A stretch of DNA of 33,807 nt from Faecousia sp. (GTDB lineage: Bacteria; Bacillota; Clostridia; Oscillospirales; Oscillospiraceae), in the NCBI GenBank assembly GCA_045594185.1, contig JAZNYB010000273.1, positions 1 through 33,807 of the forward strand, read 5' to 3'. Each line of letters starts with the position of its first letter. Position 1 is the first letter of the stretch. Positions 1 to 33,807 of the stretch are shown here, piece after piece. Below the pieces are notes generated by a model. That model saw only the letters and a program-made list of their open reading frames with translations. It searched no databases and had not been told where the DNA came from. The translations under genes and the position numbers were made by a program.

Positions 1-201
1 GTCCCGAATATCATGTTGACACTCCAGAACTTCTCCTTCCAGCTTATAGGTTCGCTCAATGAGGTTGTTGTGTTTCTGAACCTTCTCCTCCAGCTTTTGG
101 ATGCGGTACTGGGTCAACCGGCTGGAGGCGATCACCCCCAAGGAGCTGCCCAAAACCGTACCCGCAAGGCTTAAAAGCGCAACCAAAACCGTATCACTCA
201 A
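1..201 (-). CDS. Small phage lysis-module-type membrane protein (holin-associated/XhlA-like), 3' end runs off the window
   Basis: Not in the ORF track. Read manually from TTG at 201 after RBS GAAAGGAG: MSDTVLVALLSLAGTVLGSSLGVIASSRLTQYRIQKLEEKVQKHNNLIERTYKLEGEVLECQHDIRD. One N-terminal TM helix plus a coiled coil with the YRIxxLExKVxKHNNLIERTYKLE motif I recognise from clostridial phage genes next to holin/endolysin. Confidence 0.75.
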   Translation of the reverse strand, partial: MSDTVLVALLSLAGTVLGSSLGVIASSRLTQYRIQKLEEKVQKHNNLIERTYKLEGEVLECQHDIRD

Positions 202-304
202 GCTTTCATCTCCTTTCCAGCAATTCCACCTGTGCAAATTTCCGGCGTATATTTTTCCGTTTCATCTCCACAAGTGCCGTTGCATTTTTGATTATTTGCG
301 GATT

Positions 305-658
305 TCACTCCACCACTGCTTCCCCGCCCCGGATCAGGGTGGTGCGTTCCTGTCCTTGCAGACAAAGGTCATAGGTGTACTTCCCCGCCGGAAACATCGC
401 TGTCATTGCTTCGTCCATGGAAACGGTCAGAACCCCCTGTGCCACGGCATCGCCCTCAAAGCGCAGAGCGGTTACCGGGTCACGGTGCTTGTCGTAAAAG
501 GTCAGCTCCAGAGTATCCGTTTCCCCCGGAATTACCTCCTCGCCGTCTGTGTCCTGCAAGTCCAGATGAAGATGCAGACGGAATGTGTCCCCCTCGTACC
601 AAAAGATGACACCGTTTTCAATTCTGGGCGACATTTTCGCCCAAGGCAGTTTTGCCAT
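305..658 (-). CDS. Phage-like beta-rich protein, 117 aa (resembles BppU-N/tail-adaptor-type domains)
   Basis: Start refined to ATG at 658 after strong RBS AAGGAGG. GDTFxLxLxL...GKYTYDL pattern is typical of baseplate-upper/tail adaptor N-terminal domains. The family call is tentative. Confidence 0.55.
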   Translation of the reverse strand: MAKLPWAKMSPRIENGVIFWYEGDTFRLHLHLDLQDTDGEEVIPGETDTLELTFYDKHRDPVTALRFEGDAVAQGVLTVSMDEAMTAMFPAGKYTYDLCLQGQERTTLIRGGEAVVE

Positions 659-712
659 ATTTATCGCCTCCTTCCCCTGAAGCATAACCCATAAAGGGCA
701 ATTTTGCTAACC
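659..712 (-). promoter_or_regulatory. Phage-late-like leader copy 1: GGTTAG-N20-TATGCT plus RBS
   Basis: Minus strand reads GGTTAG CAAAATTGCCCTTTATGG GTTATGCT TC AGGGGAAGGAGG CGATAAAT ATG, near-identical to the terS leader. Confidence 0.7.
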
Positions 713-789
713 CGGGAAACCCAAGGCAGAATCCCTGCAGGATCATTCTGATCTTAGTTCTTTTACGAAGAATTACAGAAAGATCCAAT

Positions 790-942
790 GCAAATGACAA
801 AGAGAAAGAGAATGACAACGAAAAAGATAATGACAAAGAGAATGACAACGAAAAAGATAATGACAAAGAGAATGAAAAGGAAATGAGAATGACAATGATG
901 AATCGTACCACGAATCGTACCACGAATCGTACCACGAATCGT
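790..942. repeat. Tandem repeat tract: 30-bp unit x2 (811-870) in a purine-rich array, then 12-bp AATCGTACCACG x3.5 (901-942)
   Basis: Directly visible: AATGACAACGAAAAAGATAATGACAAAGAG twice, and AATCGTACCACG three times plus AATCGT. Confidence 0.9.
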
Positions 943-1015
943 GGAAAGGGGGGTAAAACAAGGAAAAGAAGCTAAGGTTAGCGGTTTTTCCTTTTTTGTT
1001 ATACGATGAAGATAG

Positions 1016-1050
1016 AAAAAGTCCCCCCACGGTTCAACCCATGGAGGGAA
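1016..1050 (-). terminator. Intrinsic terminator after ribF (end of the infB operon)
   Basis: Minus strand TCCCTCCATGG-loop-CCGTGGGGGGA stem (two G-U pairs) followed by CTTTTT. Confidence 0.65.
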
Positions 1051-1149
1051 TGTGATTCTTGAACGAATAGCGAAATCGCTGCGCTGATGAATAAAAATAA
1101 TATTTCAATCCGTCCCCGCAAGGGGTACAGTTTAATCATTCATTATTCA

Positions 1150-2052
1150 TTATATTGATCGTTGTCTTTCCCTGAAATACACCTTTGTCTGCTCTCCATT
1201 GCGGAAAATTTCCTCCCGCAGTGCTTGCAAGTCAGGGAATTTCCGCTCCGGGCGCAGGAATTTGTGCAGCTCCAGATAAATTTCCTCGCCGTACAGGTCA
1301 CCGGAAAAGTCCAGAAGCCATGGCTCTACGGTAACATGGTGCCCTTCCACTGTGGGTCTGACGCCGATGTTTACCACCGCCAGCCAGCTTCCGTCCTTCG
1401 TCACGGCTTTTGCTGCATAAACACCGTAAGGAGGCAAAAGGTCATTCTCACAGGCAAGGTTTGCCGTGGGCGTGCCCAAGGTTCTGCCCAAGCCCCGCCC
1501 GGAAATTACCCTCCCGGTGAGGGAATAGGGATAGCCCAAAAGCTCCGCCGCTTCTTCCATTTTCCCCGCCCCGATCAATTCCCGGATGCGGGTAGAGGAC
1601 ACCACCTTTCCCCCGAGACAAAAGGGAGGAATCACATGGCAGTCCAACCCCAGTTCGTTGCAGGCTTCTTTTAGCAAAATGGCATTGCCCTTACCGCCCT
1701 TGCCGAAACGGTAATCCTCTCCACAGACCAGAGACACTGCCCCCATAGTGTCTATGAGGACATTTTTCAGAAAGTCCTCCCATGGCATATTCCCCATGGC
1801 TTCATCAAAGGGCAACTCCACCAGACAGTCTATGCCGTATTTTTCTTCCATGATCCTTTGCCGCTGCCGGAAGGTGGACAGCAGGGGAATTTCCGTGCCT
1901 GTGAGCAACGCCGAGGGATGTCGGTCAAAGGTCACCGCCACAGCCCGGACACCCAGACGGCTGGCTTCCCCGCGGCAGACCTCCAGCAAAGCCCCATGAC
2001 CCCGGTGAACACCGTCAAAAAAGCCAAGCGCGATCACACAAGCCTGTTTCAC
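1150..2052 (-). CDS. ribF: Bifunctional riboflavin kinase/FAD synthetase
   Basis: GFFDGVHRGH, VSSTRIR, GRTLGTPTAN and FLRPERKF motifs. Start refined to GTG at 2052, overlapping the truB stop (GTGA). Confidence 0.95.
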   Translation of the reverse strand: MKQACVIALGFFDGVHRGHGALLEVCRGEASRLGVRAVAVTFDRHPSALLTGTEIPLLSTFRQRQRIMEEKYGIDCLVELPFDEAMGNMPWEDFLKNVLIDTMGAVSLVCGEDYRFGKGGKGNAILLKEACNELGLDCHVIPPFCLGGKVVSSTRIRELIGAGKMEEAAELLGYPYSLTGRVISGRGLGRTLGTPTANLACENDLLPPYGVYAAKAVTKDGSWLAVVNIGVRPTVEGHHVTVEPWLLDFSGDLYGEEIYLELHKFLRPERKFPDLQALREEIFRNGEQTKVYFRERQRSI

Positions 2053-2930
2053 TGTCCGTTCACCTCGAAAAAGCTCTTTATAGTTGACATAACTCCATTT
2101 TCCACCTTGCCCAGAGCCAGAAACTCCCCCTGCTGATACAGACGGTAAGTCCCCTCCGGCAAGGGTGTGGAAAATCTTCCCCCATTGCGGCAAGCCTTCC
2201 CCTGATTGGGTGTCAGCTCCACAGGAGGGTGCTGCGTAAACATGGAGTCCATGGGAAGAAGGAGCTTTTCCACATCCTCTCCCCGGTCTTTTCTGTCCAA
2301 AAGGTTTCGCAGAGGTATGGCATCCTTCAGGGTATACGCCCCGGCAGCACTTCTCCGCAAGGCAGCCATGCACCCCCCGCAGCCCAAAGCAAGTCCAATA
2401 TCCTTGCACAAAGTCCGGATATAAGTCCCCTTGGAGCAAATCACCCGAAGCGCATAGTCATTTTCGTGATGCTCCAGCAACTCCAAAGCAAAAATCTCAA
2501 TTTCTCTGGGTTGCCGCTCTACAGTCTCCCCTTTTCGGGCTAATTCATAGAGCTTTTTGCCCCCGATCTTCACAGCGGAGTACATGGGGGGGATCTGGGT
2601 CTGCTTTCCCCGGAAACCTTCCAAGGCTTTCAGTACATCCTCCTTGGTTACTGTCACAGGGCGTGTTTCCAGCACTTCCCCGGAGGTGTCCTCCGTATCC
2701 GTCAGAAGCCCCAAACGCAGGGTGGCAATGTATTCCTTTTGGGCGTGTTCAAAAAACTCCACCCCTCGTGTGGCTCTGCCCACAAAAACAGGCAGGACCC
2801 CGGTAGCCATAGGGTCTAAAGTTCCGCCATGACCGATGCGCTTGGTGTTAAAAACACGGCGCAGGCGGGCAGTAACATCCTGGCTCGTCCACCCCTGAGG
2901 CTTGTCTATGATGATGATTCCGGTTGCCAT
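2049..2930 (-). CDS. truB: tRNA pseudouridine(55) synthase
   Basis: IDKPQGWTS, GHGGTLDPMATGVL, QIPPMYSAVK and CSKGTYIRTL motifs; canonical operon position. Confidence 0.97.
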   Translation of the reverse strand: MATGIIIIDKPQGWTSQDVTARLRRVFNTKRIGHGGTLDPMATGVLPVFVGRATRGVEFFEHAQKEYIATLRLGLLTDTEDTSGEVLETRPVTVTKEDVLKALEGFRGKQTQIPPMYSAVKIGGKKLYELARKGETVERQPREIEIFALELLEHHENDYALRVICSKGTYIRTLCKDIGLALGCGGCMAALRRSAAGAYTLKDAIPLRNLLDRKDRGEDVEKLLLPMDSMFTQHPPVELTPNQGKACRNGGRFSTPLPEGTYRLYQQGEFLALGKVENGVMSTIKSFFEVNGQ

Positions 2931-3036
2931 GGCACGAGCCTCCTTTGTGTTTCTCGTAGGAGATCAATACGAAATTTGTTTTATGGGACAGTCCGCACCC
3001 TTTCATGTCTATAGGGCAGCATTGCAAATCGGGATT

Positions 3037-3762
3037 TTACCCCAATACTGCTGATGCAAAGCTAATTACAGAAAACAAGTTGCACAAGCAATGAAATACC
3101 ACGCTTATGTACAAATTCTTTTTCTGATAGGAAACATATGCCACCGGTACAAACGCCAGAATGCGAAATATGTTATTGAATGGGAACCAAAAATGATAGA
3201 GTGAAAACAGGATCCCTATCAGAATCGGTGTAAAGGCGTTTTGTTTTTTGTAATGGGAGGTAAGGTATCCTCTAAAAAACAATTCTTCCGTTATGGGCCC
3301 AATCAGGACATTAAAAACGCCATAGTATACACAAGTAGCAATAAGGGCTGGTTTTGAAAAGTATTGCAGATATTCATAATTTGTCCAATCAAAACCTGCT
3401 GGCAAACGATCAAGCACTTTTCCTCTTATACCCATGAAAATTTGGTTTTCCACCGGTGCGACAAAAGCCGACAGCAAGCCCGCTATTCCAAAGAACGCAA
3501 ACGCAATGATCAACACTTTCCAAATGGAAGTCTTTTCCTGACCTGCAAATGCGCTTTTAAGGGAATATGTCCCATATTCATTTTTGCTTGCTGTTAAAAT
3601 AATACCCAACTCCATGGGAATCAAGATTAGTGTTGCCAATATACAGAATAACAAGATGTGGGGTATTTTGCTAAAATGCCCCAACAAGAGATAAGCTGTG
3701 CTAAAAACGGCTGTGGGAATAAAAATTCTCAGCAAGAGTCCTTTTGTCCCGATTTTACTCAT
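3037..3762 (-). CDS. CPBP (CAAX/Abi) family intramembrane glutamic metalloprotease
   Basis: Multi-TM protein with EELFFRG, FSLYH and FHCLCN motifs; visibly AT-richer than its neighbours. Confidence 0.88.
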   Translation of the reverse strand: MSKIGTKGLLLRIFIPTAVFSTAYLLLGHFSKIPHILLFCILATLILIPMELGIILTASKNEYGTYSLKSAFAGQEKTSIWKVLIIAFAFFGIAGLLSAFVAPVENQIFMGIRGKVLDRLPAGFDWTNYEYLQYFSKPALIATCVYYGVFNVLIGPITEELFFRGYLTSHYKKQNAFTPILIGILFSLYHFWFPFNNIFRILAFVPVAYVSYQKKNLYISVVFHCLCNLFSVISFASAVLG

Positions 3763-3811
3763 CGTAAATATTCCTCACAAAATTCATAATCCAGTTGTGG
3801 GTATTATGTGG

Positions 3812-3992
3812 CAAAATTTTGGTTTGTTGGGGAGATTTTACCCTCTCAGTCGGCTACGCCGACAGCTCTCCCAAAGGGAGAGCCAAGGCATTGTTCCAGT
3901 CTTGTGGCGACCCACTTGTCTCTCCCCTTGGGAGAGGTGCCCAGTGCGCACACTGGGCGGAGAGGGTAAACACCCAGTTAAATCGGAATTTG
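3812..3992. repeat. Short non-coding element with conserved ends and REP-like nested palindromes
   Basis: Ends CAAAATTTTGGTTTGT...TAAATCGGAATTTG. Internal hairpins GTCGGC-tac-GCCGAC, GCTCTCCC-aaa-GGGAGAGC and CCCAGTG-cgca-CACTGGG; outer ACCCTCTC/GAGAGGGT. Confidence 0.75.
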
Positions 3993-4003
3993 CCGCTATT
4001 TTC

Positions 4004-4954
4004 TTAAATCAGCCCCAATTTTTTCAGGGCATCCAGCACCATTTCTCCTGCTTTTTCCTGATTTTCCCGGATGGTTGCCCCTGCCGCCGCTCTATGACCG
4101 CCTCCGCCAAAGCAGGCGCAAAGAGCCGCCGCGTCATACTCAGGGGCGCACCGCACAGAGAGCTTGGTGCTGCCGTCTTTTATGGTGCGGAAGGTGACAG
4201 CCAAATGCACCCCCGCCACACTGCGCCCAAAGCTGGACACATCCTCCAGATCGTCCTCCCCCAAGCCCAGCTCCTGCTCCAATTCCCAAGGGATGAACAC
4301 AAGGGCGATCTTACCGTCAGCATAAAGGCGCAAATGCTCCGTCATATAGGCGTTAAGGCGGTGTCTGCCCAGAGAAATTGTTCCATAGACCTCTTTGTTG
4401 ATTCGGTAGAAGTCCGCACCGGCTTCTAAGCAGGCAGCAGCGGTGCGCAGCGTATGCCCGGTGGTGTTGGAATAGCGGAAGCAGCCGGTATCTGTACACA
4501 CCGCCACATAAAGGGCGTTGGCAATGTCTCTGTCCAGCTCCACCCCAAGGGCAGTCAAAAGCTCATAAATGATCTCTCCGCAGGCGGCGGAAGCTGGGTC
4601 GTTGTATCCTTGCCCCGCAAAGCCCCGGTTGGTGCCGTGGTGGTCAATGAGCAGATCAATGGGTCTTTCCTTCCAGTTTTGGGGGAGCATTTCCGTTCCT
4701 GCCACATCCACCGTAACCACCGTGGCATCTTCCGCAACGGTTTCCACGGTCAGCCCAGCCAAATATGGGGCATACCGGGGGGTGATCTGCGGATTTTCCA
4801 AAACAGAAGCATTTTTCCCCAGCTTTCGCAGCCCCCGGCACAGAGAAGCGGCGCAGCCCACGGTGTCCCCATCCGGGCGGCGGTGGGTCACAAGAACGAA
4901 ATGATCATTCCCCCGCAGCCACAGGGCAGCCTGCTCAATGGTCAGCTTCTTCAT
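4004..4954 (-). CDS. nrnA: DHH/DHHA1 bifunctional oligoribonuclease/PAP phosphatase
   Basis: HRRPDGD, IDHH, TDTGCF and GGGGHRAAAG motifs; located downstream of rbfA. Confidence 0.92.
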   Translation of the reverse strand: MKKLTIEQAALWLRGNDHFVLVTHRRPDGDTVGCAASLCRGLRKLGKNASVLENPQITPRYAPYLAGLTVETVAEDATVVTVDVAGTEMLPQNWKERPIDLLIDHHGTNRGFAGQGYNDPASAACGEIIYELLTALGVELDRDIANALYVAVCTDTGCFRYSNTTGHTLRTAAACLEAGADFYRINKEVYGTISLGRHRLNAYMTEHLRLYADGKIALVFIPWELEQELGLGEDDLEDVSSFGRSVAGVHLAVTFRTIKDGSTKLSVRCAPEYDAAALCACFGGGGHRAAAGATIRENQEKAGEMVLDALKKLGLI

Positions 4955-5309
4955 TTTCTTCGTCCTTTTGAATGTTCAGAGAGCCTAAAAGGTTCAGCAT
5001 ATACTGTCCTCTGGTGATGGAGTCATCCTCCTGCCATTGAAGCTCAGGGGTATAACGCAGGTTCAGTGCCGCCCCCAGCTCCCGGCGAAGATACCCTCCC
5101 GCGGATCTCAGCCCCTTGATCGCCTCCGCTGCCTTTTCCTTCTCCAAAAAGCTCACATAGATCTTGGAGTAGCGCAGATCGGGGGTGGTTTCCACTCTGG
5201 TAATGGAGATCATAGTGCCGGACACTCTGGGATCTTTCAGATTCCGCAGCAGGTCGGACAATTCCTTCTGGATCTCCTCGTTGATCCGTCCAATTCGATT
5301 GGATGCCAT
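4935..5309 (-). CDS. rbfA: 30S ribosome-binding factor A
   Basis: RINEEIQKELS..KDPRV, TRVETTPDL and LRYTPEL motifs. Confidence 0.96.
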   Translation of the reverse strand: MASNRIGRINEEIQKELSDLLRNLKDPRVSGTMISITRVETTPDLRYSKIYVSFLEKEKAAEAIKGLRSAGGYLRRELGAALNLRYTPELQWQEDDSITRGQYMLNLLGSLNIQKDEENEEADH

Positions 5310-5392
5310 TTGGCTTCCTCCTTTGCATACTTATTCACTATTCACTACAAAGCCAGCCGCCCCGAATGACCGGCGCGGCTGGGGTAAGGGAA

Positions 5393-7732
5393 TTACTGCT
5401 TGATTTCTTCCATGGCGAAGCATTCGAAGATGTCGCCTTCCTTGATGTCGTTGTACTTATCGATGGACATACCGCACTCATAGCCGGCAGTGACTTCCTT
5501 GGCGGCATCCTTAAACCGCTGCAAAGAGCCCACAACGCCCTGATGGAGAACCACATTGTCACGCAGCACACGAACCTGAGCATCTCTTGTGACCTTGCCG
5601 TCCTTGACGAAGCAGCCGGCAATGGTACCGATGGCGGACACCTTGTAGGTCTGGCGAACCTCGGCATGACCAATGACCACTTCCCGATACTTGGGAGCAA
5701 GCATACCCTTCAGGGCCGCTTCAATTTCGTTAATGGCATCGTAAATAACACGGTAGAAGCGCATATCCACCTTGGAACGGGCGGCACTTGCCTGCGCGCC
5801 GTCGTCGGCACGGACATTGAAGCCGATCACAATGGCGTTGGCGGTGGAAGCCAGAAGAATGTCGGACTCGTTGATGGCACCGACACCGGCATGGATGACC
5901 TTGACCCGGACTTCCTCGTTTGCCAGCTTCATGAGGCTTGCCTTAACCGCTTCGGCGGAGCCCTGCACATCAGCCTTGACGATCAGGTTCAGCTCCTTCA
6001 TTTCCCCTTCCTTCATCTTGGCAAAGAGGTTATCCAGCGTGACCTTTGCGGTAGCCTTGGCAGCGGCATCCTTCTCAGCCTGACGGCGCTGCTCCACCAG
6101 CTCACGGGCCATGCGCTCATCGGAAACGGCGTTGAACTCGTCACCGGGGGCGGGAACATCCGCAAGACCCGTAATTTCAACAGGCACGGAAGGCCCTGCG
6201 GTCTTGACGGTGCGACCCTTGTCGTCGGTCATCACACGGACACGACCCACAGCAGTGCCGGCAATGATCACATCGCCCTGATGGAGCGTACCATTTTGCA
6301 CCAGAAGGGTAGCAATGGGGCCTCTGTTTCTGTCCAAACGGGCTTCGATCACCGTACCCTTGGCGGCACGGTTGGGGTTTGCCTTCAGCTCCTGCACCTC
6401 GGCGGTGAGGATGACCATTTCCAGAAGCTCGTCAATGCCCATGCGCTGCTTGGCGGAAATGGGGCAAATGATGGTATCGCCGCCCCATTCTTCCGCAACC
6501 AGCTCATACTCCGTAAGCTGCTGCTTGATGCGGTCGGGGTTTGCGCCGGGCTTATCCATCTTGTTGATGGCTACGATAATGGGAATATTGGCTGCCTTGG
6601 CGTGGTTGATGGCTTCCACGGTCTGGGGCATGATGCCGTCGTCAGCGGCGACCACCAGAATGGCAATGTCGGTACACATAGCACCTCTTGCGCGCATGGA
6701 GGTAAAGGCGGCGTGACCGGGGGTATCCAGGAAGGTAATGGGGTTTCCATTGATCTGGACGGTATACGCGCCGATGTGCTGGGTAATGCCGCCGGCTTCC
6801 CCGGAGGCAACATTGGCGTGACGGATGGCATCCAGCAGGCTGGTCTTGCCGTGGTCAACATGACCCATGACAACCACAACAGGACTGCGGGATTGCAGCT
6901 CCTCGGCGGTATCCACATGGTCGTCAATGATCCGCTCCTCAATGGTGACGGTGACTTCCTTCTCCACCTTGCAGCCCATTTCCGTGGCAACAAACTCGGC
7001 GGTATCAAAGTCAATGACCTGATTGATGGTAGCCATGATGCCGTTTTTCATCAGGGTCTTAATGACCTCAACGGCAGTCTTTTTCATCATGCTTGCCAGC
7101 TCAGAAACCGTGATCTCCTCGGGGATCTTCACGGTGAGGGGAGTCTTTTTAATGACCTCAAGCTGCAAACGGCGCATCTTTTCCTGTTCCTCGTTGCGAG
7201 CCTTGTTGCCCTTGAACTTGTCGCCCTTCTGCTTTTTCTGCTTGCCGCCGCCGATTCTCTGCTTGCCGCCGGTGAGATTCTGCGCCCGCTCGGATACCAA
7301 GGTATCTACCCGGTCATCAAACCGCTCCACATTGACCCGCACAGCGGAGGTATCCACCACCCGGCGTTCTCTTTTCCGTTCCGGCTCTTTGGGAGCTTCC
7401 TGCTTCTGGGGAGCTTTGGGGGTTTCCTGCTTTTGGGGAGCTTTTCCTGCGGGTTTTCCGCTTTCCGGCTTCGCTTCTGCCTTCTGCTCCTGCGCTTTGG
7501 GCTCTGCCTTGGGTTCTTCCTTGGGCTGTGCCGTGGCAAAAACTCTTTCCAGAGAATCGATCTGATTCTTCTGTGTCACATATTCAAAAAAGATGTTGAG
7601 CTGCTCGTCGGTCAAAACCTGAGAGCTGCTCTTGGGGCGGTCAAAAAACTTCCCCAGGATCTCCGTGACCTCTTTTGCGGTCATGCCCAGGTCCGCGGCA
7701 ACCTCCCGAACGCGATATTTCACAAAACTCAT
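5393..7732 (-). CDS. infB: Translation initiation factor IF-2
   Basis: [28 protein letters not shown] and KADVQGS motifs. Confidence 0.99.
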
Positions 7733-8460
7733 TCTTCCGCACCTCCATGTGTCTTTCTGCCGGGCTTCCGTCCGGCGACTTTGTTTCCGGTGGCATATCT
7801 TTGTCCGGCTGGCTTGCTCTTGTTTCCTTTATAGGGCTTTCTGTCAGCCGGTTTATATTCCTTTGTTCCCTTGCCGGTCTTTCCCGGAGTCTTTTCTCCC
7901 TGAAAACGGCTCTTTTGTCCCTGACCCTCATTTTTGTGGAAGGGTCTTCTTTCCTGTTTTTTGGAATCTTCTGCCCGGGGTGTCTGTCTTTTAGGGGAAG
8001 TCTCCCGCTTTTCGGGGGATTCCTGCCGGGGCGTTTCTTTTTTGCTCTTTTTGCCCTTGCGAAGGTTCTTCTCGTGGGCTTTTTCCTCCAACTGATGGCG
8101 GCGGAAGCGGTCTGCCTTGACGGTCAGGACTTCCACTGCTCCGGCGTACCGGGCATCATCCTCCAGAGCTTTCAGGAAGGACAGAGCCATCGCCGGATCG
8201 GTCATAGCAGCCAGAGCGACAACGGTGCGCCCAAGGGCAGCTCCCATTTCCTCTTTGGTAAAGGGGAGGACGACCATCTGCTGGTCTGTGCCTGCCACGA
8301 AATTCTTCGCTCTGCGGCAGGTATTGTCCGGAGCATCGGAGGCAACCAGGATCAGTCTGGCGTGACCGGCTCTGGCGGCGGCTCCCACAGGCTCCTCGCC
8401 CACCTCAATACGACCGGCTTTCCGGGCTAGGGAGAGATAGTTAATGGCATTGGGCTTCAT
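7729..8460 (-). CDS. L7Ae/YlxQ-family RNA-binding protein with a long basic C-terminal extension
   Basis: N-terminal [15 protein letters not shown]...LILVASDA...EMGAALGR L7Ae pattern; position between ylxR and infB. Confidence 0.85.
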
Positions 8461-8722
8461 CGTTTCCCTCCATTTCCTTCCGCAGCTGCTCCAGCACCGT
8501 CTCCGGCACTGTCACTTCCAAATTCCGATCCAGAGACTTGGAGCGGATCGCCTTTTTCAGGCACGCCTCACTGGGGCAGACATAAGCACCCCGCCCCGGG
8601 GCTTTTCCGTAAAAATCCAGACTTACAGCTCCCTCCGGGGAGCGAACCACCCGGATCAGCTCCTTTTTTGGTTTCCGTTCCCGGCAGCCCATGCACTGGC
8701 GCATGGGAATTTTCTTCTGCAT
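8441..8722 (-). CDS. ylxR: YlxR/RnpM family RNA-binding protein
   Basis: PMRQCMGCRE, ELIRVVR and GRGAYVC motifs; located downstream of nusA. Confidence 0.93.
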   Translation of the reverse strand: MQKKIPMRQCMGCRERKPKKELIRVVRSPEGAVSLDFYGKAPGRGAYVCPSEACLKKAIRSKSLDRNLEVTVPETVLEQLRKEMEGNDEAQCH

Positions 8723-8760
8723 TGTGTCTGCCCTCCTTTCAGGGGTGTAATGGGTCGGGC

Positions 8761-9915
8761 TTATTCCTCAGCTTCCCCGGCTTCCTCCTGCTTCTGGGCT
8801 TCTTCCTCCGCAGCCTTGGAAGCGGGCTTGATGTCGATCTTATAGCTGGTCAGGCGAGCGGCAAGGCGGGCGTTCTGACCTTCCTTACCAATGGCAAGAC
8901 TGAGCTGATCATCGGGAACTACCACACGGCAGGCTTTCTGCCCGGGGATCTGCTCCACGGAGATCACATCCGCGGGAGCCAGAGCCGCCGCCACATACTG
9001 GCAGGGGTCTTCAGACCAGGTGACGATGTCGATCGTCTCGCCGTGAAGCTCATTTACCACGGCGGCAACACGACCACCTCTGGGGCCAACGCAGGAGCCC
9101 ACAGGGTCGATGCCCTCCTGCATGGCACGAACGGCGATCTTACTGCGGCTGCCGGGCTCACGGGCAATGTTCCGCAGCTCCACCAGACCGTCAGCGATCT
9201 CAGGCACTTCCAGCTCAAACAGGCGGCGAACCAGATTGGGATGGGTTCTGGATACGGCAACCAGAGGCCCACGGTTGGAGCGGTGGACATCGATCACATA
9301 AACACGGATGATCTCGCCCTCTCTGTATACCTCACCGGGGATCTGCTCTCCGGCTCTCAAAACGGCATCACTGCGCTCGCTGCCCGCGCCCACCTGAATG
9401 AAAATATCCTTGGAGAGAGGATCAACACGGGAGACAGTGCCGGTGAGCATTTCCTGATTCTTGGAGGAGTAGCTGTCATACATGACTCCCCGCTCGGCTT
9501 CCCGGATGCCCTGAATAATGACCTGCTTAGCGGTCTGGGCAGCGATACGACCGAAGGTTTCCACCTTTACAGGGATGCTCACCACATCGCCCACCTTGGC
9601 GTTGGGGTCAACATTCCGGGCAGCATCCAAAAGCATTTCGGCGTTGGGGTTTTCGATCTCCTCCACCACCGTCCACTGCTGCACCATGGACATTCTGGTT
9701 TCCGTCAGCTCCACCACAACATTTTCGGAAACAGGGAGCTTGTGATCCTCCCGATCCTTGCGGTAGGCATTGACCAAAGCCTGCTTGATCCTTTCCACCA
9801 TGTACTCCACGGGAATGTGGCGTTCTTCATCCAGTGCCTTCAAAGCGGAGAAGATCACATCGGGCTGGCAAAGCTGAGGCTCGGGGTTGACTTTCTTTCT
9901 GGTACTTCTTGCCAT
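8761..9915 (-). CDS. nusA: Transcription termination/antitermination factor NusA
   Basis: FGRIAAQTAKQVI, AREPGSRSKIAV and AIGKEGQNARLA motifs. Start refined to ATG 9915 (RBS GGAGGA). Confidence 0.97.
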   Translation of the reverse strand: MARSTRKKVNPEPQLCQPDVIFSALKALDEERHIPVEYMVERIKQALVNAYRKDREDHKLPVSENVVVELTETRMSMVQQWTVVEEIENPNAEMLLDAARNVDPNAKVGDVVSIPVKVETFGRIAAQTAKQVIIQGIREAERGVMYDSYSSKNQEMLTGTVSRVDPLSKDIFIQVGAGSERSDAVLRAGEQIPGEVYREGEIIRVYVIDVHRSNRGPLVAVSRTHPNLVRRLFELEVPEIADGLVELRNIAREPGSRSKIAVRAMQEGIDPVGSCVGPRGGRVAAVVNELHGETIDIVTWSEDPCQYVAAALAPADVISVEQIPGQKACRVVVPDDQLSLAIGKEGQNARLAARLTSYKIDIKPASKAAEEEAQKQEEAGEAEE

Positions 9916-9932
9916 GACACACAGTCCTCCTG

Positions 9933-10385
9933 TCAAAATTCCACACGAAGCCGCACCAGAGCGACCTCGGTCTTTTCAAAAGTATAATTTCCGGCAGGGG
10001 TGGAGATGCTCACACGCCCGCCCTCATAGTTTTCCAACACACCGGGAAATTCTTTCATCCCATTTTTGGGCTGATACAGCTTCACCAGCACGGCACTTCC
10101 CATAAACCGGGCAAAGTCCTCCGGCCGCTTCAGCACCCGCTCCAATCCGGCGGAGCAGACCTCAAAATGATAGCTGTCGGGGATGGGGTCTTTTTCATCC
10201 AGAATGGGGTCTAAGGCACGGGAGACAGCCTCGCAATGAGAAATGTCCACACCGCCTTCTCTGTCGATATACACCCGGAGGAACCAGTCAGCACCCTCCC
10301 GGACATATTCCACATCCCAAAGCTCCAGCCCCAGCCCTTCCACCACAGGGCGGGCAAAGGCTTCAACCTGTTCCGTGATCTTCAT
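9933..10385 (-). CDS. rimP: Ribosome maturation factor RimP
   Basis: LRVYIDREGGVDISHCEAVSR and EVCSAGLERVL motifs; first gene of the operon. Confidence 0.96.
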   Translation of the reverse strand: MKITEQVEAFARPVVEGLGLELWDVEYVREGADWFLRVYIDREGGVDISHCEAVSRALDPILDEKDPIPDSYHFEVCSAGLERVLKRPEDFARFMGSAVLVKLYQPKNGMKEFPGVLENYEGGRVSISTPAGNYTFEKTEVALVRLRVEF

Positions 10386-10410
10386 AGCAACACGCCTTTC
10401 TCAGCAAGAA

Positions 10411-10432
10411 AGAGAGGGGCTAACCCCTCTCT
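10411..10432 (-). promoter_or_regulatory. Hairpin in the rimP 5' leader
   Basis: Perfect stem AGAGAGGGG-TTAG-CCCCTCTCT between the promoter and rimP; a leader hairpin is commonly seen upstream of rimP. Confidence 0.55.
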
Positions 10433-10462
10433 CCCTCAAAAAATCTACTGCTTACGGTGTCC

Positions 10463-10491
10463 ATTATAGCACCCCAAGCTCTATATTGCAA
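10463..10491 (-). promoter_or_regulatory. sigmaA promoter of the rimP-infB operon
   Basis: TTGCAA-N17-TATAAT with extended TG. Confidence 0.75.
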
Positions 10492-10627
10492 GAGGATTTT
10501 TGAAGTTTTTTCTGAAAAAGCTCCTGTTTTTTCGGAAAATGTCAGGGTTCTCCCTGCAACAAATGCCACCATGAACCAAAAGCACATGGCGGCACCGTTA
10601 TTTAAGTTTTCGGCAAGAGCTTCTGTC

Positions 10628-12808
10628 TTACTCCGCAAGGATGGTGATACGCCCCTGGGGATCGCTATACTCTGTGCCCACAACGCCCTCCAGCACCACC
10701 GTGATGTACTCCATGAGAGCCTCGTCCATGGGGATGCCGGTGTCAAACCGCTCTGTGGCACTGGCAAAAGCATAGTAGGTATCCCCGCCGGCGGCAAGGA
10801 AGTTGTTGGTCACCACGGCGTAGATTGCGTTTACATCAAAGCTCTGACCGTTCACTTCCTCAATGGAAACACGGTTAATGGAGGCAGGGCCATAGTAGGT
10901 AGAGCCGGGATAGGATGCTACCTTGGGGTCATATTCCTTGGTGGTATCCACGGTGAATTTCAGTCCCGCCACCTGAGGAAATGCCCCGGTAGTCTCAGGG
11001 GTGCAGAAGGTGGAGGCCTCCAGTGCTTCCAGCAGCTCCGCTCCTGTAACATAGACCAGGCAAACCGTGTTGCCGAAGGGAAGAACGGTATTGACATCAT
11101 TTTTGGTGATGTCTCCCGCCCCGATGGAGGCACGGATGCCGCCGCCGTTGGTAATGGCGATCACATTTTCGGCTCTGACCTTAACGCTTCCCTCATTCTT
11201 CAAAACCGTCCAAAGCAGAGCGTCCGTGATCAGGTCGCCCAGATTGGTTTCCTGAGCGCGAACAGACTCCCGCACGCCATTAAGCTCCACCTCGCTTCTG
11301 GCAAACACCTTGCCGTATTCCTCCAGAACCCGGTCAATGATTTCCTTGGCGGCAGCGGCGACCTTCTCCTCACCTTCACGCCACAGGGAGTTTCCCTCCT
11401 CGTCGGTATACTTCAGGGCTTCCAGACCATTGTCCTCGATCTCCCCGGTGCGGCTGTTCAGAAGGATGTAGCCCACATATTCCAGAGCCGTGCCGGTGGA
11501 CTGGATGGGTTCACCCTTTTCCCCCTCCGTCATAACCGTGTGGGAATGACCGTCAATGATGAAGTCCAGACCCGTGGTATTGGCATACAGATCCGGGGAG
11601 CGGTTGGGCTGAGACGCGGCATCCACACCCAAATGCGCCAAAGCAATGACCACATCGGCGGTGCTTTTCAGGGTATCCACTTCCTCCTGCACCGCTTCGT
11701 ACATATCCTCCCCTGCCAGGAAATTCAGTCCCTTAATCAGAGCGGGGTTTGCCTTGGTTTGAGATTCCGGGGTATTGACACCAACGAAGCCCACCTCCAG
11801 ACCAAAGGCAGAGGTGATCACAGTGCCGGGGGCATAGATCGGCTCACCTGCGGCATCCAGAACATTGGCGCAGATCACTTCAAAGCCTGCTTTTTCCAGA
11901 TTGCCCTTCAAGACCTCATAGCCGTAGTCAAATTCATGGTTGCCCAAAGTGGCGATATCGTAACCGGCAGCGTTCATCATAGTCACGGCATCGGCACCCT
12001 TGGTGGTGCTGACATAAGTCGTTCCCTGACTGAAATCCCCGGCATCCACCAGAATCACATCGGCACCCAGCAGCTCAAGCTGTTTTTTCAGGGAAGCGAC
12101 GGCGGCATAGCCCTCAATGGCACCGTGGACATCGTTGGTATGCAGAACAATGGTTTTTCCGTAATAGGGAGAGGACACGGACATCAGCATACGGTACAGC
12201 ATCTCTGCCAACTCCGCCCGCATACAAGTTCCCTTGGGGGCAAGCTGATCCTGGGCGCGACCTCTCACAATGTAGTTATGAACCGCCCACTGCATAGCTT
12301 CCTCTGCCCAGTCGGACACTTTGGGTGCATCGGCATAGCCGCTCAGGTCTTCCCGCCCCTCATTATCTTTTTCCGAAAATTGAACAAACCGGAAGAAGAT
12401 GCTTGCCAGCTCCTCCCGGGTGGCGGTATTCATGGGTCTGAAAGTACCGTTGCCATAGCCCATCACGATCCCATTGGCAGCAGCCCATTCCACGGCTTCG
12501 GAATACCACTTTCCCGCAGGCACATCGGAGAAGGTATTTTCGTCGGTTACCTCCTCCTGTCCCGCCACACGGTAAAGCACCGTTACGATCATGGCTCTGG
12601 TAACGGTGGCTTTGGGGGCAAAGTGGGTTTCGCTTACGCCCTGCATAAAGCCCGCTGCGGTCAGGGTCATCACCGCGTTATAAAACCAATCGTCTTCTTC
12701 CACATCCACATAGGTTTTGGTGGCGCTTTCCCCAAAGGCCGTGGGAGCCATGGTCAAAACCATCGCCAGAGCCAGCACCAGCGCGAGAAGCTTTCTCGTC
12801 CGTTTCAT
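10628..12808 (-). CDS. Secreted SLH-anchored bifunctional metallophosphatase/5'-nucleotidase
   Basis: Start refined to ATG 12808 (RBS AGGAGG). Signal peptide, three SLH repeats, then LHTNDVHG, DAGD, GNHEFDYG, AHLG, DGHSH and NGGGIRA motifs. Confidence 0.92.
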   Translation of the reverse strand: MKRTRKLLALVLALAMVLTMAPTAFGESATKTYVDVEEDDWFYNAVMTLTAAGFMQGVSETHFAPKATVTRAMIVTVLYRVAGQEEVTDENTFSDVPAGKWYSEAVEWAAANGIVMGYGNGTFRPMNTATREELASIFFRFVQFSEKDNEGREDLSGYADAPKVSDWAEEAMQWAVHNYIVRGRAQDQLAPKGTCMRAELAEMLYRMLMSVSSPYYGKTIVLHTNDVHGAIEGYAAVASLKKQLELLGADVILVDAGDFSQGTTYVSTTKGADAVTMMNAAGYDIATLGNHEFDYGYEVLKGNLEKAGFEVICANVLDAAGEPIYAPGTVITSAFGLEVGFVGVNTPESQTKANPALIKGLNFLAGEDMYEAVQEEVDTLKSTADVVIALAHLGVDAASQPNRSPDLYANTTGLDFIIDGHSHTVMTEGEKGEPIQSTGTALEYVGYILLNSRTGEIEDNGLEALKYTDEEGNSLWREGEEKVAAAAKEIIDRVLEEYGKVFARSEVELNGVRESVRAQETNLGDLITDALLWTVLKNEGSVKVRAENVIAITNGGGIRASIGAGDITKNDVNTVLPFGNTVCLVYVTGAELLEALEASTFCTPETTGAFPQVAGLKFTVDTTKEYDPKVASYPGSTYYGPASINRVSIEEVNGQSFDVNAIYAVVTNNFLAAGGDTYYAFASATERFDTGIPMDEALMEYITVVLEGVVGTEYSDPQGRITILAE

Positions 12809-12886
12809 TTGGTCAACCTCCTGAAGCATTGCTTCCCCCGGACAACCACCGGGGAGCAAATTTTTCAGGCTATGGCTTGGGGAAGT

Positions 12887-12981
12887 CAATTCCGATTTAT
12901 CGTTCTCAATGCGCCCACAGGGGCAATTCATGGCGATAAGCCCAATTCATGCACCCGAAGGGTGGCGACAAACCAAAATTT
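12887..12981. repeat. Short element with conserved ends (copy of the 15053-15106 element with an extra internal segment)
   Basis: CAATTCCGATTTATCGTTCTCAATGCGCCCACAGGG...GGGTGGCGACAAACCAAAATTT; matches the reverse complement of 15053-15106. Confidence 0.8.
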
Positions 12982-13044
12982 ACAATTCCTTTCGGCTCAT
13001 AGCCTGAATTTTATTTTACCAGTTGACCGCAAAAAAGGCAATGC

Positions 13045-13329
13045 CTACTTTTCCTGAAAACCCTCCGAACAGGAAAACACAGCATTTTCCGGGAACGATT
13101 CCGCCAAAAGCTTCAATCCGGCGCAAACGAAATCCGCCTCCGGGCAGGGCTCGGAGAATCGAAACGCCCCGAAGCCCTCCCCCATTTCTGCCGCTCCCTC
13201 CGGAAGCACCGCCCGCAGTGTTTCCGTGAGAATGGATACGGCGGCGCAAACCAGATCCTGCCCTTTTGGAGCAGTTCCGGCGTGCCCCCTTATCACCAAT
13301 CGCCCCGGCGACCTGACCGCCCGGATCAT
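13045..13329 (-). CDS. Prp-like (DUF464) cysteine protease, phage-head-associated type
   Basis: GHAG...GQDLVCAAVSIL carries the catalytic His/Cys motif of Prp; ATGA-coupled to the portal stop. Confidence 0.8.
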   Translation of the reverse strand: MIRAVRSPGRLVIRGHAGTAPKGQDLVCAAVSILTETLRAVLPEGAAEMGEGFGAFRFSEPCPEADFVCAGLKLLAESFPENAVFSCSEGFQEK

Positions 13330-15020
13330 ACGCCCCCCTGCGCAACGGCTCTTGCCTTTTCCACAAAGGGATGCTCCCCGGAAGCCGCAGTCACAGCCGC
13401 CCGGTGCATTTGGGCAAGCCGCATTGCTTCATAGCTCCGTTTCCCCTCCGCGACCCGGCGGATCACTTCCGTTTTCCCCTTAAAGTCCATCATACCCAGC
13501 ATCATCAATGCCTGATCCGCCCGCTGGGGGTCAAACACGCCCATCTGGTAAAGCTGCACCGCAAGGTCGTTATAGGTCTGCTTTTTGTACTGGCTCTCTG
13601 TCTGTACCTCCACCTCAATGTCAAAAACCGGCTGCCGCAGACCGCCGTCCCGCTCCATGGCACGAAGCCCATCGTTGGCATAGGAGATATACCGGGCAGC
13701 ACCGTACTGTCCCAGGATCCGGAATCTCCGGGGCAGGGCATAAAACTGCCGGATCAGCTCAACGCAAAGCTCCGTCACTCTCCGGAAGGCACGGTAAGAC
13801 GAGGCGATCATGTCCCGGCTCAGTCCGTTTCCTGCCTCCTGCAAGGCGGCAATGGCAGAAGCGGCGGTGACTGCGGAGGAAGTGCCGCCGTTATTTACAT
13901 CCCGGTTGCCGCTGACCTCCTTCATCTCGTTGATCTTCATCTGCATATAGGTCAGGCAAGCCTGGGGCATGGGGTGGGTGGTGATCTGCTTCACGCTGTC
14001 GTCATCAATGCGCCCGGCAACATGAACGAACTTTTTGGTCATGTCCGCGTATTCCGCTTCGTTGACCCCACCATCCAGGCGCACAAACCACCGGGGGGTT
14101 GCGGAGGCTACGGCATTCTGCAAAATGCAGTTGTTGAGAATGTCAATGGATTTCTGGGGATCTTTGCACAGGTCTACATAGCCATAGCCGCAGCCGGGAT
14201 AGCCCTCCTCAGGAAACAGAGGGTCGAAAATGAAGGGATACTTGCCGTGGTCATACAATCCCCTTTGGGCATAGTCCGGCTCATTTTCCGTGGCAAACAG
14301 CACCGTGTCCCCCACAAACTTACAGAAATGAAGCACGCCGCCCTTTTTGTAGTACACATCCACCACTGCCGCCTTGTCAGCCGTGGAGATCGCCTCATCG
14401 TAGTGGTACTGCCGCACCAGTCCGGTATCCTGTCCCCATGTGTTTTTAAGCTGGGGATACGCCTCCTCCAGCTCCTGCCTGTCCATGAGCAGAACATGGA
14501 ACAGGTATTTGGACTTTTGAATATCCTTGATGCCCGGCTCCCAGAACAGATTGAGAATGTCCACCTTCTCCACGGAAATGTCTCCCAGACCGTTCAGCTT
14601 GCTCTCATCCCAGAACACGCCGTATACCCCCGTGCCGGATTTCAGCTTATACCACCACACATCCGACCACACCTGTCCGAAGTCGTTATGCTCCAGAATC
14701 ACCGGCAAAATGGAGGACAGTGCCTCCGCTTCTCCCCGGTCGCTTTCCTCTCTGGCAAGGCAGACAGGCTCCGGGTAGGCGTCCACCGCATCGGAATGTT
14801 TGGACAAAATGGCATTGACCAGCCAGCCGGAAGCAGGCTCAGGCTCACCGGGATTCTGGGGTCGGATGGAACGCCAATGGCGCAGCTTCCAGTATTCCTC
14901 CGCCTGAATGATGCGGCTGTCCAGAGCGTTCTTTCCCGCCCGGTAGGTTTCCAAAGCCTTGCGGAATTTCTCCAGCTCCGGCTTTCCAATGGGGGAAGCG
15001 GTTGTTTCGTGATGATTCAT
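13326..15020 (-). CDS. Phage portal protein (P22-like by motif impression)
   Basis: 564 aa directly after terL with a strong RBS; YPFIFDPLFP, GYGYVD..KDPQ..ID and GNRDVNNG..TAASAIAALQEAG patterns. Confidence 0.8.
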   Translation of the reverse strand: MNHHETTASPIGKPELEKFRKALETYRAGKNALDSRIIQAEEYWKLRHWRSIRPQNPGEPEPASGWLVNAILSKHSDAVDAYPEPVCLAREESDRGEAEALSSILPVILEHNDFGQVWSDVWWYKLKSGTGVYGVFWDESKLNGLGDISVEKVDILNLFWEPGIKDIQKSKYLFHVLLMDRQELEEAYPQLKNTWGQDTGLVRQYHYDEAISTADKAAVVDVYYKKGGVLHFCKFVGDTVLFATENEPDYAQRGLYDHGKYPFIFDPLFPEEGYPGCGYGYVDLCKDPQKSIDILNNCILQNAVASATPRWFVRLDGGVNEAEYADMTKKFVHVAGRIDDDSVKQITTHPMPQACLTYMQMKINEMKEVSGNRDVNNGGTSSAVTAASAIAALQEAGNGLSRDMIASSYRAFRRVTELCVELIRQFYALPRRFRILGQYGAARYISYANDGLRAMERDGGLRQPVFDIEVEVQTESQYKKQTYNDLAVQLYQMGVFDPQRADQALMMLGMMDFKGKTEVIRRVAEGKRSYEAMRLAQMHRAAVTAASGEHPFVEKARAVAQGGV

Positions 15021-15052
15021 ACTAAATACCTCCTGATGATATAGTAGAGTGA

Positions 15053-15106
15053 AAATTTTCGTTTGTCAGCACCCTGTGGCGCATTGGGAACGATAAATCG
15101 GAATTG
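15053..15106. repeat. Minimal copy of the short conserved-end element between terL and portal
   Basis: Reverse complement CAATTCCGATTTATCGTTCCCAATGCGCCACAGGGTGCTGACAAACGAAAATTT. Confidence 0.8.
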
Positions 15107-15115
15107 CCCTTTCTA

Positions 15116-16537
15116 TCATAAAAACGCCACCCGGTCGAAGCGGTCTTTATCCGTCATCTGATTTAAGGGGTCACTCCAAACAGGCTCCGCTGTCACAGAC
15201 ATTACCGGCTTAATGGGTCTTGTCATGCACATATACCGCACCTCGTCGGCTACATGATCTTCTCCCTCCGTGTCCAGATCTTCCGGGCGGCGATCGTCAT
15301 ACATGAGAAGGGGCATGGTGCGAATAAAGGCTTTGCACCCCTCAAAGACATACATCATGGCGTATCCATTCTCGTCAAAGGCAAGTCGGTAATGCACCTG
15401 CATCCAGCCGGGGATACGGTCATTGACGCCGGGGGAAAAGTACAGTCCGTACTTCACCGCCGTATCCGCCACGCTCTCTCCCTTGCTGCCATCCCAAATG
15501 GAGGGGTCAGCCACCCCCAGAATCTCTCTGCCCCTCAGCCACGGATGCTCCCTTTCAATGCGTTTTGCCTCCTGCATCTGCCGGTCTACCGTCCACTTCA
15601 CGCCCTCATTGGGGTTTTTGGTGCAGCCGTACAGCTCCAAGATCCGGTAGATCACGCCCTCATAATCCACTGCCCACCAGCCGAAGGAGAAGGGCTTTCC
15701 GTAGCCCCAGTCGTAGCTGCGGTAGATCGTCCAGCTTTTGGGAATGTCGAAGGGCTTGATCACATGACACCAACGCCGCTCCCGGCGTAACTGCTCCGGG
15801 TCTCCCAGGTCAGCCGGAGGATCTGGACGGAAGTCCTCAAAGAACTGCCCCTCGTATACATCCCACCTGCCATGAAGCCAGGCATCTTTGATCTTGCCGG
15901 GGAGCTTTTCAAGGCTTCTGATGTACTCCGGCTGAGCCTTCATCAAGGCAGTGTTGTCCGTGACCAGAGCCTGAATGAAGCTGTAATCCTCCGGGTGTTC
16001 TCCGTTTTCAAAACGACGATCAATGAAAAGCCGCTTGAAATAGCCGTGACTTGGGCCTCCGGGGTTCAGGGTGTAATAAGTCCTCTTGGGAAAGCTGTTT
16101 GCTCCACGGACACAGGCATCAATGGAGGTCAGCCAATTTTCCTGAAACTGCCCCGCTTCGTCAGCAAACCAAATGTCATACTCCGCGCCCTGATATTGCC
16201 CCAGATCTCCCTCATTGGCGCAGTAGCCAAACCAGATGGAAGATCCGTTGGGGAACAGAAAGCATTTGTCCGTCTTGTTGTACCTTGCCGCCCCATGGAG
16301 CATGGCTTGTAAGGGGTTAATGTGGTTGTTGAGAAGCTCCCGATAGGTTTTTCTGGTAATGAGACACTTAATGCCGGGGAATTTGGCGCACAGCAGCACC
16401 GCCTTCCACCGGACGAACCAGCTTTTCCCGCCCCCTCTCGCGCCACCGTAGGCTACATAGCGATGGCGATCCCGAAAGGCAAGAAGCTGCTTCTCGTTGG
16501 GCTGCTCCATGGGGATGGGGCTCAGATTATTCCGCAA
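15116..16537 (-). CDS. terL: Phage terminase large subunit
   Basis: Walker A GGARGGGKS, Walker B IWFADE, motif III TLNPGG, and nuclease acidic motifs SYDWG and EDHVADEVRY. The start is TTG 16537 or ATG 16510. Confidence 0.93.
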   Translation of the reverse strand: MRNNLSPIPMEQPNEKQLLAFRDRHRYVAYGGARGGGKSWFVRWKAVLLCAKFPGIKCLITRKTYRELLNNHINPLQAMLHGAARYNKTDKCFLFPNGSSIWFGYCANEGDLGQYQGAEYDIWFADEAGQFQENWLTSIDACVRGANSFPKRTYYTLNPGGPSHGYFKRLFIDRRFENGEHPEDYSFIQALVTDNTALMKAQPEYIRSLEKLPGKIKDAWLHGRWDVYEGQFFEDFRPDPPADLGDPEQLRRERRWCHVIKPFDIPKSWTIYRSYDWGYGKPFSFGWWAVDYEGVIYRILELYGCTKNPNEGVKWTVDRQMQEAKRIEREHPWLRGREILGVADPSIWDGSKGESVADTAVKYGLYFSPGVNDRIPGWMQVHYRLAFDENGYAMMYVFEGCKAFIRTMPLLMYDDRRPEDLDTEGEDHVADEVRYMCMTRPIKPVMSVTAEPVWSDPLNQMTDKDRFDRVAFL

Positions 16538-17081
16538 GCTCCTCCACCTCCTGAGAAAGCTGGATGCCGTAGCCTGTAACAGTCTGCTCCGATTGCTCCC
16601 GGAGAAGCTCCATTTTCTCCTCTGCCAGCTTTTGGGCGTGCTTTTGGGCCTGGGTGGGAAGCTCCTTGATATCCCGGATCACATCGGTCAGCTCCCGCAG
16701 CACCTTGGAAACCACCTGCACAGCGGAAATGTCCACCTTGTCCAGCCAAATCGTCTCCGGCACACTGTCCTCCACGGTTTCGCCGTTTTCGTCCTTGCTT
16801 TTGGTGCGGACGGTACGCAAATGCAAATGAAACTGATCCGAATCCCGCACCATTTCCTCCAACACCTGACACAGCATCACCGCCGTATCCATAAGTGTCT
16901 GCAGATCTCCTTCCCCGGAGGGCTTTTTCTGCTCACGCCTGTAGGCAAGCCTTTTTTTGTGCCAGCCAGCCTGCCTTCCCAGATTTCGCAGCGCAGTCCC
17001 TTCCAGCCCATGCTCCTTCGCCAAAGCTTCATAGGACATATCTCCGGTAACATAGGCTTTTTCCAATTTCTGTGACTCCAT
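16527..17081 (-). CDS. terS: Probable terminase small subunit (N-terminal HTH)
   Basis: YVTGDMSYEALAKEHG...GW HTH pattern, helical body, and overlap with the terL start. Confidence 0.7.
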   Translation of the reverse strand: MESQKLEKAYVTGDMSYEALAKEHGLEGTALRNLGRQAGWHKKRLAYRREQKKPSGEGDLQTLMDTAVMLCQVLEEMVRDSDQFHLHLRTVRTKSKDENGETVEDSVPETIWLDKVDISAVQVVSKVLRELTDVIRDIKELPTQAQKHAQKLAEEKMELLREQSEQTVTGYGIQLSQEVEELAE

Positions 17082-17135
17082 GCCGTCACCTCCTTCCCCT
17101 CCAGCATAACAAAAGAGCCTTTCCCGCTTCTAACC
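17082..17135 (-). promoter_or_regulatory. Phage-late-like leader copy 2: GGTTAG-N21-TATGCT plus RBS
   Basis: Minus strand reads GGTTAG AAGCGGGAAAGGCTCTTTT GTTATGCT GG AGGGGAAGGAGG TGACGGC ATG. Confidence 0.7.
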
Positions 17136-17154
17136 TGAAAGCAAGAAAAGCCCC

Positions 17155-17183
17155 TTTTCATATGAGAGAAAATGTGTTATAAT
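17155..17183 (+). promoter_or_regulatory. sigmaA-type promoter for the MBL-fold lipoprotein, divergent from terS
   Basis: TTTTCA-N17-TATAAT with extended TG. Confidence 0.55.
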
Positions 17184-17315
17184 GGTAAAAAACCCCGTGG
17201 AATGTAAATGAGAAATTTCGGTCTGATCCACTATTGTGTGTCCATTTTCCGGGGTACAGTTTATACCGCGATTATTCACTATTCGTTATTCTGTCCATTA
17301 CAAAGGAGTCCTCTT

Positions 17316-18401
17316 ATGAAACGCGTGATCCTTCTTTTGCTCACCCTCTGTATGCTTCTGTCCGGCTGTGGCATGGAGCTGTCCATTCCCGAAAGCCCTA
17401 CAAGCCCTGTAAGCACCCAAACCGATCCAACCCTCCCCCCTTCCGTCACGGAAGGCGTACCCACGCTTTTGCAGGTGCATTTCATTGATGTGGGACAGGC
17501 GGACTGCGCCCTTTTATATACCGACGGTCACGCCATGCTCATTGACGGCGGCAATGTGGACGATTCCTCTCTGGTGGTGTCCTATTTGCTGGACTTGGGT
17601 ATCGAGGAGCTGGACTGTGTCATCGCAACCCACGCCCACGAGGATCACGCCGGAGCATTGGGTGGAATTTTGGCAGTCTTCCCGGTGGAGACGGTTTATG
17701 TGACCACCACGACTTACGCCTCCAAATGCTACGATGACTTTATGCGCTATGTAGACCAGCAGGGGCTTACCCCCATCATCCCCAAGCCGGGAGATGTGTA
17801 CCACTTGGGCGATTGCGAGATCACCTTCCTTGGCCCTCAGAAATCCTATTCCGATACCAACGACACTTCTCTTGTGTGCCGGGCGGACTTCGGGGAGCGT
17901 TCCTTCCTCTTTACCGGGGACATGGAGCTGAACGCGGAATCCGACCTGCTGGCTGCGGGGGTAAACTTGAAAGCGGATGTTCTCAAGGTAGGACACCACG
18001 GCAGCTCCACCTCCACCGGCTATGCCTTCCTCCGGGCAGTCGCACCCATGTGGGGCGTGATCTCCTGCGGAAAGGACAATGACTACGGTCACCCCCACCG
18101 GGAGATCGTATCCCGGTTACAGGACGCGGAAGTCGCGTATTTCCGCACCGACCTTGCCGGTACAATCCTCGCCGAGACGGACGGCGAAAGTCTGGTTTTC
18201 TCCACGGGAAACAATGTTGCCCCGGAGGGCGGGGATAACGGCATAGAGGAAGAAGATGTCTTCATCGGCAATAAAAACTCCAAAAAATTCCACCTCCCCT
18301 CCTGTAACAGTCTGCCCAGCGAAAGCAATCAGGTGATCTTTGACAGCTACGAGGACGCCATCGCCGCCGGGTATACCCCCTGCGGAGGATGTTTGGGGTA
18401 A
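17316..18401 (+). CDS. Lipoprotein, ComEC/Rec2-like MBL-fold hydrolase with a C-terminal Ada-type Zn-binding domain
   Basis: Start refined to ATG 17316 (RBS AAGGAG). Lipobox LSGC; FIDVGQAD, THAHEDH, FTGD, KVGHHGS and YGHPH motifs; C-terminal GNKNSKKFHLPSC...GYTPCGGC. Confidence 0.9.
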   Translation: MKRVILLLLTLCMLLSGCGMELSIPESPTSPVSTQTDPTLPPSVTEGVPTLLQVHFIDVGQADCALLYTDGHAMLIDGGNVDDSSLVVSYLLDLGIEELDCVIATHAHEDHAGALGGILAVFPVETVYVTTTTYASKCYDDFMRYVDQQGLTPIIPKPGDVYHLGDCEITFLGPQKSYSDTNDTSLVCRADFGERSFLFTGDMELNAESDLLAAGVNLKADVLKVGHHGSSTSTGYAFLRAVAPMWGVISCGKDNDYGHPHREIVSRLQDAEVAYFRTDLAGTILAETDGESLVFSTGNNVAPEGGDNGIEEEDVFIGNKNSKKFHLPSCNSLPSESNQVIFDSYEDAIAAGYTPCGGCLG

Positions 18402-18460
18402 ATTCCCGGCAAATTATTCATCATTCATTATTCACTATTCACTAACTTCAGGAGACACCT

Positions 18461-19351
18461 ATGAAAAAGCTCTTTTTAGTTATGAACCCCTACGCCGGCA
18501 CCCGAAAGGGAAACCGAGCCCTTGCGGAGGTCATCACCCTGTTCAACCGCCATGGCTTTGAGGTCATCGTTCACATGACCACAGGGCCGGGAGACGGCGC
18601 AAAAGAGGTAGAACGCCGGGGCACAGAAATGGATCTCATCGTTGCCATGGGCGGCGACGGCACGCTCAACGAGGTCATTACCGGTTTGCTCCGCTGTAAC
18701 GCCAATGTCCCTCTGGGCTATATCCCCTGCGGAAGCACCAACGACTTTGCCAGCTCTCTGCGCATCCCTACAGATATTCCTGCCGCCGCAAAAGCCATTG
18801 TGGAGGGCACTCCCACCGCCTACGATGTGGGCAGATTTCAGGATCGCAACTTCTCCTATGTGGCTTCCTTCGGCGCGTTCACCAAGGCTTCCTATGCCAC
18901 GCCCCAGAATGTCAAAAACGCGCTGGGGCATCTTGCCTATGTGCTGGCGGGGGCGAAGGAAATCTTCCATCTTCCCAAAGAGCGGGTATCCTTCTCCACA
19001 GATATTGGAGACTTTGAGGGAGAATATATGTACGGCGCGGTGAGCAACTCCACCTCCGTGGGCGGCATCCTCACCTTAGACCCCAAGCTGGTGGATATGC
19101 GGGACGGCAAGTTTGAGCTGATGCTGGTTCGTCCCCCCAAAAACGCCGGAGAGCTCATGGGGCTGCTGCAAACCCTCACCTCCCAAAAATATGACCATCC
19201 CCTGCTCACCTTCCGCACGGTCAGCCGTTTGACGGTGCGGTGCAGCGGAGCTATGCCATGGACACTGGACGGAGAAAAATTCGACGGCGCGGAGGAGATC
19301 ACCATTGAGAATCTCCACAACGCCATAAATCTGGTGATGCCTCATGGGTAA
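18461..19351 (+). CDS. YegS/DAGK family lipid kinase
   Basis: NPYAG, GGDGTLNEV, IPCGSTNDFA and LDGE motifs. Confidence 0.92.
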   Translation: MKKLFLVMNPYAGTRKGNRALAEVITLFNRHGFEVIVHMTTGPGDGAKEVERRGTEMDLIVAMGGDGTLNEVITGLLRCNANVPLGYIPCGSTNDFASSLRIPTDIPAAAKAIVEGTPTAYDVGRFQDRNFSYVASFGAFTKASYATPQNVKNALGHLAYVLAGAKEIFHLPKERVSFSTDIGDFEGEYMYGAVSNSTSVGGILTLDPKLVDMRDGKFELMLVRPPKNAGELMGLLQTLTSQKYDHPLLTFRTVSRLTVRCSGAMPWTLDGEKFDGAEEITIENLHNAINLVMPHG

Positions 19352-19742
19352 GATCATTTGTAAGCGGCTGCGGCGGGGACAGGATCTTTTGCTGGAGATC
19401 AAGGAAATCGCAAAAAAAGAACAGCTCAAAGGGGCAGTGGTGCTGTCCGCTGTGGGCTGTATCAGTGAAGGGCGGCTTCGGGATGCCTCCGGGGTGAATA
19501 TTCGCCAAATCAGGGAGCATTGCGAGATCGTGAGCATGACGGGAACTGTAAGCGAAGCCCGGTGTCATGTGCATATCGCCTTGAGCAAAGAGGATCTAAG
19601 CACCATTGGAGGTCATCTTGTCCCCGGCTGCGTCATCAACACCACCTGCGAGCTGGTGCTTATGGAGACAGGCTTCTCCTACGGCGTGGAGTTCGACCCG
19701 GAAACCGGCTACGACGAGATCATTTTCAAGGAGACACCATGA
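19344..19742 (+). CDS. PPC/DUF296 domain protein
   Basis: RLRRGQDL, EIVSMTGT, HVHIALS and GGHL motifs. Confidence 0.88.
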   Translation: MGKIICKRLRRGQDLLLEIKEIAKKEQLKGAVVLSAVGCISEGRLRDASGVNIRQIREHCEIVSMTGTVSEARCHVHIALSKEDLSTIGGHLVPGCVINTTCELVLMETGFSYGVEFDPETGYDEIIFKETP

Positions 19743-20209
19743 GAAATACCACCCTTTGCTACATCACCCGGGGAAATGATGTTTTGATGCTCCACCGGGT
19801 CAAGAAGAAAAACGATGTGAATCAGGACAAATGGGTAGGCATCGGCGGCGGCTTTGAGGAAAACGAAAGCCCGGAGGAATGTCTGTTCCGGGAGGTTCGG
19901 GAGGAAACCGGGCTGACCGTCACGGACTACCGCTACTGCGGCATCGTCACCTTTGTTTCCGACCGCTGGCCGGGAGAGTATATGCACCTGTTTCAGGTGG
20001 ACGGCACAGAGGGCGAGCTGATCGAGTGCGACGAAGGTAATTTGGAATGGATCAGCCGGGAATTTATGGACAGCCTTCCCCAGTGGGCAGGAGACAGGAT
20101 CTTTTTGGAGCTCATGTGGAAAAAAGTCCCCTTCTTCTCCCTGAAACTGCGATATGAGGGCGAAAGATTGGCAGAAGCGGTGCTGGATGGGAAGGTGTTG
20201 GAGGTCTGA
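19739..20209 (+). CDS. NUDIX hydrolase, MutT/MutX-like 8-oxo-dGTP diphosphatase
   Basis: Start refined to ATG 19739 (ATGA overlap). Nudix box GGGFEENESPEECLFREVREETG; CDEGNLEW motif. Confidence 0.9.
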   Translation: MRNTTLCYITRGNDVLMLHRVKKKNDVNQDKWVGIGGGFEENESPEECLFREVREETGLTVTDYRYCGIVTFVSDRWPGEYMHLFQVDGTEGELIECDEGNLEWISREFMDSLPQWAGDRIFLELMWKKVPFFSLKLRYEGERLAEAVLDGKVLEV

Positions 20210-20253
20210 CACTTCGTGTTTTACGCAACACATTAAAGCCGGAGGTAAAGACG

Positions 20254-20724
20254 ATGATCGTTAAAATAGGTGTCTATGTTCTGGATATAGACGAAAAGCG
20301 CACAAAGGCATACTATGAAGCTCAGAACGGGGAGGACTGCGACTGTGCCGGATGCAGAAATTTCCGAAAGGCCATTTGCCACTTGCATCCATCCATTAAA
20401 TCGTTCTTTGCCATGTTTGACCTTTCCCCCGAACCCCCCACGAACCTTTCTCCCATTCACGCCCCGGACAGAAAAGAGTTGTTTTATAATGCCGTTTATA
20501 GCATCTGTGGCACAATTCTGGAAGGAAAAGAGCCCTATATCCAAGTGGGAGAAAACAAATTTCAGGAAAATCCAGAATATGATATTGTTTTTGACGACCA
20601 CGAGAGTTATGCCACATTTACAGAAGAAAAAGGAACGCTTGACCCAGATTTTCCCCGCCCACTTTTTGATTTGAACCTCTGTTTCACTCTGCCTTGGCTT
20701 TTGGATGAGGAATGTCCTTATTGA
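20254..20724 (+). CDS. Hypothetical protein with a CxCxxCxN motif
   Basis: RBS GGAGGT; CDCAGCRNF and C-terminal LPWLL; AT-richer than the host genes. Confidence 0.7.
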   Translation: MIVKIGVYVLDIDEKRTKAYYEAQNGEDCDCAGCRNFRKAICHLHPSIKSFFAMFDLSPEPPTNLSPIHAPDRKELFYNAVYSICGTILEGKEPYIQVGENKFQENPEYDIVFDDHESYATFTEEKGTLDPDFPRPLFDLNLCFTLPWLLDEECPY

Positions 20725-20777
20725 TATCATATTCTCTTAAATAAGATCACACTCACCATGTCGACGGATATCCTAAC

Positions 20778-20815
20778 AAAAAGGGAGTAAGATTCAAACA
20801 AGAATCTCACTCCCC
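20778..20815 (-). terminator. Intrinsic terminator downstream of the AAA-ATPase stub
   Basis: GGGAGTAAGATTC/GAATCTCACTCCC stem with an A5 run on its left (U-tract on the minus strand). Confidence 0.6.
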
Positions 20816-20842
20816 ATTATCATATTTGTGCAACTATCAACC

Positions 20843-20986
20843 TTATTTCAGCAATTCCGGAATGTAGGGTTTGAGTTCCTGTATCAAATGATACGGATGT
20901 TCCTTATAGGAAGTAACAGCACGCATATCAAGCACTGCATCTTCTCTAAAAGGACCATAGTTTCTAAATTTGAACATAACAAGCAT
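20843..20986 (-). pseudogene. Truncated AAA-family (AAA_15/AAA_21, RloA-like) ATPase N-terminus
   Basis: MLVMFKFRNYGPFREDAVLDM matches the typical N-terminal strand pattern of these ATPases, but the ORF stops after 47 aa, before any Walker A. Confidence 0.65.
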
Positions 20987-21008
20987 ACAGAAACACCCCT
21001 TTAATGTC

Positions 21009-21063
21009 ATTATACACATTTCCACGCCTATTAGTCAATAAGAATTGAGATTTTTTCTCAATT
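21009..21063 (-). promoter_or_regulatory. sigmaA promoter and upstream palindrome of the ATPase stub
   Basis: TTGACT-N18-TATAAT (21038 to 21009); palindrome AATTGAGA-N5-TCTCAATT at 21043-21063. Confidence 0.55.
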
Positions 21064-21233
21064 TATGCCTCGAATTAAAAAATTCAACTTCTTTCATTAC
21101 TTATACATTTCACAAATTATGATGCACTCCCAGAAGATTGTCCCTTACTCACTATAACCGAAGGAGGATATTATTTCTATCCCCAACCAAATCGTTCTAG
21201 AGCCACCGGTCATGTCAGCGGGTATCCTGACGC

Positions 21234-21270
21234 AAAAAACCTACCGAAAGAATGATTCCTTCCGGTAGGT
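21234..21270 (-). terminator. Intrinsic terminator of the PPIase gene
   Basis: ACCTACCG...CGGTAGGT stem with an A-run on its left. Confidence 0.65.
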
Positions 21271-21291
21271 ATCGTTTATATAAGACCCCCT

Positions 21292-22689
21292 CTACTCCGC
21301 AGCCGTCTCGGCGGCAGCTACTCTGGTGAGCATCAGCTTCTCATAATCCACCTCATAGGGATGGTCATCCATGGCCTTTTCCACCATAGCCTGCATCCGG
21401 TCGTTGATCAGATCGCTGAGAACGCACTCGTACCAATATTCGGTTTCGGAAGCGGCAACGAAGTACATCACATGAACGCCGTAGTTGGTTTCCACCAGAT
21501 CCACATCACCGGGCTTCCGGACGGGGTCGAAACACCAGTCGTTAAACGCCTGCACCATATCTCCGGGAGCAACATCCTCATACAGACCGCCGGTTTCCTT
21601 GGAGCCGGGGTCGGTGGTGTTTTCCTTTGCCAGAGCAGCAAAGCTCTCCTCCGTGGCTTCTCCGTTCTTCCACTGCTCCAGAACCTTCTCCGCCTGCGCC
21701 CAGGCATCCTTCATCTGATCCTCCGTGTAGGTTCCGTCCTCGGCGGCGGCAGTAACCGGCTGGAGAAGGATATGCCGCACATCAATGGTAGACGGAACGC
21801 CCTTTTCAACGCCGTTTTCCGCGTAATCGGCGGCATACTGGTCGAAATAATCAGAAACCTCCTGATCCGTGGGGGTCAGTGCCTGCTGCTGTTGGGCGTA
21901 ATACTCATTGCCCAGCATGAGGGTATAAACAAAGTTCTTATAATCCGCAAAGGTCACGCCCGCGCCATAATCCGCTTCCAGCATGGCGGCAACGGATTCG
22001 TAGCCGTAAGCGGTGGCAGTTTCAGCCATATCCGCTTCCATGCCTTCCAGATCGGTCATATCCTCCTGAGAAAGGGTGACACCGGCTTTCTCCGCCTCGG
22101 CAACCATTGCCTGATAGCTGTGCCAGTTGACCAGAGCCTGCTCCACCATGAACTGCTCCCAGCTCATTTCCACATCCGCCAGCAGACAGGACTGCTCGCT
22201 GAGGGGCTTGGTGCTGTCCAGACCGTAAATGGTCGCATAGTAGCCCAGATTGTTCAAAAGGTCATAATAGGTCTGCCAGTACCAAACGGAAAACTCCCGG
22301 TTGGTAAGGGTGACATCTCCAATGGTGATAACGGCGGCATCCAGATCCACGCTTTCCCCTTCGGCGGGGGTGTAAACATTCTTTCCCAGCACGGGATGGG
22401 CTTCCAGCTCCTCGGCGGTGGGGATCCTTGTTCCTTCCGGCGTTTCCTCCGTGGCGTTCAGATCCAGCTCCACCGTGGGGTCAGCGGGAGCTTCCGTGGG
22501 GTCGGGATTTTCTTTGCCGGGCAGGACAATCGCCAAAACAATTGCGACAACGATGGCAACAGCCAGAACCGCCCCACCAATGACCAGAGCCAGCTTTTTG
22601 CCGTTAATGGGCTTTTGGACTTCTTCCCCACAGCCGGGGCAGACGGTGATACCGTCCTCTATGGGTTTTCCGCATTTTTTACAATTCAT
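21292..22689 (-). CDS. Membrane-anchored PrsA/SurA-like parvulin peptidyl-prolyl isomerase with an N-terminal zinc ribbon
   Basis: CKKCG..CPGCG, one TM helix, then VRHIL, FAALAKENTTDPGS..GGLY, MVQAFNDWCF and ETNYGVHV motifs. Confidence 0.9.
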   Translation of the reverse strand: MNCKKCGKPIEDGITVCPGCGEEVQKPINGKKLALVIGGAVLAVAIVVAIVLAIVLPGKENPDPTEAPADPTVELDLNATEETPEGTRIPTAEELEAHPVLGKNVYTPAEGESVDLDAAVITIGDVTLTNREFSVWYWQTYYDLLNNLGYYATIYGLDSTKPLSEQSCLLADVEMSWEQFMVEQALVNWHSYQAMVAEAEKAGVTLSQEDMTDLEGMEADMAETATAYGYESVAAMLEADYGAGVTFADYKNFVYTLMLGNEYYAQQQQALTPTDQEVSDYFDQYAADYAENGVEKGVPSTIDVRHILLQPVTAAAEDGTYTEDQMKDAWAQAEKVLEQWKNGEATEESFAALAKENTTDPGSKETGGLYEDVAPGDMVQAFNDWCFDPVRKPGDVDLVETNYGVHVMYFVAASETEYWYECVLSDLINDRMQAMVEKAMDDHPYEVDYEKLMLTRVAAAETAAE

Positions 22690-22890
22690 TTCTTACCTCA
22701 TTTCCGTCCCGTCAGGGTTTTCTTTGCCGGGACAATACAGAGTTTAGTTTATCATGTCCTGTCCGGGATTGCAAGAAAGAATCCCCTGAAAAATGTAGAA
22801 AAACTGTAAACTTTAACGGCGGGAAAAAAGTGTTGATAAAACGAGGCTGCCGTGCTATTCTCCATAAAAAAGCAGAGAGGAAGAATTGCC

Positions 22891-23130
22891 GTGGATCATA
22901 AAAAATGCGCTCGTATCGCAGGCGCATTGTGTATTGTAAGCCTTATCCTGTGTATCATTGCCTATTTCACAAAAGCTCTTTGGCTCTCCGCGGTTTGTAT
23001 AGGACTTGTCATACTGGCAGAGCTGCTGCAGTTGTTGTTTTACAGATGCCCCGAATGCGGCAGAAGCCTGAAGAGAATGCGGTGCAGGGCTAAGTATTGT
23101 CCCCATTGCGGAGCGTATCTGGGTTGGTAG
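22891..23130 (+). CDS. Small two-TM protein with a C-terminal zinc ribbon
   Basis: GTG start after GAGAGG; two hydrophobic segments; CPECG...CPHCG. Confidence 0.7.
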   Translation: MDHKKCARIAGALCIVSLILCIIAYFTKALWLSAVCIGLVILAELLQLLFYRCPECGRSLKRMRCRAKYCPHCGAYLGW

Positions 23131-23199
23131 CGTCCTATACCTTATAAGACAGACTGGGGATGGGGAAAGAAGTTATTATGCGTAAGCTTACTATTTTTC

Positions 23200-23228
23200 T
23201 TGACATCCTTATTCCATTATGATAATCT
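23200..23228 (+). promoter_or_regulatory. sigmaA promoter
   Basis: TTGACA-N17-TAATCT with extended TG. Confidence 0.55.
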
Positions 23229-23295
23229 AAATTTGTAGCCCAGCAAAGCATTCCAAGATGTATTGAAATCCCACAAACCGAAAGGAGAACTACTT

Positions 23296-24528
23296 ATGGT
23301 AAAACGCGTACTGTCTTTTCTTTTAGTCATTTGCCTCATGGCAGGATTGCTGGTATCCACTCTGCCTGCCGCCCACGCCGCCAGCTCCGGCTCTTGTGGT
23401 GAAAACGCAAAATGGAGCTTCGATGCGGAAAAGGGTCTGCTGACCATTTCCGGCACAGGCGCCATGGCAAACTACAGTTCCTACGAAGAAACTCCTTGGT
23501 ATGCCTTTAGAAACCAGGTCATTACCGTCAAGGTCGAAAAGGGAATTACAGAGGTTGGAATCAATGCTTTTAGCTGGTGTAAAAATCTCCGCACTGCTAC
23601 CTTTGCTGACAGTGTGACCGTTCTGCACAGCAGTGCGTTTCGCACCTGCGCCGCTCTGCGCAGTGTGAGTCTTGGTCATGGCTTGACCACTATTGAATAT
23701 GGCGCGTTCCACGACTGCCCCGAGCTGACCAACCTGGTCATTCCCGCAACCGTTACTTTTATGGAGTGGCCCTTTGAGGCTTGCACCAATTTGAGCAAAA
23801 TCTGGTTTTTGGGCGATGCCCCCCAGAATTCCAAATTCCAGCTCTATTATGGCATCGAAACCTTAGGAACCACCGTCTACTACCCCGCCGGCAACAGCAC
23901 ATGGACACCGGACATTATGAAGCCGAGTCTTATACCGGAAGGACATGACATTTACTGGAAGCCCTACACCCCCCTGCCCTTTACCGATGTGGAGCAGGAC
24001 GACTACTTCTTTGAGCCCGTCCTTTGGGCATACAACGAAACCATCACAGCGGGCACTTCTGACACGAATTTCACCCCCAATGGTGCCTGCACCAGAGCTC
24101 AGGTCGTGACCTTCCTGTGGCGGTCCGCAGGCTGTCCCACGCCTGCCACTACGGAAAATCCCTTTACCGATGTGCCGGAGGGCAAGTTCTATTATGACGC
24201 GGTTCTTTGGGCAGTGGAGCAGGGCATTACCGCCGGAGCAACAGACACCACCTTCAACCCTGACGGCATTTGCAACCGGGCGCAGGTGGTCACCTTCCTC
24301 CATCGTGCCGCGGGAGAGCCTGCCGCCGAATCCAAGGACAATCCCTTTGCGGATGTGGCAGAGGATAAGTATTACTACAACGCGGTTCTCTGGGCTGTGG
24401 AAGAAGGCATCACCTCCGGCATCAGCAGCACCAAATTCAACCCCAACGGCAATTGCACCAGAGGTCAGATCGTCACCTTCCTCTATCGCAACGCCTGCCC
24501 CAGAATCAACGAGCCCTTTGAATGGTAA
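23296..24528 (+). CDS. Secreted BspA-type leucine-rich-repeat protein with three SLH domains
   Basis: Start refined to ATG 23296 (RBS AAAGGAG). Signal peptide, SGSCG..LTISGTGAM cap, xIGxxAFxxCxxL repeats, and three CTRAQVVTFL SLH units. Confidence 0.9.
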   Translation: MVKRVLSFLLVICLMAGLLVSTLPAAHAASSGSCGENAKWSFDAEKGLLTISGTGAMANYSSYEETPWYAFRNQVITVKVEKGITEVGINAFSWCKNLRTATFADSVTVLHSSAFRTCAALRSVSLGHGLTTIEYGAFHDCPELTNLVIPATVTFMEWPFEACTNLSKIWFLGDAPQNSKFQLYYGIETLGTTVYYPAGNSTWTPDIMKPSLIPEGHDIYWKPYTPLPFTDVEQDDYFFEPVLWAYNETITAGTSDTNFTPNGACTRAQVVTFLWRSAGCPTPATTENPFTDVPEGKFYYDAVLWAVEQGITAGATDTTFNPDGICNRAQVVTFLHRAAGEPAAESKDNPFADVAEDKYYYNAVLWAVEEGITSGISSTKFNPNGNCTRGQIVTFLYRNACPRINEPFEW

Positions 24529-24564
24529 AACCTCCGTAAGCAAGAATTGATCTCCACATAACAC

Positions 24565-24607
24565 AACTACCCGAAAAAGGAGTTTTTCCTTCTTCGGGTA
24601 GTTTTTT
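24565..24607. terminator. Terminator between the convergent SLH genes
   Basis: AACTACCCGAA...TTCGGGTAGTT stem followed by a T-run. Confidence 0.7.
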
Positions 24608-26663
24608 ATGTAACAGCACCGTTGTAGTTTGCAAGCAGATCCACAATCGCCCTTATAAAGCGGGTGTTGCAGCTTCGGTTGTAAAAGTCATTGTAACCGG
24701 AAATGCCGGGAAATTCAAACAGACACGCGTCATAGCCCAACTGATATCCCGCCCAAGCGGAGTAGAAGCCGGGTGCGCTGCTAAAGGCAACATGGTCGTT
24801 TTCCGGGAAATACTTGTTGAAAATCTGATAAAGGGTACGGTTCTGCCCACCCATGACCAAGGTGCGCCGCTGCCAGCCGTGAGAATCTATCAGGACATTT
24901 TTCCCGCTTCCCATGACCTTTTCCGTAAACGCCGCCAGAGCCTTGGCTTCCGGGGCTTGCAGAGGGGCAGTGCCGCTGTAATTCCGGGTGCTGGTGTCCT
25001 TGCTCCAGTTGAAGGGGAAGGAGCGGTTTAAGTCCAGACCCTTTTTTTGCAGATTCCCACCGGCATCATAGCTGTATATGGTGCATCGTCCGGAGCCATA
25101 GTTTGTCCATCCATCCGCAAGACCATCGGGATTGGCGCAGGGGATAATGTATACGCTCCAGCCGGCGTTTCGGATCAGCTCGTCATACCGGGTTTCCAGC
25201 TCTTTCCGCAAGGCATTGGCTGTGTCCACCAAAAGCTGTCCATCTTTGTTATAGCAATCCTCAAAGCCATGAATGGCAAAATTCAAAACAAGAACATCTT
25301 CGCCGTCTCCATAGCGGTACGCCACCAGCTCCCGCCCCGCTCCGCTGGTTCCGTAAACGATCCTTTCCATCACGGGAAGGCTGACCAGAGCGGCAGTGCT
25401 TCTCCGGGAGGGAATAACCAGATTGGAGATCAGAGCCGCCAGCTCACTTCGCCGCACAGTGCTGTCCGGCTGAAATGTCCCATATTCATCCGTTCCGTTG
25501 AGGACCCCTGCCTCATAGAGCCCACGCACCTGTTCCCAGTACAGATCCCCTGACCCGTAATCCGGCAGGCTCTCCACCGAGCGCGCCGGGGACAATTCCT
25601 CCGGGGGAAGTGCCTCATACAAAACCGCGGCAAGCTCCTCCCGGGTGGCAGTCCGGCGGGGATCTTCCTCCAAAAGAAGGGGCGGCACGATACCATAATA
25701 TTCCGCCTGAAACCGGAAGTAATCATACCATTTGCCGGGGTAGCTTCCGGAATGATCCTCCAGACCGTAATAGCTTTCATAAATACGCACAGCCACGGCA
25801 AAAAGCTGACCCAATGTAACCGCTCCTTTGGGGCTGTAAAGGTCATGGCTCACGCCGGTGACCAGTCCCAGAGCATAGGCGTTTTGCACAGAGGGATAGA
25901 ACCAGTCCCCTTTCCTTACATCGGAAAAGGGAAGCTCCGGCAAGGGGTCAGGAAGCCGGAACGCCTCCATGCCGGTGGGCTTTTCCGCAGCCCCTTGGGA
26001 TTGAAGCATACGGTATTCCGGGCATACCATGCGGGCTAAAACAGCGGCAAGCTCACTGCGGCGAATGTTTTGATCCGGACGAAAACAGCCGGCACTGTCT
26101 CCCAGCAGGATCCCCGCCCGGTACATGGCAATGACCGCATCCCAATACAGATCCTCCGGGGTGTAATCCGCGATGGTGTCCACAGAATTGATCGGGGCAA
26201 ACAGATCCCCCGGCAACGCTCCGTATAAAATCGCGGCAAGCTCGCAGCGGGTAGCGGCACGGTTCATATTGGCATCCCACAGGTTTTCCGGCAAAATTCC
26301 ATGGATCATGGCTTGCTGAACATAATATGTATACCATGATCCTGCCGGCTTTTCCTCAGGCTCTGTCAAACCGTGATACCGCTCAAAGACCCGGACGGCA
26401 GTGGCGACCCCCTGCGCCAGAGAGACTGTCCCCCCGGGAAGGAAGGTATCTTCTTTTACCCCCTGCATCAGCTCCAGAGCGCAAACCACCTGCACACTTT
26501 CGTAGAACCAGATCCCCGCAGGCACATCCTGAAAGGTAAGCTCCGGCAAGGGTTCCGGCAAGACAAAGGGAGATTGCTCCCATGCCGGCACAGCGATGGG
26601 CAAAATAAATATCACGAGGAAAAAGCATAAAAGTCTTCTGACATGACTGCTTATTTTAGACAC
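24606..26663 (-). CDS. SLH-domain protein (two SLH blocks) with a C-terminal M14 zinc carboxypeptidase
   Basis: Start refined to GTG 26663 (RBS AAGGAG). Duplicated SLH-like blocks; AIHGFE, NPDG, DLNRSFP, DSHG and LFE motifs. Confidence 0.85.
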   Translation of the reverse strand: MSKISSHVRRLLCFFLVIFILPIAVPAWEQSPFVLPEPLPELTFQDVPAGIWFYESVQVVCALELMQGVKEDTFLPGGTVSLAQGVATAVRVFERYHGLTEPEEKPAGSWYTYYVQQAMIHGILPENLWDANMNRAATRCELAAILYGALPGDLFAPINSVDTIADYTPEDLYWDAVIAMYRAGILLGDSAGCFRPDQNIRRSELAAVLARMVCPEYRMLQSQGAAEKPTGMEAFRLPDPLPELPFSDVRKGDWFYPSVQNAYALGLVTGVSHDLYSPKGAVTLGQLFAVAVRIYESYYGLEDHSGSYPGKWYDYFRFQAEYYGIVPPLLLEEDPRRTATREELAAVLYEALPPEELSPARSVESLPDYGSGDLYWEQVRGLYEAGVLNGTDEYGTFQPDSTVRRSELAALISNLVIPSRRSTAALVSLPVMERIVYGTSGAGRELVAYRYGDGEDVLVLNFAIHGFEDCYNKDGQLLVDTANALRKELETRYDELIRNAGWSVYIIPCANPDGLADGWTNYGSGRCTIYSYDAGGNLQKKGLDLNRSFPFNWSKDTSTRNYSGTAPLQAPEAKALAAFTEKVMGSGKNVLIDSHGWQRRTLVMGGQNRTLYQIFNKYFPENDHVAFSSAPGFYSAWAGYQLGYDACLFEFPGISGYNDFYNRSCNTRFIRAIVDLLANYNGAVT

Positions 26664-26761
26664 CGGGCACACTCCTTAGATCAGCAAAATCTTTCTATAG
26701 TATAATCAAAACAAAGGCAATTGTCGAGAGGCATTATGAAAATTCGCGCCATGCCCAGCCA

Positions 26762-26790
26762 TTGCAAACGACCCTCTCCCATGGTATAAT
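26762..26790 (+). promoter_or_regulatory. sigmaA promoter of pth2
   Basis: TTGCAA-N17-TATAAT with extended TG. Confidence 0.7.
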
Positions 26791-26839
26791 CCCATTACAA
26801 AAACCATCCGGGAGTTTCATAGCAAAGGAGAATATTTCC

Positions 26840-27262
26840 ATGTATACAGCCAAGCAAATGATCGTCATGCGCCGGGATCTGAAAATGCGCAAGGGTAAAA
26901 TCGCCGCTCAAGCGGGACACGCCTGTATTACCGCCGCTTTAATGGCTCTGGAAAAAGAGGGGCGGCTGGAGGACATTATGACCTGCGGAGACTGGATTAC
27001 CCTGCGCCCCACAGACAAGCCCGCCACCCCTTTAAGCGACTGGTTCTTAAACGGCACAGCCAAGATCTGTGTTTATGTGGATTCCGAGGAAGCCCTTTTG
27101 GAGCTTGACCGCAAAGCCAAGGAGATGGGCTTTATTTCCGCCATCATTCAGGACGCGGGGCATACGGAGTTTCACGGTGTGCCCACCTATACCTGTCTTG
27201 CTCTGGAGCCCCTGCCCCCGGAAGCGGTGGAGCCCCTCACCGGAGAGCTGCCCCTGTACTGA
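26840..27262 (+). CDS. pth2: Peptidyl-tRNA hydrolase, Pth2 type
   Basis: Start refined to ATG 26840. KQMIVMRRDLKMRKGKIAAQAGHA, DAGHTEF and TGELPLY motifs. Confidence 0.92.
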   Translation: MYTAKQMIVMRRDLKMRKGKIAAQAGHACITAALMALEKEGRLEDIMTCGDWITLRPTDKPATPLSDWFLNGTAKICVYVDSEEALLELDRKAKEMGFISAIIQDAGHTEFHGVPTYTCLALEPLPPEAVEPLTGELPLY

Positions 27263-27369
27263 TATCAGAAAAGCTCTTGACCATTGGGAACGAACCACTG
27301 ATATTTCCGCAAAAACAGAGCGAAAGGCATTTCTGCCCGATTTAGGTCAAGGATAATTATGCGGATTTC

Positions 27370-28869
27370 TTAAACCGCATCCGGGTTGCCGCAGGTAGAG
27401 CCGTCTGCCGTTAACCCGTCGATATAGACCTCCAGACAGACACCCATGGCATAGATCTCCGCCGCCATCTCCCTGCCCACATAGCGGTAGTGCCAGGGCT
27501 CATATATGATGCCGGTAATGTGGGTGGCATCCTTGGGATAGCGCAGGATGAAGCCATACTTCCAGCTATTGGCCATAAGCCATTTCTGGGCAGGCATGTA
27601 TTGTTGGTTCTGATGCAGGGTGGGATCGTTTGCATCCACAATATCAAAAGCCAGACCCAGATGGTGTTCACTGGTGCCGGGTTCTGCAACGATCCGTTTG
27701 GCGGCTGCCCGGTTGCCCCCCACAGATCGCAGCATTCGGTTGAAATTTCTCTGCTGTGTCTCAATGCTGCGGTATCCGGACATGATCCGGGGACGATAGC
27801 CTGCGGCACGGCAGTCCCGCAGCATATGCTCCAGATCCTCCAGACAGGCAGGATCCAGCATGGTATAGGAATACTCCACCAATTCTACCTCAAAATCCTC
27901 AGGCAGGTAATTCCACGCGTTGACCAGAATGAAATTCACGCCGGTGGAGGAGAAGAAATAATTTTGTCCGTCGATCTCCAGTCTGCCCACCGCCGGCGTT
28001 CCATCGGGCTTCAAATAATAGCTGTTTCCGTCCACTTCCAGCCAGCCGGTCGCCATGATGCCGAGGCTGCCGGTATAGTACCGCTTTCCGTCCAGCTCCA
28101 ACCATCCACGGTGAGGCAGACCGGTTTCATCGAAATAGTGTTTCTTGCCACAGATCTCCGTCCAACCGGTTGTCATTGCGCCATCTCTGCCCATATAATA
28201 GGTGTTACCGTTTAGATTCAGCCAGCCGGTTGCCATGATGCCATCATCGCCCATGTAATAGGTTTTTCCATTTATGTCCAGCCAGCCGGTTGCCACGGTG
28301 TATTCCTCCGTGAAATAGTAACGCCCCTTGTTGTCATCCAGCCAGCCTGTATGGCAGAAGCCCCTTTCATTCAGATAGTATTTCTTCCCGTCCACTTCCA
28401 GCCAGCCGGCGCGGATATCGCCCTCCAGGCTCACATAGCAGATTTTATCCTCCACCTGCTGCCAGCCGGAAACAGGAGTGCCGTTTTCATCCAGCCAGAA
28501 CCGCTTGTCCCCCAGCTCCAGCAGCCCGGAAACCAGCAGACCGTCCTCATTGAAGTAATGGCGAACGCCCGCTTCTTCCAGCCAACCGGTATGGAGCTTG
28601 CCATCATCGCCAAAATAGTACCTGCCCTGATCGTCTTCCAGCCAGCCGATGCGCATAACACCGTCTTTCCCGAAATAATAGCGGTCTTCGGCATCGCTGT
28701 ACCAGCCGGTTCGGAGGTCACCGTTTTCGTCCAGCAGGTAACGCTTTCCCTCCCGCTCCACCCAGCGGCTTTGATCGACAGGCAGAAAATCCATGATGGG
28801 ATCCCGGAAAATATAACCGGTCAGGGCAAGCACTGCAGCTATAAATAAAATGATCCATGTTTTCTTCAC
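27370..28869 (-). CDS. M15B (VanY/LdcB-like) carboxypeptidase with many N-terminal cell-wall-binding repeats
   Basis: Start refined to GTG 28869. N-terminal anchor, about 14 TGWxxxxGxxYY repeats, then SGYRS, PGTSEHHLGLAFD and YEPWHYRYVG motifs. Confidence 0.9.
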   Translation of the reverse strand: MKKTWIILFIAAVLALTGYIFRDPIMDFLPVDQSRWVEREGKRYLLDENGDLRTGWYSDAEDRYYFGKDGVMRIGWLEDDQGRYYFGDDGKLHTGWLEEAGVRHYFNEDGLLVSGLLELGDKRFWLDENGTPVSGWQQVEDKICYVSLEGDIRAGWLEVDGKKYYLNERGFCHTGWLDDNKGRYYFTEEYTVATGWLDINGKTYYMGDDGIMATGWLNLNGNTYYMGRDGAMTTGWTEICGKKHYFDETGLPHRGWLELDGKRYYTGSLGIMATGWLEVDGNSYYLKPDGTPAVGRLEIDGQNYFFSSTGVNFILVNAWNYLPEDFEVELVEYSYTMLDPACLEDLEHMLRDCRAAGYRPRIMSGYRSIETQQRNFNRMLRSVGGNRAAAKRIVAEPGTSEHHLGLAFDIVDANDPTLHQNQQYMPAQKWLMANSWKYGFILRYPKDATHITGIIYEPWHYRYVGREMAAEIYAMGVCLEVYIDGLTADGSTCGNPDAV

Positions 28870-28990
28870 AGGAACACCCTCCCAGCGCGCTATATGCAGC
28901 ACCAAGTATAACACAAAAGAAGAAAAATGGCAAGTTTTGGACAGGCTTTACGCAGGGCAAAAGGAAATCCAAAAATCCATGATAAAACCG

Positions 28991-29019
28991 TTGCAATATG
29001 GGAATATTTGTGCTATATT
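28991..29019 (+). promoter_or_regulatory. sigmaA promoter of typA
   Basis: TTGCAA-N17-TATATT with extended TG. Confidence 0.6.
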
Positions 29020-29070
29020 TTACTGTTGGAATGATTTGTATATACGAGAACAAGGAAGGAGCGACCATTT

Positions 29071-30900
29071 ATGGCGCAGCAGCAGGACATTCGCAACATT
29101 GCCATCATCGCCCATGTTGACCACGGCAAAACCACCATGGTTGACCAGATGTTAAAGCAGGGTGGTATTTATCGGGAAAATCAGGCAACGGTGGATCGGG
29201 TCATGGACTCCGGTGATCTGGAGCGGGAGCGTGGCATTACCATTCTCGCCAAAAACACCGCTGTTGAATATAAAGGCACAAAGATCAACATTGTAGACAC
29301 CCCGGGTCACGCGGACTTCGGCGGCGAGGTAGAGCGCATTTTGAAGATGGTCAACGGTGTCCTCCTGCTGGTGGATGCCGCGGAAGGCCCTATGCCTCAG
29401 ACCCGCTTCGTTTTGCAAAAGGCTCTGGAGCTGGGTCACAAGGTCATCGTCGTGGTCAACAAGATCGACCGCCCCGATGCCCGGATCCATGAGGTCATGG
29501 ACGAGGTTCTGGAGCTTCTGCTGGATCTGGATGCCACGGACGAGCAGTTCGACTCCCCTACCATTTTCTGCTCCGCCCGGCAGGGTATCGCCTCCTACGG
29601 TCCTGACCAGCAGGGCACTGACCTTGCCCCCCTGTTTGAAACCATCGTCAACTATATCCCCGCTCCCGAGGGTGATCGGGAAGGCCCTGCTCAGGTGCTG
29701 GTGTCCTCCATTGATTATAATGAATATGTGGGTCGTATCGGCATCGGGCGCATTGAAAGAGGCACACTAAAGGTCAATCAGGAAGTGGTTATTTGCGACT
29801 ACCACAACGCCGATATGAAGCAGAAGGGCAAGATCGTGGCTCTTTATGAGTTTGACGGCTTGGGCAAAGTCCCTGTGCAGGAGGCGGGAGCAGGCGAGAT
29901 CGTTGCCTTCTCCGGCATTGCGGATATCACCATCGGGCATACCATCTGCGCCCCGCTGAACCCTGAGCCTCTGCCCTTTGTAAAAATTTCCGATCCCACC
30001 ATCGAAATGACCTTCCGGGTCAACGACTCTCCCTTCGCCGGCAGAGAGGGCAAGTTTGTCACCTCCCGCAATCTTCGGGACAGGCTGTTCCGGGAGCTTC
30101 TCAAGGATGTTTCTCTCCGGGTCACAGAGGATGGTACGGATGCTTTCAATGTTGCCGGTCGTGGCGAGATGCACATTTCCATTTTGATGGAAACCATGCG
30201 CCGGGAGGGCTATGAGTTCGCCGTATCCACCCCCAGAGTCCTCACCAAGGTCATCGACGGTGTGGTATGCGAGCCCATCGAAAGAATGGTTGCCGATGTT
30301 CCCGACGGGACAATGGGCGCGGTCATTGACAAGATCGGTCAGCGAAAGGGCGACCTGATTTCCATGACTCCCGTGGGCAGCCGCTACCGTCTGGAATTTT
30401 TGGTTCCTGCCCGGGGTCTGTTTGGCTACCGCAACGAATTTTTGACCGACACCCGGGGCGAGGGCATTATGTCCAGCGTTCTGGACAGCTATGCTCCCAT
30501 GAAGGGTGAGATCAGCCGCCGAGCCACCGGGTCTTTGGTGTCCTTTGAGTCCGGGGAGGCTTGCTCCTATGGTCTGTTCAACGCCCAGGAGCGGGGGCAG
30601 CTCTTTATCGGCCCCGGCACTCCGGTTTATGCCGGCATGGTGGTTGGCATTTGCAGCCGGAACGAGGATATGACCGTCAATGTGTGCAAGAAAAAGCAGC
30701 TTACCAATATGCGTGCCGCCGGTTCTGACGAGGCTCTGCGCCTGACTACCCCCAGAGTATTCTCTTTGGAGCAGTGTTTGGAATTTTTGGCGGATGATGA
30801 ACTGCTGGAATGTACCCCCAAGACCCTGCGTATCCGGAAAAGAGAGCTGGATCACGCCACCCGTATGCGTGAGCTGATGAAAAAGAGAAACCAGCAGTAA
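29071..30900 (+). CDS. typA: Translational GTPase TypA/BipA
   Basis: [43 protein letters not shown] and KQLTNMRA motifs. Confidence 0.99.
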
Positions 30901-30956
30901 ATATTTACGATACCGCTCCTGCCTTTCGGGTGGGAGCGGAAATAACAGGTGAGTGT

Positions 30957-31568
30957 ATGAAGATTTTAGAGCTACTTATTCTGGCAGTGGGATTGAGCAT
31001 GGATGCCTTTGCCGTGGCTTTGTGCAAGGGGCTGTCCATTGGCAAAGTGCGGTGGAAGCAGGCGGGTTGGGTCGGTCTGTGGTTCGGCGGTTTTCAGGCA
31101 CTGATGCCCCTGATCGGCTTTCTCCTTGCCAACACCTTCGCGGATGCCATTAAAAACTACGATCACTGGATCGCCTTTGTGCTTTTGGGGCTCATCGGCG
31201 GCAATATGATCAAAGAAGCCCTCTCCAAAGAAAAAGAGGAGGAAGAATGTGGCTGTGATTTAGGCATAAAAGCCATGCTCCTTCTGGCTTTGGCTACCAG
31301 CATCGACGCGCTGGCGGCAGGTATCTCTCTGGTTGCCGTGGTGCAGCTCCCCCTGTTTGCGGCGGGCAGCTTCAATTGGAGCAGCATTTGGGTGGCAGTA
31401 GCATTTATTGGCATCGTCACCTTCACCCTGTCCGCTCTGGGTGTTAAGCTGGGCGGCAAGGTGGGAGACAAGCTGGGCAAAAAGGCGGAGCTGCTGGGCG
31501 GCTGCGTGCTGGTGCTTCTGGGGGTCAAGATCCTTCTGGAGCATTTGGGCATCATCACCCTGTTTTGA
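30957..31568 (+). CDS. mntP: Manganese efflux pump MntP
   Basis: Start refined to ATG 30957. GLSMDAFAV, FQALMP, DHWIAF and ATSIDALA motifs. Confidence 0.93.
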   Translation: MKILELLILAVGLSMDAFAVALCKGLSIGKVRWKQAGWVGLWFGGFQALMPLIGFLLANTFADAIKNYDHWIAFVLLGLIGGNMIKEALSKEKEEEECGCDLGIKAMLLLALATSIDALAAGISLVAVVQLPLFAAGSFNWSSIWVAVAFIGIVTFTLSALGVKLGGKVGDKLGKKAELLGGCVLVLLGVKILLEHLGIITLF

Positions 31569-31576
31569 AACACGCG

Positions 31577-31608
31577 GACACAAGGCTTTGTGCTTTGTGT
31601 CCTTTTTT
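31577..31608 (+). terminator. Intrinsic terminator after mntP
   Basis: GACACAAGGC...GCTTTGTGTC stem followed by CTTTTTT. Confidence 0.65.
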
Positions 31609-31683
31609 CAGGAAAAACCGAGATTTCTTTCGTTTGTTGCTCTTTTTTTACAAAAAACCCGCAAAAAGCCCATCACCCAATTG

Positions 31684-31712
31684 TTGACAATCGCCTACGG
31701 TTACTGTATTAT
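31684..31712 (+). promoter_or_regulatory. sigmaA promoter
   Basis: TTGACA-N17-TATTAT. Confidence 0.7.
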
Positions 31713-31757
31713 GGTAGTGCGCTTTTACGCAAATTATTATGAAAGAGGTATGGGAAA

Positions 31758-33775
31758 ATGACAAAGAAAATTTTATCTCTCATCCTGGCGTTCTGCATGA
31801 TCCTGGGCTGTCTGTCCACGATGGCATTTGCAGCGGAACCCGCAAGCTACACCCAAATCACCACTCTTGAGGAGCTGGTTTCCGGTCAGTATGTGCTGAT
31901 GCTGGATAACGGCTACGCCCCCGATGCTTATGGCGACTCCTGGATCTCCTGCCAGCAGCCCGCCATTGCCGAGGGTACAGTCACCGCCAATGCCTGGACC
32001 CTCACCGTTACGGAAACCGGTGTTAAGCTGGCTGACAGCAACGGTGTGTATGTAGCTCCCAAGGGCGGCAACAACAACGGCATCACCGAAGGTGAATATG
32101 AGTGGGCAGCTTCCTGCGCTGACGGCAAGTTCCGTTTCGCAGGCACCGGCTCCGATACCGTGATTCTGGCCAGCAACGCCAGCAGCTCCGGTGCCAACCG
32201 CTTCCGTGCCTACAAGTCCACCACCGTTACCGGCACGCCCGCTACATATCCCTGCGATTTCGCTCTGTACCGGATCGGGGAAGCTTCCTCTGAGCCCGAT
32301 CCCACTGAGACTCCCACTGAAACTCCCACTGAGCCTGAAGTAACCGAAACCCCCACCGAAACTCCCTCTGAGCCTGAGGTCACCGAGCCCGAAGTCACCG
32401 AAGAACCCACCGAAGCTCCCTCTGAGCCTGAGGTCACCGAGCCCGAAGTCACCGAAGAACCCACCGAAGCTCCCTCTGAGCCGGAAAGTGGCGCGGAAGC
32501 TACTTTGACCTTTGACGATACCGCAAAGCGGACAGAATTTTCCACCGAGCAGCAGACCTGGGAAGAGAACGGCATCAAGGCTGTGAACGCAAAGGCTTCT
32601 TCTACCACCAGCATTGCTGACTACGCCAATCCTGTTCGTTTCTATAAGAATTCTACTCTTACTGTTTCCGGCACAGGCGGAAATATCACCAAGATCGTTT
32701 TTGTCTGCAGCTCCGCATCTTATGCAAACACTCTGGCAACCTCCATCGGCAGTGATGCCGTTGCGGACGGTACTTCTGTTACCTACACTCTGGCTGAGGC
32801 TGCCGGGGAAGTAACCATCACCCTGAGCGGTGGTCAGGTTCGCATGAACAGCCTGACGGTAACCTATGCCGCCGAAACCGAGCCCGAGGAACCCGCTGCT
32901 CCCGAAATCACCGGCATCGAGATCGCAAATACTGATTCCGAACAGTACAATGCCGAAACCAAGACCTTTACCATTAAGCATGACGGCACCGGCGATCTGC
33001 CCATCCTGACCATCTCCGGCAACAATTTGGATGTGCCTATCAATGGTGTAAACCTTGTCCATATCGCGTCTTCACTTAGCATCGATCTGGATGAATTCGG
33101 TACATATAACAACGGTATTGTCACCTATGCATATGATAGCTTTGATATTGGTTTCCTCTCTACAGAGCCTTTCCAAATCCAGTACTCCAACGACGGCGGC
33201 CAGACTTGGATCGATTCCGGCTATTATGTGGTTCTGGAAGGTGTTGTTCCTGAAATCACCGGCATCGAGATCGCAAATACTGATTCCGAACAGTACAATG
33301 CCGAAACCAAAACCTTCATCATTAAGCATGATAACAGCGGCGACATGCCTGTACTGACCATCTCCGGCAACAATCTGGATGCGCTTACGCAAGGCGTAAA
33401 CTATGTCCAGCTCGTGGCCGCAGCCAGAATCGACCTTTTCAATTTTGGCACATATGATAATGGTGTTATCACCTATGAGCTCGACAGCCGTCTAATTGAC
33501 GATGTCACCACAGAGGCTTACCAGATCCGGTACTCCAACGACGGCGGTCTGACATGGAGCTACACCGACTACTATGTGGTTCGAGAAACCGTTGAGGACC
33601 CCCTTGCACCCGTGATCACCGGCGTTGAGATCACAAACACCGATTCTGCCCAGTACAATGCCGAAACCAAGACCTTCACCATCAAGGCTGACGACACCGG
33701 CGATATGCCTGTACTGACCATCTCCGGCAACAATCTGGATGCGCTTACGCAAGGCGTAAACTATGTCCAGCTCGT
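31758..33775 (+). CDS. Large secreted/surface protein, 3' truncated; Pro/Thr/Glu linker and 116-120 aa tandem domains
   Basis: Not in the ORF track because it has no stop. ATG 31758, signal peptide MTKKILSLILAFCMILGCLSTMAFA; in-frame sense reading wherever checked, and open to the contig end. Confidence 0.85.
32364..32482 (+). repeat. 54-bp coding tandem repeat (PSEPEVTEPEVTEEPTEA x2 plus a partial copy)
   Basis: Identical units start at 32364 and 32418; a partial unit starts at 32472. Confidence 0.9.
32901..33775 (+). repeat. Three 348-360 bp coding repeats (third truncated)
   Basis: Units start at 32901, 33249 and 33609: PxITGxEIxNTDSxQYNAETKTFxIK...PxLTISGNNLD...YSNDGGxTW. Confidence 0.9.
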
Positions 33776-33807
33776 AAGTCGGATCGTAGCCATGTCGTTC
33801 TGTGAGC
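33776..33807. other. MGI/DNBSEQ sequencing adapter remnant (artefact)
   Basis: AAGTCGGATCGTAGCCATGTCGTTCTGTGAGC matches the start of the MGI read adapter, and it begins exactly where repeat 3 stops matching repeat 2. Confidence 0.93.

What the first reader, a model, noticed from the sequence alone, without database searches (positions are those of the whole stretch)
1..17135. Dispersed phage-derived regulon: two distant virion-gene operons share one unusual leader (candidate GTA-like domesticated system)
Seen: the leader of the tail-like gene (659-712) and the leader of terS (17082-17135), about 16.4 kb apart, both read GGTTAG-N20/21-TATGCT. Over GTTATGCT-nn-AGGGGAAGGAGG-yGA they match at 22 of 25 positions, more than an RBS alone explains. 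The host promoters I identified here are ordinary sigmaA type. Core translation genes separate the two operons, so this is not one contiguous prophage. Known: Gram-positive phage late operons start at terS and are switched on by RinA/ArpU-type activators, and known GTAs such as RcGTA are split across several loci under one activator. Inference: a domesticated phage whose late genes are scattered over the chromosome but still co-regulated through the GGTTAG box.
Basis: partly seen in the sequence, partly recalled or inferred. Interest (0 to 1): 0.92.

Follow-up and report, generated by a model that had tools for sequence, protein, structure and literature searches.

The report
Scattered phage-particle regulon with spare origins
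A gut bacterium (Faecousia) keeps a complete short-tailed phage particle kit split over at least eight chromosomal sites behind one shared promoter-like motif, together with loose copies of phage replication origins, and it likely works as a gene-transfer-agent-like system that would amplify several stretches of its own chromosome before packaging them.

Summary
Observation confirmed: both leaders read GGTTAG-N20/21-TATGCT (22/25 match). The motif is genome-wide: 16 sites at spacing 20/21 against 1.9 per other spacing. A matrix trained only on relatives ranks ten G000 sites first: seven head phage modules (terminase-portal, scaffold-capsid-tail, lysis, two fibres, two replication initiators); three flank gene-less copies of those initiators' iteron arrays. 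An orphan ImmA/ImmR-type switch controls a 75-aa four-cysteine protein of no named family, the likely activator. The three nearest relatives share the split system, with dN/dS 0.03-0.52. Eight solo arrays occur in four genomes, from four initiator types; six have a box within 500 nt. The particle genes are gene-for-gene homologues of Faecalibacterium FpGTA (26-47%). The scan had already noted contiguous FpGTA-like loci in Faecousia; the dispersed regulon, activator and solo origins were not found in its notes or in my paper searches. Best reading: a GTA-like system with likely multi-site run-off replication. Particles, activation and origin firing are untested.

The parts
1..237 (-). ~75-aa phage ORF (phrog_1863), cut by the window edge; followed on contig C210 by holin and endolysin
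   Evidence: same order in G211
305..658 (-). 117-aa beta-sandwich protein, predicted tail-fibre collar/anchor; first gene of the lysis operon
   Evidence: model pLDDT 87.8; BFVD matches to minor tail, tail fibre and LtfC/p132/Gp6-type domains, E 1e-5 to 1e-4; best PDB rows include DT57C baseplate and T5 tail tip at only E 0.003-0.004; precedes fibre genes in G059 and G044
681..712 (-). GGTTAG-N20-TATGCT box, predicted activator-dependent promoter of the lysis operon
   Evidence: kept before the orthologue in G211, G059, G241, G044
792..942 (+). Solo, gene-less copy of a phage replication origin: A-rich purine tract (792-899) and 3.6 copies of a 12-bp iteron with a pseudo-palindromic core (900-942); matches the middle of the initiator gene on C90/C132
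   Evidence: 88% over 92 nt to the initiator gene; alignment; no initiator N-terminal remnant nearby; the same iteron lies inside phage initiator genes elsewhere. Origin function is inferred.
976..1007 (+). Third box, GGTTAG-N20-TACGAT, 34 nt after the iterons and pointing away from them, with no ORF behind it; predicted origin-activating promoter
   Evidence: (rank 6)
1150..12931 (-). Host block (ribF, truB, rbfA, infB, nusA, rimP, S-layer 5'-nucleotidase) that separates the modules; not part of the system
   Evidence: most gene names read from the translations (recalled), ribF and the nucleotidase from Pfam
13045..13329 (-). Prp-like cysteine protease
   Evidence: PF04327; FpGTA has Prp at the same position
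13326..15020 (-). P22-like portal protein, the only copy found in the genome
   Evidence: PF16510, phrog_156
15116..16537 (-). Terminase large subunit, the only TerL found in the genome with three queries
16527..17081 (-). Terminase small subunit; keeps an N-terminal segment (phrog_1206, residues 5-51) that the G059 orthologue lacks
17103..17135 (-). GGTTAG-N21-TATGCT box, predicted promoter of the packaging operon
   Evidence: rank 1; kept in G211, G059, G241

Best explanation
This is a domesticated short-tailed phage system whose modules are scattered over the chromosome behind one shared box, and it likely works as an inducible gene-transfer-agent-like particle factory that would first amplify several host regions from dispersed phage origins. 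Shown: the modules, the box, the orphan regulator locus, the initiators, the solo iteron arrays, and their conservation. Inferred steps: (1) An ImmR-type repressor binds TAC-N4-GTA operators inside a perfect TTGACA-17-TATAAT promoter on C91. ImmA-type proteolysis lifts it in a few cells. (2) The 75-aa four-cysteine protein then activates sigma-A polymerase at GGTTAG-N20/21-TAnnnT promoters, which have a -10 element but no canonical -35. (3) This switches on packaging, head-tail, fibre and lysis operons and two phage replication initiators, one with a helicase loader. (4) The initiators bind iterons in their own genes and in solo copies. Transcription away from a solo copy would help open it, as at the lambda origin, giving run-off replication at several sites with no excision. 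(5) Heads package roughly FpGTA-sized pieces of chromosome, enriched near the origins, and the cell lyses.
For: Box enrichment. A matrix from 19 sites of relatives ranks 7 module leaders and 3 solo-array boxes as the top 10 in G000; 11 sites score >16 against 0-3 at four control spacings. Full part list, with one TerL, one portal and one N4-gp56 capsid gene. No integrase among the ORFs beside the window modules. Split system in the three nearest relatives by NusA (91/82/82%), with different flanks in G059 and G241. Their portals form one clade (support 100) and NusA separates the same four genomes (97). dN/dS is 0.03-0.28 for 20 genes against G211, 0.08-0.39 (17 genes, G059) and 0.11-0.52 (17 genes, G241); host genes 0.04-0.19, with similar dS. 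The small protein sits directly before terS in contiguous relatives, as Ltr activators do. Two such elements carry GGATAG-N20/21-TAnnnT before both terS and scaffold. Regulator promoter and operators are conserved in 5 genomes. Eight solo arrays occur in 4 genomes, each matching that genome's own initiator. Six of 8 have a strict box within 500 nt, against 1.8% of G000 intergenic DNA. In 5 of those 6 a box follows the array and points away from it. A downstream, outward promoter activates the lambda origin (PMC5043065, passages). FpGTA homologues make DNA-filled particles (PMC12946183). A related genus shows two VLP coverage peaks, one without a helicase nearby (bioRxiv 2026.07.08.737213, section 12).
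Against: No particle, transcript or copy-number data; the laid runs were low-depth contigs. The activator-box link is loose: a relaxed box precedes terL in 9 of 23 loci with the gene in cis and 11 of 42 without (3 of these are split genomes and 3 have the gene further upstream). The protein has no known fold (pLDDT 66, best Z 3.9). In G211 the portal is cut off from terL and has no box in its ~180-nt leader. No capsid gene was found in G044 (98% complete). No box-led initiator or solo array was found in G241 (82% complete). Two of 8 arrays lack a strict box, the C266 array has only 1.7 iterons with its box pointing inward, and the boxes after the G059 and G044 arrays do lead into genes. The window iteron was found in 0 of 298 other Faecousia genomes, so single origins are not shown to be conserved. 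Six of the 16 strict G000 sites are unexplained (about 4 expected by chance). dS is near saturation. G000 TerS keeps its N-terminal segment, unlike the FpGTA TerS.
Confidence: 0.6

Rival explanations
1. Same regulon, but the particles are PBSX-like killers or decoys that package host DNA without delivering it.
For: Lineage-variable fibres (two fibre operons in G000). FpGTA delivery is itself unproven, and its authors raise this option (PMC12946183, discussion passage). A repressor plus ImmA-type protease also gates PBSX (recalled).
Against: Short-tail architecture with no sheath or tube gene among the modules. Repeated recruitment of initiators and origins makes more sense if the DNA content matters (inference).
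Confidence: 0.16
2. Packaging is not random but starts at a pac site in or near terS and runs into amplified neighbouring chromosome, as in lateral transduction; the window origin 16 kb downstream would feed it.
For: G000 and G211 TerS keep the N-terminal segment. A solo origin and terS lie on one contig.
Against: G059 (132 aa) and G241 (77 aa) TerS lack or shorten that part. Most solo origins are not known to lie near terS.
Confidence: 0.1
3. The particle regulon is real, but the solo arrays are initiator sinks (titration, or decoys against related phages) or inert by-products of duplication, not firing origins.
For: Arrays turn over quickly, some are degenerate (C266, C198), and repeats near them suggest copying by recombination. 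Iteron arrays titrate initiators in plasmids (recalled).
Against: The copies keep exactly the iteron plus A-rich segment, in four unrelated initiator types, and 6 of 8 lie next to the box. A sink needs no promoter (inference).
Confidence: 0.1
4. Debris of several prophages of one family that share a late-promoter sequence by descent, with no present function.
For: Related ~40-kb phages with 63-71% identical TerL exist, and their terS leaders carry similar boxes. Most Faecousia genomes lack this TerL (87 of 299 match).
Against: One intact, non-redundant set; low dN/dS at host-like dS; same flanks in G211; boxes kept before genes that lie inside operons in contiguous elements.
Confidence: 0.04

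Closest known systems
FpGTA of Faecalibacterium (PMC12946183; read: passages, section 9, supplementary file 4 rows)
   Same: Order TerL-portal-Prp-scaffold-N4-gp56 capsid-small ORF-adaptor-nozzle, with separate fibre and lysis genes. The matching locus, found through a capsid hit in 41 of 41 genomes of that genus, is homologous gene for gene: TerL 41%, portal 46-47%, capsid 42-44%, adaptor 26-33%, nozzle 32% (3 loci examined). I identify it as FpGTA I by order and ubiquity, not by accession.
   Different: A separate branch in the portal tree. At least eight loci rather than two. A shared box and a candidate activator that were not found there (0 of 41, search without a positive control; no strict box in the leaders). 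Replication initiators and solo origins; FpGTA has no replication genes reported.
BaGTA with run-off replication, Bartonella (PMC2697382; abstract only)
   Same: Phage-derived in-place replication coupled to packaging of host DNA (inferred here, shown there).
   Different: One phage origin region there; here several initiators plus gene-less origin copies. Different capsid family (HK97-type query for BaGTA in PMC9662315, passage).
Ltr late activators RinA/ArpU/LtrA-C (PMC3753634; passages)
   Same: [quoted passage not shown]
   Different: Ltr proteins are ~130 aa and bind direct repeats. This one is 70-75 aa with four invariant cysteines, matches no family, and the site is a single hexamer at fixed spacing. 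It resembles P2 Ogr in size and cysteine content only (recalled, not tested).
PBSX of Bacillus subtilis (one passage in PMC12946183; the rest recalled)
   Same: Non-excising, repressor-gated element that packages host DNA in a Gram-positive host.
   Different: PBSX is contiguous, has a contractile tail and uses a sigma-like factor (recalled).
Contiguous FpGTA-like loci in Faecousia noted earlier by this scan (e1-4196274, e1-1972345)
   Same: Same phage family; seen here in G013, G004, G008 and others.
   Different: Those are single clusters on another portal branch, with no box before terS.

Membership tests
Gene transfer agent (definition in PMC9662315) | Uses caudoviricete-derived proteins for a virion-like particle | tested here: met
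   TerS, TerL, portal, capsid (TIGR04387, 240 bits, cut-off 60), tail, fibre, holin and endolysin families; particle itself not seen
Gene transfer agent (definition in PMC9662315) | Fully endogenized, often across several loci | tested here: met
   Modules on C273/C210, C116, C13, C229/C192, C2, C90/C132 and C91 among host genes; genome is 83% complete in 289 contigs
Gene transfer agent (definition in PMC9662315) | Mostly vertical inheritance, co-diversifying with the host | tested here: met
   Within a small clade only: NusA, TerL, capsid and activator identity ranks agree, portal clade, dN/dS. Five of the 12 nearest genomes lack the close TerL; initiators turn over.
Gene transfer agent (definition in PMC9662315) | Cannot package its whole genome | tested here: inconclusive
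   Follows from dispersal over many loci, but head size and packaged length were not measured
Gene transfer agent (definition in PMC9662315) | Packages mostly random host DNA | not testable with these tools
   No particle-DNA run found for this strain
Gene transfer agent (definition in PMC9662315) | Delivers DNA to other cells | not testable with these tools
   Needs culture
FpGTA | Homologous head and short-tail gene set in the same order | tested here: met
FpGTA | Same domestication (orthologous, one clade) | tested here: not met
   Phages and other elements separate the two in the quick portal tree (42 rows, midpoint root, no clade test)
FpGTA | TerS without an obvious DNA-binding domain | tested here: inconclusive
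   G000 and G211 keep the N-terminal segment; G059 and G241 are shortened
Ltr (RinA/ArpU) activators | Gene before terS under repressor control | tested here: met
Ltr (RinA/ArpU) activators | ~130 aa with the shared C-terminal domain; sequence family match | tested here: not met
   70-75 aa; no Pfam, PHROGs or NCBIfam hit
Ltr (RinA/ArpU) activators | Binds and activates the terS promoter | not testable with these tools
   Association only, and loose
Lambda-type iteron origin | Repeated iterons plus an A+T-rich tract inside the initiator gene | tested here: met
   C132 gene and homologous phage genes; solo copies keep the same segment
Lambda-type iteron origin | Initiator-dependent firing, helped by transcription | not testable with these tools
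   Layout fits PMC5043065 passages; no copy-number data
Intact prophage | Contiguous element with integrase and its own replication region | tested here: not met

The most novel reading that the evidence does not exclude
A bacterium has rebuilt a phage as a chromosome-wide regulon and keeps recruiting initiators from passing phages. It seeds gene-less copies of their origins around its chromosome and fires them with promoters of the same regulon. One switch would then amplify several chosen host regions and load them into transfer particles. This would be a multi-origin, programmable form of run-off replication, run by an unnamed four-cysteine activator family of over 3,000 clusters. It offers a testable explanation for the second VLP coverage peak without a helicase in Pelethomonas.
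Probability: 0.42. Interest if true: 0.92.

Novelty: new variant of a known kind. Interest (0 to 1): 0.82.

Why it matters
Two 2026 papers saw GTA-like packaging in Oscillospiraceae but found no strong GTA gene cluster for those genera; only Faecalibacterium yielded one. A system cut into 2-8 kb pieces among host genes would be missed by prophage-based screens. The box, the activator family and the initiator-to-solo-array search give three handles to find such systems. The locus names a candidate master switch, so a Gram-positive GTA could be induced on demand. Solo origins would let a cell bias which parts of its chromosome are transferred, and they predict where coverage peaks should fall.

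Tried and rejected
Chance match or RBS similarity: rejected by the spacing spectrum and the matrix test. GGATAG is not enriched in G000 (9 sites at 20/21, mean 4.4 per spacing). Chimeric assembly: rejected at the tested junctions. RinA/ArpU or sigma factor as activator: no such family in the regulator module; I did not scan the whole genome for these families. LexA control: no GAAC-N4-GTTC in the five regulator regions (motif recalled). Fold of the activator: no match in PDB representatives, BFVD or PDB sequences, with a weak model, so inconclusive; the ESM Atlas gave no answer. Activator-led scan of viral contigs: 1 locus only; replaced by a TerL scan, of which 157 loci with enough upstream DNA were reduced to 65 at 90% identity. 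Strict box as a universal marker of the activator: rejected (2 of 23 strict, 9 of 23 relaxed). Expression: RNA-library contigs touch terS, portal and the lysis gene at depth 2-10, but cannot show transcription. Other repeat arrays (C226, C242, C165, C101) were checked; none matched an initiator or had a box. WD-repeat PDB hits to the 117-aa alignment had no passing stretch. Conspecific copies of the window array: none among 13 metagenome hits. The careful portal tree did not finish; the quick tree is used.
Full report
Observation. Both leaders are as described: GGTTAG-N20-TATGCT at 712-681 and GGTTAG-N21-TATGCT at 17135-17103, minus strand, with 22 of 25 matches over the -10/RBS block. In the 2.16-Mb genome G000 (83% complete), 16 of 158 GGTTAG have TAnnnT at spacing 20 or 21, against a mean of 1.9 per other spacing. 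The closest capsid relatives in genome contigs are titled Faecousia or Oscillospiraceae.

The regulon. The box precedes terS-terL-portal-prp (window), scaffold-capsid-adaptor-nozzle-tail (C116), the 117-aa protein with holin and endolysin (window plus C210, 82-nt overlap), and two tail-fibre operons (C13; C229 continuing in C192). It also precedes two replication initiators: DUF6291 on C2, and a phrog_6251 protein with a helicase loader on C90/C132. One TerL, one portal and one N4-gp56 capsid gene were found. A matrix built from 19 sites that I chose in four relatives, none from G000, ranks ten G000 sites first: these seven leaders and three sites beside solo arrays. Eleven sites score above 16, against 0-3 at control spacings. 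Six of the 16 strict sites stay unexplained. The 117-aa protein folds as a beta-sandwich like fibre collars and anchors, so 'tail-like' is fair, but its operon is the lysis cassette.

The switch. C91 carries an HTH repressor and an M78 (ImmA/IrrE-type) protease, divergent from a 75-aa protein, a YqaJ-type nuclease and a 95-aa ORF. A TTGACA-17-TATAAT promoter points at the 75-aa gene, with TAC-N4-GTA palindromes in and around it in five genomes and no LexA box. The protein has four invariant cysteines, 3,103 clusters at 50% identity, and no family or fold match. In contiguous relatives it stands directly before terS, and two of them carry GGATAG-N20/21-TAnnnT before both terS and scaffold, the two points where G000 is split. 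That is the position of Ltr activators (PMC3753634, passages), but it is not an Ltr member. Against this reading, across 65 dereplicated TerL loci a relaxed box occurs in 9 of 23 with the gene in cis and 11 of 42 without, though spacing 20/21 is the peak in both groups. Activation is therefore inferred.

Window 792-942 is an A-rich tract followed by 3.6 copies of a 12-bp repeat, flanked by outward-facing boxes at 712 (-) and 976 (+); no ORF follows 976. It is 88% identical over 92 nt to the middle of the C90/C132 initiator gene, and further copies lie between genes on C38 and C266. No other part of the gene is copied. The repeat core is a pseudo-palindrome, and gene and copies differ at its central base. 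The same repeat lies inside initiator genes in 4 of 13 metagenome hits and in phage-like replication regions in others, so it is an iteron. C198 holds a diverged copy (69% over 140 nt) of the C2 initiator's repeat region, 54 nt before a box. Genome-wide searches with each relative's own initiator gave one copy in G059, one in G211 and two in G044. Of these 8 arrays from four initiator types, 6 have a strict box within 500 nt (1.8% of G000 intergenic positions do), and in 5 a box follows the array and points away. Three of the relatives' arrays were first seen in regions fetched for their boxes, but the whole-genome searches do not depend on the box. A promoter downstream of and directed away from the lambda origin can activate it (PMC5043065, passages). 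Limits: the G059 and G044 downstream boxes lead into genes, C38 and G044 C56 lack a strict box, G059's second initiator was compared only with ten fetched loci, and the window iteron is in 0 of 298 other Faecousia genomes.

Inheritance. By NusA the nearest genomes are G211 (91%), G241 and G059 (82%). All three have the split system with boxes and an orphan regulator. G116, G122 and G299 keep the small gene before terS, in a contiguous cluster where the contig is long enough. Five of the 12 nearest genomes lack the close TerL. The split portals with G044 form one clade (support 100), apart from FpGTA-like and other contiguous elements (quick tree, 42 rows). dN/dS is 0.03-0.28 against G211 (20 genes), 0.08-0.39 against G059 and 0.11-0.52 against G241 (17 each); host genes give 0.04-0.19, with similar, near-saturated dS (Nei-Gojobori). 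G211 shares flanks with G000, which with a bridging contig from run X3 argues against a chimera. In G211 the portal is separated from terL and lacks a box, and no capsid gene was found in G044.

Comparison. FpGTA I runs TerL, portal, Prp, N4-gp56 capsid, small ORF, adaptor, nozzle (PMC12946183, supplementary file 4). The matching locus is hit in 41 of 41 Faecalibacterium genomes and is homologous gene for gene at 26-47%. It has neither the small protein (0 of 41) nor a strict box in the three leaders examined. So this works like FpGTA, with a BaGTA-like replication step (PMC2697382, abstract), but is a separate domestication. Three of six GTA criteria (PMC9662315, passages) are met, one is inconclusive and two need experiments. 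A 2026 preprint saw two broad VLP peaks in Pelethomonas, the second without a helicase nearby, and no strong GTA cluster (section 12 read; supplements closed). Solo origins would explain that.

Novelty. Paper searches (listings only unless named above) showed no report of this box, this activator family or gene-less phage origins under a GTA promoter; the library lacks most subscription journals. The scan's notes hold contiguous FpGTA-like loci in Faecousia and Acutalibacteraceae but nothing for the activator or solo origins. Verdict: real, conserved, a new variant of a known kind. GTA-like system with multi-site replication 0.6; interest 0.82.

Noticed in passing
G211: L074, L075, L076, L077: A prophage in G211 has a TerL 94-95% identical to G000's, as close as the domesticated copy, while its portal is only 68-69%; four contigs break inside terL. 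This suggests terL exchange between prophage and domesticated locus, or an assembly collapse; TerL trees may mislead.
   Followed up: partly
L039 (G000:C287) 7623-15056: Left arm of a separate integrase-bearing prophage after rpsP, cut by the contig end; no second TerL was found in the genome.
   Followed up: no
L093:2912-4591 and L091:261-2315 (G059): Two box-led initiators swollen to 560 and 684 aa by long repeat arrays; the first is followed by a DnaB-like helicase.
   Followed up: partly
L322:3384-4205 (G044): Here the initiator sits in the regulator operon itself, after the small four-cysteine gene; a likely intermediate stage of dispersal.
   Followed up: partly
L100:6456-6467 (G241): Two boxes overlap back to back, serving the head-tail operon and a collar-holin operon.
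   Followed up: no
G000:C266 ~1910-2000; G211 L325 and L326 break points: A family of short dispersed repeats (hits on C58, C51, C38, C194, C160 and more) lies beside solo arrays, and similar-looking repeats lie at the G211 terL/portal break; they may drive module shuffling.
   Followed up: no
L013, L015, L017, L019: A second, distant terminase-portal lineage (TerL 35-44%) among host-like genes in other families of the order; L013 has a sigma-like gene upstream. It may be another domesticated system.
   Followed up: no
L142, L144, L156-L175: Many capsid matches span ~1,300-1,400 nt for a 341-aa query, implying an insertion of about 100 aa; L142 has a scrambled order of tail, capsid and terminase genes among host genes.
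   Followed up: no
G000:C204:2079 and window 17208-18401: A GGATAG-type site (matrix rank 12) precedes a ComF-like gene, and terS is divergent from a metallo-beta-lactamase-fold lipoprotein (ComEC-like; names recalled). Possibly chance.
   Followed up: no
window 21182-21151 (-): GGATAG-N20-TATAGT between genes with no ORF called behind it (matrix rank 14).
   Followed up: no
L026:50-16746 (G013): A contiguous element of another clade also sits next to rimP, in the opposite arrangement to the window.
   Followed up: no
L211, L253, L258, L046, L051, L190: Phage terS leaders show variant hexamers at the same 20-21 spacing (GGGGTG, GTCTAC, GATTAC, GGATAC), hinting at specificity groups of the activator family.
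   Followed up: partly

What the first reader, a model, noticed from the sequence alone, without database searches (positions are those of the whole stretch)
13045..17081. Intact stand-alone DNA-packaging operon without capsid, integrase or replication genes
Seen: terS-terL-portal-Prp has uninterrupted frames, overlapping junctions, intact ATPase and nuclease motifs and host-like base composition. It is bounded on both sides by ordinary host genes, with no att-like repeats noticed. Known: scaffold and major capsid genes normally follow, and P22-type headful packagers can encapsidate host DNA. Inference: a maintained packaging machine serving a GTA-like particle or interfering with phages, rather than random decay.
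Basis: partly seen in the sequence, partly recalled or inferred. Interest (0 to 1): 0.8.

Follow-up and report, generated by a model that had tools for sequence, protein, structure and literature searches.

The report
Scattered domesticated phage packaging module
These four intact DNA-packaging genes are one piece of a short-tailed phage whose head, tail, lysis, switch and replication genes lie scattered over at least eight places in a gut Faecousia genome, are inherited with the host and mostly share one promoter-like motif, so together they likely build gene-transfer-agent particles, possibly fed by phage-type replication origins.

Summary
The terS-terL-portal-prp operon is real, intact and host-flanked, but it is not stand-alone. 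The same genome carries the rest of the phage in pieces: scaffold-capsid-adaptor-nozzle-tail (C116), lysis (window 1-658 joined to C210), an ImmA/repressor switch with a Cys4 protein (C91), two replication initiators and two tail-fibre loci. Nine head/tail proteins are homologous, in the same order, to FpGTA I of Faecalibacterium (27-53% identity), yet trees reject a common clade (AU p<1e-6), which points to a separate domestication. The three closest host relatives among 401 genomes have the same break after prp. Portal and capsid trees follow the host tree; dN/dS is 0.03-0.23. A motif GGTTAG-N20/21-TANNNT precedes all 12 packaging, head and lysis modules of the four species, and also fibre and initiator genes; related phages carry it before terS and scaffold, which explains the breakpoint. 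Intergenic copies of initiator repeats (one at window 770-950) suggest Bartonella-like run-off replication. Against: TerS keeps an N-terminal HTH, one relative's portal lacks the motif, five near relatives lack the set, and particles and transfer are untested. Verdict: new, highly dispersed variant of an FpGTA-like element.

The parts
16527..17081 (-). terS, small terminase, 184 aa; keeps a predicted N-terminal three-helix HTH (residues 2-38)
   Evidence: phrog_1206 residues 5-51; AlphaFold2 pLDDT 83-90 over residues 1-50; 76% identical to the G133 orthologue, dN/dS 0.14
15116..16537 (-). terL, large terminase, 473 aa, TTG start overlapping terS by 11 nt; the only Terminase_6N match in the genome
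   Evidence: dN/dS 0.04-0.05 vs G133
13326..15020 (-). P22-like portal, 564 aa
   Evidence: PF16510 E 1.5e-33; 44-46% to FpGTA I portal; dN/dS 0.11
13045..13329 (-). Prp-family cysteine protease, 94 aa, His16/Cys28 intact; predicted to cut the LxLQRF|A/S leaders of the scaffold and capsid proteins encoded on C116
   Evidence: motif found in only 2 of 2048 called proteins, both on C116; host has its own Prp next to L27
17103..17135 (-). GGTTAG-N21-TATGCT promoter-like motif upstream of terS
   Evidence: same motif before terS in G133, G056 and G058
15068..15112 (.). 45-bp repeat in the terL-portal spacer, with a partial inverted copy at 12887-12915 after prp; 7 blastn matches in the genome
305..658 (-). 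117-aa tail/baseplate-region protein that starts the lysis module (phrog_1084, unknown function; 'BppU-like' is my own label)
   Evidence: orthologues in 4 of 4 other genomes searched
1..204 (-). small membrane protein (phrog_1863), continuing on contig C210 into a holin and an endolysin
   Evidence: exact 82-nt overlap of the window's 5' end with C210; holin phrog_1129 E 2e-20, endolysin phrog_9589 E 3e-24
681..712 (-). GGTTAG-N20-TATGCT motif upstream of the lysis module
770..950 (+). intergenic copy of the repeat region that lies inside the C90/C132 initiator gene (three 12-mer repeats at 900-935 plus a partial fourth); candidate ectopic replication origin
   Evidence: 88% over 92 nt to C132; further copies on C266 and C38; origin function inferred
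976..1007 (+). second, divergent GGTTAG-N20-TACGAT motif on the other side of the repeat copy, with no ORF behind it
10628..12865 (-). host flank: SLH-domain 5'-nucleotidase; also follows prp in G133
17316..18401 (+). host flank: metallo-beta-lactamase-fold lipoprotein (ComEC-like; label recalled), divergent from terS; same neighbour in G133

Best explanation
The operon is the packaging module of a short-tailed temperate phage that sits in pieces around this Faecousia chromosome and is inherited with the host, and the pieces likely act together to make gene-transfer-agent-like particles filled with host DNA. Shown: the partner modules exist, are intact, are under purifying selection and follow the host tree; the packaging, head/tail, lysis, fibre and initiator modules each carry the same GGTTAG-N20/21-TANNNT motif. 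Inferred sequence of events: (1) the retained ImmA/XRE switch (C91) releases the divergent Cys4 gene, whose homologues sit just before terS in related prophages, where late activators usually lie; (2) Cys4 switches on all GGTTAG promoters in trans; (3) portal, scaffold and capsid assemble, and this operon's Prp trims their LxLQRF leaders; (4) TerS/TerL cut and pack chromosomal DNA by headfuls, probably with a bias because TerS keeps its HTH; (5) recruited phage initiators may fire run-off replication from ectopic copies of their repeat regions; (6) adaptor, nozzle and fibres are added, and holin/endolysin release the particles. The break after prp was possible because ancestral phages already had a second such promoter in front of the scaffold gene.
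For: Partner genes in the own genome. Gene-for-gene homology and same order as FpGTA I in strains named in PMC12946183. Same split in G133, G056 and G058, the top 3 host relatives by NusA among 401 genomes. Portal and capsid trees give (G058,(G056,(G000,G133))) like the NusA+RimP tree (G122 unresolved in the portal clade). dN/dS vs G133 is 0.03-0.23 for the 14 structural/lysis genes measured against 0.04-0.18 for 10 host genes, with overlapping dS, and 0.05-0.12 for the switch module and a fibre. Motif before 12 of 12 terS, scaffold and lysis modules in the 4 species. In G000 it lies within 150 nt upstream of 7 of 1830 genes: 5 phage-derived, 1 spurious ORF on a repeat copy, 1 host gene. Fibre and initiator genes were found by the scan rather than used to define it. 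Two-promoter layout in related phages: L011, a GTGTAG variant in the G133 prophage, and GTTTAG before the scaffold region in 3 of 63 viral loci. Prp leader motif only on scaffold and capsid, conserved in all 4 species; the host L27 leader differs. Switch module conserved in 4 of 4 species with different flanks.
Against: No particle, expression or transfer data for this organism. TerS keeps an N-terminal HTH in G000 and G133, whereas its absence is proposed as the mark of GTA-type TerS (PMC6854486). In G133 portal-prp is further separated from terS-terL and I found no motif in the 611 bp upstream. Patchy: 91 of 401 genus genomes have the portal; G105, G396, G060, G126 (99-100% complete) and G153 lack the capsid gene; G122 has terL-portal-prp and Cys4 but no capsid or nozzle match. 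The motif was first seen in these same upstream regions, and the relaxed pattern is not enriched genome-wide over a reversed control in relatives. Cys4 has no solved-structure match (best Z 4.4), so its activator role rests on position alone. dS is near saturation, so the ratios are rough. terL is exchanged with a co-resident prophage, which could mimic conservation for that gene.
Confidence: 0.65

Rival explanations
1. Same dispersed, co-regulated system, but the particles serve competition or defence (PBSX-like killing of related strains, decoys, programmed lysis) rather than gene transfer.
For: All genomic evidence above fits equally. PMC12946183 (Discussion) leaves this open even for FpGTA. 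Two fibre loci differ among species.
Against: Short-tailed architecture without a contractile sheath. Initiators, repeat copies and a RecE-like exonuclease are kept, which suits DNA supply more than killing (inference).
Confidence: 0.15
2. Fragments of an old prophage scattered by rearrangement, kept partly intact by recombination with, or use by, incoming related phages; no coherent particle is made.
For: G133's host-flanked terL is 93-94% identical in DNA to its prophage's terL, against 77% for the portals. G133's portal-prp lacks the motif. The set is lost in several near relatives and apparently partly lost in G122.
Against: All modules are intact in 4 species across dS of about 1 or more. 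Portal and capsid follow the host tree and not the prophage. Each separated module has the motif, including the lysis module and non-homologous initiators that were not operon starts in the contiguous relatives examined.
Confidence: 0.1
3. The four genes act on their own as an anti-phage or satellite-like interference module that diverts an invading phage's packaging.
For: TerS keeps a predicted HTH. Related phages share the promoter type and could trans-activate it. G122 seems to hold the packaging genes without capsid.
Against: Cognate scaffold, capsid, tail and lysis genes are present and co-marked. The Prp substrates are on C116. No integrase was found beside the operon.
Confidence: 0.07
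4. The split is an assembly or binning artefact of a fragmented metagenome-assembled genome.
For: 289 contigs, N50 9.9 kb, 83% complete.
Against: Both breakpoints lie inside contigs. The same split occurs in 3 other species, with the prp-nucleotidase and comEC-terS neighbours shared with G133. An independent contig bridges the junction.
Confidence: 0.02

Closest known systems
FpGTA of Faecalibacterium (Borodovich et al. 2026, PMC12946183; read: abstract, part of Results, sections 9, 10, 26, part 1 of supplementary files 3 and 4 and a search in file 4)
   Same: Homologous genes in the same order: terL 40%, portal 44-46%, Prp 34-38%, scaffold 31-35%, N4-gp56 capsid 42-44%, small protein 45-53%, adaptor 27-37%, nozzle 30-33%, last protein 35-38%. 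Podovirus-like, with a separate fibre/lysis locus.
   Different: FpGTA I is one 10.5-kb operon with Prp fused to the scaffold and a ~95-aa TerS without HTH. Here the operon is broken exactly between Prp and scaffold, TerS is 184 aa with a predicted HTH, a prophage switch and initiators are kept, and the GGTTAG motif was absent from the 6 Faecalibacterium loci scanned. Trees reject one clade (p-AU 6e-7 portal, 4e-49 capsid).
BaGTA with run-off replication, Bartonella (PMC2697382 abstract; bioRxiv 2024.11.20.624540 abstract)
   Same: Separate phage-derived replication and capsid modules under joint control; amplified DNA is packaged (works-like comparison, inferred here).
   Different: No homology tested or expected. 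Here several initiators that differ between species and several ectopic repeat copies; joint control is inferred to be by a shared promoter motif, not by antitermination; amplification is not shown.
Ltr/RinA late-activator circuits of Gram-positive phages (PMC3753634 abstract)
   Same: [quoted passage not shown]
   Different: The Cys4 protein has no PHROG match and structural matches only to uncharacterised phage proteins; its activator role is untested.
Prp processing of phage 80alpha scaffold and capsid (PMC5744158, PMC9405229; passages)
   Same: LxLQxF|A-type leaders on both scaffold and capsid; His/Cys dyad.
   Different: 80alpha uses the host Prp. Here a phage-derived Prp is encoded at another locus, the leader reads QRF, and the host keeps its own Prp/L27 pair.
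Contiguous relatives in Faecousia and related phages (G351, G399, G133 prophage, IMG/VR contigs)
   Same: Same gene order terS to holin; nearest sister lineages in the portal and capsid trees.
   Different: They keep early genes, switch and structural genes in one block.

Membership tests
GTA (definition of Kogay et al. 2022, PMC9662315) | Caudoviricete-derived proteins able to form a virion-like particle | tested here: met
   TerL, portal, N4-gp56 capsid (TIGR04387 above cut-off), nozzle, fibres, holin and endolysin found; particles themselves not seen
GTA (definition of Kogay et al. 2022, PMC9662315) | Fully endogenised, often across multiple loci | tested here: met
   At least 8 places, host genes on at least one side of each, no att pair around the operon; the two fibre loci run to contig ends
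GTA (definition of Kogay et al. 2022, PMC9662315) | Own genome cannot be packaged whole | tested here: inconclusive
   About 23 kb of modules (rough sum) are interleaved with host DNA, which makes single-particle packaging implausible, but head size and distances between contigs are unknown
GTA (definition of Kogay et al. 2022, PMC9662315) | Mostly vertical inheritance, co-diversifying with the host | tested here: met
   Portal and capsid trees match the host tree for 4 species (capsid clade support 90/94, G122 unresolved for portal); exceptions: terL exchange with a prophage, and losses in near relatives
GTA (definition of Kogay et al. 2022, PMC9662315) | Packages mostly random host DNA | not testable with these tools
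   No virus-like-particle run of this organism among the 15 runs listed
GTA (definition of Kogay et al. 2022, PMC9662315) | Delivers DNA to other cells | not testable with these tools
   Needs a transfer assay
GTA-type TerS (PMC6854486) | No N-terminal DNA-binding domain | tested here: not met
   HTH-like region kept in G000 and G133; absent in G056 and G058
FpGTA proper | Homology and gene order of FpGTA I | tested here: met
FpGTA proper | Common descent from the same domestication (one clade) | tested here: not met
   AU tests reject; phage and prophage rows lie between
FpGTA proper | Single contiguous head operon with Prp-scaffold fusion | tested here: not met
BaGTA-like run-off replication | Phage-derived initiator/helicase genes apart from the capsid locus | tested here: met
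   G000 C90/C132 and C2, G133 C168, G056 C77 and C88; none found in G058 (82% complete)
BaGTA-like run-off replication | Local amplification and over-packaging around the origin | not testable with these tools
   Only contigs available; depth cannot rank regions
Intact prophage or capsid-forming satellite (features recalled) | Contiguous element with integrase and att sites | tested here: not met
   No integrase or att pair at the packaging or capsid locus

The most novel reading that the evidence does not exclude
A Gram-positive gene transfer agent whose ancestral phage has been taken apart into eight or more host-flanked modules wired by one uncharacterised Cys4 activator and a GGTTAG promoter. 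It keeps recruiting new phage initiators into that regulon and plants ectopic copies of their origins around the chromosome, so that chosen regions are amplified by run-off replication and preferentially packaged: a convergent, multi-origin counterpart of Bartonella's BaGTA. Because it exchanges terL with live prophages, it is also a two-way gene pool with its viral relatives.
Probability: 0.3. Interest if true: 0.85.

Novelty: new variant of a known kind. Interest (0 to 1): 0.68.

Why it matters
GTA-like packaging is common in gut Oscillospiraceae, but the genes have been pinned down only in Faecalibacterium (PMC12946183). A 2026 preprint saw Bartonella-like coverage peaks in an Oscillospiraceae genome, one of them without a helicase nearby, and found no strong GTA cluster (10.64898/2026.07.08.737213, section 12). 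A system broken into small modules with ectopic origins would explain why cluster-based searches fail, and it supplies a short DNA motif and a candidate activator to find and trigger such systems. The four-species series (contiguous relatives, split after prp, further split after terL, TerS HTH kept or lost) is a natural record of phage domestication in progress.

Tried and rejected
Foldseek of the TerS model against the PDB gave no match at E<=0.001 (an SPP1-like TerS appeared at rank 15, E 1.6): inconclusive. The Cys4 model (pLDDT 86) had no PDB match above Z 4.4; the ESM Atlas could not be queried for it. Sequencing runs held at most 0.21 of the words; RNA-library contigs touch the operon, but only contigs were available, so expression is not shown. 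The C90 initiator was found in 0 of 5 relatives, and the window's repeat copy in 0 of 5, so this initiator/origin pair is specific to G000. The G056 repeat copies are weak (77-88% over 33-81 nt, E 7e-7 to 4e-4), and C38's copy has no flanking motif. Reading the repeat copies as mere leftovers of duplicated initiator genes is not excluded. Genome-wide counts of the relaxed motif did not exceed the reversed control in 5 relatives; in G000, intergenic hits at spacer 20-21 were 12 against a mean of 2.5 (range 0-5) in 13 other two-wide bins. The first large portal tree finished only in quick mode and was redone on 18 rows. The TerL trees do not resolve the four species as one clade. No tRNA or att site in the window. 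Literature: 'gene transfer agent' + 'Oscillospiraceae' gave 9 papers, 5 listed; 'Faecousia' + 'gene transfer agent' gave 0. Most subscription papers are not searched, and the preprint's supplements, which may show the Pelethomonas loci, were not seen. Integrase-like matches elsewhere in the genome (C287, C60, C35; 24-26% identity) were not followed up.


Full report
Observation. The window is a whole contig (C273) of a 2.16-Mb, 83%-complete genome in 289 contigs. A close relative's capsid protein is named Faecousia sp. by its source, so the host is placed in that Oscillospiraceae genus. The four frames are open and identified as terS, terL, P22-like portal and Prp. The TerL ATPase and nuclease motifs and the Prp His16/Cys28 pair are intact. 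Composition is host-like. Both flanks are host genes, and no att pair was found. Two of three junctions overlap; terL and portal are 95 bp apart, with a 45-bp repeat in the gap whose partial inverted copy follows prp. An independent contig bridges the prp-nucleotidase junction.

The operon is not alone. ORFs from 80 viral loci that carry related terL genes, searched against the own genome, hit contig C116. C116 holds scaffold, N4-gp56 major capsid (TIGR04387), a 71-aa protein, adaptor, nozzle-like protein, a 243-aa protein, a DUF859 tail protein and a peptidoglycan-binding protein, between glyA and a DUF6088/AbiEii pair ('scaffold', 'adaptor' and 'nozzle' are assigned by position and by homology to FpGTA proteins). 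The window's own 5' end is a third module: a 117-aa protein and a small membrane protein, joined by an exact 82-nt overlap to C210 with holin and endolysin, followed by host ribosomal genes. C91 holds a metalloprotease and XRE repressor divergent from a 75-aa Cys4 protein, a RecE-like exonuclease and a 95-aa protein. C90/C132 hold a DnaD-like initiator and a loader-like gene between pyrH and a copper-resistance pair; C2 holds a second, unrelated initiator; C13 and C229/C192 hold tail-fibre genes. The genome has one terL and, with my queries, one capsid gene of this family. Of 2048 called proteins only the scaffold and capsid begin with an LxLQRF-A/S leader, the type cut by Prp in phage 80alpha (PMC5744158, PMC9405229; passages). 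The host has a separate Prp beside an L27 with a different leader. That ties this operon's Prp to C116 (inference).

Relatives. In the IMG/VR and genus loci printed the order terL-portal-prp-scaffold-capsid-nozzle is contiguous wherever the contig reaches far enough, with a few rearranged exceptions. Among 401 genus genomes 91 have the portal (30 of 94 near-complete ones). The three closest portals (G133 85%, G056 80%, G058 79%) belong to the three closest hosts by NusA, and all three have the same break after prp, with the capsid operon on another contig among different host genes. The lysis and switch modules are likewise separate and conserved. G133 has gone further: terS-terL is followed by a nitroreductase and portal-prp is preceded by a membrane-protein gene. 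Portal and capsid trees give (G058,(G056,(G000,G133))), as does the host NusA+RimP tree, nested among contiguous prophage-like relatives. dN/dS against G133 by a Nei-Gojobori script is 0.14, 0.04-0.05, 0.11 and 0.16 for the four genes and 0.03-0.23 for all 14 structural/lysis genes measured, against 0.04-0.18 for 10 host genes, with overlapping and partly saturated dS. Against a universal role: G105, G396, G060, G126 and G153 lack the capsid gene (0 of 5), and G122 has packaging and switch genes but no capsid or nozzle match (its relevant contigs end close by, so this may be assembly). G133 also carries a full prophage whose terL is 93-94% identical in DNA to its host-flanked terL while the portals are 77% identical. 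That terL nests with G000/G133, which points to recent exchange; capture by the phage is the simpler direction but was not formally tested.

A shared promoter-like motif. Upstream of terS, scaffold and the lysis module in all four species lies GGTTAG, 20-21 nt, then a TANNNT hexamer (12 of 12). In G000 a stricter form occurs 7 times among 158 GGTTAG sites, against at most 1 at any other spacing. The relaxed form lies within 150 nt upstream of 7 of 1830 genes, 5 of them phage-derived. Scanning for it led to fibre genes and to replication initiators in G000, G133 and G056, and to a fibre gene in G058; these were not used to define it. Other hits lie before ordinary host genes, and the relaxed pattern is not enriched genome-wide over a reversed control, so the argument is positional. 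A 42.7-kb viral contig has the same motif before both terS and scaffold, the G133 prophage a GTGTAG variant at both places, and 3 of 63 viral loci a GTTTAG variant before the scaffold region. The ancestor therefore had an internal late promoter exactly where the operon broke (inference). The Cys4 protein is homologous to the gene directly upstream of terS in related prophages, the usual place of late activators in Gram-positive phages (PMC3753634, abstract). It folds confidently but matches only uncharacterised phage proteins. Its role as activator is inferred from position and conservation (dN/dS 0.05).

Candidate ectopic origins. The repeat region inside the C90/C132 initiator gene occurs again, without the gene, at three intergenic places: window 770-950, C266 and C38. 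The window's copy lies between two outward-facing GGTTAG motifs. G133 has one such copy of its own, different initiator's repeats next to a motif; G056 has weak copies between two divergent motifs. Phage origins commonly lie within initiator genes (recalled), so these may be extra origins for run-off replication as in Bartonella (PMC2697382, abstract). A mouse-gut preprint reports two such coverage peaks in an Oscillospiraceae genome, one without a nearby helicase, and no strong GTA cluster (10.64898/2026.07.08.737213, section 12 and passages). This part is the least certain; leftover fragments of duplicated genes remain possible.

Comparison. Using a gut contig of this family as query, I fetched the loci of Faecalibacterium strains that PMC12946183 lists as carrying FpGTA I. 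Nine G000 proteins match them in order, as the paper's proteomics table also implies. FpGTA has Prp fused to the scaffold, a short TerS without HTH and no GGTTAG motif in the 6 loci scanned. AU tests reject a clade of FpGTA plus the split copies. So this works like FpGTA but is a separate domestication of the same phage family. Of the six GTA criteria in PMC9662315 (passages) three are met, one is inconclusive and two need experiments. The proposed TerS hallmark (PMC6854486, passages) is not met in G000, since an HTH is predicted, which would favour biased rather than random packaging. Earlier AI notes on other genomes describe contiguous loci of this kind; they are leads, not support, and their listed summaries mention no dispersal, motif or repeat copies.

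Verdict. A real, maintained packaging module of a dispersed, likely co-regulated, FpGTA-like particle system (confidence 0.65), a new variant of a known kind. The multi-origin run-off reading has about 0.3 probability and would be of high interest. Overall interest 0.68.

Noticed in passing
G133 C83 + C162 (L237, L164) versus C167 + C127 (L239, L238): A full prophage and the host-flanked locus share terL at 93-94% DNA identity while their portals share 77%: recent terL exchange between a prophage and a domesticated module.
   Followed up: partly
G122 C39 and C29 (L163, L350): A 98%-complete relative has switch, initiator, Cys4, terL-portal-prp and a GGTTAG motif right after prp, but no capsid or nozzle match; either a true capsid-less remnant or an assembly gap.
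   Followed up: partly
G004 C14 (L112), G008 C24 (L113), G013 C30 (L111), G014 C111 (L121), G024 C35 (L118): Other Faecousia lineages carry contiguous versions at different stages of reduction (host-flanked without early genes; switch only; switch plus initiator), in other clades of the portal tree: several independent domestications seem likely.
   Followed up: partly
G351 C113 (L167) and G399 C118 (L166): Compact ~16-kb contiguous elements with switch, initiator and Cys4; no integrase among the genes called next to ImmA in G351.
   Followed up: partly
G397 C42 (L165): Capsid and adaptor lie upstream of the portal, a different gene order from all other relatives seen.
   Followed up: no
G058 C178 (L188:8753-10252): Lysis module and head operon are transcribed divergently from one 150-bp spacer that holds two GGTTAG motifs, one on each strand.
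   Followed up: yes
G056 C77 and C88 (L352, L354): Two phage-type initiators with long expanded internal repeat tracts (proteins of 683 and 560 aa), one followed by a DnaB-like helicase.
   Followed up: partly
G000 C13:2253-2672 (L341): A truncated ORF resembling the C-terminus of a serine recombinase (label recalled) beside a fibre gene; G000 has two related fibre loci.
   Followed up: no
G000 C36:3469: The GGTTAG motif also lies upstream of a host lipoprotein gene behind a two-component system; chance or a host gene in the regulon.
   Followed up: no
G058 C104 (L246): A second, more distant short-tailed element (TerL 42%) with reversed head-gene order.
   Followed up: no
L127:10877-12521 (G000 C116): A DUF6088/AbiEii toxin-antitoxin-like pair directly follows the head/tail operon in G000 but not in G133.
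   Followed up: no
window 31773-33807: Repetitive minus-strand ORFs face what looks like a long plus-strand surface-protein gene running off the contig end.
   Followed up: no
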